Source: Methanobrevibacter sp. (GTDB lineage: Archaea > Methanobacteriota > Methanobacteria > Methanobacteriales > Methanobacteriaceae). Taken from it: a stretch of DNA of 64,000 bases. Positions within the stretch are counted from its first letter, which is position 1. The number at the start of each line of letters is the position of its first letter. Where the stretch lies: positions 12,464 to 76,463 of the forward strand of contig JAILDN010000004.1 of NCBI GenBank assembly GCA_024689425.1. The letters are read 5' to 3'. Of this stretch, positions 1-64,000 are shown in pieces. Both the position numbers and the translations under genes were made by a program. The notes below the pieces were generated by a model. That model did no database searches, was not told the DNA's origin, and saw nothing but the letters and a program-made list of their open reading frames with translations.

Positions 1-1
1 A

Positions 2-556
2 ACTAAAGATTCGTTGAAACCTTCTGAAGTTCTAGACTTAATTGATAATGTTGAAAAGCATTTGGGAACTCCAGAACAATATGAAGGATTGATGTTTTCT
101 CACCACACTTCAAGCATCCATTCCGGACCTACTGTATGTCTTTATAAGAGATTGCCGTCCATGAAAGAGAAAGTGGAAGCCCAAATCGATCTTGCAGAAA
201 AGATTCGTGCCGTTGATCAAAGAGGAGTGGTGGAAAAAGTATTGACTTCACACTTCCTGCCGGACATTATGGGCAACTCAAGGGCATTTTCCAAACAAAA
301 GGTAAGATGCACAAAATGCAATTCAAAATATAGAAGAATACCTTTAACTGGAAAATGCACAAAATGTGGTGGAAATCTAATTCTTTCTGTTTCAAAAGGA
401 TCCGTGCAAAAATATCTTGGAATATCTCAGGAACTAGTAAACAGATATCCCGTGTCACCATATTTAAAACAACGTTTAGAGATTCAGGAATTCGGCATTA
501 ATTCATTGTTTGAAAGTGATAAGTCAAAACAAAGCTCCTTAGACCTATTTTTCTAA
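2..556 (+). CDS. polC: DNA polymerase D large subunit (DP2), C-terminal fragment; gene starts before the window
   Basis: Frame is open from base 2. C-terminal HFLPDIMGNSRAFSKQKVRCTKC..KYRRIPLTGKCTKCGGNLILSV with a C4 zinc finger is the DP2 C-terminus. Confidence 0.93.
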   Translation, partial: TKDSLKPSEVLDLIDNVEKHLGTPEQYEGLMFSHHTSSIHSGPTVCLYKRLPSMKEKVEAQIDLAEKIRAVDQRGVVEKVLTSHFLPDIMGNSRAFSKQKVRCTKCNSKYRRIPLTGKCTKCGGNLILSVSKGSVQKYLGISQELVNRYPVSPYLKQRLEIQEFGINSLFESDKSKQSSLDLFF

Positions 557-564
557 GAAATTCA

Positions 565-583
565 TTACTTATCAAATGCTCTT
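565..583 (+). promoter_or_regulatory. Dispersed 19-bp motif, copy A (TTACTTATCAAATGCTCTT), upstream of nrdD
   Basis: Identical (19/19) to the reverse complement of 49998-50016; also matches 12123-12141 and 27031-27049. Function is inferred, not known. Confidence 0.6.
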
Positions 584-638
584 GGACAACTCTAAATTAT
601 TTAATAAACACAACTAAATATTACATAATAAAGAAAAT

Positions 639-662
639 ATTGTTCGCATAAATACGAACAAT
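639..662. promoter_or_regulatory. Inverted repeat ATTGTTCG-N8-CGAACAAT (core TTCGCA-TAAA-TACGAA), candidate MsvR-type operator
   Basis: Perfect 8-bp arms immediately 5' of a TATA-like TTTATAC (664-670) upstream of nrdD. Confidence 0.5.
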
Positions 663-705
663 GTTTATACAAGTACTGACTAATATTATAATCAAGTGAT
701 TAGTA

Positions 706-721
706 GATAGGGTACCCTATC
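706..721. promoter_or_regulatory. Perfect 16-bp palindrome GATAGGGTACCCTATC in the nrdD leader
   Basis: Read directly. Unusually GC-rich for this intergenic DNA, and flanked by a further GATTAG (698-703)/CTAATC (731-736) pair. Confidence 0.5.
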
Positions 722-765
722 AATCTTATTCTAATCGAATTAAATAATGGAAAATGGTGTGTTAA

Positions 766-3084
766 ATGGAAAAAACTACAGAAATCGCAAATAGTTTAAA
801 TAAATCCGTTAAAATAAACGTAGAAAAAAATAACGGAATTACAGAAAGATTCAGTTATGAAAAGTTATTAAAATCATTAATAATGGTTGAAACCCCATTC
901 TTTGAATCTGATAAAATTGTAGCTACAGTTGTATCATCATTATATGATGGAATAACTACAAAGGAAATTAAAAAAATAGTTTACGAATGTTTAGAAGATA
1001 TTGACGGTGAAATTGCAAACAAATACTTAGCAAGCACCCAGTTAAAAGTACGTACTTCAAGAGATACAATTGAAGCATTTGACTTATCTAAAATTGCAAA
1101 TACTTTAATTCAGGAAACTGGTGCTAGCCAAGAAACTGCTTTTGAAATTGCAACTGAAACCTGGAAAGAACTCAAAAAATTAAATGTTGAATACTTAACC
1201 GCTCCAATGATTAGGGAAATGGTTAACACTAAACTTATTGAATACGGATTAGAAGACTTAAGAAGCCGTTACACTCGTTTAGGTATTCCAGTTTATAACA
1301 TTACCTCTTTAATCGAAAATGGTAACAGAGATAATGCAAATATGATTCACAACCCGGAAAGTATCCATAAACATGTAGCAGACGAAGCATTAAAACAATA
1401 TGCGTTACTTAAAATGCTTCCAGCAAGATTAGCTGACGCACACATGTCCGGGGACATTCACATTCACGATTTGGAATTCTTCGCAGGAAGACCTTTAAAC
1501 TGTATGCAACATGATATCAGAACTTTCATCAAATACGGTCTTAAAGTAGACGGTACAGGTGACCACACCTCCATTGCAGGAGCACCAAACCACATGGAAA
1601 CTTTAATGAACCACACTGGTGAAATCATGCTTGCAGCTCAACAAAACATGTCCGGAGGACAAGGAATGTCCCTTTGGAATGTATTTGTAGCTCCATTTGC
1701 AAGAGGAAGAACTTACGATGAAATTAAACAATCCGTTCAAATGCTTATTTACAACTTAAACATGGCTTACGCAGCCCGTGGATCCCAAGTACCGTTCACA
1801 AGTATGGCACTGGAATTCGGAGTTCCAAACTTCTTGAAAGAAGAAACCGCATACGGACCAAAAGGTCAAGTGGTTGGAACTTACGCTGACTTTGAAAAAG
1901 AAACCAGATTAATTCAAAGAGCATTCACTGAAACTTTACTTGAAGGTGACAATGAAGGAAAACCTCATTTATTCCCAAATACTATCTACACCTTACGTGA
2001 AGAAACAATGACCAGTGAATACGAAGAAGATATCCGTTTAGTTCACGAATTGTCTGCAAAATACGGTTCATCCTACTTTGTAAACATGTTGGCTGATTAC
2101 AGAGGAGACATGGCTAACTACATGGGATGCAGAACCTGTTTACAAGACAACTGGACTGGTGACTGGGATCAAGATTGTTTAAGAACCGGTAACCTTGCAT
2201 ACGTAACTTTAAACCTTCCTAGAATAGGTTACCAATCCAAAGATGAATCCCAAGTATTCGAATACTTAGATGAATACATGGATTTAGCTACTGAAACTTT
2301 AATGCTCAGAAGAGAACAAGGTTTAAAATGTTTAAATGATTTCCACATTTTACCATTCTTGAAACAAAGAGTAGCTGAAGATTCATACTACAGAATACAA
2401 AATTCAACCTTATCATTCGGTTTCGTTGGACTTAACGAAATGTTATTATCATTATTCGGTGAAGGTATTGAAAACCCAGATGCAAACAAATTCGGTATCA
2501 AATGTCTTGAATACATAAATGAAAGAGCAAATCAATTGAAAGATGAAACTGGACTCAGATGGTCTGTTTTACAAACCCCTGCTGAATCCACTGCTTACAG
2601 ATTTGCAACTCTCGATAAAAAACAATTCGGAGACCAAGCTATCGTACAAGGAGACAGCAATGCTAACTACTACACAAACTCTTCTCACGTACCGGTAGAT
2701 ACCAATGCATCATTAATTGAAAAGATCAAAATAGAAGAACAATACCACCCATTAACTCCTGGTGGACACATCTTCCATGCATTCATGGGTGAATCATACT
2801 CTGATCCTGACTCATTAATGAGCTTAACAAATAAAATTGCAAGAAAATCCAATATCGGATTCTGGGCTTACAGCTCAGCTTTAAGTTTCTGTCTTAAATG
2901 TAAAACCTTAATGAAAGGATTAAATAATACTTGTCCTACTTGTGGTGAAAGCGAAGATGTAGAATGGTACGACAGAATCACTGGTTATGTACAACAAGTT
3001 GGTCGTGCAAAATCCGCATCCGGTGGTTGGAACCCAGGTAAACGTCAAGAATTAATTGATAGAAGAAGATTTGAAGATAACTAA
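766..3084 (+). CDS. nrdD: Anaerobic (class III) ribonucleoside-triphosphate reductase with two N-terminal ATP-cone domains
   Basis: HIHDLEF, finger-loop YMGCRT, PAESTAYRFA, YYTNSSH, C-terminal CxxC..CxxC and glycyl-radical motif DRITGY. Confidence 0.96.
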   Translation: MEKTTEIANSLNKSVKINVEKNNGITERFSYEKLLKSLIMVETPFFESDKIVATVVSSLYDGITTKEIKKIVYECLEDIDGEIANKYLASTQLKVRTSRDTIEAFDLSKIANTLIQETGASQETAFEIATETWKELKKLNVEYLTAPMIREMVNTKLIEYGLEDLRSRYTRLGIPVYNITSLIENGNRDNANMIHNPESIHKHVADEALKQYALLKMLPARLADAHMSGDIHIHDLEFFAGRPLNCMQHDIRTFIKYGLKVDGTGDHTSIAGAPNHMETLMNHTGEIMLAAQQNMSGGQGMSLWNVFVAPFARGRTYDEIKQSVQMLIYNLNMAYAARGSQVPFTSMALEFGVPNFLKEETAYGPKGQVVGTYADFEKETRLIQRAFTETLLEGDNEGKPHLFPNTIYTLREETMTSEYEEDIRLVHELSAKYGSSYFVNMLADYRGDMANYMGCRTCLQDNWTGDWDQDCLRTGNLAYVTLNLPRIGYQSKDESQVFEYLDEYMDLATETLMLRREQGLKCLNDFHILPFLKQRVAEDSYYRIQNSTLSFGFVGLNEMLLSLFGEGIENPDANKFGIKCLEYINERANQLKDETGLRWSVLQTPAESTAYRFATLDKKQFGDQAIVQGDSNANYYTNSSHVPVDTNASLIEKIKIEEQYHPLTPGGHIFHAFMGESYSDPDSLMSLTNKIARKSNIGFWAYSSALSFCLKCKTLMKGLNNTCPTCGESEDVEWYDRITGYVQQVGRAKSASGGWNPGKRQELIDRRRFEDN

Positions 3085-3321
3085 ATATAGTTATCTTCTA
3101 CACACTATTTTTTTTAAAACATATCTGTCATCACTAAAATATCTTAAAAAACTAAAAGTATATTAATATCTTCAAAGATAAATTATACTATTATCATATC
3201 ACTGATGATAAAATTATTTTCATACACTATGTTACTAGTATTTATGGGCTTTTTTGATACTAGGTAGCTGATAACATAGTTTTAATTAATACCCAGTGCA
3301 TTAACAAATCGAGGTAATAGA

Positions 3322-3612
3322 ATGCAAAGATCAAGAGGATTTAAGAGTAGATCAAGAAAAAAAATGACAAAAGTTGAAAGAAAAGGAAGAACTAATCCTA
3401 TTACAAACAGACTCCAAAAATTTGAAGAAGGAGATTTAGTTCACATTATTATTAATCCAAGTATTCAAAAAGGTCAACCACACCCAAGATTCCATGGTAA
3501 AACTGGAAAAGTTATTGGAACCAAAGGTAAAGCTTACTTAATTGCTTTAAAAGAAGGAAACAAAGCAAAAGAATTAATTGTTAGACCTGACCACTTAAAA
3601 TTACAAAACTGA
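3322..3612 (+). CDS. rpl21e: 50S ribosomal protein L21e
   Basis: [30 protein letters not shown] and VRPDHL motifs; GAGGT ribosome-binding site. Confidence 0.97.
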
Positions 3613-3617
3613 TTTAA

Positions 3618-3962
3618 ATGATTGGTAAAAACGTGCTTAAAAAAGAAGAAATTCCTGGAGTTGAAGTTAAAGAAGCAATTGAGGAATTTTCTGAAGAATA
3701 TGAATTAAATTACGAGCAAAATGTAACTTTAAATCATCTTGCAAGATTCCCAAGATACTCCTGTGAAGACGCAGAAAAAATTATTGCGGAACTTGAAGAA
3801 AAAGTTGGCTTAAGACGTAAAGTTGCAGTACATATCGTTGATTTAATACCACAAGATTTATCTGATTTAAGATTAATTTTTGCAAAAGAACCAATGCAAG
3901 TCGATAAAGACAAAATGCAAGATATTTTAGATATCTTAGACCAATACCCAATTGATGAATAG
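3618..3962 (+). CDS. rpoF: RNA polymerase subunit F (Rpo4)
   Basis: LNYEQ..L.HL..F and VHIVDLIPQDLSDLRLIF; usual position after rpl21e. Confidence 0.9.
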   Translation: MIGKNVLKKEEIPGVEVKEAIEEFSEEYELNYEQNVTLNHLARFPRYSCEDAEKIIAELEEKVGLRRKVAVHIVDLIPQDLSDLRLIFAKEPMQVDKDKMQDILDILDQYPIDE

Positions 3963-3990
3963 TTTTTAACTATTCTATTTTAACTTTTTT
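3957..3990 (+). terminator. Hairpin GAATAGTT-TTT-AACTATTC with T-rich tail, overlapping the rpoF stop codon
   Basis: 8-bp inverted repeat 3957-3975 followed by T-runs. Confidence 0.55.
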
Positions 3991-4066
3991 TTAAACACCA
4001 TTTTTTAGATATATTTATTACCAAAAAACATTAAATTTAATAATATATTTATTAATAAATAGTGAA

Positions 4067-4714
4067 GTGATAAATATGGATAAAAAAAATAATAAAAGAA
4101 AAAACCCACCTCAAAAAACTGAAGACAATGCAGTCATATTAGATTATCTTAGTTTAGGTTATGTCCAATCTGACATGTCAAAGTTTAAAGGTAAAGCTAT
4201 TGCTCAAGCTATTGGTACCGATCATTTCACTTTACTAGAATTAGCACCGAAAAATGGTGTTGATTTAGAAATTCAAGACACAGTATATATTGGAAAAGGA
4301 AAAAGAGACAAAATTTATAGAGTCTTAGGAAAACTTGATTTTGAAAATTTAACCGCTACAAGTAGAATAGAACTTGAATATGCAATTAAAGACATTATTA
4401 TATCAAGAGAAGATGAATTCGTTGAATTTTTCAATAATGCAGGTCCTGTCAACACAAGATTACATCAATTAGAATTAATCCCAGGAATTGGTAAAAAATA
4501 CATGTGGGAAATCATCGAAGAACGTGAAAAGAAACCATTTGAAAGTTTCGAAGAGATATCAGAAAGAGTCCCATCATTATCTGATCCTGTTGGAATGCTT
4601 GTTAATCGTGTAAAACAAGAATTGGATACAACTACCGTTAAGAAAGGTAAGCAAAAATATTATTTATTCACTCCAATTCCTAGAAGTGCTTTAAACAGGA
4701 ATAAAAGAAGATAA
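4067..4714 (+). CDS. DUF655 family putative nucleic-acid-binding protein (HhH); likely ATG start 4076
   Basis: AQAIGTDHFTLLEL and TRLHQLELIPGIGKK; conserved neighbour of rpoF and ksgA in archaea. Confidence 0.88.
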   Translation: MINMDKKNNKRKNPPQKTEDNAVILDYLSLGYVQSDMSKFKGKAIAQAIGTDHFTLLELAPKNGVDLEIQDTVYIGKGKRDKIYRVLGKLDFENLTATSRIELEYAIKDIIISREDEFVEFFNNAGPVNTRLHQLELIPGIGKKYMWEIIEEREKKPFESFEEISERVPSLSDPVGMLVNRVKQELDTTTVKKGKQKYYLFTPIPRSALNRNKRR

Positions 4715-4722
4715 GTGATAAC

Positions 4723-5595
4723 TTGAATAGTGAAGGTAGCGAATCCTTATCAAAAACAACTAAATCTATTCTTAATAAACATGGGATACGATTAAATAAA
4801 AATCTTGGACAGAATTATCTAATTGATAAAAATAAACGTGACCAAATTATCAGTTTTGGAAACATAACACAAGACGATGTTGTTTTGGAAATTGGTACGG
4901 GAATCGGTACACTTACAATAGAGTTAGCTAAAAAAGCTAAAAAAGTAATAGCTATTGAACAAGATTCAAATATTTCAGAAATATTGAATCAACGTCTGAA
5001 AGAAGAAAAAATTGATAATGTAGAAGTTATTAATGAGGATGCATTAAATATTGAATTTCCAAAATTCAATAAAATAGTATCTAATCTACCTTATCAAATA
5101 TCATCACCCATTACCTTTAAATTTTTAGATTATGATTTCGATTTAGCCATTTTAATGTATCAAAAGGAATTTGCAGATAGGATGAATGGTGAAGTTGGAA
5201 GTAAAGATTATTCAAGGCTTTCAGCAATGCTTTATTTCAAATGTGATGTTAAAAAATTAACTGATGTTAGTTGTGAAAGCTTTATTCCAAAGCCTAAAGT
5301 CGACTCAACAGTTATTAGCTTAACTCCAAAAGAATCTAAACTAGATAAAGATGAATTTAAAGTTTATTCAAATTTTACAAAGGCCTTATTCCAGCATAGA
5401 AATAAAAAGATTAGAAATGCTTTAATTGATTCTAGACATGTTATTTGCAGTTTAGATAAAAAAGAAGTGAAGTCCCGATTAAATAATATTAATAATGAAA
5501 AAATAAATGAATATTTAACTAAAAGAGTTATAGTTTTAACCCCGGAAGAAATTTTATACATTTCAAAGGAATTAAACCCAATTTTTAATGATTAA
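4723..5595 (+). CDS. rsmA: 16S rRNA m6,2A dimethyltransferase (KsgA/Dim1)
   Basis: LGQNYLID, VLEIGTGIG, VSNLPYQISSP, MYQKEFA and FIPKPKVDS motifs. Confidence 0.96.
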   Translation: MNSEGSESLSKTTKSILNKHGIRLNKNLGQNYLIDKNKRDQIISFGNITQDDVVLEIGTGIGTLTIELAKKAKKVIAIEQDSNISEILNQRLKEEKIDNVEVINEDALNIEFPKFNKIVSNLPYQISSPITFKFLDYDFDLAILMYQKEFADRMNGEVGSKDYSRLSAMLYFKCDVKKLTDVSCESFIPKPKVDSTVISLTPKESKLDKDEFKVYSNFTKALFQHRNKKIRNALIDSRHVICSLDKKEVKSRLNNINNEKINEYLTKRVIVLTPEEILYISKELNPIFND

Positions 5596-6178
5596 TATGG
5601 ATTTTATAATTAATACACATGAAAATGTTTATATTCCAGCTGAAGACAGCTATTTACTTGCTGAGAATTTAGAAATAAAAGAAGGGCAGAGCGTTTTGGA
5701 AATAGGTACCGGATCTGGAATAGTAGCAATGTATGCTTCAAAGTTAACTGACAGTGTAACGGCAACTGATATTAATTTTGATGCTATTGCACTGGCTGAA
5801 GAGAATTTTAAAGCAAATAACATTGATAATATTGAATTGCTCTTTGGAAATTTATTTGAACCTGTAAAAAATAGAAAGTTTGATGTAATTTTATTCAATA
5901 CTCCATATCTGCCGACCGAAGAAGGAGAAGTTATAGACAGCAATCTGAATTATGCATTTGATGGTGGATTAAATGGTAGGAAAGTTATAGATTTATTTTT
6001 AAATGAAGTGAATAATCATTTAAATGATGGTGGAATTGTACAACTAATACAGTCTTCATTTTCAGACAATGATGAAACATTAAACAGGTTAGATGAACTT
6101 GGATTCATAGCTGAAATTGCAAAAAAAGAACATTATTTTTTTGAAGACATTACACTAATAAATGCTTACAAAATATAA
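5588..6178 (+). CDS. HemK2/PrmC-type protein-glutamine methyltransferase
   Basis: VYIPAEDSYLL, VLEIGTGSG, FNTPYLP (NPPY-like) and DGGLNGR motifs. Confidence 0.9.
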   Translation: MINMDFIINTHENVYIPAEDSYLLAENLEIKEGQSVLEIGTGSGIVAMYASKLTDSVTATDINFDAIALAEENFKANNIDNIELLFGNLFEPVKNRKFDVILFNTPYLPTEEGEVIDSNLNYAFDGGLNGRKVIDLFLNEVNNHLNDGGIVQLIQSSFSDNDETLNRLDELGFIAEIAKKEHYFFEDITLINAYKI

Positions 6179-6191
6179 AAGGTGATTAAAA

Positions 6192-6359
6192 ATGGAAGTA
6201 TGGAAAACATCAGTTTTAACAGGAATTGGATTAATAATTTTAGGAACAATATTTGTCATACTTAGAGGACACTTAAGTATCTGGCTGGCAATAGTACTCA
6301 TATTGGGTATAATCGATATTGCATTAGGATTAATTAGAAAAAAATATGGGGAGAATTAG
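6192..6359 (+). CDS. Small 55-aa two-helix membrane protein (not in the ORF track)
   Basis: Hand translation MEVWKTSVLTGIGLIILGTIFVILRGHLSIWLAIVLILGIIDIALGLIRKKYGEN*; GGTGA RBS at 6181-6185; fills the hemK-dapF gap exactly. Confidence 0.75.
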   Translation: MEVWKTSVLTGIGLIILGTIFVILRGHLSIWLAIVLILGIIDIALGLIRKKYGEN

Positions 6360-7216
6360 AATTCTCCATCATAAACAAGTTCTGCAGGACCTTCCATGAA
6401 AGCTCCCAATTCATCACCATCTTCATAAATGGTGAAGTTTAACTCACCACCAGGCAAATGAAGCAAGACGTTTTCATCGAAAAGCCCTAATTTAAAACCA
6501 GAAATAGCTGTTGAAGTTGCACCGGTTCCACATGCAAGTGTTACACCAGCACCACGTTCCCAAGTAATCATTTTTCCTTCGTTTTTACTGATTACTTCAA
6601 CAAAGTGAACATTGATTTTTTCAGGGAAAACTTCATGGGCTTCAATAGCCGGACCATATTTATCAATGTCAATTGCATCAACATCATCAACAAAGATAAT
6701 TGCATGAGGATTTCCTACACTAATAGCAGTCACATTAAATGTAGTATCTAAAACTTCAAGTTCCCCATCTATGAATTCATCTTCATCACTAATCATAGGT
6801 ATTTTAGGAGTTTTAAATGTTGATGTACCCATATCTACTTTAAATAGTACCGGTTCATCATCTTCCAATGTGATTTCAATTGTTTTAATTCCAGCTCTTG
6901 TCTCAACAGTCATTTTGTCCTGTTTTAAAATACCTTTTCTGTAAACAAAATCCCCAAAACATCTAATACCATTACCACACATTTCAGCTTCGCTTCCATC
7001 TGGATTAAACATCCTGTATCCAATATCAGCTACGTCTGACGGTTCTACAAATAATACGCCATCCCCGCCAACACCAAAGTTTCTGTGGCATAATATTCTA
7101 CATGCTTCAGCTTTATCTGCTTCAGAAATAACCTCCCCTTTTGATTCATCAATGATAGGGAAATCATTACCTATACCATGCATTTTAGAAAATTTTAATC
7201 CTTTTAAATCTACCAT
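6356..7216 (-). CDS. dapF: Diaminopimelate epimerase
   Basis: KMHGIGNDF, EAEMCGNGIRC, GNPHA, ERGAGVTLACGTG. Confidence 0.97.
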   Translation of the reverse strand: MVDLKGLKFSKMHGIGNDFPIIDESKGEVISEADKAEACRILCHRNFGVGGDGVLFVEPSDVADIGYRMFNPDGSEAEMCGNGIRCFGDFVYRKGILKQDKMTVETRAGIKTIEITLEDDEPVLFKVDMGTSTFKTPKIPMISDEDEFIDGELEVLDTTFNVTAISVGNPHAIIFVDDVDAIDIDKYGPAIEAHEVFPEKINVHFVEVISKNEGKMITWERGAGVTLACGTGATSTAISGFKLGLFDENVLLHLPGGELNFTIYEDGDELGAFMEGPAELVYDGEF

Positions 7217-7226
7217 AATAATCAAC

Positions 7227-8510
7227 TTATTTTAAATGATCAGGAATAATTTGATGAGCAAATAAATCTTCAAATGTTTGTTTTTCACGAACAAGTTGAC
7301 ATTCACCATCAGTTACTAAAACTTCAGAAGCCAATGGTCTTGAATTATAATTTGAAGACATTGTGAACCCATATGCACCGGCATTTAATATTCCTAAGAT
7401 ATCTCCTTCTTCTACCTCAGGCATTGGTCTGTCACGTGCAAACAAATCTCCGGATTCACATACGTTACCTGCAATATCTACTTCTTGAGTATTAGGAGCA
7501 TCCATTTTACTTGCATCTACAATATGATGATATGAATCATACATTGCTGGCCTTAAAAGAGTGTGGAAACCTGCGTCTACACCTATGAATTTTCTGTAAC
7601 TTTGTTTTACACTGTTTACAGTTACTAAAAGTACGCTTGCATCTCCAACCAAGTATCTTCCAGGTTCAAGATACATTGTAGGTGAACCCATGTCATATTC
7701 TTCCAATTTCTCTTTAAATAATCCTACATTTACTTGTGCAAATTTATCCAAGTCAACAATGTTTTCTTCAGGAGTGTATGGAATACCTACACCACCACCG
7801 AAATCAACAAATTCAAAGTCGATACCAGTTTCTTGGTGTACTTTTCCTGCAATATCCATTGTTGATTCAATAGCCAATTTGAACGGTTCCGGGTCCAAGA
7901 TTCCTGAACCGATGTGGGAGTGCATACCGATAGGAGTAAATCCTAATTCTTTAGCCTTTTCATATACTTCAACTGCTTCATTATCCATTATACCAAATTT
8001 ACTCATTACTCCACCAGTAATACAGTGATCGTGATGTCCTGCTCCAACCATAGGATTGACTCTAAATGAAATTTTCATTCCTTCAGGATCAACCATTTTA
8101 GCTAATCTGTGAAGGGCAGAAACTGAATCTATGTTTAAGACTGCGCCTTCATCGGCTACGAATTTTAATTCTTCATTGGTAATGTTATTACCTGTAAACA
8201 TGATTCTTTTTCCTTCAAAACCTAATTTTTTTGCAGTGTATACTTCACCAGGTGAAACCGCATCAATACAGCAGCCTTCACTTTCTAAAATTTTCATTAC
8301 AGCCAGGTTGGTATTAGCTTTACATGCATAAAATACTTTAAAATCAGGATAGTATTTGGAAAATGCACTGTAAAACCTATTATAATTATCTCTTATCCTA
8401 TTTTCATCAATAACATAGGTTGGAGTTCCAAATTCTTCTGCAATATCTACTGCGTCTGCACCACCAATATCCAAGTGGTTATTATCATTGACTTTAATAT
8501 TTAAATCCAT
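7227..8510 (-). CDS. lysA: Diaminopimelate decarboxylase
   Basis: YACKAN (PLP lysine), [35 protein letters not shown]. Confidence 0.97.
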
Positions 8511-8639
8511 TTTTTAAACTCCTAAAAAAGTTTCATTATAAATATAGTTATGTAAAGGATAGTATTTAATATTAGTGAAGGAAATACTTTTGCCAATGAA
8601 TCTGAATAGTATTTTAATTAATTAGAGACAAAATAAAAT

Positions 8640-9056
8640 ATGAGTGATATCATGGAAAAACCCTATGGATTGACAATGAGAGGAATCGTGAAAAACAGTG
8701 AAGGCGAAATTTTAATCTTAAGAAGACATCCAAAATCAAAGACAAATCCGCACAAATGGGAATTGCCCGGCGGAAAAATCGAAAAATGCGAATACTTTGA
8801 TGAGGCATTTATCCGCGAAATTAAAGAAGAAACCGACTTGGATGTGAAAGTTGGAGACTTCTGTGAAGCAGTACAGGACGATTATGTCCATAAAAGAACC
8901 GTTCAGCTGATAATGTACGCTAAAGATGTGACTGGTGAAGTTAAAATAAGTGATGAACACGATGATTGGATGTGGGCTAGTCTAGATGAGATTAAATCAT
9001 TGGAAATTACTTCTTCACTTGAAAAGATAATTAAAAAAAGAAATGAAAAACTTTAG
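8640..9056 (+). CDS. NUDIX hydrolase (MutT-like)
   Basis: Nudix box WELPGGKIEKCEYFDEAFIREIKEETDL. Confidence 0.88.
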   Translation: MSDIMEKPYGLTMRGIVKNSEGEILILRRHPKSKTNPHKWELPGGKIEKCEYFDEAFIREIKEETDLDVKVGDFCEAVQDDYVHKRTVQLIMYAKDVTGEVKISDEHDDWMWASLDEIKSLEITSSLEKIIKKRNEKL

Positions 9057-10213
9057 AGGGTTTCATCTAAAGCTTTAACAAATTTATCAATGTCTTCTTT
9101 TGTAATTATTAACGGAGGTACAAATCTTAAAACCTTATCCGCAGTACAGTTAATTAAAAATCCTTTTTCGCGGAGTTCATCAACATATTCTGCACCAGGT
9201 TTGGTTAATTCTAAACCAACCATCAATCCTTTACCTCTTACATCGGCTATGATTTCCTTATCTAATTTTTTTAATTCAGACAAGAAGTATTCGCCGACTT
9301 CATTAACATTAGCTAAAATATCTTCCTCATCAAAGGCATCCAATATTGCATTGGCTGCTGCACATACTAATGGTCCTCCACCAAAGGTAGTACCATGGTC
9401 TCCAGGTACGAATGCACTAGCTACTTTTTCGGTTGCAAGGATTCCTCCCATTGGGACTCCTCCACCGATTCCTTTAGCCATTGTCATTATATCCGGTTTA
9501 ACATCGAATAATTCATGCGCAAATAATGCTCCGCATCTTCCAAAACCTGTCTGTACTTCATCTACAATAAATACTATATCTTTTTCATGACAGATTTTTT
9601 CGATTTCCTTTAAATAATCAATATCTGGAACATTTACTCCACCTTCACCTTGAATAGGTTCAACAATAATTGCTGCAGTATTTTCATTAATTGCACCTTT
9701 GATAGCTTCAATATCATTATATGGAACTTGAATGAACCCTTTTGGTAATATGGATTCATATGGTTCATGATATTCTGGATGACCTGTTGCTGCAAGTGTC
9801 ATTATGGTCCTTCCGTGAAATGAATCGTTTGTTGAGATTACTTCACTTTTTCCTGTGTATTTAACAGCCAATTTAATAGCTCCCTCATTGGCTTCAGCAC
9901 CGCTGTTTGCATAAAATATCCTATCAAAGTTTGTCAATTCAATCAACTTTTTGGCATAGACTAATGCAGGTTCGTTGTAATAGATGCTTGAAATATGAAT
10001 AAGCTTTTCTGCTTGCTCTTGAATAGCTTTCACAAGTTTAGGGTGATTGTGACCTAACGCATTAACTGCTATTCCAGCAAACATATCCAAATATTCATTT
10101 CCATCTTTGTCCCATACTTTCACGCCTTCACCGTGATCCAGTACTATTGGTTGTCTTGTAAATGTATTAATAAAATAATTATCTTCAATTTCAATAAGTT
10201 CTTTAGTATTCAT
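9053..10213 (-). CDS. argD: Acetylornithine aminotransferase (class III PLP)
   Basis: YLDMFAGIAVNALGH, NSGAEANE, FHGRT, DEVQTG, TMAKGIGGG, HGTTFGG. Confidence 0.93.
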   Translation of the reverse strand: MNTKELIEIEDNYFINTFTRQPIVLDHGEGVKVWDKDGNEYLDMFAGIAVNALGHNHPKLVKAIQEQAEKLIHISSIYYNEPALVYAKKLIELTNFDRIFYANSGAEANEGAIKLAVKYTGKSEVISTNDSFHGRTIMTLAATGHPEYHEPYESILPKGFIQVPYNDIEAIKGAINENTAAIIVEPIQGEGGVNVPDIDYLKEIEKICHEKDIVFIVDEVQTGFGRCGALFAHELFDVKPDIMTMAKGIGGGVPMGGILATEKVASAFVPGDHGTTFGGGPLVCAAANAILDAFDEEDILANVNEVGEYFLSELKKLDKEIIADVRGKGLMVGLELTKPGAEYVDELREKGFLINCTADKVLRFVPPLIITKEDIDKFVKALDETL

Positions 10214-10278
10214 AATAATCACTAATATAATTTATAAATAATGATATTTATATTATAATTATAAAAAAAGGTGATTAA

Positions 10279-10710
10279 ATGAAAGTCGCAATTATTGAAA
10301 CTGATAAAGGAGTAATTGAATTGGAATTATTCCCAAATGAAGCTCCAGGTACTGTAGCTAACTTTGAAAAATTAGCTGACGAAGGATTTTACGATGGATT
10401 AACCTTCCACAGAGTAATACCAAACTTTGTAATTCAAGGAGGATGCCCTAATGGAAATGGAACTGGTGGACCAGGTTACACCATCAAATGTGAAACTGAA
10501 GGAAACCCTCATAAACACGGAACTGGTGCTTTATCTATGGCACATGCTGGTAAAGATACTGGCGGAAGCCAATTCTTCATTACCCACTCCCCACAACCTC
10601 ACTTGGATGGAGTGCACACTGTCTTTGGTCAAGTAATTAAAGGTCAAGACGTGGTCAATGCAATCCAGCAAGGAGACAAAATGAATAAAGTTTACATTGA
10701 AGAAAGATAG
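10279..10710 (+). CDS. Cyclophilin-type peptidyl-prolyl cis-trans isomerase
   Basis: [40 protein letters not shown]. Confidence 0.95.
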
Positions 10711-10900
10711 TTTTTTTGAACCTCTCCGGCTTAAAGAAGCCGGAGATTCTTAGGCCATGCCTATTGTTTCGTCAAAACATTTCCATTCATAATGATATAA
10801 GAATTTGCCTTGACCAATAGGCATGAAATCTACTAAGCATAGCACCGTTGAACCAGCGGCGCGTAGACCTTCGTCTAAAATATTTTTTGCAGCATTAACA
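10696..10900 (-). ncRNA. Predicted TnpB omega/reRNA: tnpB 3' end plus right end, with a flank-derived guide (AAAAACUAUCUUUCUUCAAU); 5' boundary approximate
   Basis: Inferred from established TnpB biology and the TCAA end at 10716; the scaffold was not folded computationally. Confidence 0.5.
10723..10746. repeat. Right-end subterminal hairpin TCTCCGGCTT-AAAG-AAGCCGGAGA
   Basis: Perfect 10-bp stem at the foot of the tnpB stop codon. Confidence 0.9.
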
Positions 10901-12018
10901 TCCCTTTGAAGAATGCTATGGCAGTGCGGACATTCCCACACCCTTTCATCACAATCTAAGTCATGGTTGATTTCTCCACAGACATTGCACTTTTTGCTCG
11001 ATGGAAACCACCGATCGATTTGTATAAATTCACGGCCATACCATTGGGCTTTGTATTTTATCATTTCTATGAGTTTGCCCCATCCAATTTCATGTATGCT
11101 TCTGCTTAAATTGCGGGAACGTATCATTCCTCGGATGTTTAATGTTTCCATGGCTATGAATTCGCAGTGTTTGACTATGTTGTAGGATATTTTATGGTAA
11201 TAATCAAGAACTACGTTGTTTTTCTTGTTTATCCATCGGTGGAGTTTTTTGAGTGTTTTTTTCCAGTTGGATCCATTCTTTTTTTGTCGGGCTATTTTTT
11301 GCTGGTAGTATTGTATTCTTCCGTTTATTCTTTTCAAGTCAGGTTTAGGTATGACTTTGCCATTGGAAAAGGTTAGGAAGTCTGTTAGTCCGACATCTAT
11401 GCCTACATATAATCCAGAGTTCTTGAATTCTTCTCTTGGTTGTATTTTTTCTAGTTCGTAGACTATGCATATGAACCAGCGTCCATTTTCTTTTATGATG
11501 GTGGCTTCCTTGATTTTTCCATCAATGTCTCTTTTATATTTGACTTTGATGTATCCGAGTTTATTTAAGCGGAACAGGTTTTCTTCCCATCTTAAAGTAC
11601 TTTTCATACCTTCTTTGGTAGAATATTCGTTGTTTCTCAATGTAATGGAGATTACGGGATTCTTTTTTAGTGATTTGAAATGTGGACGTCCAGTTCTATT
11701 ATCATAGAATCCGTTGTAGGCTTTTATCAAGCGGTCAGTAGAGGCTTGAAGACATGTGGATTCAGCATTTTTAAGGAATGGTTTTTGTTTTTTAAGGTTT
11801 TTTAATATTTTTTGTGTGTATATGCGATCTACTTCCGATTCTGTGCATATTCCAAGCTTGACTAGGTTTTCACGGTAAATACTTACTTCCAATGTTTTGT
11901 TGAAAACATAACCTGTGGCACGGAAATTGAAATTCAATTCCCCTTCTAAATCCTTATCAGGGAAAAATTCAATTTTATCAGTCAAAATAAAAGTTTTTCC
12001 ACACATAAAAAAACACAC
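10750..12018 (-). CDS. tnpB: TnpB RNA-guided endonuclease (start GTG 12018 or ATG 12006)
   Basis: RuvC-I GIDVG, RuvC-II AMETL, zinc finger SSKKCNVCG..WECPHC, RuvC-III RDVNAAKNI; P.FKS motif. Confidence 0.95.
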   Translation of the reverse strand: MCFFMCGKTFILTDKIEFFPDKDLEGELNFNFRATGYVFNKTLEVSIYRENLVKLGICTESEVDRIYTQKILKNLKKQKPFLKNAESTCLQASTDRLIKAYNGFYDNRTGRPHFKSLKKNPVISITLRNNEYSTKEGMKSTLRWEENLFRLNKLGYIKVKYKRDIDGKIKEATIIKENGRWFICIVYELEKIQPREEFKNSGLYVGIDVGLTDFLTFSNGKVIPKPDLKRINGRIQYYQQKIARQKKNGSNWKKTLKKLHRWINKKNNVVLDYYHKISYNIVKHCEFIAMETLNIRGMIRSRNLSRSIHEIGWGKLIEMIKYKAQWYGREFIQIDRWFPSSKKCNVCGEINHDLDCDERVWECPHCHSILQRDVNAAKNILDEGLRAAGSTVLCLVDFMPIGQGKFLYHYEWKCFDETIGMA

Positions 12019-12122
12019 ACATCCTTTTATTATTATTATTTCATTTTTTTTTATAAGAACATTAAATTAACTACCATTCTTATAAATAAAAATTAATAAG
12101 ATAATATATAAAGAAATTATCC

Positions 12123-12141
12123 AAGAGCATTTGAAAAGTAA
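12123..12141 (-). promoter_or_regulatory. Dispersed 19-bp motif, copy B (18/19), inside the IS upstream of tnpB
   Basis: Minus strand TTACTTTTCAAATGCTCTT, then 10 nt, then TTTATATA. Confidence 0.6.
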
Positions 12142-12193
12142 TATTTAAATAAAAACTAAAAAAAATATTCGAATGTCCTTAAAGTGCAATTCA

Positions 12194-12217
12194 TCTCTGG
12201 CTTAAAGAAGCCAGAGA
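12194..12217. repeat. Left-end subterminal hairpin TCTCTGGCTT-AAAG-AAGCCAGAGA with outer GTGCAA/TTGCAC stem
   Basis: Differs from the right-end hairpin by one compensatory C-G to T-A pair; outer arms at 12184-12189 and 12222-12227. Confidence 0.9.
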
Positions 12218-12348
12218 ATTCTTGCACAACAATGTTAAACTATCCTTATTTTTAATTTAATTAATTATTGTAAAAACCACCTTCTTTTAAAAAAATTTAT
12301 ATAACAATAGTTATATAAGAATAAATACAATTATCATGAGGGTCATCT

Positions 12349-13179
12349 ATGGAATTTATAAGAGAAAGTGAAGTTATTCAATGGAAAAACGGAGAATACA
12401 AAACAATTAAAGAAAATAGTGTAGAGGATGAGTATACATATTTGTTTATTGATTATTTGCCCCCACGTAAATTCTCAACATACCCCAAAGATTTGAAAGA
12501 CTTTGCTATAGGATACTGTCTGGGTGAAGGCTTAATTAAAGATTATTCTGACATTGAATCAATAGAATGTGATGGAACAAATGTTTTGGTTAGCACAAAA
12601 CTTAGCCATGACCCTGAAGAAGATTTGGAGCAGGACGGAATAGTTCAGGAGCGAAAAGGCAATTGTGAACATGCCTGTGTCTGCAGATTGCTTGAATATC
12701 AGGGTGTGAACTCAGATAATGCAGGAGGCATAAGATCAGAACTCAAAAGCATTGAAAAAAATACCTCTGACTTAAAAATAGACGCAACCCAAATTATTAA
12801 AGACATTGAACACCTGACTGATGAAGCAAAAATATGGCAAAAAACCGCAGGAGTCCATGTTGCACAATTGAAATATGAAGACAATACAATCATCCGTGAA
12901 GATGTAAGCAGACACGTTGCAGTAGACAAAGTGATTGGAGCAGCATCAAAAGAAGGATATGACTTTTCCAAATGTTATATTTCATACAGTGGGAGAATGC
13001 CTGCTGATATGCTGATAAAAGTAATCAGAGTTGGAATTCCAATAATTATCTCAAATGCGGCACCGGCATCATCAGGTATTGATGTAGCTAACGCAGGAAA
13101 TATTACCATAATCGGATTTGTCCGAGACAACAGATTTACAGTCTACACATCTCCAGAACGTGTAAACTTGGAAAAATAG
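12349..13179 (+). CDS. fdhD: Formate dehydrogenase accessory sulfurtransferase FdhD
   Basis: TAGVHVA, REDVSRHVAVDKVIG, SGRMPADMLIK, TIIGFVR. Confidence 0.9.
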   Translation: MEFIRESEVIQWKNGEYKTIKENSVEDEYTYLFIDYLPPRKFSTYPKDLKDFAIGYCLGEGLIKDYSDIESIECDGTNVLVSTKLSHDPEEDLEQDGIVQERKGNCEHACVCRLLEYQGVNSDNAGGIRSELKSIEKNTSDLKIDATQIIKDIEHLTDEAKIWQKTAGVHVAQLKYEDNTIIREDVSRHVAVDKVIGAASKEGYDFSKCYISYSGRMPADMLIKVIRVGIPIIISNAAPASSGIDVANAGNITIIGFVRDNRFTVYTSPERVNLEK

Positions 13180-13184
13180 ATGAT

Positions 13185-13940
13185 TTAAAGTTCATCTAAA
13201 AAAAATGAACTTAAATCCAAAAGGTCAAATGTTAATATTTTTGGGGCTGAAGTGACTTTTCCAACACCAGTGATTACTTTAAAAGCTTCAAAAGCTTCTA
13301 AACAACCAATTAAATTAGGAGTAGGACCAATTACCGGTGGAACTCCTGAAGTTACATTTTTTAAATCATCAATAACGTCTTCTGTTAATTCTTTACCTAC
13401 AGAAGGTAAATTAAACATTTCTTCATATGTTATATCCCCATCAGGTAAAAAAACAGATGTTTGACCCATAGTTCCATGAATTGCACCATGAATATAAGGA
13501 ATTCCTTTAACTTTAGCCTCTCTTGATACAATAACCCTGGTTAAAACATTGTCCAAAGCATCTATGACAATATCGGAATCGCCTATTACCTTACTTATAT
13601 TAGTCTCGTCAACATGTTCATTAAAAGTGGTTACTTTAACATAAGGATTGATTAATCTAACTTTTTCTTTAGCTACATCACTTTTAACGAGGCCTAAATC
13701 AGATATTGCAGCCAATGTTTGTCTGTTTAAATTTGACAAATCAAAAGCATCTTTATCAACTAAAACAAGTTCACCAATACCCATTCTAGCTAACATTTCA
13801 ATAGTTTCACCACCGATTCCTCCACAACCGATAACCGTTATTTTAGCATCTTTAAATCTTTGCTGTTCGCTTCTTGTTACAACACTCATTTGTCTGGATA
13901 TTATTTCCCAATATCCATCACCTATGTATCTTGTTGGCAA
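13185..13940 (-). CDS. ThiF/MoeB/HesA family adenylyltransferase (E1-like)
   Basis: VIGCGGIGG, DKDAFDLSNLNRQ, DALDN, IHGA. Confidence 0.9.
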   Translation of the reverse strand: MPTRYIGDGYWEIISRQMSVVTRSEQQRFKDAKITVIGCGGIGGETIEMLARMGIGELVLVDKDAFDLSNLNRQTLAAISDLGLVKSDVAKEKVRLINPYVKVTTFNEHVDETNISKVIGDSDIVIDALDNVLTRVIVSREAKVKGIPYIHGAIHGTMGQTSVFLPDGDITYEEMFNLPSVGKELTEDVIDDLKNVTSGVPPVIGPTPNLIGCLEAFEAFKVITGVGKVTSAPKILTFDLLDLSSFFLDEL

Positions 13941-14161
13941 TTTTACACCCCTTAAAACATTTCTTATATGAAAACAGAAAAAATATCATTTTATTAACAT
14001 TAACAATAAATAATCCCTTCAAAATTTAGTAATATAACAATAGTTATTTTTTCTATGAAATAATTGTATGCTTAATAGTATAAATAGTTTTTTCAAGAAA
14101 AAATTTAATCTATAAATGACGGAGATGAAATTAAATTAATCATATTTCAGGTAAAACATTT

Positions 14162-15526
14162 TTATGAATCATTAGATTTAATTCCAACAAGTGAAGCAAA
14201 TACAGAAGCTATACACAATATTACACAGATTATACAAGTTATTTGACATGATGAAGTCAATAACGGATAATATTGCTCAACAATAGGAACATTGCCCATC
14301 ACAAATGCAAATACCAACGTCAATATTCCAATACTCATAGCTTGGCCAACAGTACGCATCGTTGATACGGCCGCTGATGCAACGGATGTGCCTTCCGGCG
14401 GAACCGAACCCATAATAACATTTGTATTCGGAGGGGAGAACAATCCGAAACCGACACCATATATTATCATTGAAACAACTATAAATTCAAGCGGGGTTTC
14501 GCTTCCCAAAAATGAAAATAGAATCAGTGAAAGTGTACCTAATGACATTCCAATAGCCGCTAAAATTTGTGGAACATACTTATCAGATAATCTTCCGGCT
14601 ATAGGGGCAAGAACTACCTGACATAAAGGCGCAGAAAGTAGAATTAAACCCGCATATTGTGAATCAAAACCTTTAATATACTGCAAATGATAGTTTAAAA
14701 TTGTTGTAACGGCAAAAGTGGCCAAATAGGCACAAAGCGAAGCAAAATTGGATGATAGGAATTTACGATTCTTAAAGTATTTTATATCAAATACAGGATT
14801 TTTTTGTTTCAGCTCGATTAAACCAAATACGATTAAGATTATTATGCCTAAAACTGTCAATATTACTCCAAAAGGCTCATTAAGTATTGTAAATCCATAC
14901 ATAAACAATACCATTCCGATTCCATAGGACAGAGACCCTTTAATATCAAGAGGAATGTTTTCAAAAGTAATCCACTCATCATCGATTTTAGTTAAAAGCA
15001 AAGCAAGAATTACAAATAAGAAAGGAACTCCAAACAATACTACAAATCTCCAGCCCAATTGGTAATTGATTATTCCTCCAAGAACCGGTGAGAGAGACAA
15101 TCCTATATAAACTCCCGTAATATTGATTCCCAATGCCTTACCCCGCTCTTCGGGTTTAAATGCGGAAACCACCATTGCCATGGAAGTAACATTAATAAAT
15201 GATAATGATATTCCCAATATAAAACGGCAGGCTAAAAACTGTTCTGAATTTGTAACCAATACATTAACAACAGAAATTATAATAAAAAGAATAATGCTTA
15301 AGATCGTGATTTTTTTAAGGCCATATTTTCCGGAAATCTGTCCTGCCGGAACGGACATTACTGCAACAACCAGCAAAAATATAATTGTAATCCAATTTTG
15401 AACAATATTGCTCATATGGAATTCACTGGCTATTGATGGAATAACAACCATGACCGCATTTACTGCAAAAACAGTGAAAAATGATAATATTGTACAAATT
15501 AATAAGATTAAATTCTTCTTTTCCAT
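14162..15526 (-). CDS. MFS drug:H+ antiporter (DHA2/EmrB-QacA-like)
   Basis: About 14 hydrophobic segments; ERGKALGI, G...GPVLGG-like motif C, AGRLSDKY, SPPNTN. Confidence 0.87.
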   Translation of the reverse strand: MEKKNLILLICTILSFFTVFAVNAVMVVIPSIASEFHMSNIVQNWITIIFLLVVAVMSVPAGQISGKYGLKKITILSIILFIIISVVNVLVTNSEQFLACRFILGISLSFINVTSMAMVVSAFKPEERGKALGINITGVYIGLSLSPVLGGIINYQLGWRFVVLFGVPFLFVILALLLTKIDDEWITFENIPLDIKGSLSYGIGMVLFMYGFTILNEPFGVILTVLGIIILIVFGLIELKQKNPVFDIKYFKNRKFLSSNFASLCAYLATFAVTTILNYHLQYIKGFDSQYAGLILLSAPLCQVVLAPIAGRLSDKYVPQILAAIGMSLGTLSLILFSFLGSETPLEFIVVSMIIYGVGFGLFSPPNTNVIMGSVPPEGTSVASAAVSTMRTVGQAMSIGILTLVFAFVMGNVPIVEQYYPLLTSSCQITCIICVILCIASVFASLVGIKSNDS

Positions 15527-15549
15527 CAAATTAATTTATTAAAATTATA

Positions 15550-16452
15550 TTATTTTAATTTATTCATCAAACCTGATTTTCTGGCATAATGAAACATATA
15601 TAACTGAACGTAACCTGCATAATCGCCAAATTCTTCCATTCCAAATTCCCTGACTTTTTCAACTTTAATATCCTTTCCATCAAAGTACAAATAAGAAACA
15701 ATGCGCTTAATCCAGACATCACTTGGAAAAGCTTCCCTAAATCCAAAACCATATAGTAAAATACAATCAGCTACCTTAGGGCCGACACCCGGAACTTTTA
15801 AAATCGTTTCAAAAGCTTCATCATAAGACATTTTCCCAATATCCGAAAGGTCCATTTCAAGTGAAAAAATTTCGCTTGCCTTGCGCATATATAGTGCCCT
15901 ATAACCAACTCCACAGGCTTTTAAATTATTATCTTTCATTGCATTTGTTTTTAAATGCTCTTCTTCCTCATCCAAAAATATATCATTGAATGTTTCACAA
16001 TCAGGAAATGAATAAAAATTATTGAAATTACGACCCCATTTAAATTTCATATCGCTAATAGACTTTGTCCATCGCTTAATTGAATTATTTGCAGAGCAAA
16101 TTGAAGATATCAAACATTCAAAAGAGTCTTTAGCTTGGAATAACCTTAAACCTTTACAAAACTTTGACATTTCACTAAGTTCTGCCTGGTTATCAAGATA
16201 ATCATAAAATTTCAACAAATCAAAGTCCAAATCATAGATTTTTTTAACATTTTCAATAGCTTGATTTTGAGTTATATTTCCACTGTAATTAAAATCTAAA
16301 TATTTGCCATTTTGAGATACATTAAAAATAGAATATTCTCCATCAATACAAACTAAATCACTGTAAACTCCATTTTCACAAATCCATGGAGGCTGTGAAG
16401 TCTGACCTGAAATTTGGGTTAATTCCAAATCAATTGGTGAATCGATAATCAT
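15550..16452 (-). CDS. 8-oxoguanine DNA glycosylase (Ogg1-like, HhH-GPD)
   Basis: [52 protein letters not shown]. Confidence 0.85.
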
Positions 16453-17273
16453 AATCTCACAGAAACATTGTTATCTTTTAGGTACTGTTTTACTTCACCG
16501 ATTGAATATTGGTTGAAATGGAAAATACTGGCTGCAAGAGCTGCACTGACATCAGTCTTTTCAAAGACCTCTAAAATATCTTTAGGTTCGCCAACACCAC
16601 CACTGGCAATTACCGGAATATCAACTGCATCATTTATGACTCGATTAAGTTCAATATCATAACCTGCTTGAGTTCCATCCCCATCCATACTAGTTAAAAG
16701 AATTTCACCAGCTCCACGATCTTGACATTCCAATGCCCATTGAATAGCATCAATGCCTGTGAATTCACGTCCCCCGTAAATACTACAATCAAACCAACAA
16801 TATCCTTTTTCAGTTTCAATCACAGTTTTATCTTTCGCATCATCTGGATGAGAAACATATCTTCTTTTTGCATCGATTCCAATGACTACAGCCTGAGAAC
16901 CGACAACTTTAGAAGCTTCAGTCAATAAACTAGGGTTTTTAATGGCTGCGGTGTTTGTAGAACATTTATCTGCTCCAGCTTTAAGCATTTTAATATAATC
17001 ATCAACTTTTCTTATTCCTCCACCAACACAAATAGGCATGAAAACGTTTTCGGTTAATCTATCAATTACATCAGCCATTGTTGCACGTCTTTCATGAGAA
17101 GCTGTGATGTCTAATACAACAACTTCGTCGGCCCCTTCCTCATAATATCGAGTTGCAAGTTCTACAGGATTACCGGCATATTTAATCTCTTTAAATTCAA
17201 CACCTTTTACAACTCTACCTTCAGGAACCTGTAAATCACAATCAAGACAAGGAATAATTCTTTTAGTTAACAT
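16449..17273 (-). CDS. hisF: Imidazole glycerol phosphate synthase cyclase subunit
   Basis: [50 protein letters not shown]. Confidence 0.97.
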
Positions 17274-17294
17274 AATATCTAAGAAAAAAAGTAG

Positions 17295-17318
17295 TTATTG
17301 TTTTTAAAAAAACAATAA
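17295..17318 (-). terminator. Inverted repeat TTATTGTTTT..AAAACAATAA followed by a T-run (minus strand), downstream of secG
   Basis: Read directly just after the secG stop. Confidence 0.5.
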
Positions 17319-17321
17319 ATA

Positions 17322-17483
17322 TTAAGCTGAATATCTTAAAACAAAACAAAATATAGCTAAAATAATGGTTAAAACTACTACGTGCTCAGGAGAAAGTTTA
17401 GGTCCTACACTTTCTTCATCAAAATACCTTACCAAACCAGCACCGGTTTGAGGCATACTAATCTTATTATCTTTTTTTGCCAT
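17322..17483 (-). CDS. secG: Preprotein translocase subunit Sec61-beta/SecG (53 aa, not in the ORF track)
   Basis: Hand translation MAKKDNKISMPQTGAGLVRYFDEESVGPKLSPEHVVVLTIILAIFCFVLRYSA*; AGLVRYFDEE..KLSPE is the archaeal Sec61-beta signature; GGAGA RBS. Confidence 0.93.
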   Translation of the reverse strand: MAKKDNKISMPQTGAGLVRYFDEESVGPKLSPEHVVVLTIILAIFCFVLRYSA

Positions 17484-17579
17484 AATATCTCCTTTAATAA
17501 ATTAATAAAAATAACTGTAAATAATTTATTTTTTTCATAGTATATAATATTATTGAAAACAAAAATAATTCATGAAAAA

Positions 17580-18047
17580 TTAAATTTTTTCTTTTTTAAT
17601 TACTTTAATTTCACTTATTTTTGTATCAGGATATTGTCCATTTTCATCTTTTTCAACAGCCTTAACCATATCCCATATTGTTAGAAGACCTACACTAACT
17701 CCGGTAATTGCCTCCATTTCAACACCCGTCTTGCCTAATGTATTAACAGCACAAGTACAAGTAATTAGGGTTGATTCAACATCAAAATCTACTTCAATAC
17801 CTGTTAAGTTTAATGGATGACATAGAGGAATGATTGATGAAGTATTTTTAACAGCCTGAATAGCTGCAATTTGAGCGGTTGTTAAAACATTACCTTTTTT
17901 AATTTCTTCATCTTGAATCATTTTAATAGTATTTTCATCTAAAAATATTTTTCCAGATGCAACGGCTCTTCTTTTTTGATCTGGTTTTTTACCAACCTCA
18001 ACCATGTGAACTCCACTGTCTGTTAAATGTGTAAAATCTTTTTCCAT
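17580..18047 (-). CDS. moaC: Cyclic pyranopterin monophosphate synthase
   Basis: FTHL...[30 protein letters not shown]. Confidence 0.96.
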
Positions 18048-18054
18048 AATATCC

Positions 18055-19251
18055 CTACTTTTCACTTACTTCTATAACATCTAATTGTTCGCAAATAGCT
18101 TTAACTCCTAATTTATCAGCGACATTAGGCTGTGATCTTCCTTCATCACCTGAAATTAACTCTTTAATGTATAATCCGCCTTCAGTTTTAATAGTCATTT
18201 CAAATGTCATATCATCAATTACTTCACAGGATAACTCAATGACATGTTTTATACGTACTTTATCTGCACGCCTGTGTGAAACTCTTATTGGAGTCTGTTG
18301 ATGAATTTCATCTAAATCATTTAGCAATTCAAGCTTATTCTTATCATAAGTTTCCTCACATTTGACTAAAGCCTTATAAACTTTATATGCATCAGGAGAA
18401 GATACTTTAATTTCTGCTTTTCTATTCCTATGCGTAAACTTTAAATTATGATATTGGGTTTTTCCTTTATTAATTTCATTGATTTGTTCTTCTAATTTTT
18501 CTAGATTAATTTTTCTTATTCTAGGTTCTTTTATTTCAAGCACGAATGGTCGGCCCGAACCCAACATTAAAACATCAATGTCCTCTCTGCCTGCCCCATG
18601 GAATTTGGCTTCATATCCATTAGTGGCCTTTAAAATGTGCTCGGAAATCAATTCTTCCACTGAACATGGATATTGTTTGCCTGTAAAATTACATTCCTCA
18701 CATCCTCTTCCCTTACATTTACCGCAAGGCCATTTCGTTTGAGGAATTCCACGAATTAATTTATTATATTTGCCTTCAATAAAAATCGGATTGATTTGTA
18801 CCCTAACTTTAGGCTCCTTTCTTAAATTTACATTGACAATAATGTCCTGCTTTTCAAAATTAACTTCTTTTTGTAAAGTGTTTTCTAGTTCTTTACCTAT
18901 TATTCTATTAATTTCTTTTTTGATTGGTTCAACATCCAAATCTAAGCTTTTAATGATTTCATCATCACGTTGCTTAATTTCTTTATCAATACTTGAACCA
19001 ACAATGAATGAATCAAACTCTACCTGTAAGAAATCAAGTTTGTCATAGATTTTTGTAAATAAATCATCATCAATTTTATCAAAGACGTTATTACAAATCA
19101 TACAATCATTGAATTCTAAATCAAGATTTAATGATTCGGCTCTTGAGACATTATCTGATCCATCAATTGTTTTTGATAGCATTCTTCCAAGACAATGCTT
19201 ACAAATTTTACCATCCGTTTTTTCAAGAATTTCATCAATTAAAGGATACAT
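18055..19251 (-). CDS. pus10: tRNA pseudouridine(54/55) synthase Pus10
   Basis: [52 protein letters not shown]. Confidence 0.95.
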
Positions 19252-19257
19252 GTTAAT

Positions 19258-20607
19258 CTATCTCATAAATTGACCCATCATACGGTTCATTGCACCGCCA
19301 CCTAGACGACCGCCACGTTTACCAAACCCTTTCATGGTCTTTTTAGTGTTATTATAATATTTTAAAAGTTCTTTAACTTCTGATTCATCAACACCTGCTC
19401 CGCGGGCAATTCTTTGAACTCTAGATTGTTTAATGATTTTTGGATTTTCCATTTCTTCTTGAGTCATGGATGACATCATGATTTTATATGATTCAATTTT
19501 ATCTTCAGTCATTTTAGAAGCTTCTTTTGTGACTTTATTACCCATCCCAGGAATCATATTCAATACTTGTTGCATAGGCCCCATTTTATTCATCATATCA
19601 AACTGATTTTTCATATCAACAAGAGTGAATTTGCCTTTTAACATATTATTCATGGTTTTTTCAGCAACATCCTCATCAATATTTTCTTCAGCTTTCTCAA
19701 TTAAACTTTTAATGTCTCCCATTCCAAGTAATCTTGAAATAAATCTTTCTGGATCAAATAATTCAAAGTCATCGATTCGCTCCCCAGTACCGATAAATTT
19801 AATTGGAGCTCCGGTTTCGGCTACTGCAGACATTGCACCTCCACCTTTAGCTGAACCATCTAATTTTGTAATAATGATTGAACCAATATCAGTTGCCTGT
19901 GAGAAAGCTTTGGCCTGTTCACCTGCTTGCTGACCAATTGTTCCATCAATAACAAGAATAGCTTCATTTGGATTAATAATCTTGTCTAATTCACCCATTT
20001 CAGCAATTAAATCAGATTCTTCTTTATGCCTACCCGCTGTATCGAAAATAATTACCTTACGATTTTTAAATTCTTTTAAACCTTTTTCAGCCAAATCAAG
20101 TGCATCTTTATTATCTGGGTCACCGTAAAGTGGAACATCCATTTCTTCTGTTAATTGCCTTAATTGTTCATAAGCAGCGGGCCTCCATGTATCTGTACAT
20201 ACAACAGCAGGATTGAAACCTTTTTTCTGTAGATATCTGCATAATTTTCCAATAGTGGTTGTTTTACCACTACCTTGAAGACCTAAAAATAAAATCTTAT
20301 AAGGTCTTTCATTGATATCTAAAGTGGCTGCTTCACTACCTAGGAGATTTACCATCTCTTCATAAATAATAGTTATAACATGTTCTCTTGGAGTAATACC
20401 CTTTGGAGGTTCTTCTTCAAGAGCTCTTGATTCAATTTTTTTAGATAACTCTAAAACTAAAGCGATATTAACATCAGATTGAATTAATGCACGTTGAATG
20501 TCTTTAACAACTTCTTTAATTGTTTTTTTATCAATTACTGACATTCCTACTAATTTTTTCATAGTATTAGTAAGATTTTCACCTAAATTTCCAAGCATAC
20601 TCATCAC
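19258..20607 (-). CDS. srp54: Signal recognition particle 54-kDa protein (ATG at 20604 or 20598)
   Basis: [27 protein letters not shown]; Met-rich M domain. Confidence 0.97.
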
Positions 20608-20732
20608 TTTAAGTAATTATTTAAATTAATTTCACTTCCAACATACTAAGTTGAAAATCTTATGATAAATTTTATAATTATATTAAGATATATTTATATT
20701 TATATTAAGTTTTAAAATTTTTGTGTGATACT

Positions 20733-21302
20733 ATGTTAGAGGAAGTAAAAAAATCTTTAGAATCATCACCAGTTGTAAAGAAAGGGGACTATAATTATTT
20801 TGTTAATCCTATAAGTGATGGAGTTCCTGCAATGAAACCAAGATTATTACGTGAATTGGCATTATCTGTCCATAAACATGCAGATTTAAATGTTGACAAA
20901 ATTGTTGCAGTAGAAGCTATGGGAATTCATTTAGCTACAGCATTATCACTTGCAACAGATATCCCATTTGTCGTGATTCGTAAAAGAGAATATGGTCTTG
21001 AAGGAGAAACACAGGTATATCAAAAAACCGGTTACGGATCATCCAATCTCTTCATTAATGATATACATGCAGGAGAAAAAATCTTACTCATTGATGATGT
21101 TGTAAGTACTGGAGGAACTTTAATTGCACTACTTAAAACACTGCAAGATATAGGAGCAGAAATCAAATCCACAGTAGCTGTTATTGAAAAAGGAAACGGA
21201 AAAGAAATTGCAGAAAAAGAAACCGGTCTAAAAATATTATCAATTATTAAACTTGATGTAATAGATGGTAAAGTAGTTATTGAAAAGACTATTGAAGATT
21301 AA
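20733..21302 (+). CDS. hpt: Purine (hypoxanthine/guanine) phosphoribosyltransferase
   Basis: [21 protein letters not shown] loop [12 protein letters not shown]. Confidence 0.85.
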
Positions 21303-21303
21303 T

Positions 21304-22302
21304 ATGTCATTATACAATATGGATTTAGATAAAGTAATCCGTAAAATAAACTCAAAAAACATTAGAAATGTAGGTCTTCAATTTCCAGAAGGCCTTAAAA
21401 TGCAAGCGGTTAATATTGCAAGAATAATTGAAGATGAATGTGATGTAAATGTCATTATTTCAGGCGACCCTTGTTTTGGGGCCTGCGATGTAAGTGACTA
21501 TAAAATGAAAGATTCTGTTGATTTGATAATCCATTTCGGACATACTCCTCTACCGATTAGATATGAAGTTCCAACTCTTTTTATAGAGGCTTTTGCTAAC
21601 ATTGATGTTAAAGAAGATTTGAAAAAGTGTCTTGAAAGTTTAAAAGATTATTCCAGAGTCGCACTTGTTACAACAACACAACACCTACATTTACTTAATG
21701 AAATGAAAGATTTTCTAGAAGACAATGGAAAAGAAGTTGTTCTCGGTTCATCAAAAAGTACAAGAAAAGGACAAGTTTTAGGTTGTAATTTTTCCTCAAT
21801 AAAAAATTTAGATGCTGAAGTGTTTTTATTTATTGGTAGTGGAAATTTTCACCCTTTAGGAATATATTTATTTACTAAAGCACCTGTTCTAGCACTTGAT
21901 CCTTATAATAATGAATTAAGAGAAATGACTGATTATGCAGACAGGATTTTAAGAATTAGATTTGCAAGAATCACAAAAGCGCGTGAAGCAAAAAAATGGG
22001 GAATAATTGTGTCTTCTAAAGAAGGCCAATACAGATTGGAACTTGCACGTGAAATAAAAAAGCTGCTTAAGGATAGTGGAATGGAAGGATTCATAATAAT
22101 GCTTGATAATGTAAATCCTGACGTGTTATTACCTTATCTTGATTTAGATGCATTTATAGTAACTGCATGTCCTAGAATAGCCATTGATGATTCTCAGATG
22201 TATAAAAAACCGCTGATTACCCCACAGGAATTAGAAATTGTACTGAATAAACGAGATTGGGAAAACTATCAATTAGATGAAATACTATTTAGAAGAAGAT
22301 AG
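21304..22302 (+). CDS. dph2: Diphthamide biosynthesis enzyme Dph2
   Basis: [41 protein letters not shown]. Confidence 0.94.
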
Positions 22303-22376
22303 TACACTAACTTTAAATATTAACATTTATAAAATTATTATATTAATGAAATTTTTTCTTACTTTGGTGATTTAAT

Positions 22377-22949
22377 ATGGGTGTAGAAAAAGAACAAATT
22401 GTAATGCCAGGCGATAAATTAGGTATAATTGAACAGTATGTACCTGGAGAAGGTACTTATGATGACGAAGGAGACATTAAATCATCAGTACTAGGAAATG
22501 TAAAAATTAATCAAAAAAAGAAAGTTATCTCTGTTGACTCAAAATTTGGAAAACCTGCTCTTTTAAAGAAAGGAGATATTGTTTACGGTCAGATTACCGA
22601 TATCAAACCACAAAGAGCAAATATTAAATTAGAATGCATTAAAGATAATCCAAGACCATTAGCATTGCCTTATATGGGAGCAATCCACATATCTCAAGCT
22701 AAAAAAGATTATTTAGAAAAATTAGGTGATGCATTCAGAATAGGAGACATAGTCCAAGCAAAAGTAGTTAAAATAACTGGAGATAATGTTGATTTAAGTA
22801 CTGTAGATAAAGACTGTGGCGTATTAAAAGCAATGTGTACCCGTTGCAGAGATTATATGCACACAACTTCCAAAAAAGATGAAGTTCAATGTAATACTTG
22901 TAATAAAAAAGAAAAACGTAAAGTTTCAATAAACTATGTAAACGAATAA
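22377..22949 (+). CDS. csl4: Exosome RNA-binding subunit Csl4
   Basis: VMPGD.LG..E, S1 domain, FRIGDIVQAKV, C-terminal zinc ribbon with RKVS. Confidence 0.92.
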   Translation: MGVEKEQIVMPGDKLGIIEQYVPGEGTYDDEGDIKSSVLGNVKINQKKKVISVDSKFGKPALLKKGDIVYGQITDIKPQRANIKLECIKDNPRPLALPYMGAIHISQAKKDYLEKLGDAFRIGDIVQAKVVKITGDNVDLSTVDKDCGVLKAMCTRCRDYMHTTSKKDEVQCNTCNKKEKRKVSINYVNE

Positions 22950-22962
22950 TAAGGTAGATAAA

Positions 22963-23238
22963 ATGAATAATATCAAAATTCTTAAAAGTACTGCAAATGA
23001 AATCGAATTTGAAATAGAAGATGAAAGTCATGGAGTATGTAATGCTTTAAGACATATTTTAATGCAAGATGATGATGTTGAATATGCAGTTTATAATATT
23101 GACCACCCACTTACTGGAAAACCAATCATGACCATAAAAACCAATGGTGCTGACCCAAAAGATGCATTAAAAAAAGCTGCTGAGCAACTTAAAGCAGACA
23201 GTGCAGATTTCAAACAACTTATTGAAGATAATTTATAA
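22963..23238 (+). CDS. rpoL: RNA polymerase subunit L (Rpo11)
   Basis: EDESHGVCNAL and YNIDHPL. Confidence 0.94.
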   Translation: MNNIKILKSTANEIEFEIEDESHGVCNALRHILMQDDDVEYAVYNIDHPLTGKPIMTIKTNGADPKDALKKAAEQLKADSADFKQLIEDNL

Positions 23239-23278
23239 CTTCAATATTTTCTTATTTTTATTATTTTTGTGTGATACT

Positions 23279-23698
23279 ATGGGAAATTATAGAAATCCCA
23301 GTTTAACCGCGGATATTTTCATTTATGATGAAAATAAAAATTTTATTTTAATAAAACGTGGGAATGAACCTTTTAAAGATTACTGGGCATTACCTGGAGG
23401 ATTCGTTGATTACGGTGAATCCGTTGAAAAAGCTGCAATAAGAGAAGCTTTAGAAGAAACAAGCATAAATGTAGAATTAGAAAAATTAGTTGGGGTTTAT
23501 TCAGAACCTAACAGAGATCCCCGAAGACACACAGTAAGTATCACATACACGGCAAAAGGAAATATGGAGAATATGAAAGCTGATGATGATGCATGTGATA
23601 TAGGTATGTTCACAAGAGAAGATTTAAAAAAATTGAGTATTGCATTTGATCACGAAAAAATTATTAATGATTGCTTGAATGCTATTTTAAGTAAATAA
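23279..23698 (+). CDS. NUDIX hydrolase (ADP-ribose pyrophosphatase-like); true start 23279
   Basis: WALPGGFVDYGESVEKAAIREALEET, RDPRRH, AFDH; GTGA RBS before ATG 23279. Confidence 0.9.
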   Translation: MGNYRNPSLTADIFIYDENKNFILIKRGNEPFKDYWALPGGFVDYGESVEKAAIREALEETSINVELEKLVGVYSEPNRDPRRHTVSITYTAKGNMENMKADDDACDIGMFTREDLKKLSIAFDHEKIINDCLNAILSK

Positions 23699-23773
23699 TC
23701 TGTGTAAAAAAAGTATAACTTTAAATAATTTAAAAAAAAAATTCATTATAGTATAGTGAAAAATGAGAGGTAG

Positions 23774-24094
23774 ATGATTATGGAATTTTGCCCAAATTGT
23801 GGAGCAATGTTACTTCCAAACGATGATAAACTCAAATGTAATAGTTGTGGATACATAAAAGATTTAGCTTCAAACGATGAACAATACTCCGTTTCACAGA
23901 AATTAAATGAAAATAAAGGTGTTGTTAATTTAGGTGAAGCTGAAGATATGAGATCACAAACTACTGAAATTTGTCCAGAGTGCGGTCATGATAAAGCTTA
24001 TTCTGAAATTAAACAAACCCGTAGTGCAGACGAAGCACCAACAAGAATCTTTGAATGTGCCAAATGTGGCCATAAATGGAGAAATTACAATTAA
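23774..24094 (+). CDS. tfs: Transcription factor S (TFS)
   Basis: Two zinc ribbons and acidic hairpin QTRSADE. Confidence 0.94.
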   Translation: MIMEFCPNCGAMLLPNDDKLKCNSCGYIKDLASNDEQYSVSQKLNENKGVVNLGEAEDMRSQTTEICPECGHDKAYSEIKQTRSADEAPTRIFECAKCGHKWRNYN

Positions 24095-24105
24095 GAGGAA
24101 AATTT

Positions 24106-25074
24106 ATGAAAGATTCTAAAAAAGAACATAGGATTTCTAATTTAAAAAATATGATTAATCATGTTAACGATGATGAAATCAATGAAATAGAAATTAATAC
24201 TGACAATGAAGAAATCCAAGAAGATGAAGAATTAATTAATTATTTAAATGAAAATAATGATTCATTTGAAATAGATGATGAATACATTTATCGTCCTGGA
24301 GAAGATAATCCTCATGCAATAAACTTAGAAGATGCTGAAATTGATAAAAATTTTATTATCGAAGCAGATATTAACGAAGATTTAAACGAAAAGTCAGAAA
24401 TCATCAAACCTGATGGCCTCGAAGAAGAAGTAAATGAAAACTTTGATAATTTAATTAATATTAAAATAGGTGAAAAACCTATATTGGCCTTTGTAAGTTT
24501 AATTCTTGGAATCATATTTATAATTGCCTCAATAATAGTCTTTAATGCAAGAACAGACAGAATAATCGATAATGTTGTTTCTGGTGAAAATCAGTTTATA
24601 ATGGTAGTTTTAATACTTATTGGAGTATTATTAATTATCTATGCCTTATTCAAAATTTTCAATATTAAAAGTCCATTTGAAAACATGATGGAATCCATCA
24701 GTGAAGTTGAAGAAGAAAAAGAAAGTCTAAAGAAAGTTGAGGATGAAGAACAAGTCCTTCCTAAAAGTAACATCCCTCTCGACAAAGAATCCTACAAAAT
24801 TGGGGAGTTCAACATGGAAGAACTCAAAAATAACCTAAAAAGCTCTTTTTCCAAAACCGTAGATAAAACCAAAAAAACACCAAAAAAAGAAACCACCACT
24901 GAAGAAATAAATGTTGAAGACTTACCTTCTGCACGTGAAAAATCTGATGATAAAAAAGGTCTTATTAAAGAAGAAATTGAAGAAATAGATTACGAAAAAG
25001 CAAAACTTGAAGGCGAAAGTATTGATGAAATTTTTGCTGAAGTTGAAGACCTACCTGATGATAAAAATAATTAA
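24106..25074 (+). CDS. Hypothetical acidic protein with two central transmembrane helices
   Basis: GAGG RBS; E/D/N-rich termini; hydrophobic ILAFVSLILGIIFIIASIIVF and FIMVVLILIGVLLIIYALF. Confidence 0.75.
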   Translation: MKDSKKEHRISNLKNMINHVNDDEINEIEINTDNEEIQEDEELINYLNENNDSFEIDDEYIYRPGEDNPHAINLEDAEIDKNFIIEADINEDLNEKSEIIKPDGLEEEVNENFDNLINIKIGEKPILAFVSLILGIIFIIASIIVFNARTDRIIDNVVSGENQFIMVVLILIGVLLIIYALFKIFNIKSPFENMMESISEVEEEKESLKKVEDEEQVLPKSNIPLDKESYKIGEFNMEELKNNLKSSFSKTVDKTKKTPKKETTTEEINVEDLPSAREKSDDKKGLIKEEIEEIDYEKAKLEGESIDEIFAEVEDLPDDKNN

Positions 25075-25084
25075 ATTTAATTTT

Positions 25085-25158
25085 GGGCCTGTGGTCTAGT
25101 CAGGAATGACACAGGACTTCGGATCCTGAAATCGGGGGTTCAAATCCCTCCAGGTCCG
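25085..25158 (+). tRNA. tRNA-Arg (anticodon TCG), no intron, CCA not encoded
   Basis: Acceptor GGGCCTG/CAGGTCC, anticodon stem CAGGA/TCCTG with loop CTTCGGA, T-loop GTTCAAATC. Confidence 0.95.
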
Positions 25159-25160
25159 TT

Positions 25161-26990
25161 TTATTTTTTAACTCTCACAACTGCTTCTTTAAAGAAATCA
25201 GGTACTAAAAATTTATAGATTGGACTTTTAAGTATCATATTTATATCCGCATCTAAAATGTAAGTATAACAATAATCATCTTCAGCACGCATTCCCCTAC
25301 CATATGCCTGCATTAATGTCATTACTGTTTTATATGCATACCATTTTTGGTCGGTTTTCCTTCTCATATTAATTTGTTTATCTCCAAGATATGGGAATGG
25401 TATTTTATAGATTACTTGAAATCTACACTTATCATAGGGTAAATCAACCCCTTCACTCATTGAAGGAGAAACTAAAACAAGCGGATTTTCATCTTTTTCA
25501 AAATAATCCAACATCTGCTCCCTATTAGCGGAATTATGAGAAATCAACCTTGAGTTATGTAAATTATCATTGATGAAATGCTGACATTTATAACTATTGG
25601 TGTGAATTAATCCTTTTTCATCTTTATGTTTTTCAAGTATTTCTTTTAATATAGGGATTGTTTTAGGAGCGGTTTTATTAACCCTGCTTTTAGACATTTT
25701 TCCCGCTAAATTTAAAATTATAGGCCTTTTTTCTTTTGTAAATGGGCTATCAACTTTAATATGATAAACTTCTTCTGGAGATAAACCTAACCATTTTGAG
25801 AACAAATTACTGGATAAAATCGTTGCACTCATGAAAATAACAACATCCCCATATTTGAGTAAGCTATTTTGAGCATAATGATGAACTCTCAATGGTTTAA
25901 ATGATACACCTGCTTCATTAGTGTCAATGACCCAATTTTCAGGTTCTTTTTCCAGATTATTCTTAAGTGTTTTGAGTCTTGAAATGGTTGAATGGATTCT
26001 TTCTGCCTTATTTTTTGATAAATCCTTAATGTCAATGTCTTCATAAGCTTCCCCAATAGCTGCAATTTCCATGAGCCAATCTTCTAATTCCCCATCTTTT
26101 AAAGTTTCTTTAGATATTACTTTACTAATGTCTTTTTCTAAACGGTGATTATATAAATTTACTTCCATCGTGTTCATTAATTTGGATTCTATATTATGCG
26201 CTTCGTCTAAAATAAGTAATGAGCGAGTTCCAAAATGTTTTACATAATTTAACTCTGCAATAGCATAATCATAATTCATTAATGTGATGGGGGAGTTTAT
26301 TGCATTTGCTTTTTGATTCCAATAATGACAATGAGAATGAGATTGATAAAACACCGCTCCACCGAAAGAATCTTCAAAAGCCAATTCAGCATCCAATGTT
26401 GGATTTTTAGCAACACCATAAGGGCAAAAAAATTTGCTGGAAGTCGGAGAGGTTTTACAAGTTCCCATATCACAAGTAACATCCAATCCATCGTTTAAAC
26501 ATGAGAAATTAGATCTTCCTTTAACTAACGGAAATTCAAATTCATCACAGTATTGGGACTGTAATTGTTTTGTCATAGTTAAAATATAAGCAGATTCATA
26601 CATTTTAGCTAATGTTGTAGCAATTGCGGACTTACCGGTCCCAGTTCCTGCTTCTAAAATAATATATTTATATCCTTTTCTAATTGCATCATGAATATCC
26701 TGAATAATCTCAAACTGACCTACTCTAGGCTCGTCAAATGGAAAATTTTCAATGATTTCATCATCAATATGGGGGTACTCATCCTTTAGTTCAAGGAACC
26801 TATTTACTTGCATTTTATGGTCTTCAATAGAATAAGACTCTTGAATCTCATCATCCAAAATAGACTTTGTAATAGGCTTTGAAAATGAAAATAGATTAGT
26901 AGAACCCTCATTTTCAAAAGATTCCTTATTTTTACAAATACAATTGCTTTTAAGCATACCACAATTTGGACAAAACATAGAATTTGACAT
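25161..26990 (-). CDS. XPD/DinG-family SF2 helicase with N-terminal Cys4 motif; likely start 26990
   Basis: FPFDEPRVGQ (Q motif), EAGTGTGKS, Cys-rich Fe-S-like region, LDEAHN, EGVDLP, QAYGRGMR. Confidence 0.88.
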   Translation of the reverse strand: MSNSMFCPNCGMLKSNCICKNKESFENEGSTNLFSFSKPITKSILDDEIQESYSIEDHKMQVNRFLELKDEYPHIDDEIIENFPFDEPRVGQFEIIQDIHDAIRKGYKYIILEAGTGTGKSAIATTLAKMYESAYILTMTKQLQSQYCDEFEFPLVKGRSNFSCLNDGLDVTCDMGTCKTSPTSSKFFCPYGVAKNPTLDAELAFEDSFGGAVFYQSHSHCHYWNQKANAINSPITLMNYDYAIAELNYVKHFGTRSLLILDEAHNIESKLMNTMEVNLYNHRLEKDISKVISKETLKDGELEDWLMEIAAIGEAYEDIDIKDLSKNKAERIHSTISRLKTLKNNLEKEPENWVIDTNEAGVSFKPLRVHHYAQNSLLKYGDVVIFMSATILSSNLFSKWLGLSPEEVYHIKVDSPFTKEKRPIILNLAGKMSKSRVNKTAPKTIPILKEILEKHKDEKGLIHTNSYKCQHFINDNLHNSRLISHNSANREQMLDYFEKDENPLVLVSPSMSEGVDLPYDKCRFQVIYKIPFPYLGDKQINMRRKTDQKWYAYKTVMTLMQAYGRGMRAEDDYCYTYILDADINMILKSPIYKFLVPDFFKEAVVRVKK

Positions 26991-27030
26991 TAAAAATATA
27001 TTAGTATAGTATACTATAAATAAATTATAT

Positions 27031-27049
27031 AAGAGCATTTGATAACAAA
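27031..27049 (-). promoter_or_regulatory. Dispersed 19-bp motif, copy C (17/19), upstream of the helicase
   Basis: Minus strand TTTGTTATCAAATGCTCTT, then 10 nt, then TTTATA. Confidence 0.6.
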
Positions 27050-27066
27050 TATTTAAAAGTGATTAT

Positions 27067-27768
27067 ATGTCAGAAAGAGGAAAATTATTCGGAATTGGTG
27101 TAGGACCAGGAGATACAGAATTATTAACATTGAAAGCTGCTAGAATTTTAGAAACAGTCCCTGTTGTTTTTTCACCAAAATCTTCCAAAGAAAAAGAGAG
27201 TATTGCACTTTCAATAGTAAAACCAATAATTGAAAAAAGAAAAGATTTTAAAAAGTTAATGGTTGTAGAACCGATATTTCCAATGATTGAAGATGAAAAA
27301 GAATTAGAAAGATGTTGGACATCTGCTTCAGAAATGATTGCACAATATCTCGATACCGGACGTGACGTGGCATTTATAACTCTTGGAGATCCATCAATAT
27401 TTAGTACTTACTCTTATGTGCAAAAGAAATTAAAAGGAGCATATGAAATTGAAACTGTTCCTGGAATAACTTCATTTACAGCTTGTGCAGCTGCTCGTAA
27501 CGAAGCGTTAGTTGAAAAAAATGATATTTTAAGCATTATCCCTAAAATTGATGACAGATTAGATGATGTTATGGATTACAGTAATGCAATAGCTTTAATG
27601 AAAGCATCAAGAAATATGAGAAAATTAGAACTAAAAATTGAAAACAACAAACGTACAACCGACATTTATTCAGTGCAAAACTGTACTCGTGAAAATGAGA
27701 AAATTATTGAAGGATTTTCAAAAGATAAGCCTTATCTTACAACCACAATTATTAAGTTAGATGATTAA
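27067..27768 (+). CDS. cobI: Precorrin-2/cobalt-factor II C20-methyltransferase
   Basis: GIGVGPGDTELLTLKA, FITLGDPSIFSTY, VPGITSF. Confidence 0.9.
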   Translation: MSERGKLFGIGVGPGDTELLTLKAARILETVPVVFSPKSSKEKESIALSIVKPIIEKRKDFKKLMVVEPIFPMIEDEKELERCWTSASEMIAQYLDTGRDVAFITLGDPSIFSTYSYVQKKLKGAYEIETVPGITSFTACAAARNEALVEKNDILSIIPKIDDRLDDVMDYSNAIALMKASRNMRKLELKIENNKRTTDIYSVQNCTRENEKIIEGFSKDKPYLTTTIIKLDD

Positions 27769-28535
27769 TTTGATTTGAAGCGCCGTGGTTCAACTTCAAA
27801 AACACATTTTCCATCACCCATAGTATAGCATTGGATTTCTATTACACTTACTGGCTGGTTGAAGTATTCGCTGAATAATGCTTCAAGAATTCCAGTATCT
27901 AAAAAACATGCAGGTTTACCTGTTTTTGGTAATAATTGACATTCGAAACAGTCTAAAGAAGTTATTTTTATTACGCTTCCTATTTCAAATGAAAGTTTGC
28001 CTAGGCCTTTTGTTTGCCAGAAATTTGAAATGTTTTCTAAAAATATCTCTAAATCATCATCATAAACAGAATCAAATAAAGCATTGCCAATGCGTACACC
28101 GGTAGCTTGTAAAACAGGATCAATATTAATTCCTTCCTGAATAAGCATTGATCTTAATGTGTGGAACAATAAAACAGTGAAATCTCCATCATCATTAACG
28201 ATATTTTCAATTAAATAATCCTTTTGAGTCTCTTCAATTTCTTTTTGCTCAGAAAGATTTACAGAACCCAAATATTTGGAGTTGAGATAGAAAATTTTTT
28301 TTCTATTGTCTTTAGGATGAACTTTAAAAGAAACAATACCTGATTCCCTCAAACCTTTCAAATGAACAGAAATAGTAGATTTTGATTTACCTGTGTTAGA
28401 AACAATTTCATCAAATTCCATCTCACTACCCCTAAGCATTTCAAGAATAGTTAACTTTACTGGACTTTTTACAACATTTACTCCAATATTTTTTTCTGGA
28501 TTTGAAAAAATTTGAATTGGTTTTTCGTCACCCAT
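27765..28535 (-). CDS. msvR: ArsR-type HTH plus V4R-domain redox regulator (MsvR-like)
   Basis: N-terminal wHTH (KSKSTISVHLKGL); V4R domain with Cys cluster DCFEC..PACF..QCY..KC; divergent from fprA as established for MsvR. Confidence 0.8.
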   Translation of the reverse strand: MGDEKPIQIFSNPEKNIGVNVVKSPVKLTILEMLRGSEMEFDEIVSNTGKSKSTISVHLKGLRESGIVSFKVHPKDNRKKIFYLNSKYLGSVNLSEQKEIEETQKDYLIENIVNDDGDFTVLLFHTLRSMLIQEGINIDPVLQATGVRIGNALFDSVYDDDLEIFLENISNFWQTKGLGKLSFEIGSVIKITSLDCFECQLLPKTGKPACFLDTGILEALFSEYFNQPVSVIEIQCYTMGDGKCVFEVEPRRFKSN

Positions 28536-28632
28536 TTATATACTCCCCTTGTTTTTAATATTTATTTTTAAGTTAATATAATTAACTAATAATATTATAT
28601 ACAAAATAATAAAAAAATAAAAAAATTTAATC

Positions 28633-28660
28633 AACTGTTCAATTAAAAAAGCGAACAGTT
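28633..28660. promoter_or_regulatory. Inverted repeat AACTGTTC-N12-GAACAGTT between msvR and fprA
   Basis: Perfect 8-bp arms upstream of TATATATA (about 28677-28684); a TTCGTA half-site lies at 28721-28726. Confidence 0.5.
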
Positions 28661-28759
28661 TCTTAAAAGAAAATCTATATATATTCACATACACAAAAAT
28701 TACTATAAGTCTGTATGTCATTCGTATAGATTGAAACAAATTTTATTCGAGGAATAATT

Positions 28760-29986
28760 ATGAAAGCTAATGCCAAAAAAATAGCAGAAGGAGTATATTG
28801 GATTGGTGTTCTTGACTGGGATTTAAGAACATACCATGGATATACCTTAGATGGTACCACATACAACGCATACATTGTATTTGGTGAAGATAAAGTAGCA
28901 ATTATCGATAATGCTTACCCTGGAAAAACCGCGGAAATGATGGCACGTATCGATGACGCATTTGCTCAAGAAGGCAGAGATGTAGCAGTAGACTACATTA
29001 TCCAAAACCATGTAGAAAAAGACCACTCCGGTGTTTTATATGATTTACATAAAAGATTCCCGGAAGCACCAATTTACTGTAGTAAAATTGCTGTAAACGG
29101 TCTATTAAAACACTACCCTAACTTAGAAGGTGCAGAATTTATTACTGTTGGTACTGGAGACACATTAGATGTTGGTGGAAGAACTTTAGCATTCTTAGAT
29201 GCATTCTTACTCCACTGGCCAGACAGTATGTTTACATTACTTGCAGATGAAACTGGAATTTTATTCCCTAACGATGCATTTGGTCAACACTTATGTTTCA
29301 CACAAAGATTTAGTGATGAAATCCCTGAATACGTGTTAATGGATGCAGCACAAAAATTCTATGCAAACTTAATTACTCCACTTTCAAAATTAGTGCTCAA
29401 AAAATTAAATGAAGTAGTTGAATTAGGATTACTCGAACAAATTAAAATGATTGCACCATCACACGGTCAAATTTGGACTGACCCAATGCAAATTATTGGA
29501 GCTTATCAAAACTGGGCAACTGGTGTATGTGAAGATAAAATCACTATCATTTACGATACAATGCACTATTCAACCCAAAAAATGGCTCATGAAATTGCAG
29601 AAGGTGCAATGTCTGAAGGATATGATGTTGAAATTTTCTTCTTACACGAAGATGAAAGATCAGAAATTGTTAAAAGTATATTAACAAGTAAAGGAATCGC
29701 AATTGGTGATCCAACAATAAATGATGTACCATATCCAAGTATTGGGGACATCATGTACTACTTGAAAGGTCTTTTATTCAACAGAACAGGTATTGAAAGA
29801 AAAGCCGTTACCTTTGGTTCAATGGGTGGAAGAGGAGGATCTCCTGAAAAACTCGCTGAAGAATTAGGTAACTGTGGATTTGATATCGTGGACACCCAAG
29901 AAATTTACTTTGTACCAAATGAAGATGAAAATGAAGCAAGCTATGAACTTGGTAAAAAATTAGCGCAAGCTTGTAAAGAATTATAA
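28760..29986 (+). CDS. fprA: Flavodiiron protein FprA (F420H2 oxidase)
   Basis: [39 protein letters not shown]; flavodoxin domain. Confidence 0.94.
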
Positions 29987-30016
29987 AATCAAAAGATTAA
30001 ATGGAGATGATTTAAA

Positions 30017-30430
30017 ATGGTAAAATACGAACATGAAATCGGAATTACAAAAGGAACACCTGTAGAAAACTATGTTGCAGGAAACTTTGAAGGAGAAACT
30101 AATGAAGTGGGTATCTATTTAGCTATGTCCAGACAAGCTTCCAGAGAAGGTTACGGAGAATTAGCTGAAGTATTCAAAAGATTAGCATGGGAAGAAGCTG
30201 AACATGCTGCAAGATTCTGTGAAATGAACGGAATTATTAAAGATGACCTCAAAGCTAACATAGAATGGATGATGGGCGGAGAAAAAATGGCTAACGCTGA
30301 AAAAAGAGAAGCTTCCGAAAAAGCTCAAGAAGCCGGAATTGAAACCGCTGCTGATTTCTTCAGAGAAAGTTCCAAAGACGAAGGTCGTCACTACAAAATC
30401 TTAGAAGGTATTTTAGAAAGATACTTCTAA
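30017..30430 (+). CDS. Rubrerythrin-like (ferritin-fold) protein without a rubredoxin domain
   Basis: Di-iron motifs GETNE, EEAEHA, EKMAN, DEGRH. Confidence 0.85.
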
Positions 30431-30639
30431 ATAGAAAGAATTCATATTCTTTCCTCTTTTTATTTTTTTAACTCCAAACTCCACTGCCATGACCATGCAA
30501 TTTAAATAAAATTATGATTAATTAAAAAGTAATTTATACATGTTACTACTAAAATAATTGTTGAAAATTTTAAAATAATAAATGCTAATATGAAAAATAA
30601 ATAATATTATTTATGTGATATAGATTAATCAGATACAAT

Positions 30640-31773
30640 CTATAAAAAACCAGCGATTAAACTGACAATAATTATCAATGCCATTATAACAGAAATTGAA
30701 TTTACCAAAGGTTTGTACTGATGTTCAGGAAGCTTATAACTTAATAGAACCTCCAACATCTTACCCCCGTCCAATGGTTTCATTGGAAGCAAGTTAAATA
30801 ATCCTATTCCCAAGTTTAAAGTGAATACCCACTGAAACAACTCTAGCAAATTAAAGTAAATCCATGGTAGCGGTCCGAATGAATTGCTTTTAAGTACAAA
30901 ATGTTTAGAAGCTTGAATACCAAAAAAGCCCACCGAACTATTATTTGGATTTTTAGCCAAAGTCAGCGTATATGTCCCTTGATCTGTTCCCACAGTAACG
31001 TTATCTCCTGGTTTAAAAGAACCAATAATACTTAAGTAACTCTTTGAATCCGTGATGTTATGATTATCAATTGATTTAATTATCATTCCTTCATGTAAAT
31101 GTTCACTTGCCGGTGAATCACCAACAATTCTAGAAATCTCGATTCCATTTTCAGAAAAATTAGCCGGGATTGCATAAGATGCAACAATTAAAAATATTAC
31201 TAATGCAATTACTGCTAAAGACATATTTGCAATAGATCCTGCAGCATAAACTCTAAGTTGAGACAATTTTTTAGATAACTTTAATTTCTCTTCATCAGGT
31301 TCTACAAAAGCGCCGGGAATTATGGCGAATAATAATAATCCCATTGATTTAATGCTTATTTTTTCACTACATGCAAGAATACCATGAGAAAATTCATGTA
31401 CAATCAATACACTAGCTAAAGCCAATAAACCATATCCCAAAGGAACATAAATAGACGAACCAGGCATTTCAACACCTGGAATTATAATCGAAACTGATGG
31501 AGTCGTTGTTATTGTTTCAAGAGATGACACCATCAACCAAGTTATGTAAATCATTGCAATAAATGATACAAAAACACCCAGTGTCATAAAATACTTCCAG
31601 AAACGTGGAGATAAATCAGAAATCCTTTTGATTAAACCTTTAAGCCTTTCAGTTCTCCACATTATAACTGGAAAATCAATTTCAAAACCATGATTGGATA
31701 ATTTATTTTTAAAGATTAATGCCACTACCCAAATAATGACAAAAGCTATCAAATAATAATAAATCCCATTCAT
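30640..31773 (-). CDS. Site-2 protease (M50) with PDZ domain
   Basis: HEFSH zinc motif, GAFVEPD, YAAGS.AN, FNLLPMKPLDGG. Confidence 0.92.
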   Translation of the reverse strand: MNGIYYYLIAFVIIWVVALIFKNKLSNHGFEIDFPVIMWRTERLKGLIKRISDLSPRFWKYFMTLGVFVSFIAMIYITWLMVSSLETITTTPSVSIIIPGVEMPGSSIYVPLGYGLLALASVLIVHEFSHGILACSEKISIKSMGLLLFAIIPGAFVEPDEEKLKLSKKLSQLRVYAAGSIANMSLAVIALVIFLIVASYAIPANFSENGIEISRIVGDSPASEHLHEGMIIKSIDNHNITDSKSYLSIIGSFKPGDNVTVGTDQGTYTLTLAKNPNNSSVGFFGIQASKHFVLKSNSFGPLPWIYFNLLELFQWVFTLNLGIGLFNLLPMKPLDGGKMLEVLLSYKLPEHQYKPLVNSISVIMALIIIVSLIAGFL

Positions 31774-31789
31774 GAAAATACCTCGTTAC

Positions 31790-33007
31790 TTACCAAAGTA
31801 ATGAATTAAAAAAGACAACATCGACCATATCGCCCTTTTGGTATCCTTCATCATTTTCATCAATTATGATATAGCTATTAGCTTCTACCATTGAACGAAT
31901 GATTCCAGAACCCCTATTTAAGACATGTCTTGTGTGATTTTCATCAGTGAATGAACGAATGAAATCAGTCCTTCCAAGTTGTGAAGGAATCTTTAACATA
32001 GCTTCCTTTTTAGTAATCTCAAAATTAAAATCTCTTCCTTGCATTTTAAATAAGAATTTTCTTGCAAAAATATCAAATTGTGACATGGCAGCCACAGGCT
32101 GACCTGAAAAAGTAAAAACAACTTTATCATTGACAATACCTGCACCAATAGGCTTTCCAGGCCTAATTGAAACACCATGGAATAATACAGAACCTAAATC
32201 ATCAACGACATCTAAAACAACATCCCCTTTACTAATGGCTGTGCCTCCAGTAGTCATTATAACATCATATTCTTTACTGGCCTCAAGAACAGCTTCTCTA
32301 ACCTCATCAAAAGTATCTCCAGCATGACCAATATCAGCAATAGCTCCTGAATCTTCAACCATCGCTTTAATAGTAAATTGATTTGAATTAATAATTTTAG
32401 CTTTATCAATCTCTTCTTTAGTAGGTTCCACCAATTCATTGCCTGTAATAATAATTTTAACTCTAGGTTTTTTAAATACTTCAACAGTATCATAACCTGC
32501 TGATGCAATTAACCCCAATTCCTGATAGCGAATAAAAGTATTTTTAGACAATATCTTCTCTCCTTTTTTAATATCTTCCGCTTTAGGAGAAACGTTTTCT
32601 CCAGGAGTAACCTGAGAATATATTGTCAATTCGTCCCCATCAGTTGTAGTGTATTCTTTCATTAAAACAGCATCAGCTCCCTCAGGAATAGGGGCACCAG
32701 TAGCAATAACAATTGCTTCCCCCTCATTAATTATTTTGTCACAAAAATCACCTGCACCAATCGCATCAACTATTTTTAAAGTCTTAGGTGCAGACTGTGA
32801 TGCACCAAAAGTATTCTCACCTTTAAGTGCAAATCCATCCATTGCTGACTTATCGAAAGGCGGAGAATTGTGATAAGCAATAATATCTTCAGCTAATACT
32901 CTTTTGTGAGCTTCTCTAATGGGGATTTTTTCTGTCCCTACAACCAATTGGTTCTCATCAATTAATTTTAAAGCGTCATTTAAAGAGTCTAATTTCGATA
33001 AAAACAT
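31790..33007 (-). CDS. moeA: Molybdopterin molybdenumtransferase MoeA
   Basis: PPFDKSAMDGFA, IATGAPIPEGADAV, TGNEL, TTGGTA, RPGKP. Confidence 0.94.
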   Translation of the reverse strand: MFLSKLDSLNDALKLIDENQLVVGTEKIPIREAHKRVLAEDIIAYHNSPPFDKSAMDGFALKGENTFGASQSAPKTLKIVDAIGAGDFCDKIINEGEAIVIATGAPIPEGADAVLMKEYTTTDGDELTIYSQVTPGENVSPKAEDIKKGEKILSKNTFIRYQELGLIASAGYDTVEVFKKPRVKIIITGNELVEPTKEEIDKAKIINSNQFTIKAMVEDSGAIADIGHAGDTFDEVREAVLEASKEYDVIMTTGGTAISKGDVVLDVVDDLGSVLFHGVSIRPGKPIGAGIVNDKVVFTFSGQPVAAMSQFDIFARKFLFKMQGRDFNFEITKKEAMLKIPSQLGRTDFIRSFTDENHTRHVLNRGSGIIRSMVEANSYIIIDENDEGYQKGDMVDVVFFNSLLW

Positions 33008-33023
33008 TTAAACACCTAATAAA

Positions 33024-35162
33024 TTATGCCATGTATTGCTCAATAACACCATGATATGCATTATCTAAATCTTCAAAGCTAAATTCATGGCCATTGACCT
33101 TAAGTGAATTTCCTTTTACCTCACCGATGACTTGTGCATCCACATCAATTTTTGCCAAGATTTCATCCAAAGCATCTTCTTTTACAGTTAACAAGTATCT
33201 GGCATGACTTTCTGAGTAAAGTAATTGAATTTTATCTAATTCATCATCTTCTAAATTAACTTCACAACCTTTACCTGATTTAATAAACATTTCAGATAAA
33301 GCTACTGCAAGTCCTCCAGCAGATACATCATGAACAGCAGTAATATCTTTATTTTCGTCTTCATCGATTAATTTTAATACTGTTTGACCATTGGCAACTT
33401 CCTCATCTATTCTGATTCTTGGAGCAGTTCCTTTTTCAATACCATGGATAGTTCTATGATATTCAGAACCTGTTAACTCATCATAAGTTTTACCGATTAA
33501 GATGATTTTATCTCCCTCATTTTTAAAGTCCATAGTCCTAATATTTTTAATATTTTCAACACCTATTACACCAACTGCAGGTGTCGGATTGATTTTAATT
33601 CCTTCAGTCTCATTGTAGAAACTAACATTTCCACTAATAACTGGAGCATTGAAATTTTCGGCTACAAGACTCATTCCTTCAATAGCTGTTTTGAATTGCC
33701 ATAAGATTTCTGGAGTTTCAGGATTTCCAAAGTTAAGACAGTCTACAACCGCATAAGGAGTTGCACCCATAGAAATAACATTTCTTATAGCTTCTGCAAC
33801 ACAACCAGCCGCCCCATCAAATGGAGATAATTTGGTGTGAATTGTATTGGAATCAGTAGTAAGTGCAATAGCAGTTTCATCATCAATTCTAAGCACTGCC
33901 GCATCATCACCAGGTTTTACAACTGTTCTAACTTGAACTTCATGGTCATATTGTTTATAAACCCACTCTTTAGAAGCTATATTAGGACTGGCCAATAATT
34001 TAGGTAATGATTTATGAAGTCCAGGATCTTTAAGTTCAATTTTTTCTGTGTCTTCAGGAATTTCACAAATAGGCCTGTCAATTGAAGGTGGATCCGCTAA
34101 AAGAATAGTAGGCAAGTTAGCAAGCTCATCCCCTTCATCTGAAACAATCATATTGTTTCCTTCAATGACTTCACCAATGATTGAAGAGGTGATTTCATGT
34201 TTATCACAGATTTTTTGAGCAAGTTCAATATCATCCGGATTAATGACAAATACCATACGTTCTTGGGATTCTGAAAGCATAATTTCATAAGGAGTCATAC
34301 CAGTTTCTCTTAATGGAATTGCACGTAAATCAACTAATGCTCCATTCTGAGAGGAATCTACTAATTCTGAAATACAACAAGTAAGACCTCCACCACCCAA
34401 ATCCTTTACACCGCTGACATTGATTTTTTCTAAAATTTCTAAAGATGCTTCTAAAACTCTTTTTTTAGTAAATGGGTCTGCTACTTGTACTGCCGGCCTA
34501 TCTTCAGTTTCTGAGTCTGATGTTAACTCTTCTGACGCAAATGTTACACCATGGATTCCGTCACGCCCGGTTGTTCCACCCATTAATAGGAATACATCAC
34601 CAATATTTGGTGCTTGTGCACGTACGATTTTATCTTTTTCAACAAGACCTACACACATTACATTTACTAAAGGATTTGTTCTAAAGGATTCGTCAAATTC
34701 AATTTCACCAGCAACAGTTGGAACACCAACCCTATTACCATAATCTGAAATTCCTTTTACAACATGTTCAAATAAATATCTTGATTTTTCATCTTCTAAA
34801 GGTCCGAATCTAAGTGAATCTAAAAGTGCAATAGGCATTGCCCCCATAGAAATAATATCCCTTAAAATTCCACCAATACCAGTACCTGCTCCACCATACG
34901 GTTCAATAGCAGATGGGTGATTGTGAGATTCCATACCTACAGCCAATGCATATTTATCAGTGACAGAAACGAGTCCTGCATCGTCTCCCGGACCTAAAAT
35001 AATGTTTTCTCCTTCAGTTGGAAAAGCTCTTAAAAATGGCCTACTACTCTTGTAAGAACAATGCTCTGAAAACATTACATCAAGCATTCCTTCTTCCAAT
35101 TCGTTCATTTTCCTACCAAGGATTCCTTCAATATATTCAATTTCAGAATCAGCCAAAGTCAT
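33024..35162 (-). CDS. purL: Phosphoribosylformylglycinamidine synthase subunit PurL
   Basis: [38 protein letters not shown]. Confidence 0.97.
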
Positions 35163-35172
35163 GTTAACACCT

Positions 35173-38100
35173 TTAATTTTTAATTGAAATAATTACTTTT
35201 TCTCCTTCAATATTCCATTCTTTAGTATAATCTTTAGAATCTTTATTGCATTCTTCACTGTCAGTTATAATTAAGCTATTTGCTCTTACTTCATGAGAAA
35301 TGAATTCAGCTTGAGGTACAATTAAATCTTTAAATTCACTAGACGTTTCTACATCGACATTGATGTTTGCTTCAACATCTAAATCTAAATCTTTTCTCAT
35401 ATCCTGAATTCTTCTAATTAATTCACGAGCCATAGCTTCTTGTTTAATCTCTAATGTGATATTAGTATTTACAAATACATTTCCGCCTTCAAATTCTGAT
35501 GAAACGAAATCATCTGGAAGTTCAGAGTCGAATAATATATCATCTGAGGACAATTCATGCCCTTCAATAATTATACTTCCATTAGCTTCCAAATCAGCTT
35601 TAATTTGATTTCCATCACCCTGTTTTAAAGCATTCATTACCTTACCCATGTCACCTTTAAGTCTTGGACCCAAAGTTTTAAGGTTTGGTTTTGCATTAAA
35701 TGATAATTTTTCAAATTCACTGGCACATAATACCTCTTTAGTATTAGATTGATCCTTAATAATATCAGTTAACTCTTCAATAGCTTTTAATACATTATCA
35801 TCCTGAGATACAACCGTAATATCAGAAACCGGCCATCTTAACTTATATTGTGCAATATCACGTGCTCTTATTGATGCATCTATGACATTACGTACAACAT
35901 CCATTTTAGCTTCAAGTTCTTCATCAATTGCATCCTCATCATATTCCCAATCATTCATGTGAATACTTTCAAGGGCATCAGGATTAACTCCTTTAACAAG
36001 GTTTTCATAGATTTCTTCAGATATGTGAGGAGCTATTGGACATAAAACAGAAATCAATTTGATTAAAGCTGTGTATAAACTGTAATATGCTCCTAATTTA
36101 TCAGGATCATCACTTTCAACCCAGGTTCTTCCACGAATAAGTCTTACATACCAACGGCTTAAATCTTCTAAGATAAAATTATTAATTTTTCTTGTTGCTT
36201 TATGGAAGAATAATTTATCCAAGTCATCAGCAACTTCTTTTACTAAAGTATTGGCCTTAGATATAATCCATTTATCTTCAGGTCTTAAAATGATGTCATC
36301 TTCAGTTAATTCAATAGGATTGAAGTTATCCAAGGACATGTAAGTTGTTGAAAATACATAGACATTCCATAAAATATTAAACATTTTGTTAATGTTCAAG
36401 AGCTCATCCCATACGAATTTTAAATCATCCCATGGTTTTGAAGCCCATAATAAGTAGAATCTTAATACATCTGCCCCATATTTTTCAATTACTTCTTCAG
36501 GAGCTACAACATTTCCTAATGATTTAGACATTTTATTTCCTTTATCATCCAATACAAATCCATGCATTAAAACTTTTTGATATGGACTTTGACCCATTGA
36601 AATAACTCCGGTACCTAATTGTGAGTAGAACCATCCCCTAGTCTGGTCATGACCTTCTGTAATAAAGTCATATGGATACCAATCCTGGAATTTTTCTTTT
36701 TCTTCAGGATAATAAAGTGAAGCCCAACCTGCAACACCGGAATCAATCCATACATCCAACACATCAGGAATTCTTTTAATAGCTTTTCCACAGCCGTCAC
36801 ATTTAACTTCAACTTCATCCACATATGGCCTGTGGATAAGTTCCGCATCAGATACGTTAATATCAGTTAATGATTCGGCTTTTAGCTCATCTAAAGAACC
36901 AATAACTTTGATTTCACCACAATCAGGGCATTCCCAAATAGGAATCGGAATACCCCAGTATCTTTGTCTTGAAATTGTCCAGTCACGTGCATTATCTACC
37001 CAATCATGGAATCTGCCTTCGCCAGCCCATTTAGGAACCCATTCGACACGAGCAATTTCATCCAACATTTTTTGTTTAATGTCTGTTACTTTTAAGAACC
37101 ATTGTTTAGTTGCGATGTATATAATTGGAGTTTTACATCTCCAACATACCCCATATCTGTGCTCAATAGTTTCTGATCTGTACATTAAATTTTTATCTTC
37201 CAAATCTTTGATAATTTGTGGATTTTCATCTTTTGTGAATTTAGTAGCATATTTTCCTGCATCTTCAGTGAAACAACCATCTTCACCAACAGGACAGAAA
37301 ATTGGAAGACCATGAGCTTGACCTACTTCAAAGTCCTCTGGACCGTGTCCTGGTGCAGTATGAACTAACCCTGTACCTTCACCAAGTTCTACATGGTCAC
37401 CTGATAGGATTGTATGGACTTTTTCAATTTTTGAGTCAAATTCCATTTGTTTTGGAATTTCATCGGCTAAAATATAATCATAACTTAATCCAACTAAATC
37501 TGAACCTTTTACTGTCTTAATAATTTCATATAAAACTTCTTTTTCTTCAATTATTTGGTCTTCTTCATCTTCATTTTCAGCAGGTATTTTGGTTCTATGA
37601 ATTTTAACTTGTTTACCTAAAACATCTTCCATTAAGTTTTCAGCTAAAATTAAAGTTTCACCGTCTTTTAAAACATAAACATAGTCAAATTCAGGATTAG
37701 CACAAATGGCCATGTTGGCAGGGAGAGTCCATGGAGTTGTTGTCCAAACCAGGAAATAAGTATTTTCTTCACCAGTAACTGGGAATTTAATGAATATGGA
37801 AGGGTCTTGTTTGTCTTCATATTCAATTTCTGCAGCCGCAAGTGCTGTTCCACAATGAGGACACCAGCTAATTACTCTTTGGTCGTTAACAAGTAAATTT
37901 TGGTCATTTGCTCTTTTTAATGTCCACCAAGAAGATTCCATATATTTCGGATCTAATGTCATGTATGGGTCATCCCAATCCATCCAAACTCCCAATTGGT
38001 CAAATTCTTCTTCCATAGCTACTTTATTCTCCATTGCAAATTCCCTACATTTATCTACAAAAGCAGCAATACCAATTGTATCTTCGATTTCTTGTTTACT

Positions 38101-38412
38101 TTTAATGCCCATCAATTGCTCTACTTTATGCTCGATTGGAAGACCGTGCATATCCCAACCTGCTTGTCTTCTTAAACTAAATCCATTCATTGATTTATAA
38201 CGTAAATATGAATCTTTAATAACTTTGTTCCAAGCAGTACCCAAGTGTATTTTTCCACTACAATATGGCGGACCATCTAAAAATGAGTATTTAGGACCTT
38301 TTTCTCTAAGTTCATTGACTTTTTTGAAAGTATCTTCATCTTTCCAGAATTTTTGTACTTTCTTTTCTATTTTATCATGATCGTATGATTTATCTGCCTC
38401 GTTTATTGGCAT
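35173..38412 (-). CDS. ileS: Isoleucine-tRNA ligase
   Basis: [47 protein letters not shown]. Confidence 0.97.
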
Positions 38413-38627
38413 TGTAACTCCTCAAAAATTAATAATCTATAATATGTATTCTTTTGTTTTATATAATAAATAAAAGTTATTACAATTTTTGAATATTTTA
38501 AAAATTGAAAAGATTTTCAAACAAAACTGGTGAGTAAACTAATTAAAAAAAGAATGGATAAAAAATTATAAAAATAAAAATCTCAAAAAAAATATAAAAA
38601 TTTTTCCTCAAAAGAGGAAAGTTTTAT

Positions 38628-39794
38628 TTAATTAATATATTTTTTTAAATCTTCGGCTTTGTCGGTTTTTTCCCATGGGAGGTCTTCAATACCGAAGTGA
38701 CCATATTTAGCAGTTTGTTTATAGCTAGTGTCTCTTAAACCTAATGTTTCGATAATTCCATCAGGTGTTAATTTAAAGTTTTCACGTACTATTTTATCAA
38801 AATCAAGGTCTGCTGCGCCGGTTCCAAAGGTATCTACCATTATTGAAGTTGGTTCTGCAACTCCAATCGCATAGGATAATTGGATTTCACATTTTTCAGC
38901 TAATCCGCTAGCTACAATATTTTTTGCAATGTATCTTGCCATGTAGCATGCGCTTCTATCTACTTTAGTGCAGTCTTTTCCTGAAAATGCTCCTCCGCCG
39001 TGACGTGCATATCCTCCGTAGGTATCTACGATGATTTTACGGCCGGTTAGACCTGCATCTCCGTGAGGTCCACCGATTTCGAATTTTCCGGTTGGGTTAA
39101 TGTGCTCTTTAGTATCTTCAGTCATTAATTCATCAGGAATAACTGCTTTAAAGAGTTTTTCACGAATATCTGCTTTTAATTGTTCTTGATTATCAGAGAC
39201 TGTCTCATCATGTTGAGTTGACAATACAACTGCATCAAGTGAAACAACATTGCCGTCTTTATCATAATTTACGGATACTTGTGCTTTACCGTCAGGCCTT
39301 AAATATGGGATTTCACCACTTTCCCTAAGTTCAGTTAATTTATTAGTTAATTTACGGGCAAGATCAATTGGATAAGGCATTAATGAGTCAGTTTCATTAG
39401 TTGCAAAACCGAACATCATACCTTGATCTCCAGCTCCACTTTCTTCATCCCCACGGTCGACTCCCTGATTAATATCAGCAGACTGTTCATGGAGCCTATT
39501 TTTAACTTCACAAGTATGACCATCAAATTTTAAATCAGGATTATCATAACCGATTTCAATAATTGTGTCTCTTATTATTTTTTCAATTTCGTCTTCTGAG
39601 ATATGAGCTGATGAGGTTATTTCACCAAATACCATACAAAAATCAGTTGTTACACAAGTTTCACATGCAACATGTGAATTTTTATCCTGTGCCATGTACG
39701 CATCTAATATAGCATCAGAAATAATATCTGCAACTTTATCAGGATGCCCCTGAGTTACTGATTCTGATGTAAATGTTCTACCTATTTCATTCAT
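38628..39794 (-). CDS. metK: S-adenosylmethionine synthetase, bacterial/eukaryotic type
   Basis: [42 protein letters not shown]; GGTGA RBS before ATG 39794. Confidence 0.96.
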
Positions 39795-39970
39795 ATTATC
39801 ACCAATCTTCAATTTTAAATTCTCATTGATAATTACTATATACAGTATAAATGTATCAACATAATCAAGTCATTATAAGTTATATCTTAAATATTATATA
39901 TAAATTGTTAAAAATTAAAAAATAATAAATATATCTGAAGAACAAAATTAAAGAAAAAAAGAGGAAAAAA

Positions 39971-40636
39971 ATGAATATAATTTACTTAATTGATTTTAAC
40001 TGCCCATATTCCTATATTGGACTTAAAAGACTTAAAAAAGCTACTGAAAACTTAGATATAGATGTTGAATGGGAAATTAAAGCATTTGAACTTGAACCAT
40101 TAGCTGGAAAAAGACCTACAAAAAGCACTACTGAAAGATATGCTGAAAAATACGGATTATCAATAGAAGACGCTTCAAGCAAAATTGCAGAAATAGAACA
40201 GATTGCACTTGATGATGGGCTAAAAATTAACTATAAAGACATGTTACTTACAAGATCAAACGATGCACTAAGATTATGTAAATTTAGTCAAAATACACAT
40301 CCTGAAATTACTTTAAAACTTGTTGAAGAAATATTTTACTCAAATTTAATTAAAAACGAAAATATTGCAGACATTAAAATTTTAAGTAAAATAGCTATTT
40401 CATGTGGACTAGAAGAAAATGAAGCAAATAAAATTCTTGAAAATAATTATTACAACATAGAAATATACCTTGATAAAGAAGAAGCTCTTTCATATGGAAT
40501 TACAGCAACCCCCTGTTTTATATTGAATAATGAAGAAGGAAGACTTATAATACCGGAGGTATTTTCAACTGAAGAATTTGAAATTACACTAAAAGATTTC
40601 TCAAGTGGAGAAATTGAATCAAAGACATTTATCTAA
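39971..40636 (+). CDS. DsbA/FrnE-like thioredoxin-fold protein
   Basis: DFNCPYSYIG and cis-Pro region GITATPCF. Confidence 0.8.
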   Translation: MNIIYLIDFNCPYSYIGLKRLKKATENLDIDVEWEIKAFELEPLAGKRPTKSTTERYAEKYGLSIEDASSKIAEIEQIALDDGLKINYKDMLLTRSNDALRLCKFSQNTHPEITLKLVEEIFYSNLIKNENIADIKILSKIAISCGLEENEANKILENNYYNIEIYLDKEEALSYGITATPCFILNNEEGRLIIPEVFSTEEFEITLKDFSSGEIESKTFI

Positions 40637-40718
40637 AGTGATTTAAATAACCTTTTAAAGGCAATATTCTAACTAAAAATAAGTTAAATTTAATAATAAC
40701 TAAAATAACCTATTATCC

Positions 40719-41012
40719 ATGATTAAAATAGAATATGCAGATACTTTTTTCAAAAGACTAATGGGATTGATGTTTAAAAAAGATATTGATTATGGGTTAT
40801 TATTAATTTTAAAGTATGGATCAAGCATCCATACTTGCTTTATGCACTTTACAATCGATGCCTATTTTTTAGACGAAAATAAAGTCATTGTAGAAAAAAT
40901 AACATTGAAACCTTGGAAATTTTATAAAGCATCAAAAAAAGTTAAATATATTTTAGAAGTGAAAGAAAACACATTAAATTTAAAAAAAGGAGAAAAAATT
41001 GAGTTTATATAA
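40719..41012 (+). CDS. DUF192 family protein
   Basis: ADTFFKRLMGLMF, IHTCFMHFTID, YILEV. Confidence 0.82.
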   Translation: MIKIEYADTFFKRLMGLMFKKDIDYGLLLILKYGSSIHTCFMHFTIDAYFLDENKVIVEKITLKPWKFYKASKKVKYILEVKENTLNLKKGEKIEFI

Positions 41013-41697
41013 ACTCTAAAACGTCTTTAGGATTTTCAAAGATTTGAATATCATCAATTTCAGATAATTTTCTGGTATTTTCAATATCAATGTCTCTCAT
41101 GTAAATTGTGATAATTTTTCCTTCAGAAATGGCATCATAAGGACAGCTGTTTCTGCATTGGCCACAACCTACACATTTAGTCAAGTCAATTTCATCATGG
41201 GGAATAATTGCACCTTCAGGACATGCAAGAGCTGCAATACACTCGTCACAAGTTTGACATTTGCTAGCTTCCATTTTTGACGGCAAAACAGTGTCAATTG
41301 GTCCTGGATGAATATCTACAGGAACCATAAAAGTCTTAACTGCCCCTTTACCTGCTTGTGCAACAACATTAGTTACTAAAGTGTCTGCAATCCCATAGAC
41401 TATTTTTGCAACTGTATTGGCAGTAGCTGGTGAAACAATTAATAAATCATACTTACCAAGAGAGAATCTGCCAGTTATTGGAAATGAAAATTTTTGGTTT
41501 GAATCTGTAGCAAGTTCCCTATATTTGCCTCCAGTTAATCTGGTGACTCTTTCATAAAGACCATACATTTTCAATACCTCTTCAGCAGCACCTGAAAGAA
41601 ATATAGTTACTTCATGGTCTTCAGCTAATTTTTCGGCTACTTGAACAGATTCATTGAGTAAATGACCGGCTCCAGTAAAAGCAAACCCTATTCTCAT
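41005..41697 (-). CDS. dmrX: Dihydromethanopterin reductase (acceptor); flavoprotein with 2x[4Fe-4S]
   Basis: FAFTGAGH, SPATANTVAKIVYGIADTL, CxxCxxCxxxCP twice. Confidence 0.8.
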   Translation of the reverse strand: MRIGFAFTGAGHLLNESVQVAEKLAEDHEVTIFLSGAAEEVLKMYGLYERVTRLTGGKYRELATDSNQKFSFPITGRFSLGKYDLLIVSPATANTVAKIVYGIADTLVTNVVAQAGKGAVKTFMVPVDIHPGPIDTVLPSKMEASKCQTCDECIAALACPEGAIIPHDEIDLTKCVGCGQCRNSCPYDAISEGKIITIYMRDIDIENTRKLSEIDDIQIFENPKDVLEFI

Positions 41698-41703
41698 AGT
41701 AAT

Positions 41704-42975
41704 CTATAATAATTTATGATATTGATAAGCATCTCTGTCTGAGAATGCATAGTCTAAAGTTGTGTATTGGTTCATAAATTCAGCAACTTCATCAGCAATG
41801 TCTTCTTTATCAACTGCTACACGACGGATGAACTCAGCAACTTCATCCATTTCTTTTTCTTTTAATCCTCTTCTAGTGATTTCTTGAGTTCCTATCCTAA
41901 TACCAGATGGATCATCACTATTATCTCTGTCATCACCAGGTAAAAGATTTTTATTTAAAATAACATTATTATCTGCCAATTCACGAGCAATATCGGAAGC
42001 TGATCTAATATTAGTTAAGTCTACAGCAATTTGGTGAGATTGAGTAAATCCTTGTTCTTCACATAAAACATTGAATCCTCTTTCATACATCGCTTGACCT
42101 AATGCCTGTGCGTTTTTAATGATTTGTTTAGCATAAGCTTCACCAAATTCCAACATTTCAGCAGTAGCAATTCCTAAACCTAATAAATGGTGTAAATGGT
42201 GATTACTTACTACACCTGGGAACACGGCATTATCAATTATTTCTTCATTTTCTTTGTGAGAAAGAATAATTCCACCTTGTGGACCAGGGAAAGTTTTGTG
42301 AGTACTACCCATCATTAAATCTGCCCCTTCTTTTAATGGTTGTTGGAATTGGCCTCCTGCAATAAGACCTAACACATGAGCTCCATCATACATGATTTTA
42401 GCTCCAACTTCATCAGCAGCTTCGCGAGCTTCTTTAATTGGGTGTGGGAATAAGAATAAGCTTCCACCGAATAAAACAATTTGTGGTTTTTCTTCCAAGA
42501 TTTTCTTGTTCATTGCATCGATGTCAATGTTCATAATATCTTTATTTAAAGGGTGGAAAACTGTTTTAAGGCCACGAATACCTGCTGCACTTACATCAGC
42601 GTGAGAAATATGGCCTCCAGAAGGTACTTCTAATGCCATTACTTTTTCACCAGGTTTTGCAAACCCAAAAAATGCTGCTAAATTTGCAGTTACGCCTGAA
42701 ACTGGCTGAACATTTGCATAATCACAATCATAAACTTCACAAGAAAGTTTTTTGGTTTTGTCTTCGATTAAATCGATGAATTGACATCCTTCGTAGAATC
42801 TTTCAAATGCTTGACCTTCAGCATATCTATGAGCAAAATCAGTAGCTAAGGCTTCTGTTACTTCTACACTAGTAACATTTTCAGAAGCGATAAGATTAAT
42901 ACTGTTTCTCATGTATTGAGCATGTTCCTGTGCTATCTTTTCAAAGTTTAAAATTTCATCATGATAATTAGTCAT
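41704..42975 (-). CDS. glyA: Serine hydroxymethyltransferase (archaeal type)
   Basis: [38 protein letters not shown]. Confidence 0.96.
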
Positions 42976-43120
42976 TTACTACACCTAAAATTAAATTAAA
43001 AATTATATTTTAATTTTTGTTTATCTTATAATATAATAGTTATGAAAAAATAGTATTCTCTTAAAAAAGAAGATATATTTGTAAAAAAAAGTAGTGAGTT
43101 AAAAAAAAATAAAAAAGAAA

Positions 43121-43140
43121 TAGAGATTGAATAATCTCTA
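43121..43140 (-). terminator. Hairpin TAGAGATT-N4-AATCTCTA with T-run, downstream of hdrA
   Basis: 8-bp inverted repeat next to the hdrA stop. Confidence 0.55.
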
Positions 43141-43143
43141 AAT

Positions 43144-45129
43144 CTATTTTCCTAAGTCTTCAAGAGCAGCACTGATTTGTGCCATAATTTGATCGGTTTT
43201 GAAGTGTTGTTGATCCATAGCTCCAGATGGACATGCACCTACACAGGTACCACATCCTTTACATAATGCAGTGTTAATTTCTGCGTGGTTGCTTCCGGAA
43301 TCAGCAACAATAGAAATAGCACCGAATGGACATAATTCAACACAAACTTCACAAGCACCACAAATACCTTCATCAGTACGTGCAACGATAGGTTCGATTT
43401 CTACTTGACCTTTAGCCATTGGGATAGCTGCTCTGGATGCTGCAGCTGAACCTTGAGCTACTGAGTCAGGAATATCTTTAGGACCTTGAGCTACACCAGC
43501 AATGTAAACACCGTCAGTTAAGGTGTCAACAGGTCTGAGTTTAGGGTGAGCTTCCATGTAGAATCCGTCTGCAGATTTGGAAACACCTAAAGTTTGTCTG
43601 AGTTCGTCAGATCCTGCAGAGTGTTCGAGACCAACACTTAATACAACTAAGTCGTAAGTGTATTCAGTTACTTTACCGAGTAAAGTATCTTCTGCTCTGA
43701 TAGTTAAGGTTAAATCATCATTTTCGAAGATTTGTGCAGGTCTACCTCTAATAAATTCAATTCCGTATTTTTCTTGAGAGGTTTTGTAGAACTCTTCGTA
43801 TCCTTTACCGAATGAACGAATATCCATGTAGTAACAAGTTACTTCAGTGTCAGGTTCGTGGTCAATACATAATTGAGCGTTTTTCATGGAGTACATACAA
43901 CATACTCTGGAACAGTAAGGTTTACCGATTTGCTCATCTCTTGAACCGACACAGTGGATAAATGCAACACGTTTAGGTTCAATACCATCAGATGGTTTTA
44001 TTACGTGTCCACCAGTAGGACCGGATGCGTTAATCATTCTTTCAATTTCCATTGCAGTAATTACGTTTGAGTAACGGCCGTATCCGTATTGGTAAATTCC
44101 TGATGGATCGAAAGGATCGTATCCGATAGCTGCAATAATAGTACCAACTTCTAATTCAATAGTGGTTGCTTGTTGATTGTGATCAATAGCATCCGGACCA
44201 CATGCTTGTACACATAAGTTACATTCGATACAGTAGTCTTTATCGATAGTTGCACATAATGGTACAGCTTGAGGGAACGGAATGTATGCAGCTTTTACCA
44301 TACCTACACCTTCGTCGTAGTAGTTAGGTATTTCGATAGGACAAGCTTCTTGACAAGCTCCACAACCAGTACATTTATCTTCATCAACATATCTTGGTTT
44401 TTTCTCAACAGTTACTTTGAAGTTTCCGATGTATCCGTCTACTTCTGTTACTTCTGCATAAGAAATTAATTCGATGTTTTCATGTTTAAATGCGTCTACC
44501 ATTTTTGGTGCTAAAATACACATGGAACAGTCGAGAGTAGGGAATGTTTTATCTAATTGTCCCATTCTTCCACCAATGGTAGGGTTTCTTTCTACCATGT
44601 AAGTTTTGAATCCCATGTCACCTAAATCTAAAGCAGTTTGAATACCAGCTACTCCACCACCAATAACTAATGCTTTTTTATCTACTGCTACTTTGGTAGC
44701 TTCTAATGGTTCGAGTAATCTTGCTTTAGCAACTGCCATACGAGTTAAATCTTTAGCTTTTGCAGTAGCTTCTTCAGGTAAATCCATGTGTACCCAAGAG
44801 TCTTGTTCCCTTAAGTTTGCAAATTCAAATAAAAATTTGTTTAATCCAGCTTCTTCAACACATCTACGGAAAGTAGGTTCGTGAAGACGAGGAGAACAAG
44901 CAGCAACTACAATACGGTTTAAGTTTTTCTCTTTGATGTCTTCTTGAATCAATGCTTGACCTGGGTCTGAACACATGTATTTGTAATCAGTTGCGTGAAC
45001 AACACCAGGCAAAGTCTTAGCGTATTCAGCTACTTCAGGACAGTCAACGACACCACCGATGTTAACACCACAGTGACAGACGTAAACACCTATCCTTAAT
45101 TCTTCATTATTATTTATTTCTTCTGCCAT
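43144..45129 (-). CDS. hdrA: CoB-CoM heterodisulfide reductase subunit A
   Basis: [45 protein letters not shown]; several ferredoxin motifs. Confidence 0.97.
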
Positions 45130-45383
45130 AATTTTCACCTTGTACAAGTGTGCGAAATTATCTAACATAGAGTTAGATATTAAATATGTAGTTGGAACAC
45201 ACTAATAAAGGTTTCTGAAAAAATATTGGAGTAAAGTATATATATGATGAGTTAAAATTTTCCTAAAAAAGACTTTAATTATAAAATAACGGATTATTGA
45301 TAGTTTTTTTGAAAAATAAAAAATCTAAACAATAATTTTTAGGAAAGCGAAAATTTAATATAATATTTTTTAGGGATTTTTGG

Positions 45384-46289
45384 CTATAATAACATGATTA
45401 AAATCGGCAGGCTCAAAAGAGAAACAACTGTATCAATTAAAATGCAATCTGAGGTAAGTTCAAAATCCAATTTATAGCTTATAGCAAGTACCAAAGATAA
45501 CAATCCTGAAGGCATAGCAGCTTCAATGATTGAAATCTTAAATTGCAAGTCCACAAGCCCAACAATCGATGCGAAAATAAAAGCAATGATAGGGTATAAA
45601 ATCAGTTTCATTGCACTTGTAAAAATTATCATGTTTCTACTTCTAGTAAGACCACTTAAATCAATTGAAACACCCAAAGACAACATTATCAAAGGAATAG
45701 AACCATCCCCTAGATAATTGACTGTATTTTCTAAAACAGGCCCTATTGGAATATTTAAAAAATTTAACATAATGCCTAAAATAACCGCCCACAGAGATGG
45801 AAAAAGAGCTATTTTTTTAATAGCAGATTTGGTGGATCCACCAAATTTCAAAGACAAGACAAAAGACAAAATTAAAAATATGATTAAAGTAGCAATGTCA
45901 CAAAATATTGCCCTTAATAGACCTTCTTGGCCAAAAATACCTAAATTAATAGGATAACCCATAAATGCAGTATTTGCAATCATTACAGCAACGACAATAC
46001 TCCACAATCTCTTTTCTGGAATGTTAAATTTCTTTAAAATAAGATAAGAAATTGCTCCTGTAATAAAGGATGAAGCCAGAATTATAAATGGAAGAATGCC
46101 TAAAGTTGAAAGTAATGATAAATCAGCAGAATATAGGGCTGAAAAAACCATACAAGGCATTAAAATATAAATAACAATATTGTTTAAAGATTCAACATCT
46201 TTAAGGCCTAAAAAATCTATCCTTCTAAGAAAAACCCCTAAAACAATCATTAATACAATTGATAAAATTGTAATTTCTATGGCATTCAT
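45384..46289 (-). CDS. AEC (auxin efflux carrier) family transporter
   Basis: ANTAFMGYP, IPLIMLSLG, EAAMP motifs; about 10 TM segments. Confidence 0.85.
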   Translation of the reverse strand: MNAIEITILSIVLMIVLGVFLRRIDFLGLKDVESLNNIVIYILMPCMVFSALYSADLSLLSTLGILPFIILASSFITGAISYLILKKFNIPEKRLWSIVVAVMIANTAFMGYPINLGIFGQEGLLRAIFCDIATLIIFLILSFVLSLKFGGSTKSAIKKIALFPSLWAVILGIMLNFLNIPIGPVLENTVNYLGDGSIPLIMLSLGVSIDLSGLTRSRNMIIFTSAMKLILYPIIAFIFASIVGLVDLQFKISIIEAAMPSGLLSLVLAISYKLDFELTSDCILIDTVVSLLSLPILIMLL

Positions 46290-46341
46290 TAAAAAAAAGT
46301 AGTTATTAATATTATTTAAAATTTGAGATTAAAAGAAAGAA

Positions 46342-46364
46342 AATCGTGAAAATAATTCACGATT
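46342..46364 (-). terminator. Hairpin AATCGTGAA-N5-TTCACGATT overlapping the radA stop
   Basis: 9-bp inverted repeat followed by a T-rich tract on the minus strand. Confidence 0.6.
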
Positions 46365-47298
46365 AATCAACAATACCATCATTAGTAATTTTGAAAACGC
46401 ATTCACCTTCAGGCAAATGAGGGCTGTCTACCAAACGAGCAATTCTTTTTCCAGCAAGTCCTTTTTTAAGCCAAATTCTGTAAGTGGATGCGTGTCCTAA
46501 AACGTGACCACCAATAGCTTTAGTTGGACTTCCAAAGAAGGAATCTGGTTTAGCTTGAACTTGGTTTGTAATAAATACCGCTACATTGTAAGTATTAGCA
46601 ATTTGTTGAAGTGAATGTAAGTGTTGATTTAATTTTTGTTGTCTAACAGCCAATGATTCTCTTCCAACATATTCTGCTCTGAAATGAGCCATTAATGAAT
46701 CTACGATAACTAATTTAACATTAGTTCCAGATTGAATAAGTTCGTTAATTTTATCAACCATTAGAATTTGATGAGATGAGTTAAAAGCACGAGCAACATG
46801 AATTTTTTGTAAAACTTCTTGAACATCTAATTCAAAACCGTTGGCAATTTGTTCAACTCTTTCAGGACGGAAAGTATTTTCAGTATCAATGAAAACACAT
46901 TCACCACCAAGTCCACCTTGTTCTACAGGTAATTGAACAGTTACTGCTAATTCATGAGAAATTTGACTTTTTCCAGATCCAAACTCCCCAAATACTTCAG
47001 TGATTGCTTGAGTTTCAATACCTCCAGCGATTAAATCATTGAAACCTTTACTTCCAACAGAAATGTGGCCAACTTCTTTTCTTCTTTCCAAAACATCAAA
47101 TGCTGTTTCAAAATCAATATTTTCAGCTTTACGTGCAGCTTCAATAACTTTTTCAGCAACACCTTCACCGATTTCTGCTTTAACTGATAATTCTTTAGGA
47201 GTAGCAGTGGCTAATCTCATCATATCAGCAAATCCTGCATCTCTTAATTTTTCTGCTGTTTTTTCACCAACACTAGGTAAATCTTCTAATTCTACCAT
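46363..47298 (-). CDS. radA: DNA repair and recombination protein RadA
   Basis: [44 protein letters not shown]; no intein. Confidence 0.97.
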
Positions 47299-47319
47299 AA
47301 TAATCCATCCTTATTTAAT

Positions 47320-49935
47320 TTAATAATATTTATTTAAAATTTTCCTTGGGTTAAGTCTAATTCTATCGTTATACTCATCATAACTAACATTAGCAATTAC
47401 TTCAACATTTAAACCTTCCAAATCTTCGATTTTACCATCCAAAATACCTGGATCTTCAGAAACTAATTCAACAATTTCATCTTTAGGCATTTCTAGAAGT
47501 TCTTCAACTAAATTATCAAAGAAAGTAAGTCCAATCTCGCCAGTGTCATCCACTAATGTAGTTGGAATCATGATTGTGACATTTGGATCTTCGATTTCTT
47601 CACCACAATAATCACAAATGACTGAATCTTCAAAAGAGTCATTACTAATTGTATTATTACAGTTTGGACATTTTCTAAGAAGTAAATGATCACTGACTAC
47701 ATCAGTTAATTGACCTGTAACACGAACATTAACATCATTATCCTCAATAGCTTCGATTTCTTTAGGAGCATAAATAGCTTCTCTAAGCTCTTCATAAGAA
47801 GGTAATTTCATTAATTCATCTTCACTTGGTTTTACAATAGCTGATGAACCTGATATATTCAATGTTAATTGGTCATTATAGATATCGACTCTAGGATTTT
47901 GAATCTTGATTGGTTCGCCAAGTTCAAATTCTCTTTTTGCATTGTCTCCCCATAATGATACTCTAATAGCTTGTGAATTATCGGCAATTTCAATATTTCT
48001 CAATGAATATTTACTACCATCATCTCTTTCTAATTCACGTACATCAAACACTTCAAAGACTCTTCCGACAACATAAATATTTTCTTCAAATTCCTCTACT
48101 TCAGAAATTTCACGATATTCATAAATCATTTTTTCTAATGATTCGAATGAAGGAAGGAATTTGGCATCTTCTTCAGATAATTTAATTATTCTTGATGATG
48201 AACCAATATTTAAATTAATATTTTCCATTCCAAATCTTACTCTTGCATTTTCTATTAAATAAGCTTCTGAGACTTGGAGAGGAATTTCAGATTTATCATC
48301 CCATAAAGATAATTGAACAATTCCACTACCATCGGAGAATAATGCGGAACGTACATGACCTGTACTTCCATCAGAAGGTCTTTCAAAAGTCCTAACATCT
48401 CCTACAGACATTATTCTTCCCATGACATCAGCATCAAAATTATCTTCTTCAGCTAAGGTCACTTGTTCAAGTGTAATTGGCTGTAATGTTTGCTTAATTG
48501 ATTCAAAAATTTCTAAATCATCATCAGACAAGTTTTTAGGATTAATTGTTATTTGAGTGGAGAAATTAGTATTGATAGAATGGCCTTCTTCAACATATTC
48601 ATCATAAATAACATTTCCACCAATTAATTTAACGATATCCCCTTTGTTAATATCTAAACCGGCAGCGTCACCCCATAAAGTAACTCTGATTGAATTGGTA
48701 TCGTCGGTTAAATGGAAGTTTCTCAATTGACCTTCACTTTGGTCTGATTTTCTGACGAATTTTTTAATATCTTGAATTTTGGTTACAACACCCATTATTG
48801 CCACATCGGTGTCACCATCATCCAAATCATCGATTTTTGAAAACTCATGCACAAATTCAGGAACATCGTAATCTCCTTTAATAATCCTTCCATCCCAATG
48901 GCTAAGAGATTTTTCGTCATTTCTTTCTCTAACTTGGGCTTGAAGGATTTTTACTGTGTCACCATCGTTTAAATCAAGAGATTCTATTAAATCAACATTC
49001 TTATTCCATAATGTGTAAGAAATAGTGCCTGATTCATCTTGAAGTTCAAGAGATGCTACTTGACCCTCTTTACCATTTTTATTATAAGATCTAATTGGAG
49101 GAATTTTAATGATTCTTGCAATCACATTTACTTTGGTATCTGGTTGAACATCTTTAATTTGAGTAATTTCTTCAATATATTCTGGATATTTACTAGGGTC
49201 AGCATCTGTAACTTTTTTAAATACAGATCTAGGCCTCATTGTTGCTTCAAGTCCTGAAAATCCATCTTTAATGTCAACACCTTCAACTCTTACAATATCT
49301 CCTTCTGAAATATTTTTTAGGTGTTTAATATTTTCAGTCCATAATACAACACGGATTTTTCCGGTGTTATCCTCAACATCCACATTACAGACTTTTCCTG
49401 TTTTATTTTTGCGTGTTGTAAAAGACCTTGGATTGCTTATTGACATTACTCTACCAGTGAAAGATTGGTCATTATCTCCATTTTCAAGTAAACCAATATT
49501 ATTTTTTGCTGAATATTCTTCTCTTTCAGTTAAAGATTCATTTTCTTGAGTAATGCCTAATTCACCAATGATTTGATCAACAATACTTTCCTCATTAATG
49601 AATGGATTATCTTTCTGTTGAATTTTAATTTCATTAATTCTTGAAAGGAAATCCTCTTGAGAAATATAATCTTTCACTTTTTCATATTTTTCTAAAAGTA
49701 AATCACTCATGACAATTTCGTCATCATTTAATTCTTCTTGCTCTTCTCTTGAGAGATCATGTGATAGCATATCGTCAACAACTAAATAACTATCAACAAC
49801 TTTTGCTGCGATATCTACTTCATCATAATCTGAATCAACATAATCTGGACGAATTTCATCCATTTTAGATAAAAATTCTTCTTCAGAGAGTTTATCTTTA
49901 ACTTTTTCGTATTGTTCTAAAATTTCTTTTTCCAT
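47320..49935 (-). CDS. rpa: Replication protein A (multi-OB-fold ssDNA-binding protein, C-terminal zinc finger)
   Basis: About five repeats of the D.SG.I..TLW OB motif; CPNC..CDYC; upstream of radA. Confidence 0.9.
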   Translation of the reverse strand: MEKEILEQYEKVKDKLSEEEFLSKMDEIRPDYVDSDYDEVDIAAKVVDSYLVVDDMLSHDLSREEQEELNDDEIVMSDLLLEKYEKVKDYISQEDFLSRINEIKIQQKDNPFINEESIVDQIIGELGITQENESLTEREEYSAKNNIGLLENGDNDQSFTGRVMSISNPRSFTTRKNKTGKVCNVDVEDNTGKIRVVLWTENIKHLKNISEGDIVRVEGVDIKDGFSGLEATMRPRSVFKKVTDADPSKYPEYIEEITQIKDVQPDTKVNVIARIIKIPPIRSYNKNGKEGQVASLELQDESGTISYTLWNKNVDLIESLDLNDGDTVKILQAQVRERNDEKSLSHWDGRIIKGDYDVPEFVHEFSKIDDLDDGDTDVAIMGVVTKIQDIKKFVRKSDQSEGQLRNFHLTDDTNSIRVTLWGDAAGLDINKGDIVKLIGGNVIYDEYVEEGHSINTNFSTQITINPKNLSDDDLEIFESIKQTLQPITLEQVTLAEEDNFDADVMGRIMSVGDVRTFERPSDGSTGHVRSALFSDGSGIVQLSLWDDKSEIPLQVSEAYLIENARVRFGMENINLNIGSSSRIIKLSEEDAKFLPSFESLEKMIYEYREISEVEEFEENIYVVGRVFEVFDVRELERDDGSKYSLRNIEIADNSQAIRVSLWGDNAKREFELGEPIKIQNPRVDIYNDQLTLNISGSSAIVKPSEDELMKLPSYEELREAIYAPKEIEAIEDNDVNVRVTGQLTDVVSDHLLLRKCPNCNNTISNDSFEDSVICDYCGEEIEDPNVTIMIPTTLVDDTGEIGLTFFDNLVEELLEMPKDEIVELVSEDPGILDGKIEDLEGLNVEVIANVSYDEYNDRIRLNPRKILNKYY

Positions 49936-49997
49936 ACCAAACCCCTCATTAGAAAGTTAATTATTATTTTAAATTATAGCATATATAAACTCTTAGA

Positions 49998-50016
49998 AAG
50001 AGCATTTGATAAGTAA
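49998..50016 (-). promoter_or_regulatory. Dispersed 19-bp motif, copy D (19/19), upstream of rpa-radA
   Basis: Minus strand TTACTTATCAAATGCTCTT, then 8 nt, then TTTATATA. Confidence 0.6.
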
Positions 50017-50082
50017 TCGGCTAAAAAAAATATGATTAAAATCGTTTAAATTTTAAATAGATTAATAATAATATGGTGATTA

Positions 50083-51486
50083 TTAATATGCATTTGGATT
50101 TTTCTTTACAATAGTTTTTATCATTATACCTAAGTCTAAACCCATATGCCAGTTTTCTACGTACTCAATATCATATTCTATACGTTTTTTAATTGAAGTA
50201 TCTCCCCTACAACCATGAATCTGAGCCCACCCAGTTATTCCTGGCCTAACTTGATGTTTTACCATATATTTTGGTATTTCTTTTCTGAATGCTTCAACAA
50301 AATATGGTCTTTCAGGTCTAGGACCTACGACACTCATTTGGCCTTTTAACACATTGAAAAATTGGGGTAATTCATCAATACTTGTTTTCCTAATGAAATC
50401 TCCAACTTTTGTTTTTCTTGGATCATCTTTTGTAGTCCATCCGGATATTTCTTCATTAGGATTTTGAACCCTCATACTACGGAACTTATACATATAAAAC
50501 GGTTTCCCATGATGGCCTATTCTTTCTTGTTTGAAAATAATTGGACCGGGAGATGTTATTTTAATAGCAATTGCCGTAATAATCATGATTGGAGATGTTA
50601 TAATAATAGCTATAATAGAAATAACATAATCTGAAAGATATTTAATTGCCCTATTAAATGAATCATCCAATGGAACATACCTTATATTTATAATAGGGAT
50701 ATCTTCAATCATGTCTACTGACGGTTGGGCTGGGAAATATCTCATATAATCAGGAATGATTTCCGCCTTTATCCCTACCCTTTCACAACTTGCTACAACT
50801 TCATCAATTTTATAATAATATTTCAGTGGAATAGCTAAAACAACACGGTCAAAACTATTGTTTTCCAAAACTTCATCCAAATCATCAAATGATCCAATAA
50901 TTTGGCTTCCTTCAATTTCCATACCGACATGATTACTTCTTCCTAAAAATCCACTAATTTTGAAACCCAAATAAGGATTATTCCTAATTTTACGTGCAAA
51001 AGTAAATGCTAAATCATTATCCCCAACAATTAGAATATGTTTAAGATTTCTATTATTTAAGCGAAGATTTTTAAGAAAACCCCTTATAATAGACCTTTCA
51101 ATAATGCCTAAAATAGTTGCTATAACCCCTAAAAGGAAAAGCAATATCCTTGAAAAATCTGGCTGATTAATAATAAACAAAATAGAAACTAAAACAAAGA
51201 AAGCTACAATATTCACTTTAAAAATTTGAGTAGCTTCTGAAAAGATTGATTTATAGGTTCTACGTGGCTTATATAGTCCAAAAGAAAAATACAATATTAA
51301 ATAAACAGGAATAATAGCAAAAGTTAAAAATAATATATAACTCTGAATGCTTAAATGTCCTCCAATCGGTCCGAACATTGTGGTTTTAAAACGTAGCCAC
51401 CATGAACTGGCTAATGAGATGACTATCACCAACACATCCAATAAAACCATTATAAGATTTAATAATTTCTGATTTTCCCTTATCAT
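50083..51486 (-). CDS. Undecaprenyl-phosphate glucose phosphotransferase (WcaJ-like)
   Basis: N-terminal TM segments, CoA-binding-like domain, YKFRSM, SIDELPQFFNVLKGQMSVVGPRPE, RPGITGWAQ. Confidence 0.92.
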   Translation of the reverse strand: MIRENQKLLNLIMVLLDVLVIVISLASSWWLRFKTTMFGPIGGHLSIQSYILFLTFAIIPVYLILYFSFGLYKPRRTYKSIFSEATQIFKVNIVAFFVLVSILFIINQPDFSRILLFLLGVIATILGIIERSIIRGFLKNLRLNNRNLKHILIVGDNDLAFTFARKIRNNPYLGFKISGFLGRSNHVGMEIEGSQIIGSFDDLDEVLENNSFDRVVLAIPLKYYYKIDEVVASCERVGIKAEIIPDYMRYFPAQPSVDMIEDIPIINIRYVPLDDSFNRAIKYLSDYVISIIAIIITSPIMIITAIAIKITSPGPIIFKQERIGHHGKPFYMYKFRSMRVQNPNEEISGWTTKDDPRKTKVGDFIRKTSIDELPQFFNVLKGQMSVVGPRPERPYFVEAFRKEIPKYMVKHQVRPGITGWAQIHGCRGDTSIKKRIEYDIEYVENWHMGLDLGIMIKTIVKKNPNAY

Positions 51487-51536
51487 ACATTAACCACAAA
51501 AATTAGTTATTATGAAATATAGATTTCATTTAATAT

Positions 51537-52394
51537 TTAATTTTTCTTTTTAAAAATATTTAAAAAAAGCTTTAAAACACATAGTAAAGCAATTCCAAAG
51601 TAAACAACAATGTTAATTAAAATATTAGACTCTTTTGCATGATGTTTCTTATAGTAAATATACATGGCATGGTAAAATTCATAAATAAGCTTTGGTCTTT
51701 GTTTTTTACTACTTGAACCTTTAAAATGTGTTATTTTTTCTTTTCCATAATAAATTATAGTCCAACCGGCTTGTTTAATCCTATAACACAAATCTATATC
51801 TTCACCGTACATGAAAAATGTCTCATCAAGTAAACCTACTTCGTCTAAAACCTTTTTTCGAGTAAAGATAAATGCGCCAGTCAAACAATCTATCTCATAA
51901 GTGCCATTATCGTCCAAATTATCTAAATTATAATTATCATCACTGCTTTTAGTAGGAATATGAAACAGTCTGAAAAATGAGTTCTTAACATTAGGAAAAC
52001 TCCTTTTACATGCCTTATCTAAGGAATTATCTTCTAAAAGCACTTGACATCCACATGCCCCAACATCAGGATTGTCTTCCATGAAATTATAAATATTTTC
52101 CAATGTATGTTGCCAGACAATAGTATCTGAGTTTAAAAGCAATACATACTTTGAATTTAACTGCCTTAAAGCAAGATTGTTACCTGCTGCAAAACCTTTA
52201 TTTTCACTTGAAGCGATGAACTTAACTTTATCATTGAAATATTCTTTCAATTTTGATAAACTGTCATCTGGAGAATTATTATCCGCAACAATTATTTCAA
52301 CTGTAAAAGGATAAGAGTAATCCAAAATAGAATTAACCGCATTCTTTGTTAATTCAAACGTTCCGTAATTTACTATAACGACAGATAAATCCAT
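51537..52394 (-). CDS. GT2 glycosyltransferase (rhamnosyltransferase-like)
   Basis: SVVIVNY, N.GFAAGNN, LLLNSD, FMYGEDIDLC. Confidence 0.9.
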   Translation of the reverse strand: MDLSVVIVNYGTFELTKNAVNSILDYSYPFTVEIIVADNNSPDDSLSKLKEYFNDKVKFIASSENKGFAAGNNLALRQLNSKYVLLLNSDTIVWQHTLENIYNFMEDNPDVGACGCQVLLEDNSLDKACKRSFPNVKNSFFRLFHIPTKSSDDNYNLDNLDDNGTYEIDCLTGAFIFTRKKVLDEVGLLDETFFMYGEDIDLCYRIKQAGWTIIYYGKEKITHFKGSSSKKQRPKLIYEFYHAMYIYYKKHHAKESNILINIVVYFGIALLCVLKLFLNIFKKKN

Positions 52395-52400
52395 ATTAAT

Positions 52401-53357
52401 TCACTTTTTTAAAAATTTTAATGTGTTTATAATTAATTTATATTCCAGTTTAAAATAATTTTTTAAATTAGACTTTTTAAAATTGACTTTTTTAAGTTTA
52501 GACCTTGTCTTTAAACCTTCTTTAATCCCTTCAAGATATATTGAGCCAAATCCTTTTCTTAAAAAGAAAATATATTTAATTAAAAATCCAAATAATAAAA
52601 ATATAAAATTTATAACCTTTAATGGAATTGGAATATTCTTATAAACTGTCCATACATTGTTTCTGGCTGCAATTTTTACCTTAAACTCATTATATCTGCT
52701 ACCGCTAGTTGCACTGCCGATGTGGTAAACAATAGCTTCAGGACAAAGTAAGTTTTTATATCCATTAATTTGACTTCTAATAGCTAAATCAACATCTTCC
52801 ATATATGCAAAATAATTGTCATCAAATAAACCTATCTTTTCAAGCAATGATTTTTTATATAATGCTGCACCAGCACAACTTGAAAATATTTCACGAACTT
52901 CCTGATAACTCTTAGAATCCTGATTTTCCCCTACTTTCTTTGTCCATGCAAGTAGATTATATTCATCACCCGCATCATCAATCAGATTTTTATTATTAGC
53001 CTGAAGCATCATGGCTTGAACAGAAAATACATCATCATCTTGGATTAAATCCACCATTGGCTTAATTGAACCTTTTTTAATTTCAGTGTCATTATTTAAA
53101 GAGAATATATACTCATATTTGGCCTTTAAAATCCCCTGATTAACGGCAGGAGCAAATCCTCTATTCTCATTATTCTTTATTACAACAACTGGGAAATCAA
53201 ATGAATTATTTTGAATATAATCCAAACTGGAATCACCAGATCCATTATCAACTATTATGACTTCTCCAATATATTCACTATCTTGGTTAAGTGATTCAAA
53301 ATAATTTTTAAGGAATTCACTTCCATTATAATTTGGTGTAACAACAGAAACTTTCAT
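52401..53357 (-). CDS. GT2 glycosyltransferase
   Basis: VDNGSGD, NRGFAPAVN, LNND, YMEDVDL. Confidence 0.9.
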   Translation of the reverse strand: MKVSVVTPNYNGSEFLKNYFESLNQDSEYIGEVIIVDNGSGDSSLDYIQNNSFDFPVVVIKNNENRGFAPAVNQGILKAKYEYIFSLNNDTEIKKGSIKPMVDLIQDDDVFSVQAMMLQANNKNLIDDAGDEYNLLAWTKKVGENQDSKSYQEVREIFSSCAGAALYKKSLLEKIGLFDDNYFAYMEDVDLAIRSQINGYKNLLCPEAIVYHIGSATSGSRYNEFKVKIAARNNVWTVYKNIPIPLKVINFIFLLFGFLIKYIFFLRKGFGSIYLEGIKEGLKTRSKLKKVNFKKSNLKNYFKLEYKLIINTLKFLKK

Positions 53358-53362
53358 GATAT

Positions 53363-54319
53363 CTAAATTGAATTTTTAAATGTTTTCCACATTTTATAAT
53401 ATAGTTTTGGGTTTAATAAAAATAACTTAATTTTTAAGCTAAATTTTCTATCCCCCTGGAATTTAGACAGTTTATTAAACAAATCTAATTCTTTCATTTT
53501 AGCTATCACTTCATCAAAACTATAGTCATTGTAGAAAAAATAATTCATATTTCCAAAGATGGCTCTTGGAATTCTAGAAGTGTAAATTAAACTAGCTAAC
53601 TCATTTAAATTTTGTTTTTTGTAGAATTCAGCCAAATCCTCTAAAACAAGGACATAATCAAAGCGCTTTAATTTTGAAGTATTTATTAAAGATGATTGAT
53701 GCTGAATATAAAAATATGTTATTTCATTGCTGATTTTAATTTTATCCCCATAACTTAATGTTCTCATCGCAAAATCGCTGTCTTCACCATAGGTTACATC
53801 TTCACGGAATTTTAAATCATTATCTTTAATAATACTAGCATTATAAGAAAGCTGTACAAAATTGAATGGTATTTTCATTTCAAGTTCAAGTTTAATGAAA
53901 TTTTCAGTTGTCATTTCTTCAGTTTCGTAAATATGGGGACTAGATGTATTTTCACCCTCTTTTTTTACAAGCTGAATTAGACTAAAATCATAACCTGGAT
54001 TATATAATTGGGATAAGTGGTCAGTTAAAATATAATCATCCGCATCGATAAATACGATGTAATCTCCACTAGATTCGTCTATTCCTCTATTTCTAGCTGA
54101 ACTCACGCCTTTATTTTCTTGATGAATTATCTTATGATTTATTTTAGAATCTGATAATTTATCATTGACTATGTTTAATGTGTTATCAGTTGATCCGTCA
54201 TCTACTACAATCAATTCAAAATCTTTGAAATTTTGATTTATTATAGAATCTAATGTAGAAGATATATATCGTTCTTCATTGTAAACTGGAACTATAACGC
54301 TGACCTTAATATTATCCAT
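53363..54319 (-). CDS. GT2 glycosyltransferase
   Basis: SVIVPVYN, VDDGSTD, GVSSARN, FIDADD, GEDSDF. Confidence 0.9.
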   Translation of the reverse strand: MDNIKVSVIVPVYNEERYISSTLDSIINQNFKDFELIVVDDGSTDNTLNIVNDKLSDSKINHKIIHQENKGVSSARNRGIDESSGDYIVFIDADDYILTDHLSQLYNPGYDFSLIQLVKKEGENTSSPHIYETEEMTTENFIKLELEMKIPFNFVQLSYNASIIKDNDLKFREDVTYGEDSDFAMRTLSYGDKIKISNEITYFYIQHQSSLINTSKLKRFDYVLVLEDLAEFYKKQNLNELASLIYTSRIPRAIFGNMNYFFYNDYSFDEVIAKMKELDLFNKLSKFQGDRKFSLKIKLFLLNPKLYYKMWKTFKNSI

Positions 54320-55397
54320 TTTCCACACCCTTATTCAAAACAAAATCTACTATCCTTTTGGATGCTTCACCATTTATTTCATCAAATTGCGTCTTTGAAA
54401 ATGAGGATAATCTGGAAGTATCGACACCTTCACCAATGACCTTAATTAACTGATTACTATCAAAAACAATAGGGCCCGGAAGGTCATTTTTATAATCTAA
54501 ATAAAATCCCCTTTCATTTTCTAAATAATTATCTAAATCATAAGCGAAAAATATAATTGGTTTATTTAATAAGGAAAATTCTATCATTATTGAAGAATAA
54601 TCAGTTATTAATATATCGGCCAATAATAACAATTCCTGTTCATTTTCATAATCACTACAATCAATGTATTCCCCATCAACTGAAATATCCTCCGAATAGA
54701 ATTTCTTTATCTTAGGATGAAGTCTTAAAGCTAAAACATAATCTCCAGAAAGTTCCTCATTAAATTTATCTAAATCAATATAATCAAAAACATTGTTGAA
54801 CTGTTTATCCTCCCTAAAAGTTGGAGCATAAAGAATTATCTTTTTACTGTCATCAACAGAATATTTTTTATTGAAGTTTTCTCTTAAAGAGTTTAAATCA
54901 TGCTCTTTAAAATAATAATCTGCTCTAGGAAGGCCTAAAGCTTTAATTTTAGACTCATCAATCTGAAACGCTTCCGAATAATACTTATTGATATTTTTTG
55001 AAGTCGTGATTAAATAATCAGTATTATCTGAAATCATTTTTAACATTTCAGAAGACTCAACACTGCCTCCAAATTTTTTAAAGGCACCTGGAGCATGCCA
55101 TAATTGAATTACAAGAGTTTCTTTTTTGAAATTCATGAACGCAAATGGGAAAAAATTATCATTTAAAAATATATATTTAGAAGTGGCGAGCTTTTTAAAT
55201 GAACCAATGGAAAATTTATCCTTATAATAAAAATTAAATTCGTAATTTCCTCTTTTTTCGAATTCATCTTTAATATATTCTAAATTTCCGCTGAAAGATT
55301 TATTTGAGTCAACAATGAAAGAAACTAGATTATTTTTAATAGGAAATCTTGTAAAAATATTAAATAATTGCCCAAATACTTTATGTTTAGAATACAT
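54312..55397 (-). CDS. CDP-glycerol glycerophosphotransferase (TagF/TagB-like)
   Basis: QLWHAPGAFKKFG, LGLPRAD, ILYAPTFR, RLHP, ITDYSSIMIEF, FFAYD. Confidence 0.9.
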   Translation of the reverse strand: MYSKHKVFGQLFNIFTRFPIKNNLVSFIVDSNKSFSGNLEYIKDEFEKRGNYEFNFYYKDKFSIGSFKKLATSKYIFLNDNFFPFAFMNFKKETLVIQLWHAPGAFKKFGGSVESSEMLKMISDNTDYLITTSKNINKYYSEAFQIDESKIKALGLPRADYYFKEHDLNSLRENFNKKYSVDDSKKIILYAPTFREDKQFNNVFDYIDLDKFNEELSGDYVLALRLHPKIKKFYSEDISVDGEYIDCSDYENEQELLLLADILITDYSSIMIEFSLLNKPIIFFAYDLDNYLENERGFYLDYKNDLPGPIVFDSNQLIKVIGEGVDTSRLSSFSKTQFDEINGEASKRIVDFVLNKGVENG

Positions 55398-55404
55398 TTT
55401 TCAC

Positions 55405-56442
55405 CTACCTTGAAAAGGTATCTGTAAACTTTTCCAAAATTGCACGATATCTTCTAATAGCATTCAAATTTTTAACAGTCTTTTCATAATTATCTTCTAA
55501 AATAGGTTTAGTCAAATTAGAATAAATTCTTTCATCAAACCCTGGCTTAATGACCACTTGTTTTTTTAATAAATCGTTGTTTAACTTTATTAAATCAACC
55601 TTATCCTCATTAGACAAGTTACTTAATGTCAAACTTGTAATCCAATAAATAAAATGCATATTGAATACGTTTGAATAATATTGCTCCAACTGAGATTCAG
55701 AAAGGAATTTATCCACTTCATGATAACCTTCAACCATTTTTCCCAGATATTTTTTATTTCTAATATGGATTGTGGATCTATTTCCTTCAACATTACGAAT
55801 ATAATAGTTATAACTGAAATAATCATCTAAATAAACAGTACGTTTAGAGTTAACTAATGACTTAATAAATAAATATAAATCTTCTGCCAACATCCCCTCT
55901 AAAAATGAAATATCATTGTTAATCAAGAATTCTTTTCTAAACAATTTGCACCAAATAGCTGGGTCCAAATCAAATAATCTTAAATCTTCTCTAAAATCAT
56001 TTACAACGATATTTTCTCCGTTAAATGTTGTTTCGGTTTCTTCTTTATAAATATCAAATACTTTATAATAGTTTGTTATGACTATATCTGCATTTTCCTC
56101 TTTTGCTTTTTTATACATTACTTCAAAAGCATCTGGATTATACGTGTCATCATGATCAGAGAAAATGACAAATTCGGCGTCTGCTAAGATTAAACCAGTA
56201 TTTCGCCCTTTTCCTGGAAAACCATTATTTTCCTCTAAATAAATTGATTTGACATTTGTAAAATTCTCATCAAACAATTCAAGCAGATTTAAAGTATACT
56301 CATCATTAGAATTATCATCAACAAAAATAACCTGTATATTTTCAAAACCAATGCTTTGATACATTATTGAATCAAAGAATGCATTAAGAAATAAACCTGA
56401 ATTGAATGTTGGGACAACAACACAAACCTTATAATTTACCAT
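55405..56442 (-). CDS. GT2 glycosyltransferase (paralog of 56445-57494)
   Basis: QSIGFENIQVIFVDD, GKGRNTG, FSDHDD, AEDLYL. Confidence 0.88.
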   Translation of the reverse strand: MVNYKVCVVVPTFNSGLFLNAFFDSIMYQSIGFENIQVIFVDDNSNDEYTLNLLELFDENFTNVKSIYLEENNGFPGKGRNTGLILADAEFVIFSDHDDTYNPDAFEVMYKKAKEENADIVITNYYKVFDIYKEETETTFNGENIVVNDFREDLRLFDLDPAIWCKLFRKEFLINNDISFLEGMLAEDLYLFIKSLVNSKRTVYLDDYFSYNYYIRNVEGNRSTIHIRNKKYLGKMVEGYHEVDKFLSESQLEQYYSNVFNMHFIYWITSLTLSNLSNEDKVDLIKLNNDLLKKQVVIKPGFDERIYSNLTKPILEDNYEKTVKNLNAIRRYRAILEKFTDTFSR

Positions 56443-56444
56443 AA

Positions 56445-57494
56445 TTATCTACTCAATTTATTTTTTAACCTTGAAAATATATGTCTATCATTCATATTTC
56501 CTTGAACTTTCTCTAATCTATTTGATTCCAATACAGCTTCATCAAATTGTTTATTCAAAATACAATTGACCAATTTATCATATCTATTTTTGAAGTAAGG
56601 GTCTTTTGAATAATACTTATTAAATATATCATAAGCTTTTATAAATAATTCTTTTTTATCAGAATCATTGATTTTAGACAAAACAATTGTATACAACCAT
56701 GAAGTAAGGTGGCTTCTAAATATTAATTCACCGTATGAAGTCTGATTAATCATGACTAACATCTTATCTATTTCATAATAACCATTTAAAATAGCTTCAA
56801 TATACTTACGGTTTCTAACATGAATAGTTGATTTATCCTCTTTACTATCTCTTATTTTGTAATTATAAGAATAAAAATCATTTAGATAAATTATCCCATT
56901 TGCCTTTAAACAAGAATAAGTCGCTACATAAACATCTTCAGCCAACATTCCCTCTAAAAATGAAATATCATTTTCAATCAAAAAATTTTTCCTAAATAAT
57001 CTTGTCCAAATAGCTGCAGGAATTCTCAAAAGATTTTCATCTTCATGAATGTCTAAAACTTCTATTTCACCTGCATTCTTGTAAATTGACTTAAATGGAA
57101 TGGTTTTATCTGTGTAAACTTGATTGAAATTAGAGATTAGCATGTCATTTTCTGCAATTTTATCATACATTACCTCAAAAGCATTGCAGACATACGTGTC
57201 ATCATGATCTGCAAATATCACATAATCGGCATTTGCTAAATTTAGACCAATATTTCTGCCAGTACCCGGAAATCCTGAATTAATATCTTGAAATATGGAT
57301 TTTACATTAACATGAGAAGCATCTAGTTCTTTTAACAGTTCCAAGGTTTCACTGTCAGTAGAATTATCATCTACAAAGATAACTTCTATGTTTTCAAATC
57401 CAATGCTTTGAGCTTTAATTGAATCTAAAAACTCAATAAGATAATTTCCAGAATTATATGTTGATACAATAACAGATATTTTATAATCAGACAT
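56445..57494 (-). CDS. GT2 glycosyltransferase (paralog of 55405-56442)
   Basis: QSIGFENIEVIFVDD, GTGRNIG, FADHDD, AEDVYV. Confidence 0.88.
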   Translation of the reverse strand: MSDYKISVIVSTYNSGNYLIEFLDSIKAQSIGFENIEVIFVDDNSTDSETLELLKELDASHVNVKSIFQDINSGFPGTGRNIGLNLANADYVIFADHDDTYVCNAFEVMYDKIAENDMLISNFNQVYTDKTIPFKSIYKNAGEIEVLDIHEDENLLRIPAAIWTRLFRKNFLIENDISFLEGMLAEDVYVATYSCLKANGIIYLNDFYSYNYKIRDSKEDKSTIHVRNRKYIEAILNGYYEIDKMLVMINQTSYGELIFRSHLTSWLYTIVLSKINDSDKKELFIKAYDIFNKYYSKDPYFKNRYDKLVNCILNKQFDEAVLESNRLEKVQGNMNDRHIFSRLKNKLSR

Positions 57495-57495
57495 T

Positions 57496-59079
57496 TTAAT
57501 CAGTTAATTTATTGTATAAATTAATATATTCACCACACATTTGATTTAAATCTTTAAATTTAATTTTTGAAATATTGTCTAGTTTATTTAGATAATCCTT
57601 TTGATTAATTTTAATTATAAAGTTATATATCTCATTTACATCAGCATAATCAACTAGCCATCCTCCGCCGGTTGAGTTAATCCTTTCTTTGAGGGCACCT
57701 ATATCACTGGCTATAACCGGCAAACCTGCCATCCATGATTCAGTTAATGTATATGAATAGGTTTCAGGGCAGGTTGACAATATTAAAGAAAACGAAGGGG
57801 CTATTTCTTTGACTATTTCATTAAAATCATTTCTTTCATACCTTCCATGATTAATACCATACTTATTTAAATTTGGTATCGTAGTGCCCATAAAGTGCAA
57901 TTCCAATGAATCATTTTTATCCAATTCTTTAAGCTCTTTAATTAACAAAGACCCCTTATGCGGAGAAATATGTCCTGGAACAAGTATTTTTATAGGTTTA
58001 TAAGTTAATTCAGCATTGAATGAAGATTTGTTTATATCAATAGCATGCTCTATGACATCAAAATTATCAACATCAGGGTAAATTTTATTATACAATTCTA
58101 TTACACTTTTTGTAGGAGCAATATTTATTTTAGATGTATTTAACAAATTTTTAGATAATTCACGCCATTTTTCAAGGATTTGACCATTTGATATTGTATC
58201 ATCTTTGGAAATCCCACCACAACTTTCACAATTAAACTCACAATATTGACAATTTTTATCAACTAAATGTATAGATGGACAAATATAATAGAAATCATGT
58301 AGATTAAGCAAAAATGGAATTGATTTTTCATTGATTATATTGATTAAATCAAAACTATGATTAATTAAATGGTTAATATGAACCAAGGAAATATCTAATT
58401 TTGAAAGGATTTCATCGTAAATGATAGCCAAATCATCATTGAAAAAAAGCTTTTCAAAATTTTCTTGAGAAATGATATTGTCCCTATTATCAATTACTGA
58501 AAAATCTGTACTGAAAGAAATAGGATAATTAGCAATTTTAAACAATTTTTCTTTAACGTTCCATAATTCAATATCTTCACCATCAGACGTTAAGATAAAT
58601 GCATTGTACTCATCAGGTAAAGAATTGATAATATCCATATTAAAAAATCCTGTGCCACCAACAGTACCTATCTTTTCATGAAGAATAAACAAAATGTTTT
58701 TATTATTTTCTAAATTAAACTCTGTTAAATCCTTTTCATCAGGTTTAATTAATCTATTTTCCTTAATTCCATATAATGCATAATGGACTAATGGATTTAT
58801 ATCTACATCATCATAATAATTTTTATAAAAAACACTATCAAAGCTTCCATTAGGCTTTTTACCCTCACTAAATCCAAAGAAAATATAATGAATTAAAGGA
58901 TCCATGCCTGAAGATTTTACCTTAGGATACTTATCTAAATAGAACTCATCATCAAATAAATTATCTTCACGAATAGCATTATAACCATCTATAATCTCTT
59001 GAGCTTTTATTTCATCTTTAACCTTATATGAAATATATTTAGCTGGAAATCTGGCAAGTAACTTATTTTTAAAACTCAT
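57496..59079 (-). CDS. GT4-like (GT-B) glycosyltransferase with N-terminal FDxxFY..PLxHY repeats
   Basis: HINHL, LHDFYYICP, PETYSYTLTESWMAGLPVIASDIGALKER. Confidence 0.82.
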   Translation of the reverse strand: MSFKNKLLARFPAKYISYKVKDEIKAQEIIDGYNAIREDNLFDDEFYLDKYPKVKSSGMDPLIHYIFFGFSEGKKPNGSFDSVFYKNYYDDVDINPLVHYALYGIKENRLIKPDEKDLTEFNLENNKNILFILHEKIGTVGGTGFFNMDIINSLPDEYNAFILTSDGEDIELWNVKEKLFKIANYPISFSTDFSVIDNRDNIISQENFEKLFFNDDLAIIYDEILSKLDISLVHINHLINHSFDLINIINEKSIPFLLNLHDFYYICPSIHLVDKNCQYCEFNCESCGGISKDDTISNGQILEKWRELSKNLLNTSKINIAPTKSVIELYNKIYPDVDNFDVIEHAIDINKSSFNAELTYKPIKILVPGHISPHKGSLLIKELKELDKNDSLELHFMGTTIPNLNKYGINHGRYERNDFNEIVKEIAPSFSLILSTCPETYSYTLTESWMAGLPVIASDIGALKERINSTGGGWLVDYADVNEIYNFIIKINQKDYLNKLDNISKIKFKDLNQMCGEYINLYNKLTD

Positions 59080-60667
59080 AATCATCAATTATAATTTTTT
59101 CAAGTTTTTCTAAAAATTCTGATGCAAAGTCATTTTCTATGAAAATATTAGGAATGTCACCGTCATTATCCTCTTCATTAAAAGAAACAGAAATATCATA
59201 TCCTTCTGTTTTTAAACTATTATCAGATACTATTACTTTTACAATGTCTTTTCTAGCAATAATATTATTTAAATCGTATTTATCCGTAAATGAAAGTAAA
59301 ATATCTGAAGAGTTGCCAATATAATTATTTTCCAAATCACAAATCAGTTCAACTGTGAAACTTTTATCATTGAATTTTTTGGAAATATCAGAAATCAATT
59401 CTTTGTTAGCGCTTTTTTCCTCGTCAATCATTGTAATCTTTAACTCTTTTTCTGTGAAGAATTTCTGAGAATGGAGTTTGTCAAGGAGTAAATTTTTTGA
59501 TAAATATTGACCCCATTTATTCAAAAATATAGAGTAATTACGCTTATCGTTTGCAAAGTAACTTTCATCATTTGCCCTCGTACTTGATTCATGATGGAAT
59601 AATACGGAATTACCGGCAAATAAAACCTTATAACCCAATTTATGTAATTTTAAACAGAAATCAACATCTTCTAATCCATAAAAATATTCTTCATCCAATC
59701 CACCAAGTTCATCATAAATCCTTTTATCTATCAGATTAACCGCACCGGTAACTGAAATACACTCATTATTCCTAGTTAAAGAGGAATCAAAAATATCCAA
59801 ATTTGAATCTGATCTATTCACTGCATAAAAACAGCAAGGATACATTCTTTCGGCAAATATATCGCCACTATGTTGTATCATGTAAGAAGATTCCCTTTTA
59901 TGATTAAAATAATATGGAAAAATGAGTTTGGCTCCGACAGAAACAACATCATCATTATTTACAATAGTTCCTACTAACTCATTTAACCATCCATAAGTAG
60001 GTTCTATGTCATTATTTAGCAAAAGTAAATATTCCCCATTAGCTATTTTAGCTGCATCATTATTTCCTTTAGAAAAGCTGACATTGTTATCGTTTTCAAT
60101 GATTTGGATTGGCAAATCCAAACTTTTTAAAAAGTTAACAGACTCATCTTCTGAAGCATTATCAACAACTATTATTTCATAATTAGAGTAGTTGGTTTTC
60201 TCATTAAAATCATTAAATAAACGCTTTAAGTGATGGATACCGTTCCTATTCAATATGAGAATTGACACTAGCGGCTCTTCATCAAACTCATAATTCGTTA
60301 AGAATGATAAATTTGTTTCGCAAATTTCTTCTTTTCTTCTAATACAATAAGATTTCTGTATTAATTTACCCTCATCCTTACCATGAACAACATAATGCAA
60401 TAAAGGATTTAAATCTTCTTCTTCCACATCAGGATAAGTTTCTAAGTAAAAATCAGGGTCAAAATCAAGTGAAGGCAATTTAGATTCTTCATATCCTTTT
60501 GTTAAATAATGAGTCAATGCATCTCCTGAAACGTCATCATAGGTATTTTTGTAGAATTCTTCATCAAATAAACCGGAATTACTAACCTCATTGTAATATT
60601 TGAGGCTTTTAAGAGAAGACTTTACATCTGATTTTGATGAAGATAATAAACTAAAAATATTTACCAT
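59069..60667 (-). CDS. GT2 glycosyltransferase with N-terminal FDxxFY..PLxHY repeats
   Basis: SILILNRNG, VDNASED, LLLNND, GLEDVDFCL. Confidence 0.85.
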   Translation of the reverse strand: MVNIFSLLSSSKSDVKSSLKSLKYYNEVSNSGLFDEEFYKNTYDDVSGDALTHYLTKGYEESKLPSLDFDPDFYLETYPDVEEEDLNPLLHYVVHGKDEGKLIQKSYCIRRKEEICETNLSFLTNYEFDEEPLVSILILNRNGIHHLKRLFNDFNEKTNYSNYEIIVVDNASEDESVNFLKSLDLPIQIIENDNNVSFSKGNNDAAKIANGEYLLLLNNDIEPTYGWLNELVGTIVNNDDVVSVGAKLIFPYYFNHKRESSYMIQHSGDIFAERMYPCCFYAVNRSDSNLDIFDSSLTRNNECISVTGAVNLIDKRIYDELGGLDEEYFYGLEDVDFCLKLHKLGYKVLFAGNSVLFHHESSTRANDESYFANDKRNYSIFLNKWGQYLSKNLLLDKLHSQKFFTEKELKITMIDEEKSANKELISDISKKFNDKSFTVELICDLENNYIGNSSDILLSFTDKYDLNNIIARKDIVKVIVSDNSLKTEGYDISVSFNEEDNDGDIPNIFIENDFASEFLEKLEKIIIDDYEF

Positions 60668-61696
60668 TTATTCACCTTTATTTTTAATATTTCTAAGTTT
60701 ACTAGTTAATTTCCAAGAGGTTGAATTTCTAATTCCTTCAATTTCTCTATCCCAATGATCTCTTACTTGATTTAAAGCTTCCGCTTCATCCCTTAAAGCA
60801 TCAATATCATTAAATAATAAAGTAATTTCCTCTTTTGTTAATATATTTTTTTCTTGAATATTGCCTTCTAAAGATTTAATTAAATTCCTACTCGTTATAT
60901 AATCATCTAATTCAACTTTATGATGATAATCATCTTGTTTGGTCCAATAATCATTAATCCAAATATATTCTGATGCAACAGATGGATGAAAATTATTTTT
61001 CCACATTAAATAGGTAAAACTAAGCTGATCCTGGTTTGTATAGTTAATAATTTCTTCCCACCATTTTTCCATTAAAGAAATAACAGTTGGATCATTATGC
61101 TTTCTGAACAAAGCTCCAAGTGAAGGTAACCCATAATGAAGAGGCATCCCTTCATTTCTATATTTTTCAACTTGTTTTGTTATGGTATAATTTGAATAAC
61201 GAGGGAATTGAATGGAACTCATGGCCTCATCAAAGATACAGTCACGCTCTGGATGAACAACTATAAGCATCGGAGAGTTAATATACTTGTATACATATTC
61301 CCGAATGCTTCCAACTAATTTAAAAGATCCGTCAATCCAAAAACTATATTCATTATCCGGAAAATATTTGTGCGGAAACACTTTATATTGCTTTGCTATC
61401 CTATTGTCATCTAATGTTGAATCTTCCATTTGAATAATTTCCCAAGTATCAGACTCCAAATTGGGATTTTGGGTAAAGCAGACATACCTTGTATTCTCAT
61501 CAATGAATTCAGGTTCTTTAAGTGAATCATATTCTCCTGTAAAAGCAGTATAAACAACCAATTCTTTATTTTTAATATCTTCAACAATCTCATTATCAAC
61601 TATATTCGGTTGAAATAAATCGCTTAAAACAAAGCCATCTACATTAGATTCATATCTGGTTCTTACCACTTCATAAGGATCAACATCATCATTCAT
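60668..61696 (-). CDS. DUF616-like glycosyltransferase with C-terminal coiled coil
   Basis: VYTAFTGEYD, SFWIDGS, HPERDCIFDE, DQLSF; C-terminal heptads ending STSWKLT. Confidence 0.75.
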   Translation of the reverse strand: MNDDVDPYEVVRTRYESNVDGFVLSDLFQPNIVDNEIVEDIKNKELVVYTAFTGEYDSLKEPEFIDENTRYVCFTQNPNLESDTWEIIQMEDSTLDDNRIAKQYKVFPHKYFPDNEYSFWIDGSFKLVGSIREYVYKYINSPMLIVVHPERDCIFDEAMSSIQFPRYSNYTITKQVEKYRNEGMPLHYGLPSLGALFRKHNDPTVISLMEKWWEEIINYTNQDQLSFTYLMWKNNFHPSVASEYIWINDYWTKQDDYHHKVELDDYITSRNLIKSLEGNIQEKNILTKEEITLLFNDIDALRDEAEALNQVRDHWDREIEGIRNSTSWKLTSKLRNIKNKGE

Positions 61697-61800
61697 AAAA
61701 ATCAGCAAAATACATTTATATTAATGATTTATATCTTTTAGATATTATTAAATATATCTAAAAAAATGAAAAATAGAAAAGAATTAATTAATAATTCTAA

Positions 61801-62091
61801 TTAAGGGAAAAATGCCATCATTCCAGGTATTGATTCTACCATAGCTTGAATACCTAAAATGAATATTGCAAGTCCTCCAATAAAATTAATATATCTTGCG
61901 TATTTAATAGCAACCCTAGTACCTAAAGTACCTATTAATAACCAGCACAGGACAGCGCAAAAACTTAAAATAGCTAATCCCACAGGATTAACACAAGCAC
62001 TAACACCTTGAGCTGCTAAAATAAGGTTTTCAATGTTTCCAAAAACTATTAGGCCAATAAATTGTTTTAGCTCACTAGCCAATTCATTCAC
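61801..62091 (-). CDS. Small 3-TM membrane protein (paralog of 62084-62350); start GTG 62091 or TTG 62082
   Basis: GLIVFGNIENLILAAQGV..FIGGLAIFILGIQAM; overlaps the stop of the upstream paralog. Confidence 0.75.
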   Translation of the reverse strand: MNELASELKQFIGLIVFGNIENLILAAQGVSACVNPVGLAILSFCAVLCWLLIGTLGTRVAIKYARYINFIGGLAIFILGIQAMVESIPGMMAFFP

Positions 62092-62350
62092 CCCTAATAG
62101 ATTCCAACATTGCTTGAGCACCTAAAATAAAAATAATTAAACCGCCAATGAAATCTATAAAATCAACATATGGAAGAGCAATTTGAGTTCCAAAGGTTCC
62201 GATAGCCAACCACATAGCTACAGCACAGAAACTTGCTATACCTAATTTAACTGGATTAACACCAGCTACAACACCCTGTGAAGAAAGCACTAGATTTTCA
62301 ATATTTCCGAATATGATTAAACCAACAAACGGCAAATATTCTTCCAACAT
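62084..62350 (-). CDS. Small 3-TM membrane protein
   Basis: GLIIFGNIENLVLSSQGV..FIGGLIIFILGAQAM; GGTGA RBS. Confidence 0.8.
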   Translation of the reverse strand: MLEEYLPFVGLIIFGNIENLVLSSQGVVAGVNPVKLGIASFCAVAMWLAIGTFGTQIALPYVDFIDFIGGLIIFILGAQAMLESIRGE

Positions 62351-62439
62351 CTTTAATCACCATTCCCCTAATTTCGGAATCCCACTTCCGATGTAATTCC
62401 TATCCAATAAATACTATTAACATTTAAAAATATATAAAA

Positions 62440-63972
62440 CTATCCTAAATTTGAAAGAATATCATCCCACAATGAAACCCTATCCTCTACATTATAATCA
62501 GAAGAAATGACTTTTAAAGCATTTTGACGAATATTTTCTCTTAAATCCTTATTTAAAATTAGTTTTTCTATTTTTTCAACCCATTCACTATCGTTGCTAG
62601 CTAAAAATCCATTAACGCCATCTTTAACGACAGTATTATAAACACACATATCCGAATAAACACCCGGTATTGCTAAAACGGCCAATTCAATGAATTTCAA
62701 TTCACTTTTACATTGATTGAAAGAAGAATTTTCAAGGGGGACAACAGCAATGTCCCAATCAACGGCTTTTGACAGCCAAGGCATAAATTTTTCAAAATCC
62801 ATATTATTGGGAGGAAGTTCAATAGCTTTAAACCAGTCCCCATCAACATTATCTTCGGCATTAAATCCGCCAATTACCTCAAAATCAAAGTCATGCTTCT
62901 CTTTTAATTTTAAAATAACATCTTTAATTAAGAATAAATCTTTAGAATGAGTTAATGTACCATAATAACCTAATTTAAGCCTACCTTCAGTTTTTATATC
63001 TTTTTTAATATCGAAAACCGAGTTTACATAATAATTAGGTATAATTACAGTTTTATTTTCATCAAATTTTGATGCTAAAGTTGGAGTTGAAACGGTTATT
63101 ACATCAGATGCATCAATGAAATCTTCAATAGATTTAGAAACTCTTGTTACATATTCATAAGATGGACTGTTTTCTTCAACGCCCAATAAATCATCATCGG
63201 TCTCATAAACTAATTTAATATCGTATTTTTTACATTTTTCACGCAAAACATCTAAAAACGGTAAAATCCTTTGAACAACAACCACATCAAATAGCTTACA
63301 CCTTAAAATATTGTCAATATCCATCATTACAAAAGAATCCATACCATACATGAAAAAAGTATATTTTTCACTTTTAGATAACTCAGAAAACAAAGCATGA
63401 ATCCTGATATATGGACAAGGAGCTAAATTTTCAAAAGGATCATTTGTAAACACTCCAACGCGAATTCTATCCATGTCAATAGGAGTATCACGTTGAATAT
63501 ACGGAATTAAAGTTCGTTTATCTCTAATATAATAGGAATTTGAAACAATTTCAGCTACCTTTTTCCTTTCATTTGAAAAATACTGGTCGAAAATAGGTTC
63601 TTCCAAAGAGTTAATATAATTATTATCTAAAACATTAATGTTATTGTTATTAAAAAATCCTTCCAATACAAAGTCTAAAATAGGATTATCACAATTATAC
63701 GTGTTTTTATAGAAATCTAAATTAAAAACATCACTAATATAACTTTGCTGTATCTCTAAAGAGTCAGTTATTCCATAATAAAGATAATGTAAGATATAAT
63801 CCAAATCATTTAAGTTTCCATGAACTTCTAAGTATTTATCTTCATTAATGATATCTAAATTTTTAATCCTCAAATATGCTTTTTTATATTGAGAAATTTT
63901 TTGAGGATTCCCCTTAGATTTTAATGCAATATACCTATTTGGATTATTTTTAATTGATTTAGAAAAAAACAT
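62440..63972 (-). CDS. GT-B glycosyltransferase with degenerate N-terminal repeats
   Basis: YIRIHALF, VVVQR, YETDDDL, YYGTLTH, KSELKFIELAVLAIPGVYS. Confidence 0.8.
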   Translation of the reverse strand: MFFSKSIKNNPNRYIALKSKGNPQKISQYKKAYLRIKNLDIINEDKYLEVHGNLNDLDYILHYLYYGITDSLEIQQSYISDVFNLDFYKNTYNCDNPILDFVLEGFFNNNNINVLDNNYINSLEEPIFDQYFSNERKKVAEIVSNSYYIRDKRTLIPYIQRDTPIDMDRIRVGVFTNDPFENLAPCPYIRIHALFSELSKSEKYTFFMYGMDSFVMMDIDNILRCKLFDVVVVQRILPFLDVLREKCKKYDIKLVYETDDDLLGVEENSPSYEYVTRVSKSIEDFIDASDVITVSTPTLASKFDENKTVIIPNYYVNSVFDIKKDIKTEGRLKLGYYGTLTHSKDLFLIKDVILKLKEKHDFDFEVIGGFNAEDNVDGDWFKAIELPPNNMDFEKFMPWLSKAVDWDIAVVPLENSSFNQCKSELKFIELAVLAIPGVYSDMCVYNTVVKDGVNGFLASNDSEWVEKIEKLILNKDLRENIRQNALKVISSDYNVEDRVSLWDDILSNLG

Positions 63973-64000
63973 TTTCTCAACTCTTAATTATATATAATAC

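Follow-up and report, generated by a model that had tools for sequence, protein, structure and literature searches.

What does a short sequence do that recurs, always pointing the same way, in front of several DNA-metabolism genes of a methanogen? The question arose from 64,000 nt of a Methanobrevibacter sp. genome (assembly GCA_024689425.1, contig JAILDN010000004.1, positions 12,464 to 76,463; hereafter the window), where an earlier note had described four copies of a 19-mer and proposed a binding site for a regulator of ssDNA, repair and dNTP-supply genes. We think it rather probable that the motif, here extended to a 20-mer, is an upstream activating site for a putative asymmetric factor controlling a recombination and fork-repair regulon, and that mobile elements share the site. 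The gene set, conservation and placement of the motif all lend support to a regulator site for repair genes, as far as sequence can speak to it.

Scanning the window for A-TTACTTATCAAATGCTCTT with at most two mismatches returned exactly the four sites of the earlier note, compared with 0.14 expected from dinucleotide shuffles, and 0/100 dinucleotide shuffles of the window gave four matches. The copies align as the 20-mer ATT[AT][CG]TT[AT]TCAAATGCTCTT, a block one base longer on the 5' side than the 19-mer first noted. Copies A (ATTACTTATCAAATGCTCTT, 564–583, plus strand) and D (ATTACTTATCAAATGCTCTT, 49998–50017, minus strand) contain the 19-mer without mismatch (565–583 and 49998–50016) and scored 28.1 bits each against a weight matrix. 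Copy B (ATTACTTTTCAAATGCTCTT, 12123–12142, minus strand; 30.8 bits) differs from the 19-mer at one position (12123–12141) and copy C (ATTTGTTATCAAATGCTCTT, 27031–27050, minus strand; 25.1 bits) at two (27031–27049). All four were between genes and in the same direction as the next gene, identified by Pfam as NrdD (A), TnpB (B), an XPD-like helicase (C), and RPA then RadA (D). None of the ~50 other annotated genes in the window had a motif copy. The placement, the shared direction and the lack of full copies before other genes were thus as the earlier note had claimed. The weight matrix found one extra, weaker match in the window (15943–15962, plus strand). It runs antisense within an 8-oxoguanine glycosylase ORF, has a core mismatch and is probably a chance occurrence. 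Matches to the 15-mer core with 1–3 mismatches were also at chance level in the window (33 vs 24.5 expected).

Aligned over 200 nt, the flanks of the four copies shared no identity outside the 20-mer. We rejected a dispersed repeat, MITE or IS scar, the reading that the earlier note had set against its own, based on these flanks without homology (none MITE-like), the intergenic copies and the chance-level near-matches. Inspection of the 20-mer found no dyad symmetry and folding gave no hairpin. Folding z-scores at the four copies were -2.05, 0.26, 0.60 and -0.03, no structure was stable or common to them, and the single Rfam match in the window was a tRNA away from the copies. With no RNA family match and no shared structure, an intrinsic terminator or structured RNA was also rejected.

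Copy D precedes rpa (47320–49935, minus strand; an 871-aa multi-OB RPA by Pfam) and radA (46363–47298, minus strand; Pfam), which form an operon spanning 46363–49935. It lies 62 nt 5' of the rpa ATG and is followed 8 nt on by TTTATATA (49989–49982). We fetched 46 rpa loci solely by protein similarity, 44 of which had an examinable upstream region, and a clear motif copy was present upstream of rpa in 30/44. The distance to the rpa ATG was ~83 nt in Methanobrevibacter loci and 66–443 nt in Methanobacterium- and Methanothermobacter-type loci, with RPA identity among motif-bearing loci down to ~41%. Across ~650 kb of DNA flanking these rpa loci, the only matches of ≥16 bits were those upstream of rpa. 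RadA cluster names assigned the loci to M. millerae, Methanobacterium subterraneum and Methanothermobacter sp. MT-2, and a radA homologue, where found, came directly after rpa in every metagenome locus (33 loci). Some Methanobacterium-type loci had no clear copy upstream of rpa (L136, L146-L149, L151-L153, L164). Public metatranscriptome contigs covered radA only, without 5' ends.

Copy C is located between divergent genes, as previously described: an XPD/Rad3-like helicase with an N-terminal Cys4 zinc ribbon (25161–26990, minus strand; Pfam Helicase_C_2, DEAD_2, ResIII) and a tetrapyrrole methylase (27067–27768, plus strand). On the helicase side TTTATAGT follows 10 nt on (27020–27013), and the helicase probably starts at the 26990 ATG rather than at 27038, where the motif itself contains an ATG. 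The same helicase has an orthologous copy upstream in L045, L079 and L103, and the motif was found before an XPD-like helicase in four genomes. The conservation that the earlier note had proposed to look for was therefore present at orthologous helicase promoters and, across three genera, at orthologous rpa promoters.

TTTATA-type boxes occur 10, 10 and 8 nt past copies B, C and D, within the 8–10 nt first reported. We examined this spacing in 71 unique contexts, accepting a match of ≥6/8 to TTTATATA within 30 nt. A box like TTTATATA was present in 61/71, with a sharp mode 8 nt past the motif (27/61), and control spacings were flat. In published archaeal cases, regulatory sites directly ahead of BRE/TATA serve activation, and those overlapping or following the TATA box serve repression. 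An activator acting from a site just upstream of BRE/TATA has been studied previously (PMC6737238). The phased spacing agrees with the claim that the motif is placed where archaeal activators bind, and judged from sequence the motif has the location of an archaeal UAS, upstream of BRE/TATA in a set orientation and at a set spacing.

Placement upstream of BRE is also compatible with repression. The same regulon could be under negative control, with the motif as the operator of a LexA-like repressor that is removed upon damage and blocks TFB/BRE from the adjacent position. With only ~8 nt between motif and TATA, a protein on the motif would reach over BRE; copy C, 17 nt from the tetrapyrrole methylase start codon, could repress that divergent gene; and motif copies before provirus integrases (below) recall SOS-repressed prophage functions. 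We hold negative control to be unlikely, if worth keeping in view. Most archaeal repressors characterised so far sit on TATA/BRE or on the TSS rather than upstream of them, we know of no LexA or LexA-like logic in archaea, and an asymmetric site with strict orientation to TATA fits a factor that touches the pre-initiation complex from a set position. The fixed orientation and 8-nt phase to TATA would also fit an extended promoter element for a paralogous general factor (an alternative TFB or TBP) instead of a classical regulator. However, BRE contacts fall within ~7 nt of TATA and the conserved block, at about -40 to -60, is outside the known TFB footprint. The TFB paralogue TFB3 of Sulfolobales has, to our knowledge, no specific DNA binding. 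Its place in the Sulfolobales damage response (PMC6061795) speaks for such a factor, which we nevertheless consider very unlikely, and an upstream activating site is our preferred reading of the geometry.

We scanned bacteria and archaea, each species represented by one genome, for exact matches, with ...CTCTT required, and counted the matches listed. Among the 118 exact matches listed, 39 were in Methanobrevibacter, Methanoflexus or unnamed Methanobacteriota MAGs, and nearly all of these 39 were followed by a TATA box. Many bacterial matches were one orthologous position recurring in related species, with no TATA box after it. The repair and recombination genes downstream of the motif were RPA (two), XPD-like (four), MutS-like (four), DUF763 (three) and Hjc (two), with single cases of Hef, Hel308, NurA, UvrA, TopoVI-B and NrdD, so that no fewer than 11 distinct families of DNA-repair or recombination genes were represented. 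Mobile-element genes were TnpB (three), integrase (three) and RhuM. Targets with no DNA link or an ambiguous one were hemD in L055, lonB in L040 (at a distance of 247 nt), an archaeal ATPase in L086 (at 339 nt), small uncharacterised ORFs, and five loci without a downstream ORF. In ~0.95 Mb of family DNA, 73/74 matches of ≥16 bits were intergenic and nearly all had a same-strand downstream ORF within ~350 nt, a pattern opposite to the random orientation that the earlier note had named as evidence against a regulon. Many different recombination and repair genes, and not random ones, thus follow the motif in other Methanobacteriaceae.

Core replisome genes (PolD, MCM, PCNA, primase, GINS) were absent among the ~25 distinct targets; PolD-DP2 is upstream of copy A and not its downstream gene. 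Rather than replication, the gene set indicates recombination and the repair of stalled forks. The earlier gene class was accordingly narrowed: its ssDNA and repair genes held, its dNTP-supply arm was weak, and core replisome genes were not seen among the targets. The targets do include rpa and topoisomerase VI-B, which are needed constitutively, and, in the window, nrdD. A real regulon could on these grounds respond to the cell or replication cycle instead of damage, with periodic expression as from eukaryotic MCB/E2F boxes. We give this a low probability, since the replisome is missing from the targets, most of them are fork-repair, recombination and NER enzymes, and the integrase and tnpB promoters of mobile elements better match a stress signal.

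Copy A begins 8 nt past the PolD-DP2 stop and 183 nt 5' of the ATG of nrdD (766–3084, plus strand; anaerobic ribonucleotide reductase with an ATP-cone by Pfam); 9 nt past the copy is TAAATTAT (593–600), no more than a weak AT-rich box. The motif was absent at nrdD in M. woesei, M. arboriphilus, M. sp. DSM 116169 and metagenome contig L170, and the closest relative (L168/L169) had a degenerate version (16 bits) in its place. The expectation that the motif would be kept upstream of orthologous nrdD genes thus failed, and the nrdD copy is, by this comparison, lineage-specific. The core promoter of nrdD (640–671, plus strand) is further downstream and consists of an inverted repeat, TTGTTCG-N8-CGAACAA (640–661), abutting the TATA box TTTATACA (664–671). 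The repeat and a TATA-like box were clear at nrdD in L165, L167 and L168/L169 and imperfect in L170 (L166 was left out), and we regard the palindrome as a separate candidate operator that does not belong to the 20-mer. The weakness of the dNTP-supply arm follows from the lineage-specific copy and from this conserved palindrome-plus-TATA promoter. With the nrdD site excepted, the sequences appear to fit a regulon, in which one site recurs before related, non-homologous genes and at orthologous promoters.

Copy B is within an IS200/IS605-family element, a tnpB between similar subterminal hairpins. This IS605-family, tnpB-only element (10716–12216, minus strand, with an approximate left boundary) was delineated by Pfam and by its end hairpins, and its tnpB (10750–12018, minus strand) matched Pfam OrfB_IS605 and Cas12f1-like TNB. 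No tnpA was seen at the element. The left end is the hairpin CTCTGG-CTTCTTTAAG-CCAGAG (12216–12195, minus strand) plus ATGAATTGCAC (to 12184), and the right end is the hairpin CTCCGG-CTTCTTTAAG-CCGGAG (10745–10724, minus strand) plus AGGTTCAA (to 10716), with an identical loop in both. From 5' to 3' the order is left hairpin, motif B, TATA, tnpB, right hairpin, with TTTATATA 10 nt past the motif (12112–12105), all inside the element. A copy does precede tnpB, as originally claimed, but it is an internal part of the IS and not a host promoter. The motif was between the left-end hairpin and tnpB in 4/5 tnpB loci picked by protein (3/4 distinct elements), and the same architecture was found in L291, L292 and L294/L295. 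Motif-bearing elements span two subfamilies with a mutual identity of only 39%, a mini-element lacking tnpB also contains the motif, and in viral contigs and proviruses the motif stands in front of integrases.

This presence in both tnpB subfamilies, the mini-element and viral contigs, together with the evolutionary lability of copy A, could suggest that the motif is a promoter module of IS605 elements and proviruses, and that host copies are insertion scars or domesticated remnants without common regulation. That explanation is largely refuted and in our view barely credible. Host copies show no IS flanking homology, having no left-end hairpin and no ATGAATTGCAC box (in the window the box was found at copy B only); the rpa copy keeps its ~83-nt position in Methanobrevibacter and is retained upstream in Methanobacterium and Methanothermobacter; and random insertion would not predict functionally coherent host targets. 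IS605-type tnpB elements and provirus integrases bear the same site as the host genes and would therefore tap the same signal.

The site that we favour has the consensus A[AT]TA[CG]TT[CT]TCA[ACT]ATGCTCT[CT] and would regulate in cis, most likely as an upstream activating sequence. It adjoins the BRE/TATA core promoter on the 5' side, always in one orientation, and usually ends 8 nt ahead of TTTATATA. A putative factor may bind it asymmetrically, as a monomer or heterodimer, and aid TFB/TBP loading; that a protein binds, that it activates rather than represses, and that the trigger is DNA damage or replication stress are all inferred. The predicted regulon would be small, perhaps tens of promoters per genome, and in Methanobacteriaceae would comprise homologous-recombination, stalled-fork and excision-repair genes: rpa-radA, the XPD-like helicase, hef, hjc, hel308, nurA, uvrA, topoisomerase VI-B, the MutS-like ATPase and DUF763, with nrdD as an additional member in the present lineage only.

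Whether euryarchaea mount a coordinated transcriptional damage response is a long-standing question, and Orc1-2/TFB3 of Sulfolobales is the only archaeal damage regulator known to us. We found no published description of the motif, and with it this archaeal group would gain its first candidate regulon for DNA repair. The motif offers a concrete handle in methanogens, namely a 20-bp bait, a defined promoter architecture and a predicted gene set, and it is present in Methanothermobacter, for which an in-vitro transcription system and genetic tools exist. Uncharacterised families, namely DUF763, the HhH-MutS-like ATPase and small acidic proteins, would gain predicted DNA-repair roles. The mobile copies suggest that transposons encoding TnpB, an RNA-guided nuclease, and Methanobrevibacter proviruses are wired into the host recombination regulon, which would bear on the coupling between TnpB homing and homologous repair, and on how proviruses of gut and rumen methanogens are induced.

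Several known systems resemble parts of this arrangement. The bacterial SOS box is likewise a short operator of recA-type recombinase, uvrA and ssb-like genes, and like the motif is hijacked by prophages and mobile elements, but it is palindromic, binds a dimeric repressor and overlaps the promoter, whereas the motif is non-palindromic, lies ahead of BRE/TATA and does not resemble it in sequence. A LexA operator of the CTGT-N8-ACAG type was rejected based on the lack of dyad symmetry and the position upstream of TATA. The mycobacterial PafBC and Caulobacter DriD systems also pair a damage regulon with an activator site upstream of the core promoter, although through bacterial sigma-factor-dependent mechanisms with WYL-domain proteins (PMC8635444, PMC12340889). 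Our analysis yielded no sign of a WYL regulator. Archaeal UASs (Ptr2 of M. jannaschii, the GvpE UAS, EarA, TFB-RF1, TK0271/Tar; PMC6737238) are directly upstream of BRE/TATA and share the dependence on orientation and spacing and the presumed TFB/TBP recruitment. They serve metabolic, gas-vesicle or archaellum genes, are unrelated in sequence, and none is a DNA-repair regulon.

The Sulfolobales damage set includes ups pili, the Ced DNA-import system, tfb3 and cell-division genes, compared with RPA, RadA, Hjc, Hef and Hel308 here. Its Orc1-2/DDRE plus TFB3 system (PMC6061795, PMC9738581, PMC12490963) is also built on an asymmetric archaeal promoter element common to damage genes, in another phylum and with a 6-nt core instead of a 20-nt block. 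The DDRE is an ANTTTC hexamer in Sulfolobales promoters (PMC9738581), and we rejected it as the identity of the motif, with ANTTTC absent from both strands of the conserved core on inspection of the consensus. The Sulfolobales regulator is an Orc1/Cdc6 paralogue, a monomer-type AAA+/winged-helix binding protein. ORBs, the sites bound by Orc1/Cdc6, are similar to the motif in length and asymmetry, as in P. furiosus ORB1, TTCCAGTGGAAATGAAACTCTGGGGGG (PMC1904270). The two are loosely similar in layout, TTaCttTtcAAATG(---)CTCTtGG, with 9/14 matches plus CTCT and a frequent GG, which is a lead only, and the central G of GGAAA is C in the motif. ORBs occur in clusters, often as inverted repeats, flanking an AT-rich unwinding element beside orc1/cdc6, whereas motif copies are solitary and at promoters, which led us to reject an ORB. 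A Walker-motif screen of 1.07 Mb of family DNA found no Orc1/Cdc6-like ORF. We still name the second Orc1/Cdc6 paralogue of Methanobacteriaceae (Cdc6-2) as a possible, though doubtful, reader of the motif. If Cdc6-2 does read it, the 20-mer would be a diverged ORB-like site by which tnpB transposons and proviruses time nuclease and integrase expression, and an Orc1-type master regulator of the damage or recombination response would be ancient and pan-archaeal, not a peculiarity of Sulfolobales.

The 19-mer TTACTTATCAAATGCTCTT was recovered at the four positions claimed in the earlier note, without mismatches at 565-583 (+, copy A) and 49998-50016 (-, copy D), with one mismatch at 12123-12141 (-, copy B), and with two at 27031-27049 (-, copy C). 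Only 0.14 matches were expected, and 0/100 dinucleotide shuffles of the window gave four. Identity among the copies, aligned with 200-nt flanks, was limited to the 20-mer ATT[AT][CG]TT[AT]TCAAATGCTCTT (the 19-mer plus one 5' base), so the motif is not a long repeat. Pfam identified the downstream genes as NrdD (copy A, 766-3084 +), TnpB (copy B, 10750-12018 -), an XPD-like helicase (copy C, 25161-26990 -), and an 871-aa multi-OB RPA (copy D, 47320-49935 -) that is followed by RadA (46363-47298 -). A TATA-type box had been noted 8-10 nt downstream of three copies, and indeed TTTATATA followed copy B at 10 nt and copy D at 8 nt, and TTTATAGT followed copy C at 10 nt. At copy A, 183 nt separated the motif from the nrdD ATG, and the only box was a weak AT-rich one. 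Matches to the 15-mer core with 1-3 mismatches were at chance level in the window (33 vs 24.5 expected), and thus there was no halo of degenerate sites. The window was annotated apart from some of the glycosyltransferase cluster (53-62 kb); ~50 further annotated translation, cofactor, amino-acid, and glycosyltransferase genes had no copy, in agreement with the earlier observation that no full copy precedes other genes. The 8-oxoguanine glycosylase and two NUDIX genes of the window, also DNA-related, had none either. Near copy C, a tRNA-Arg(TCG) (25084-25159 +) lies between the helicase gene and a conserved 332-aa ORF convergent to it that had no Pfam match (24076-25074 +), and an ArsR-HTH and V4R-domain regulator (27765-28535 -) is located two genes away from the copy.

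Rfam contained no family at the motif sites, with the tRNA (25085-25158) as its sole match in the window, which rules out a known RNA. Compared with shuffled sequence, three of the four copies showed no gain in folding stability; copy A was marginal (z = -2.05), and no structure was common to the four copies or stable. Together, the folding and Rfam results rule out a terminator or other RNA structure. The earlier note had also considered a dispersed repeat or MITE scar, which was rejected since the flanks had no homology to each other and the IS-end box was missing at copies A, C, and D. A small ORF from the motif-internal ATG was likewise rejected (13 codons at copy A).

The RPA protein of the window had no identical entry on record, and the organism was assigned through homologues. 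We selected 46 metagenomic rpa loci by protein similarity only, without consulting the motif. Of the 44 loci with an examinable upstream region, 30 carried a clear copy before rpa, and these included Methanobrevibacter, Methanobacterium, and Methanothermobacter types, so the motif proved conserved at orthologous rpa promoters. RPA identity in these loci ranged from 73% to ~41%. The motif was ~83 nt from the rpa ATG in Methanobrevibacter loci and 66-443 nt in Methanobacterium-/Methanothermobacter-type loci, with variants including ATTACTTGTCAAATGCTCTC, AATAGTTCTCACATGCTCTC, and ATTACTTCTCAAAAGCTCGG; some Methanobacterium-type loci were missing a clear copy upstream of rpa. RadA cluster names assigned loci to Methanobrevibacter millerae, Methanobacterium subterraneum, and Methanothermobacter sp. 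MT-2. Four metatranscriptomes contained related sequence (95-97% identity), in contigs that spanned only the conserved radA region and had no 5' ends.

In 0.95 Mb of family DNA, a weight matrix made from 24 motif variants (threshold ≥16 bits) had 74 matches; a single one was not intergenic, and nearly all had a same-strand downstream ORF within ~350 nt. Within the ~650 kb chosen for rpa alone, the rpa-upstream sites were the only matches. Motif sites are therefore rare, and four in the window is unusually dense. A match of at least 6/8 to TTTATATA occurred within 30 nt in 61/71 unique contexts; the spacing peaked sharply at 8 nt (27 cases), and control positions were flat. The matrix also returned a fifth, weaker match in the window (ATTTGTTTTTAAATGCTCTT, 15943-15962 +, 20.6 bits), antisense within the 8-oxoguanine DNA glycosylase ORF (15550-16452 -), which is probably a chance match, albeit inside a repair gene.

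Scanning one genome per prokaryotic species for ATTNNTTNTCAAATGCTCTT identified at least 118 loci, and 39/118 of the matches listed were in Methanobrevibacter, Methanoflexus, or Methanobacteriota MAGs. Among the matches listed, a TATA box nearly always followed the motif in methanogen loci. Many of the bacterial matches listed shared an orthologous position across related species and were not followed by a TATA box, which suggests that they are chance matches inside coding sequence. First downstream ORFs among the matches listed encoded RPA (in M. cuticularis too), the XPD-like helicase (4 genomes), an HhH-MutS_V ATPase (4), DUF763 (3), and Hjc (2). Hef, Hel308, NurA, topoisomerase VI-B, and UvrA (2e-32 to solved UvrA structures) were also downstream of listed matches, as were the mobile-element genes TnpB (3), tyrosine integrase (3), and RhuM. 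Exceptions among the matches listed were hemD and, both far from the site, an archaeal ATPase and lonB; several listed copies preceded small ORFs without assigned function.

Among these targets, the MutS-like ATPase (~650 aa, N-terminal HhH plus MutS_V) occurred at L023, L038, L057, and L104 (L-numbers denote compared loci from other genomes, metagenomes, or viral contigs), DUF763, for which no relative with a solved structure was found, at L049, L092, and L100, and small acidic or uncharacterised ORFs at L022/L043, L011, and L095. These uncharacterised proteins (DUF763, the HhH-MutS-like ATPase, and the small ORFs) are predicted to be new DNA-repair players. Five genomes (L004, L044, L093, L111, L118) had the motif and TATA box directly after the type I restriction-modification gene hsdM. 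The two loci that reach far enough, L044 and L093, continued into conserved non-coding DNA, with no ORF for ~680 nt in L044; this DNA may encode a non-coding RNA or be the remnant of a gene.

The earlier note proposed a regulon of ssDNA, repair, and dNTP-supply genes. Repair and recombination targets were borne out, but the dNTP-supply arm is weak. The PolD-DP2 to nrdD gene order was conserved in relatives, and the motif was missing from this spacer in M. woesei, M. arboriphilus, M. sp. DSM 116169, and one further metagenome locus. In the closest relative (NrdD 91% identical) a degenerate AATACTTTTTAATTGCTCTT was found in the place of copy A. Conserved instead was an inverted repeat, TGTTCGC-N6-8-GCGAACA, adjoining the TATA box TTTATACA (window 640-671), which was clear in L165, L167, and L168/L169 and imperfect in L170. 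Independent of the 20-mer, this repeat may be the operator of a regulator specific to nrdD. Since the inverted repeat and TATA box are conserved and the motif is not, nrdD is probably controlled separately, and copy A would have been gained recently in this lineage, where it may act as another nrdD promoter further upstream. The nrdD 5' leader also contained a hairpin whose sequence varied between loci: in the window (706-721) it was a perfect 16-bp palindrome, GATAGGGTACCCTATC, and, in the same place in L165 and L168, GAGAGAAAACTCTCTC and AATTGAC-N9-GTCAATT. Leader structure may thus be conserved by position and not by sequence.

Copy B was also claimed to precede a DNA-metabolism gene. It is upstream of tnpB, but the site belongs to an IS605-family tnpB-only element (about 10716-12216 -) with matching subterminal hairpins (loop CTTCTTTAAG, 12216-12195 and 10745-10724); the left hairpin is followed by the motif, its TATA box, and then tnpB. 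The element is located between fdhD and a peptidyl-prolyl isomerase gene (10279-10710). TnpB homologue loci picked by protein only had the same order of left hairpin, motif (27-32 bits, at -98 to -142), TATA, and tnpB at 85% and 80% identity and in two loci of a second subfamily (39%); one further locus was missing the motif because another transposon sits upstream. In the Methanobrevibacter elements of this kind (window, L027, L291, L292, L294, L295), the motif and TATA box are the predicted internal tnpB promoter, and their sequence arrangement suggests a link between TnpB expression and the recombination regulon of the host. In L056 (motif ~7287-7306 -), a structured region similar to the 3' end/right end of a tnpB element came after the left-end hairpin and motif. 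It looks like a tnpB-less mini-element comprising left end, motif, and a 3' part like the tnpB transcript end, and might still express a guide-type RNA. L040 was another tnpB-less derivative, with a solo left end and motif 247 nt before lonB. In IMG/VR, the motif was present in eight AT-rich viral contigs, putative Methanobrevibacter proviruses (L208, L238, L240, L262, L217, L286, L186, L252), seven of which had a TATA-like box at the typical spacing, and it directly preceded a tyrosine integrase (PHROG 1) in three. L238 and L240 had a second copy after the integrase, oriented into the adjoining gene block.

The motif block is asymmetric and strictly oriented and adjoins the BRE at roughly -40 to -60; characterised archaeal activators bind just upstream of BRE/TATA. 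We infer protein binding, sign, and signal at the motif: because of its position, asymmetry, and orientation and this positional rule, the 20-mer is read as an upstream activating site of an asymmetrically binding factor that would aid TFB/TBP recruitment. Such a case is the activator of PMC6737238, whose site lies upstream of the BRE. A repressor site, or a site read by an alternative general factor, is also possible. The targets belong mainly to recombination, stalled-fork repair, and excision repair (RPA, RadA, Hjc, Hef, Hel308, NurA, XPD-like, UvrA, MutS-like), and DNA damage or replication stress would be the most likely trigger, with a cell-cycle signal possible. TnpB-made breaks are repaired via homologous recombination, and damage often induces integrated elements to excise. 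The tnpB and integrase promoters under the motif, which would be tuned to the host repair signal, therefore fit a trigger of damage or replication stress.

One Methanobacterium clade had a MarR-family gene (141-145 aa) divergent from rpa, and the motif lay in the spacer between the two (7 loci: L137, L140, L141, L145, L155, L160, L162), and an unrelated MarR gene was 2.6 kb from the L086 site. The MarR protein is a weak candidate regulator because the gene was absent beside rpa in Methanobrevibacter and Methanothermobacter loci. A search for recurrent neighbours returned nothing beyond the MarR genes, and the collected loci of family DNA contained no Orc1-like ORF. In the literature searched by sequence string and by topic, neither the motif nor a methanogen DNA-repair regulon was described.

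In length, asymmetry, and layout the motif is loosely similar to Orc1-bound ORB elements, of which the Pyrococcus ORB was the only one compared. The Methanothermobacter ORB is reportedly TTACAGTTGAAAT. The motif matches P. furiosus ORB1 (TTCCAGTGGAAATGAAACTCTGGGGGG, PMC1904270) at 9/14 positions, together with CTCT and a frequent GG, and the Sulfolobales damage regulator is an Orc1 paralogue (PMC6061795, PMC9738581). We consider the loose Orc1/ORB resemblance no more than a lead. A damage/repair regulon with a shared promoter site is of a kind already known; the motif sequence, the lineage, the architecture, and the occurrence within TnpB elements and proviruses appear to be new.

Follow-up and report, generated by a model that had tools for sequence, protein, structure and literature searches.

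A conserved inverted repeat at the nrdD promoter of Methanobrevibacter is a predicted operator of the redox-sensing regulator MsvR

The window, that is, the whole 64-kb stretch of DNA analysed here, stems from a rumen member of the genus Methanobrevibacter that falls in the M. millerae/thaueri group. Beyond the gene for the large PolD subunit, of which it contains the 3' end, the window carries nrdD and its promoter region, for which the following features were recorded.

639..662, no strand assigned: palindromic operator, probable MsvR-type box, ATTGTTCG-N8-CGAACAAT (direct read, weight matrix and orthologous sites in 57/79 nrdD loci)
643..648, + strand: left half-site TTCGCA, one mismatch from the ideal TTCGTA (direct read)
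653..658, + strand: right half-site TACGAA, extended form TACGAACA at 653-660 (direct read and matrix)
655..663, + strand: expected position of the BRE (TFB-recognition element), occupied by the promoter-proximal operator arm CGAACAATG (deduced from adjacency to TATA)
664..670, + strand: putative TATA box TTTATAC (sequence only; a TATA-like hexamer lies at +2 to +7 nt after 97/97 operators)
698..736, + strand: leader stem-loop GATTAG..GATAGG-GTAC-CCTATC..CTAATC (palindrome and predicted fold)
756..759, + strand: ribosome-binding site GGTG (invariant across alignments)
766..3084, + strand: nrdD, class III (glycyl-radical) ribonucleotide reductase (RNR) with an N-terminal ATP-cone (Pfam NRDD and ATP-cone, TIGR02487)

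The gene at 766-3084 encodes a class III RNR, as originally predicted. Its product carries the NRDD catalytic domain (PF13597, 564.7 bits) and scores 564.8 bits against TIGR02487, for which the cutoff is 326, while the C-terminus (...CLKCKTLMKGLNNTCPTCG...RITGY...) contains both the Cys4 cluster and the RITGY glycyl-radical motif. Approximately 100 nt upstream of the nrdD ATG (766), the segment 639-662 reads ATTGTTCGCATAAATACGAACAAT, a 24-base perfect inverted repeat consisting of two 8-nt arms and an 8-nt spacer. The original prediction had described this repeat as lying directly 5' of a TATA-like box, with the core TTCGCA-TAAA-TACGAA, and re-reading of the DNA confirmed both the coordinates and the sequence. 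The stretch at 643-658, TTCGCATAAATACGAA, conforms to the published definition of an MsvR box, TTCG-N7-9-CGAA, and differs from the ideal box by a single mismatch, as had been noted, in the left half-site (TTCGCA for TTCGTA), the right half-site TACGAA being exact. Among relatives, 94% of the proximal sites have T at the deviating position, 647, as does a near-identical metatranscriptome contig.

With the nrdD transcription start expected near 694, the operator would span about -55 to -32. Public RNA data consist of assembled contigs only, which cross the whole spacer, possibly contain DNA and give no readable 5' end. Since the transcription start is thus unmapped, the overlap of the operator with the BRE is a prediction; on this basis, the operator would lie on the core promoter (BRE/TATA region), where the published MsvR boxes are also located.

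The proposed regulator is encoded 27 kb away from nrdD, at a locus with the following features.

27765..28535, - strand: msvR, redox-sensing regulator with an ArsR-type HTH and a V4R domain (Pfam HTH_5 and V4R; NCBIfam NF053755)
28633..28660, no strand assigned: AACTGTTC-N12-GAACAGTT, MsvR-like half-sites with non-canonical spacing in the msvR-fpaA spacer (direct read)
28721..28737, + strand: TTCGTATAGATTGAAAC, degenerate fpaA-proximal MsvR box (comparison with M. millerae TTCGTATGGATTCGAAC, two substitutions away)
28760..30430, + strand: fpaA (F420H2 oxidase-type flavoprotein) and a rubrerythrin-like gene, divergent from msvR (ORFs and Pfam)

The gene at 27765-28535, initially described as msvR-like, encodes a true MsvR: the product matches the MsvR equivalog NF053755 with 307.7 bits against a cutoff of 220, contains the HTH_5 and V4R domains, and carries the cysteines C196/C199 (in CX2CX3P, with P203), C210, C236 and C244, all of which are invariant in the alignment. 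The recognition helix is likewise invariant across clades. The spacing of C210/C236/C244 (26/8) is that of the functionally tested cysteines C206/C232/C240 of Methanosarcina acetivorans MsvR, and CX2CX3P is the variant described for homologues, of the Methanobacteriales type CX2CX3(H/P) (PMC3729527). The arrangement of msvR, fpaA and the rubrerythrin gene matches the msvR/fpaA-rlp-rub locus of M. thermautotrophicus as far as this is outlined in PMC3729527. The divergent fpaA neighbourhood is not universal in the genus, as thaueri-type and YE315 msvR loci have other neighbours.

The msvR-fpaA spacer of the window contains the TGTTC/GAACA arms and the TTCGTA half-site that had been reported for it, at 28633-28660 and 28721-28726, respectively. 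The arms are kept as TGTTCG-N10/11-TGAACA in relatives of the M. millerae clade, and the canonical TTCG-N7-9-CGAA is absent from the window's own spacer. Because the fpaA-proximal box is degenerate, the best MsvR-type site in the window is the one at nrdD, not at msvR/fpaA. A relaxed search of the window with GTTCR-N5-11-YGAAC found matches nowhere but in the nrdD operator, in the msvR-fpaA spacer and, at 13190, between the ends of two convergent genes; the last of these was discarded as a regulator site, given its position and the lack of a promoter there.

We compared the nrdD site with MsvR boxes characterized in vitro. The MsvR box is TTCGTAN4TACGAA in M. thermautotrophicus, with TTCGN7-9CGAA tolerated, so that the motif given in the original prediction was accurate (PMC3729527). 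Mutation of either box abolishes MsvR binding, and the location of the boxes coincides with BRE/TATA or with the transcription start (PMC3729527). A 50-bp oligonucleotide of the M. acetivorans msvR promoter (PmsvR), TATTTCAAACATGATTATTCGTAGTCACGCGAACGTTTTATATATTCAAA, was shifted by MsvR in EMSA (Isom et al. 2013, PMC3729527 supplement), and the validated operator within it is TTCGTAGTCACGCGAAC-G-TTTTATATA, in the context ...ATTATTCGTAGTCACGCGAACGTTTTATATAT..., with box B overlapping the BRE (PMC3729527). This operator shares with the nrdD operators the form TTCG-N8-CGAAC, the left half TTCGTA and AT-rich flanks. It ends 1-3 nt before TATA with its proximal box over the BRE, and the layout at nrdD is alike, CGAAC-AAT-TTATATAC. 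The two systems differ in that the M. acetivorans operator controls msvR and not an RNR gene, and belongs to another order with a distantly related MsvR, while the nrdD site is a predicted one. The ideal box of M. thermautotrophicus, represented by boxes 1-3 of PmsvR/fpaA, equals the nrdD consensus (Karr 2010, as relayed in PMC3729527), and its three-box layout, in the outline given there, resembles the msvR promoters of Methanobrevibacter. The targets that PMC3729527 mentions for M. thermautotrophicus are oxidative-stress genes and msvR itself, and the nrdD promoters of Methanobacterium-like species lack a full palindrome. Thus, in both consensus and N8 spacing the nrdD site agrees with the published boxes. 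A match to the motif is insufficient in itself and context matters, since rpoK contains a TTCG-N8-CGAA to which the M. acetivorans protein failed to bind (PMC3729527).

Within the window alone, the motif is statistically unremarkable, TTCG-N7-9-CGAA being found once against 0.81 expected. Palindromes are also common in this AT-rich DNA (31.5% G+C): perfect 8-nt-arm palindromes numbered 62 against 28 expected from shuffles, and those with at least three G/C per arm occupied 14 positions against 4 expected. A comparative test was therefore needed, and the significance of the operator derives from conservation across species. We collected 80 nrdD loci from one-genome-per-species assemblies of Methanobacteriaceae, of which 79 had enough upstream DNA; the sampled NrdD proteins are 72-97% identical to that of the window. 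An exact TTCG-N8-CGAA was found within 300 nt upstream of the nrdD start in 57 of the 79 loci, compared with roughly 0.4% expected per 300 nt, and 40 loci carry two copies. Although N7-9 was allowed, the spacer is exactly 8 nt in 97/97 sites, and in all 97 a TATA-like hexamer follows CGAA by 2-7 nt. Comparison of the 90 distinct site sequences revealed no variation in the TTCG/CGAA cores and 98-99% conservation of the G and C that flank them (C after CGAA in 89/90), with near-random bases at the central spacer positions. The overall consensus, TGTTCGTA-N4-TACGAACA, is equal to the published ideal MsvR box (TTCGTA-N4-TACGAA). Proximal sites follow a-TGTTCGTA-tnaA-tACGAACAAT-aatTATAC and distal sites TGTTCG-nntcAAGA-CGAACAaT-TTATATAc, the distal copy also being given as TTCGnnnCAAGACGAA. 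The site is present in rumen species as well as in the human-gut M. smithii/intestini group. The conservation upstream of nrdD that the original prediction called for thus extends across Methanobrevibacter, with fixed N8 spacing and invariant cores, and the segment 639-662 is almost certainly a real, conserved transcription-factor operator.

Several variants of this arrangement were observed. In 40 of the 79 loci (L011-L063, 75-240 nt upstream of nrdD), the operator together with its own TATA forms a module present in tandem duplicate, with the two modules 55-87 bp apart (mostly 55-60, sometimes 78-87); the clade of the window is single-copy. Termite-gut lineages have variant sites such as TGTTAG-N8-CGAACA, and in two termite-associated loci (L056 and L070) short tandem repeats (GTAGTTGGTATTAGGTTTTTATTG and TAATATAARG) replace the operator in the 200 nt upstream of nrdD. 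The Methanobacterium-like nrdD promoters (L073-L079, 150-200 nt upstream) retain just one (A)CGAAC(A/T) half-site, separated from TATA by 12-17 nt, some with an additional GTTCG or TTCGTC 18-30 nt further upstream. This half-site may be an older or differently spaced form of the same control.

A weight matrix built from the nrdD operators (threshold 12 bits, maximum 36 bits) was used for scanning. Over 640 kb of nrdD loci, matches of at least 12 bits occurred only upstream of nrdD, except for one of 12.5 bits at -754 in locus L072. The sole match in the 64-kb window was that at 639, with 31.9 of the 36 bits. For the reciprocal analysis, msvR loci were gathered by exact-protein look-up (13 loci) and from metagenomes (67 loci), yielding 58 non-redundant upstream regions. 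When the matrix derived from nrdD only was run over 660 kb of msvR loci, it returned 10 matches of at least 12 bits, all located in msvR(-fpaA) intergenic regions and from four independent lineages; the reversed-sequence control gave one match.

The msvR upstream regions of the genus are themselves rich in related elements. ACGAA-N3-TTCGTA was found in 50 of the 58 non-redundant Methanobrevibacter regions, approximately 145 nt before the ATG, and the most conserved block, TAyGAACTATTTTATnTnnTTTTAAACGAACAGTTCGTATTTTT, is made of the extended half-sites GTTCGTA and (A)CGAAC(A) of the nrdD type. A full TTCG-N7/8-CGAA lies upstream of msvR in several lineages: the complete box GTTCGTAATATACGAAC occurs in thaueri-type msvR regions, including locus L088, which shares a contig with nrdD locus L041; TTCGTTTTAAACGAA and TTCGTTTTAAAACGAA occur in other lineages; and in M. 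millerae TTCGTATGGATTCGAAC adjoins the fpaA start. Boxes suited to autoregulation are therefore found upstream of msvR in the genus, and in part in the window's own spacer, with its N12 arms and degenerate box. In the element that dominates the msvR promoters the half-sites are everted (CGAA-N3-TTCG), while those at nrdD are inverted with N8. To judge from the sequences, this everted element would fit the three-box layout described for M. thermautotrophicus, yet a second, related factor would also be compatible with it.

Taking these results together, we propose that the segment 639-662 is the operator of a dimeric factor at the nrdD promoter, most probably MsvR, and hence an unrecognized MsvR target; we assign this reading a probability of about 0.6. 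As to the factor itself, it is quite likely that the MsvR encoded 27 kb away occupies the site. Wherever the MsvR-operator idea made a prediction open to testing at the sequence level, the prediction held, and comparative genomics supports the idea without proving it. Several observations weigh against this reading: the window's own msvR-fpaA spacer lacks the canonical box, the dominant msvR-promoter element is everted and unlike the inverted N8 site at nrdD, the rpoK site was left unbound by M. acetivorans MsvR (PMC3729527), the Methanobacterium-like nrdD promoters have a single CGAAC half-site only, and, for repression in particular, it would be physiologically awkward to damp the sole evident RNR while the cells grow normally in anoxia. 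If MsvR is the factor, the nrdD site would represent a new target of a known regulator family and not a new kind of system.

Oxygen irreversibly cleaves activated NrdD at the glycyl radical, which makes an oxygen-responsive switch on nrdD physiologically logical. The promoter-proximal arm CGAAC(AAT) is predicted to occupy the BRE, which TFB must contact; with this arm on the BRE, bound MsvR would exclude TFB/TBP. A dimer covering roughly -55 to -32 would thereby repress nrdD, by analogy with both characterized msvR promoters. Reduced MsvR would thus keep nrdD partially repressed in anoxic growth, oxidation by O2 or H2O2 would lead to derepression, and derepression would replace the NrdD cleaved by oxygen at its glycyl radical. 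In the 40 loci with tandem operator-TATA modules, both promoters would be under the same control. Since MsvR binds or represses in its reduced form and is released or altered once its V4R cysteines are oxidized (PMC3729527), repression followed by derepression is the most likely logic; given MsvR, we consider relief of repression by oxidation fairly probable by analogy with the published promoters.

As the nrdD operator matches an MsvR site in both sequence and position, DNA-precursor synthesis is probably wired to oxygen stress in these organisms. Experiments have placed msvR itself and the fpaA-rlp-rub operon under MsvR control, a list that nrdD would extend if the reading is correct; in strict anaerobes, the synthesis of DNA precursors, and with it replication and repair, would then be tied to oxygen exposure. 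The table of predicted MsvR targets for M. acetivorans contains no RNR, and our literature search found no paper linking MsvR or oxygen to RNR expression in methanogens. The collection of about 90 natural operator variants defines which bases are important, and should make the MsvR regulon easier to predict in the methanogens that matter for enteric methane and the gut microbiome.

The alternative that survives best accepts the operator as real and assigns it to another factor dedicated to nrdD, either an archaeal analogue of NrdR or an MsvR paralogue, with the likeness to the MsvR box being coincidental or due to a related winged-helix protein. High motif scores confined to nrdD promoters, the inverted N8 site at nrdD against the everted CGAA-N3-TTCG at msvR, and the missing canonical box in the window's own msvR promoter would all fit such a factor. 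Yet the nrdD consensus has the sequence and the spacing of the validated MsvR box and stands next to TATA as that box does, and in 660 kb of msvR loci the nrdD matrix finds only msvR(-fpaA) spacers. Bacterial NrdR offers the closest parallel in logic, that of a dedicated repressor of dNTP synthesis whose palindromic and often duplicated operator overlaps RNR promoters. NrdR consists of a Zn-ribbon and an ATP-cone, and senses nucleotides through the latter and not redox. The NrdR box given by Rodionov and Gelfand in 2005 is reportedly acaCwAtATaTwGtgt, 16 bp in length and in tandem about 31 bp apart. The nrdD site is unlike this box, and the paired nrdD sites are 55-87 bp apart, each with its own TATA. 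Neither an NrdR-like gene nor any ATP-cone protein besides NrdD was detected in the 64-kb window, and within that scope the nrdD operator shows neither the NrdR box nor the corresponding regulon. On balance, a dedicated factor other than MsvR appears unlikely.

A second alternative retains MsvR and reverses its role: reduced MsvR centred at about -43 would recruit TFB/TBP in anoxia, and oxidation would stop the synthesis of an enzyme that oxygen is about to destroy. Expression of nrdD is required in normal anoxic growth, in agreement with an activator, and the operator is centred about 17 bp before the middle of TATA, where certain activators of archaea, such as Ptr2 and TFB-RF1, also act. Activation would also match the earlier idea of dNTP synthesis coupled to oxidative stress. 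Against this, the proximal arm abuts TATA and covers the BRE instead of lying upstream of it, and the published activities of MsvR are all repressive, through occlusion of BRE/TATA or of the transcription start (PMC3729527). We therefore regard activation by MsvR as doubtful.

Two more far-reaching possibilities can be considered together and are, as a pair, about equally doubtful. Either an undiscovered RNR-specific regulator of archaea, a counterpart of NrdR, binds half-sites that are merely MsvR-like, or the MsvR of gut and rumen Methanobrevibacter has been rewired as a master switch of DNA-precursor supply, in which the tandem modules would gate replication by redox and the CGAAC arm would double as the BRE, with MsvR and TFB competing for it.

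The weakest alternative takes the palindrome to be a hairpin in RNA or DNA that might, for instance, terminate or stabilize the upstream polD transcript, or else a chance palindrome in AT-rich DNA, and is highly improbable: as RNA it folds at -12.3 kcal/mol (z = -6), metatranscriptome contigs cross the spacer and 8-nt-arm palindromes are frequent in the window, but the link to TATA is constant in all 97 sites, 57 of 79 loci carry the site against the roughly 0.4% expected, and covariation is absent. Specifically, none of the ten possible pairs covaried over the 90 sites; the five core pairs are constant (one of the 90 sites differs, at a G/C pair), the variable positions are unpaired in 29-51 of the 90, and structure measures of the operator did not clearly exceed those of shuffled controls. 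The RNA-hairpin reading was rejected because the arms are invariant and do not covary; a chance palindrome would fit the single sequence and is ruled out by the conservation. The lack of covariation, together with the conserved identity of the bases at fixed spacing and TATA distance, points to the site of a dimeric DNA-binding protein.

Several further observations were made in the course of the analysis. The nrdD leader contains a stem-loop at 698-736, composed of the outer stem GATTAG/CTAATC and the inner stem GATAGG/CCTATC. It is kept in relatives with a long leader, as GAGAG/CTCTC in other clades for the GATAG/CTATC of the window, and one stem position switches from GC to UA (28 versus 7 sequences). 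A T-run follows the stem-loop in close relatives, and the short-leader clade lacks the stem-loop. Its fold was no more stable than that of shuffled sequences (z = -0.4), and an Rfam search of 540-800 returned a single sub-threshold chance match, leaving the stem-loop without an Rfam family.

Among the msvR loci, a block of approximately 45 nt, (A)GTATCTGAACTTTTTATAAGTTTTATACGAATTGTTCGTATTTTT, with a three-box layout like that of the msvR-promoter element, was found at L085:5620-5670, L088:200-250, L090:360-410 and L090:3180-3230. These blocks are intergenic, upstream of genes for an alcohol dehydrogenase, an unknown protein and an adhesin-like protease, and could mark additional targets of MsvR or be copies of a small dispersed repeat. 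One metagenome contig (L091:1-11500) contains two msvR copies in inverted orientation, each with methyltransferase and helicase genes, which is either a real inverted duplication or a two-strain assembly chimera.

Elsewhere in the window, the segment 13190-13210, GTTCATCTAAAAAAAATGAAC, lies at the 5-nt gap of convergent FdhD-like (ending at 13179) and ThiF/MoeB-like (ending at 13185) genes, and is probably a shared terminator hairpin. In the region 10723-12220, the ORF at 10750-12018 (- strand) looks like TnpB/OrfB of the IS200/IS605 family, and is flanked by G+C-rich hairpins, TCTCCGGCTT at 10723 and TCTCTGGCTT at 12194.

Follow-up and report, generated by a model that had tools for sequence, protein, structure and literature searches.

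A probable tnpB-only insertion sequence of the IS200/IS605 family, with a predicted guide RNA, in a Methanobrevibacter chromosome

Does the tnpB gene that lies between the cyclophilin gene and fdhD of a Methanobrevibacter chromosome belong to a complete mobile element, whose ends, target motif and guide can be read from the DNA, or is it what remains of one? The window, as we call the whole 64-kb stretch of DNA that was analyzed, holds a single such locus; a second copy was ruled out, since a tblastn search with TnpB and a hairpin search each gave one locus. Our analysis indicates that this minus-strand locus is very probably an intact, non-autonomous, tnpB-only (IS1341-like) insertion sequence of the IS200/IS605 family (Table 1). 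The sequence features named in a first-pass annotation of this DNA were all present where it had placed them.

Table 1. Features of the probable insertion sequence and its immediate flanks, in window coordinates.
Feature	Position	Strand	Details
Whole element	10716..12234	-	1519 bp; probable tnpB-only IS200/IS605 type (IS1341-like); without target-site duplication
Target / predicted transposon-adjacent motif (TAM), 5'-TTTAA	12235..12239	- (tnpB strand)	Flank DNA, outside the element; present in the empty allele L001
Left end	12184..12234	-	17-nt 5' segment CATTGTTGTGCAAGAAT, 10-bp hairpin 12194-12217, 6-bp outer stem; DNA fold -15.4 kcal/mol
Leader, AT-rich	12007..12183	-	Left end to tnpB start; from sequence and sibling leaders
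tnpB coding sequence	10750..12006	-	418 aa plus TAA stop; alternative GTG start at 12018
RuvC residues	D204 11395-11397, E287 11146-11148, D369 10900-10902	-	HMMER alignment to ISDra2 TnpB
Zinc-finger cysteines C340/C343/C359/C362	10921-10989	-	Sequence and alignment
Predicted omega (right-end) RNA scaffold	10716..10877	-	Overlaps the last ~42 tnpB codons and the right end; possible 5' extension to 10941
Right end	10716..10749	-	GAA(T), 10-bp hairpin 10723-10746, then GGTTCAA
Candidate guide flank	10696..10715	-	AAAAACUAUCUUUCUUCAAU; directly 3' of TTTAA in the empty allele

The limits of the element were set by three lines of evidence: an empty allele (L001), 86 distinct left flanks and the right ends of sibling copies. 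The empty allele, whose flanks are 99.3–99.6% identical to the window, reads GGATAGTTTAA followed directly by AAAAACTATC (plus strand, GATAGTTTTTTTAAACTATCC), and its comparison with the occupied allele reveals no target duplication. A BLAST alignment of the two breaks at 10717/10721 and at 12235, and this allele by itself leaves a boundary ambiguity of 2 nt, with three possible registers, because of shared TT/AA. The ambiguity is resolved by the right ends, which are conserved exactly up to TCAA; conservation ceases directly after it in the 17 genome copies and further right ends alike, and RNA and DNA contigs from other insertion sites break at 10715/10716. On the opposite side, TTTAA stands directly 5' of the left end in 84 of 86 distinct copies, and from position -6 outward the 86 distinct flanks have background composition, with about 0.2 bits of information. 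The first base 3' of TTTAA and the final A of GGTTCAA are the sole limits that fit all three lines, and they coincide with those proposed in the first-pass annotation. Its suggestion to compare empty-site alleles likewise led to a junction that fits TTTAA followed by the flank. Insertion 3' of a fixed pentanucleotide without target-site duplication, as seen in the occupied/empty comparison and at 84 of 86 sites, is a criterion of the IS200/IS605 family. Because 84 of 86 left flanks end in TTTAA and the empty-allele junction agrees, the predicted TAM is 5'-TTTAA, as had been proposed earlier. Two gut metagenomes contain the occupied allele without a single difference.

The structure of both ends also follows the IS200/IS605 pattern, with subterminal hairpins on the same strand, as direct copies, and no terminal inverted repeats. 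The right-end hairpin (TCTCCGGCTT-AAAG-AAGCCGGAGA) and the left-end hairpin (TCTCTGGCTT-AAAG-AAGCCAGAGA) were correctly described at the outset as 10-bp stems that differ by a single compensatory pair (C-G vs T-A). Their 14-nt core occurs exactly twice in the 64 kb, with 0.33 matches expected (at most 2 mismatches), and four siblings carry a G-C to A-T compensatory change in the right-end stem. Folded as single-stranded DNA, the two ends are far more stable than shuffled sequences (z = -5.8 left, -6.1 right). On the minus strand, TTTAA is followed by CATTGTTGTGCAA, GAAT and the left-end hairpin; an outer stem (GTGCAA/TTGCAC) pairs 12222–12227 with 12184–12189, and a GAAT/TGAA internal loop is enclosed between the outer and inner stems. 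The right end reads GAAT, CTCCGG...CCGGAG and AGGTTCAA, with AAAAAC beyond the boundary, and contains the cleavage-site tetranucleotide TCAA at 10716–10719. The order of GAAT, hairpin and tail that had been given for this end thus stands with one correction, namely that the T of GAAT already belongs to the hairpin, as the first base of its 10-bp stem. The terminal GGTTCAA is kept in 17 of 17 genome copies and in an approximately 50%-identical Methanobacteriaceae family, with divergent sequence beyond it.

The open reading frame enclosed by these ends encodes a TnpB protein, with matches to Pfam OrfB_IS605 and Cas12f1-like_TNB, both over gathering thresholds, and to NCBIfam guided_TnpB (score 250 bits, cutoff 100; profile positions 6–387 of 389 aligned). 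In a HMMER alignment to ISDra2 TnpB (8bf8/8exa; E=2e-38), D204, E287 and D369 lie opposite chain residues 191, 278 and 361. The split RuvC D/E/D triad and both CxxC pairs of the zinc finger (C340/C343 and C359/C362) are intact, in line with the initial reading of the gene. The gene is under purifying selection (dN/dS 0.12–0.18 against eight siblings). The window copy carries 12 private substitutions at positions that are invariant in the eight siblings, two of which, R352C and E356V, fall between the zinc-finger cysteine pairs, so that full activity of this TnpB is not guaranteed. As far as sequence can tell, TnpB and its omega RNA probably form an active pair.

Comparison of 13 copies predicts a structured, covarying RNA that comprises the last ~160 nt of the tnpB 3' end and right end and takes its guide from the flank. 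RNAalifold proposes 51 pairs, 13 with compensatory changes; 98.2% of alignment cells are paired, compared with 29–42% in slid controls, and the covariation score of 0.256 (at most 0.08 in slid controls) is attained in none of 500 shuffles. The minimum free energy of the predicted RNA is likewise low (z = -4.9), and dS is lowered 2–4 fold over the last 70 tnpB codons, where gene and RNA overlap. No omega RNA family of Rfam matched in a permissive scan of the element or a gathering-threshold scan of the whole window; the latter returned a single match, a tRNA elsewhere. Upstream of tnpB, the leader contains a block, ATTACTTTTCAAATGCTCT, that is conserved among siblings, as well as TATA-like boxes that may act as an archaeal promoter. 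A scan for sigma-70 promoters and intrinsic terminators, models that are not meaningful for an archaeon, showed no enrichment over shuffles.

The predicted guide lies antisense to the cyclophilin gene, where it spans the final four codons, the stop codon and 5 nt more. Together with the TAM it reproduces the empty allele on the tnpB strand, and both this match and the antisense relationship had been recognized in the first-pass annotation. The only near match to the guide in the window is the donor site, which is preceded by TTCAA and thereby differs from a perfect target at one TAM base. tnpB is covered by assembled rumen metatranscriptome contigs, which continue past the right end into other flanks; they represent sibling copies (95–99% identical), give no strand and may be partly derived from DNA. 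These contigs begin near 12019, and none covers 12033–12245.

These features suggest the following mechanism. The element, found between the cyclophilin gene and fdhD, would have inserted as single-stranded DNA 3' of TTTAA. The omega RNA would be transcribed from the tnpB 3' end through the right-end hairpin into the flank, with mature ends near those predicted, and use the first ~16–20 flank bases as its guide. A complex of this RNA with TnpB, acting as a nuclease, may then recognize TTTAA plus the guide sequence, that is, the empty allele; once cut, the allele would be repaired by recombination with an occupied copy, which would restore the element. ISDra2 TnpB and Geobacillus TnpB are known to play such a part in homing or retention. 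At the occupied site, nothing but the TTCAA that the right end offers in place of TTTAA would prevent cleavage. Given this margin of a single TAM base and the relaxed TAM of SisTnpB1, an archaeal TnpB with a TTTAA motif (PMC10640517), such self-protection is not self-evident. To move to new sites, the element would depend on a Y1 (HUH) TnpA acting in trans, with the two subterminal hairpins as its binding sites and with cuts made after TTTAA and TCAA.

The element belongs to a family with 86 distinct insertion sites, of which M. thaueri SIG17 contains at least five copies; in run X4 it is present at about five times the depth of its flanks. Many siblings are interrupted, whether by an IS element nested in them or by a group II intron, or are cut down to short derivatives of 48–49 nt, in which one hairpin joins the head of the left end to the tail of the right end. 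The 48-nt single-hairpin units occupy 10 distinct TTTAA sites, and three are identical in sequence; no description of the short form was found in the literature searched. The first-pass annotation had recommended a search for siblings and for tnpA, which recovered the former and, in the window and 99 related loci, not the latter. With the TnpA proteins of IS608 and S. tokodaii as queries, tblastn gave no match to a Y1 TnpA at E<=1 in the window and these 99 loci (595 kb), a small fraction of any genome. The Y1 (HUH) TnpA that counts among the IS200/IS605 criteria is thus found neither in the element nor in any of these loci, and about 30 sibling copies with readable interiors all lack tnpA. 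The earlier designation of the element as tnpB-only agrees with this result, as the 228 nt from the left end to the tnpB ATG contain no open reading frame and the window no Y1 signal. Absence of tnpA from the element is normal for the IS1341-type subgroup. Siblings in which no tnpB follows the left end were considered as possible carriers of tnpA and rejected, as their interiors proved to contain DDE transposases nested in them, reverse transcriptases of group II introns or the 48-nt mini forms. A right-end to left-end junction, indicative of a circular or tandem transposition intermediate, was looked for and not found. The patterns of both ends matched no viral contig and thus gave no sign of a viral carrier. 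We give little credence to a bolder scenario, in which this tnpB-only family spread to 86 or more TTTAA sites in rumen Methanobrevibacter although the genus has no cognate Y1 TnpA, mobilized by an unrelated HUH enzyme or a transient TnpA, with the 48-nt units as mobile minimal substrates instead of deletion scars.

The lack of tnpA in the window, the ~30 siblings and about 530 kb of related loci would also fit a stranded relic, once mobile and now left with no TnpA, whose TnpB and omega RNA are either kept by homing and retention or decaying. The disrupted siblings and 48-nt remnants, together with the 12 private substitutions at conserved positions of the window copy, point the same way. We nevertheless regard a relic as unlikely: the element is present or absent between strains whose flanks are 99.3–99.6% identical, its sites number 86, its ends are perfectly conserved and tnpB is under strong purifying selection, and the tnpA search spanned little of any genome.

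The intact RuvC triad and zinc finger also bear on whether tnpB has been domesticated as a TldR-like RNA-guided regulator, or for another host function at the 3' end of the cyclophilin gene or at the promoter of fdhD, and no longer encodes a nuclease. The guide is indeed antisense to the cyclophilin 3' end and TnpB-derived repressors are documented in the literature, but copies of the same element, each with an unrelated guide, occupy dozens of unrelated sites, this locus is missing from a near-identical strain and both transposon ends are intact, which makes domestication exceedingly improbable. TldR itself, a nuclease-dead TnpB-derived repressor, was rejected as an identity on the grounds of the catalytic residues and both ends. 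A similarly faint chance attaches to boundaries that lie 1–2 nt away (AACATT...GGTTC or ACATT...GGTTCA), with (A)GTTT or GTTTA as the motif and a guide that starts one or two A earlier. The three registers cannot be separated by a single empty allele; however, right ends are invariant through TTCAA and variable at once afterwards (position +1: A11 C1 G5 T7), in left flanks the invariant stretch is just the five bases TTTAA, and a shifted register would demand that each target happen to begin with A or AA. The reading of an intact, non-autonomous insertion sequence is therefore the one we retain.

The element is an ordinary member of the very large and well-understood TnpB family and is of modest practical interest. 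TTTAA TAMs and archaeal TnpBs have already been characterized (SisTnpB1), so it adds a member to a known kind; no paper describing a Methanobrevibacter TnpB, IS605 or IS200 was found in the literature searched. What it offers is a pair of TnpB and omega RNA that is probably active and has fully defined limits, from a methanogen genus that is mesophilic and AT-rich. TTTAA motifs abound in AT-rich genomes of the Methanobrevibacter type, and growth of the host at about 39°C sets the pair apart from the thermophilic archaeal TnpB already characterized; on both counts, editing tools for rumen methanogens, native or compact, could conceivably be developed from the element. The locus also provides a clean natural pair of occupied and empty alleles: the guide corresponds to the empty one, and a single TAM base (TTCAA against TTTAA) would protect the other. 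Neither the practical nor the biological value alters the current understanding of TnpB systems.

Among known systems, the best natural relative with a solved structure is the TnpB of ISDra2 from Deinococcus radiodurans (8bf8/8exa/8h1j; E=2e-38, residues 68–386 aligned). The two share the D/E/D RuvC triad and the CxxC...CxxC zinc finger, and in both the guide RNA, here as predicted, overlaps the tnpB 3' end and right end, the guide comes from the flank and the TAM equals the left-end target site. ISDra2 is bacterial, has its own tnpA and uses TTGAT as its TAM, whereas the present element comes from a methanogenic archaeon, lacks tnpA and has TTTAA. The architecture of a single orfB/tnpB between IS605-type ends, in multiple copies and with short non-coding derivatives, is that of IS1341-type and PATE-like elements; unlike PATE-like derivatives, the short forms here are 48–49 nt long with one hairpin.

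The ends can also be set beside those of IS608 from Helicobacter pylori, the mechanistic model for the ends of IS200/IS605 elements, which has same-strand subterminal hairpins at both ends, causes no target duplication, and has its left cleavage and target site outside the element, 5' of the hairpin, its right site TCAA inside, 3' of the hairpin, and guide tetranucleotides 5' of the hairpin (PMC3201880). The layout had initially been equated with that of IS608, which holds for the order of the parts and the TCAA site and not for the spacing between cleavage site and hairpin foot (in IS608 19 nt on the left and 10 nt on the right, here 17 and 3 nt; PMC3201880). IS608 furthermore targets TTAC in place of TTTAA and encodes TnpA, and the left end of the present element has an additional 6-bp outer stem. 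The motif recurs in SisTnpB1 of Sulfolobus islandicus REY15A, an archaeal IS200/IS605 TnpB with 5'-TTTAA as its TAM, as deduced from the flank of the left end, and with its omega RNA at the tnpB 3' end (PMC10640517). In S. islandicus, TTTAA belongs to elements with both tnpA and tnpB, and solo tnpB elements use TTTAT (PMC10640517). SisTnpB1 is thermophilic, with an optimum of 75°C (PMC10640517), whereas the present element comes from a mesophilic gut methanogen.

An exact look-up of the cyclophilin protein returned a single contig, L001, which provides the empty-site comparison proposed in the first-pass annotation. Its cyclophilin and fdhD genes are separated by 120 nt, compared with 1638 nt in the window, and its flanks share 99.3% and 99.6% identity with those of the window. 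On the tnpB strand, this empty allele reads GGATAGTTTAAAAAAACTATC and the occupied allele GGATAGTTTAA-CATTG...GGTTCAA-AAAAACTATC, without a target duplication. By itself, the empty allele leaves a 2-nt ambiguity in register, which is settled by sibling copies at other sites. A TnpB-based scan of species-representative genomes identified 23 loci, all from Methanobrevibacter or Methanobacteriaceae and including at least five copies in M. thaueri SIG17; a left-end pattern scan of metagenomes added 75 further loci. TTTAA forms the five bases preceding the element in 84 of 86 distinct left flanks, in which information drops to about 0.2 bits from position -6 outward. Right ends are conserved through GAGAGGTTCAA in every copy and variable from the next base, and a ~50%-identical Methanobacteriaceae family likewise ends in ...GTCAA. 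Together, the empty allele and the sibling ends define the element limits, the transposon-adjacent motif (TAM) and the right cleavage site listed in the table. They also uphold the flank proposed as guide in the first-pass annotation, whose TnpB element proved to be real and well described.

Coordinates of the element, its neighbors and related features
Feature	Position	Strand	Basis or remark
Element	10716-12234	-	Empty allele and sibling ends
Target/TAM 5'-TTTAA	12235-12239	-	Empty allele and sibling left flanks
Right cleavage site TCAA	Element right end	-	Conserved right ends
Predicted guide flank AAAAACUAUCUUUCUUCAAU	10696-10715	-	Flank expected in transcript
Well-supported omega RNA helices	~10716-10877	-	Covariation
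24-nt palindromes	10723-10746; 12194-12217		Direct copies
tnpB ORF	10750-12006 from ATG	-	418 aa; upstream GTG at 12018
Leader boxes and conserved block	12049-12028; 12100-12120	-	
Cyclophilin gene	10279-10710	+	Flanks tnpB ORF
fdhD	12349-13179	+	Flanks tnpB ORF on other side
Mini-elements	L030:3502-3549; L056; L076; L031; L037; L051; L064; L075; L077; L085		Metagenome loci, none in window

Among the 86 left flanks there are two variant pentanucleotides, TTTTA and CTTAA. A loose end from one sequencing run, X7 (window position 12236), is a sibling copy that apparently follows not TTTAA but TTCAA, the pentanucleotide with which the right end terminates.

The window is a segment of archaeal chromosome encoding Pus10, RPA, SRP54, IleRS, NrdD and an HdrA-like protein, and the element-bearing sequencing runs are ruminant and other gut metagenomes. 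Read and contig layouts lend the element independent support: the occupied allele occurs without a single difference in two gut metagenomes, contigs representing other insertion sites break off at 10715/10716, and element depth reaches about five times flank depth in one run. The insertion lies directly after a T7 run 3' of the cyclophilin stop codon (10711-10717), which is likely an archaeal terminator. Since this run and the 110-nt region upstream of fdhD are left intact, the insertion is probably neutral for both neighbors.

The two palindromes are near-identical and differ by one compensatory pair. The window contains exactly two occurrences of their 14-nt hairpin core, compared with 0.33 expected at up to two mismatches, and both ends fold as single-stranded DNA far better than shuffled sequence (z = -5.8 and -6.1). 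An outer stem of 6 bp, GTGCAA/TTGCAC, is an extra feature of the left end and encloses a GAAT/TGAA internal loop.

Alignment of 13 copies over their final 240 nt (86% mean column identity) revealed a conserved structure for the predicted guide (omega) RNA. RNAalifold returned 51 pairs, of which 13 show compensatory changes; several of these fall within the coding region. Sliding the partners by 1-3 columns lowers the share of paired cells from 98.2% to 29-42% and the covariation score from 0.256 to at most 0.082, and none of 500 shuffles attained the observed score. The window copy alone also folds stably (z = -4.9). Over its last 70 codons, tnpB shows 2-4 fold less synonymous divergence than elsewhere in the gene, as expected where a constrained RNA overlaps it. 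A weaker, invariant helix would lengthen the omega RNA to 10941; its mature ends and guide length are predictions, and no Rfam family matches it. Weak direct RNA evidence comes from contigs assembled from rumen metatranscriptomes. They represent siblings with 95-99% identity, span tnpB and continue past the right end into foreign flanks, but do not reach the left end.

The tnpB ORF matches Pfam OrfB_IS605 and Cas12f1-like_TNB, and covers the whole NCBIfam guided_TnpB profile at 250 bits (cutoff 100). Its best natural relative with a solved structure is ISDra2 TnpB (E=2e-38), and D204, E287 and D369 align to residues 191, 278 and 361 of that chain, its RuvC catalytic residues. Both CxxC pairs (C340/343, C359/362) are present, and dN/dS values of 0.12-0.18 against eight full-length sibling genes indicate purifying selection. 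The window copy carries 12 private substitutions at positions invariant among these siblings, two between the cysteine pairs and none at catalytic or zinc-binding residues; the protein is predicted to be an active nuclease. The 228-nt minus-strand leader contains TATA-like boxes (e.g. TTTATATA) and a conserved block, ATTACTTTTCAAATGCTCT, which, judged from sequence, may be a tnpB promoter or regulatory site.

Siblings vary in content. Single-hairpin mini-elements of 48-49 nt, three of identical sequence, occupy 10 distinct TTTAA sites and join a left-end head, one hairpin and a right-end tail (TTTAA/C[AT]TTATTGTGCAAGAATTCTCCGGCTTCTACAAGCCGGAGAGGTTCAA/); they represent full copies that lost the DNA between their two hairpins, or else minimal units that are mobile. 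In L027 and L034, group II intron reverse-transcriptase genes are nested on the opposite strand of the left-end leader, ~100-1800 nt downstream of the left end. The L027 intron inserted exactly 3' of ATTAC in a conserved leader block (ATTAC/TTTTCAAATGCTC), which suggests that the leader is an intron homing site. Five siblings (L029, L057, L063, L087, L094) harbor other insertion sequences with DDE-type transposase ORFs (260-500 aa), which separate the left end from tnpB or take the place of tnpB. The distant family of Methanobacteriaceae MAG 290 (L017-L021, ~50% amino-acid identity) has at least four copies at contig ends and shares the right-end frame AAGAATCTCC...GGAGAG...GTCAA, with a much larger hairpin loop.

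No ORF lies between the left end and tnpB, and tblastn with the TnpA proteins of IS608 (sequence verified against PDB) and S. tokodaii found no match in 595 kb (window and 99 loci). TnpA is likewise absent from ~30 sibling copies with readable interiors. Viral contigs contain no match to the left-end or right-end patterns, so nothing points to a virus as carrier.

Earlier work has characterized TnpB systems, TTTAA TAMs and an archaeal TnpB; the literature searched contained no paper on a Methanobrevibacter TnpB, and the practical interest of the element is modest. Its anatomy matches the IS608 model, in which the left cleavage/target site is external to the element and 5' of the hairpin, the right site is an internal TCAA located 3' of the hairpin, guide tetranucleotides precede both hairpin feet, and resealing of the donor is precise (PMC3201880). 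The spacings differ, with 19 nt and 10 nt for IS608 and 17 nt and 3 nt for the present element. The element would be moved by a Y1 transposase supplied in trans, and the TnpB-omega RNA complex would cut TTTAA plus guide, that is, the empty allele, so that the element is restored or retained. Within the window, TAM plus guide has a single near match, the donor site, with TTCAA in place of TTTAA, and self-protection would thus depend on one TAM base. This merits attention, as the characterized archaeal SisTnpB1 accepts a relaxed TAM (PMC10640517).

Follow-up and report, generated by a model that had tools for sequence, protein, structure and literature searches.

A box common to DNA-repair promoters lies upstream of tnpB in most tnpB elements of the archaeal genus Methanobrevibacter

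An insertion sequence in the genome of a rumen methanogen of the genus Methanobrevibacter raises the question of why tnpB, the gene of an RNA-guided nuclease, should be preceded by a block of DNA that closely resembles the promoter of a host helicase. The two 43-bp blocks lie in the window, by which we mean the whole stretch of 64,000 nucleotides analysed here, and, compared on the same strand, share 37 of 43 letters (Table 1). Each 43-mer of the 1.75-Mb draft genome, on both strands (3.5 million in all), was scored against the tnpB block, and the helicase block was the top match, so the similarity first described in the original prediction is borne out as the best available in this genome. 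The runners-up scored 34 (the topoVI-B promoter), 33 and 31 and are nearly all promoters with the same box, and the unrelated background stops at about 28-29, plus one chance 31. Because the background ends at this level, the match between tnpB and the helicase is far above chance and AT-richness does not explain it; chance similarity of the two blocks is thus ruled out by the scan. A generic repeat or MITE is also ruled out, as there is no likeness past the module (blastn finds no similarity between the two loci outside it) and no second left or right end in the genome. The box does recur genome-wide, solely as a selective promoter element of DNA-metabolism and mobile-element genes.

Table 1. 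Features of the tnpB element and of box-bearing promoters in the window
Feature	Position	Strand	Details
tnpB-only IS200/IS605-family element, complete	10716..12233	-	1518 bp; IS1341-type; ends from alignment to copies in other genomes
Word TTTAAC 5' of left end	12234..12239	-	In 6/6 family-1 copies with an aligned left end
Left-end subterminal hairpin	12194..12217	-	TCTCTGGCTT-AAAG-AAGCCAGAGA, read from the sequence
tnpB promoter block	12107-12149	- (minus-strand gene)	Letters TATAAAGAAATTATCCAAGAGCATTTGAAAAGTAATATTTAAA
tnpB box	12123..12142	-	Gene-oriented ATTACTTTTCAAATGCTCTT
tnpB TATA box	12105..12112	-	TTTATATA; 11 nt 3' of the box core
tnpB	10750..12006	-	418 aa, ATG at 12006; Pfam OrfB_IS605 (PF01385) and Cas12f1-like_TNB (PF07282)
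Structured region, tnpB 3' end and right end	10716..10860	-	Right-end hairpin 10723-10746, terminal GGTTCAA
Helicase promoter block	27015-27057	-	Letters TATAAATAAATTATATAAGAGCATTTGATAACAAATATTTAAA; box 27031-27050 (ATTTGTTATCAAATGCTCTT), then TATA-like element
XPD/DinG-type helicase	25161..26990	-	Pfam DEAD_2 and Helicase_C_2; NCBIfam DinG/YoaA/rad3
Box of rpa-radA operon	49998..50017	-	rpa 47320-49935, radA 46363-47298; radA directly behind rpa
Box of nrdD	564..583	+	nrdD 766-3084; box at nrdD also in genome G014

The letters shared by the two blocks follow the plan of a promoter class, the repair-regulon type, that we define within this analysis: a box of 19-20 nt (gene-oriented ATTACTT[T/A]TCAAATGCTCT), a spacer of 8-11 nt and a TATA box. 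About 20 promoters of this Methanobrevibacter genome carry the box. Read on the minus strand, the tnpB block consists of TTTAAAT, ATTACTTTTCAAATGCTCTT, an 11-nt spacer and TTTATATA, and its box has one mismatch to the 20-mer consensus. With at most one mismatch, the core TATCAAATGCTCT is found at about 20 intergenic sites, each directed at the next gene and 35-190 nt upstream of it. A looser core gives 35 sites, 24 of which have a TATA-like box within 20 nt downstream, mostly at 7-13 nt. The spacing between box and TATA is 8-11 nt, with a mode of 9, in host and IS promoters alike. We further note that the 12-mer AAGAGCATTTGA has five copies in the genome, four of them inside the window, where base composition leads to an estimate of about 0.4 expected. 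The box is asymmetric, has a single orientation and keeps a fixed distance to TATA; it is not palindromic, which is unusual for the site of a dimeric regulator.

Among the genes behind the box in this genome, those of repair and replication are rpa-radA, nrdD, the XPD/DinG-like helicase, Hel308, uvrA, uvrD, topoVI-B and a mutS-like ATPase. The others are tnpB, an integrase, RhuM, a SocA/Panacea-like gene, DUF763, DUF6932, DUF2283 and small unknown proteins; a PfkB kinase and a formyltransferase (with the box 194 nt away) fit a repair regulon poorly. The small box-linked proteins have no match to a DNA-binding family in Pfam, PHROGs or NCBIfam. The true start of the helicase is the ATG at 26990 (ATGTCAAATT), which is conserved in relatives. 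The longest helicase ORF begins at 27038 and would overlap its own box, and from the genus-conserved start (MSNSMFCPNCGMLKSNCIC...) the N-terminus of the protein is rich in Cys, as small zinc-binding motifs typically are.

Outside the window, boxes of this genome at C72:5864-7556, C54:8447, C32:60811 and C48:3036 precede genes of mobile-element or defence type. Two of them, 1.7 kb apart, precede a 114-aa unknown protein and the SocA/Panacea-like gene; the remaining genes of this kind are the integrase, the RhuM-family gene and DUF6932, and the integrase and the SocA-like gene are boxed in the sister species G014 too. Integrated elements may plug into the same regulon as tnpB.

The box is also conserved in the host promoters of the genus. 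Of 22 other genomes from the genus, kin that are not independent of each other, 21 have it at a fixed position 5' of rpa, with the typical letters ATTACTTTTCAAATGCTCTCTCTAATACTTTATATA, and most of these genomes have it 5' of the orthologous helicase as well. The exact 14-mer TTWTCAAATGCTCT has 17 copies in this genome and 2-32 copies in each of 24 other genomes of the genus, and the reversed control of the same 14-mer has 0-1 copies per genome. Species in which tnpB has no match (G014, G016, G019, G007 and G005) have 12-19 exact copies. In one of these, the sister species G014 (box loci there include L250, L251, L252 and L260), the genes behind the box are topoVI-B, a YdjM-family membrane protein, hjc, a Hef-like helicase, nrdD, a PfkB kinase, an integrase, the SocA-like gene, an Mre11-like phosphoesterase, uvrD, the mutS-like gene, rpa, XPD and an XPD paralogue. 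Genes of recombination, repair and replication therefore make up a core that stands behind the box in both of these distant species of the genus. As a side observation, the YdjM-family protein of G014 offers a parallel to E. coli, where YdjM is a LexA-regulated gene.

Related variants of the box are recognisable in two other genera of the order. In another genus of the order, with higher GC (L109-L113, L052-L058), related but differing words (TTTTCTGTGGCACTCTCTAAACTTATATAG; TTTCCAGGACCTCACCAAGTCTTTTATAGA) occupy the same place before TATA in the helicase and rpa promoters. The pattern of variants suggests an order-wide regulon whose operator has drifted. Within the genus, TTTTCAAATGCTCT is the commonest form of the box and the usual one in most other species. 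In the present genome TTATCAAATGCTCT is the prevailing form of the host boxes (15 of 17 exact copies), and the tnpB and uvrA boxes read TTTTCAAATGCTCT. In G018, similarly, the tnpB loci mostly have the TTTT form and the host genes the TTAT form, a difference that may mean that the IS arrived recently or that this position tolerates change. Taken over the genus, the distribution of the sequence indicates that the box belongs to the host.

The fixed distance to TATA, the asymmetry and the single orientation are core-promoter traits, and they would also be expected if the box were a general promoter-strength element or the site of an alternative basal factor, so that its sharing would imply strong expression and not co-regulation with repair. 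A few metabolic genes behind the box, such as PfkB in both this genome and G014, would fit such a role. We consider it unlikely, however, since the box is carried by only about 1% of genes, repair, recombination and replication dominate the set in two distant species, and no highly expressed genes were seen among the box matches. A regulatory box of repair-type promoters accounts better for this gene content, and the question becomes how such a box relates to the transposon.

The ends of the element were set where its similarity to copies in other genomes (L018, L020, L060, L114 and L116) begins and stops. These boundaries rest on the comparison of IS copies because no empty site is available, the region upstream of fdhD not being syntenic in five relatives. 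On the tnpB strand, the left end reads ATTGTTGTGCAAGAATTC right after TTTAAC and continues into the hairpin, which related copies conserve and whose sequence recurs almost unchanged in the right-end hairpin. The sequence beyond TTTAAC differs in each family-1 copy. TTTAAC is the probable target site or TAM, the TAM role being assigned by analogy with IS200/IS605 biology. The fdhD promoter region (12295-12330, TATATAACAATAGTTATATAAG) begins just beyond the left end; five relatives have it conserved in front of their fdhD, and the insertion left it undisturbed.

The box and the TATA box sit inside the element, between the left-end hairpin and the start codon of tnpB, which confirms the position that had been claimed for the block, and transcription would start near 12080. 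The 227-nt leader has no credible ORF, just 23-aa ORFs across the hairpin, and no Arc-like or RHH gene. A scan for sigma-70 promoters and terminators was uninformative, the host being an archaeon. TnpB matches the ISDra2 TnpB structures 8bf8/8exa (E 2e-38) and conserves the RuvC triad (D204, E287 and D369) together with the zinc-finger cysteines C340, C343, C359 and C362 (CxxC...CxxC). The last ~145 nt of the element are conserved at the nucleotide level among copies. RNAalifold on eight copies gives a common fold of 62 pairs, 15 of them with compensatory changes; an Rfam search of the element returned no guide-RNA family, only a chance miRNA match (E 0.87). We read this 3' region as a putative guide-RNA or omega-RNA-like scaffold, its predicted fold being as expected of one. 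As far as its sequence tells, the element looks functional: nothing is lost from the nuclease triad or the zinc finger, and the structured 3' region is conserved.

Is the box a peculiarity of this copy? Relatives of the TnpB, 71-84% identical, sit at unrelated loci in other Methanobrevibacter genomes, the nearest (84% aa) being in a M. thaueri MAG (the closest named record) in a different genomic context. The related copies in other genomes carry box and TATA and their flanks differ, which answers the question, raised by the original prediction, of whether other copies of the IS carry the block. More widely, 31 tnpB loci were compared in the genus, at 26-100% identity to the query, and 24 of them have box and TATA on the tnpB strand, 55-250 nt upstream; one of the box-less loci is cut by a contig end. 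Clustering at 60% identity gives 12 clusters, 10 of them from the genus, and eight of these 10 carry the box. Box and TATA are 9 nt apart at 18 of 22 tnpB loci, as they are at rpa (17 of 18), and 11-12 nt apart in the window element's own family. Three things come directly from the sequences: the module itself, its place within the IS, and its conservation both at host promoters and, in this genus alone, at the majority of tnpB elements.

The original prediction placed the block where tnpA would normally be. This was not upheld: in the complete genome G018, a tandem tnpA-tnpB element has box and TATA in the 167-nt gap between its two genes. The module is thus the promoter of tnpB and no stand-in for tnpA, because in G018 it sits between the two. 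The locus in question (L079, G018:C1:364445-366520) is an autonomous IS605-type element with ends like those of the window element, and with this arrangement its two genes may be under separate control. A tnpA-tnpB pair of G023 is preceded by a degenerate box whose spacing is correct. Two copies of the window element's IS family, L018 (G004) and L115 (from a goat-ileum MAG), have about 228 nt 5' of tnpB a box broken by a change and a 2-nt insertion (TTTCATTTGCTCTCT), along with a weakened TATA box, and may be decaying or silenced.

In the present genome tnpB has a single copy, the Y1 transposase TnpA (PF01797) has no match anywhere (the genome is 94% complete; its relatives G018 and G023 have tnpA-tnpB elements), and the promoter is of host type. 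A lone tnpB of this kind could be on its way to exaptation as a host repair or regulatory factor, the early step of domestication that had been proposed. We find this very unlikely and the proposal did not hold up. The ends and the RuvC triad are intact, the target word TTTAAC and the guide-RNA-like structure are conserved, the locus is not syntenic in five relatives, and the nearest relative lies elsewhere. Moreover, the same promoter is found in evidently mobile relatives that are multi-copy, G004, G018 and G023 giving 15, 10 and 19 matches, some of them fragments. The tnpB of the window is better understood as a transposon gene with a promoter of the host's repair type.

Transposable elements are known to spread regulatory sites, and several box-linked genes are those of mobile elements (the integrase, RhuM and the SocA-like gene), so one may ask whether the host promoters instead received the box from fragments of the IS, the transposon having seeded the regulon. 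This direction of transfer is highly improbable, given that the box holds orthologous positions at rpa and the helicase across the genus with variants in other genera, that species without a tnpB match have their 12-19 exact boxes, and that no further remnant of a left or right end was found elsewhere in this genome.

A special tie between the helicase and tnpB is not supported. A comparison of all box sites (595 pairs) does put tnpB and the helicase highest (37/43), and the two also share TTTAAAT 5' of the box and AATTT within the spacer, as one would expect if the IS had recently captured the helicase promoter by recombination, or the reverse, and the blocks were copies of each other; this is the least probable of the explanations considered, as other pairs follow close behind (tnpB with topoVI-B 34, with the SocA-like gene 33), IS copies in other genomes have box and TATA in differing flanks, with TTTAAAT missing in L018, L019 and L020, the helicase promoter has kept its place throughout the genus, and the similarity stops at the module. 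The three extra matches of the pair come from the AT-rich flank TTTAAAT, which is not conserved in other IS copies. Promoters of this one class, about 20 in number, form a graded series of similarity with the pair at its head, and the two loci have no private relation. What stands of the original prediction is the broader statement that the element captured or converged on a host promoter of the DNA-repair type: the match comprises a module of box, spacer and TATA, and it extends to the whole genus.

How far does the association reach beyond the genus? As a control, a single genome for each GTDB species was scanned, which gave 80 TnpB loci. Six of these come from records named Methanobrevibacter, and five of the six have the box upstream; the sixth (L117) matches exactly a locus assigned to another GTDB genus. 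Not one of the 74 loci outside the genus has it. Ten other genera of the family contributed 22 full-length tnpB loci, and the box is absent from all of these too. IS promoters at these 22 loci give no sign of tracking each host genus's own variant of the box, even where rpa has one: the sister genera g9 and g13 carry the box at the host rpa promoter, yet their examined tnpB loci lack it. Since g9 and g13 combine an rpa box with box-less tnpB loci, the box, on these sequences, is not obligatory for tnpB in box-using hosts.

A FastTree phylogeny of 125 TnpBs places the box-bearing ones in several deep subclades of a Methanobacteriaceae clade. TnpBs of other genera that lack the box lie among them, and the tree calls for at least eight changes of state. 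The quick tree, with its long branches, is compatible with one gain followed by losses or with several gains, and it shows the box trait to follow the host genus, as inferred from the sequences sampled, rather than TnpB descent.

These observations suggest that most tnpB transposons of the genus probably use a repair-type promoter, by which the nuclease would be switched on together with the host repair machinery. The explanation that we find best for the whole, and consider likely, is that a box for a host factor sets tnpB expression in step with the repair genes. Binding by such a factor, co-regulation, induction by damage, the sign of regulation and the selective reason are what we infer from the pattern, and they are worded below as a model.

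Archaeal activators usually sit upstream of TATA, abutting the BRE. In the model, a host-encoded sequence-specific factor would bind the box just upstream of BRE and TATA, and would more likely be an activator than a repressor, a preference that we hold with modest confidence. Activation is favoured because the box ends 8-11 nt upstream of TATA, the usual site of archaeal activators. The factor would set the transcription of tnpB along with that of the guide RNA, which the 3' end of tnpB would supply on the same transcript. The regulon may respond to damage, to replication or to the cell cycle. The factor would keep tnpB in step with rpa-radA, nrdD, XPD, Hel308, uvrA, uvrD and topoVI-B, and in the sister species with hjc and the mre11-like and hef-like genes.

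Such timing may serve the element. After excision, TnpB cleaves the vacated donor site, and the element is regained from the sister copy by homologous recombination (bioRxiv 10.64898/2026.09.24.754181). Expression timed to the availability of RPA, RadA, Mre11 and Hjc would give more homing success, a cheaper break and fewer lethal breaks. Because restoration after the TnpB cut needs homologous recombination, timed expression would favour retention of the element. With one tnpB and no tnpA match in a genome that is 94% complete, this retention function cannot operate here unless a transposase is supplied from elsewhere or lies in an unassembled part. A broader version of the model, which we offer tentatively, is that rpa-radA, mre11, hjc, hef, hel308, xpd, uvrA, uvrD, topoVI and nrdD form an SOS-like repair regulon under one factor, and that several deep TnpB lineages recruited or retained its box so that cutting and homing would take place only when the recombination machinery is up.

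Other systems offer partial parallels. In bacteria, the transposon-encoded ribbon-helix-helix protein Arc represses promoters of IS605-family elements (bioRxiv 10.64898/2026.09.24.754181). The likeness lies in a protein site (here predicted) at the native promoter inside an IS605-family element, governing tnpB and, for Arc, also tnpA. Arc is, however, encoded by the transposon, acts in bacteria and represses, whereas the present box belongs to a host regulon of about 20 chromosomal promoters and lies upstream of TATA in an archaeon. The Arc-regulated IS605 has a small RHH gene, and the window element is without an Arc-like ORF.

In its logic, the closest analogue is the bacterial LexA (SOS) regulon, which controls integron integrases and the induction of prophages and ICEs. 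By analogy, the likeness to these LexA-wired elements would be a host damage-regulon operator in the element's own promoter. They control a recombinase, whereas here an RNA-guided nuclease would be controlled, and the box is unrelated to the LexA box; we know of no LexA in this archaeon. A third comparison is with TldRs, nuclease-dead TnpB-like repressors that have lost their nuclease residues and transposon ends and act as regulators. They resemble the present case in tying a TnpB relative into host gene regulation. Here, in contrast, the TnpB triad and the transposon ends are intact, there is no synteny in five relatives, and TnpB is the regulated gene.

A link between damage and this IS family is also known. 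Irradiation is reported to trigger the transposition of ISDra2 in Deinococcus radiodurans (Pasternak et al. 2010, PMC2806898). ISDra2 belongs to the same IS family as the window element and has a TnpB. The cause is reportedly the single-stranded DNA made during genome reassembly. The link to damage there reportedly runs through the supply of substrate and the induction of tnpA; it is not known to involve a host operator at tnpB, and no equivalent of the box is known from ISDra2.

Keyword literature searches found no prior account of this regulon, nor of tnpB promoters that carry a host operator, and searches with the letters of the box returned only unrelated eukaryotic tRNA-fragment and primer papers. 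To our knowledge, the known case of control of TnpB and its guide RNA in the native host is the transposon-encoded Arc repressor in bacteria, and we know of no DNA-damage response regulator in this group of archaea. The box offers a handle on an apparently undescribed DNA-repair regulon. For annotation, it suggests that box-linked genes of Methanobrevibacter, integrases and toxin-antitoxin-like genes among them, may respond as a group. For TnpB, a putative host operator is present in most tnpB promoters of one archaeal genus and is common to the genes that would repair TnpB's own break, which results in a testable model of host-timed homing. If true, the model would add to TnpB biology a host-timed layer of control that has not been described before.
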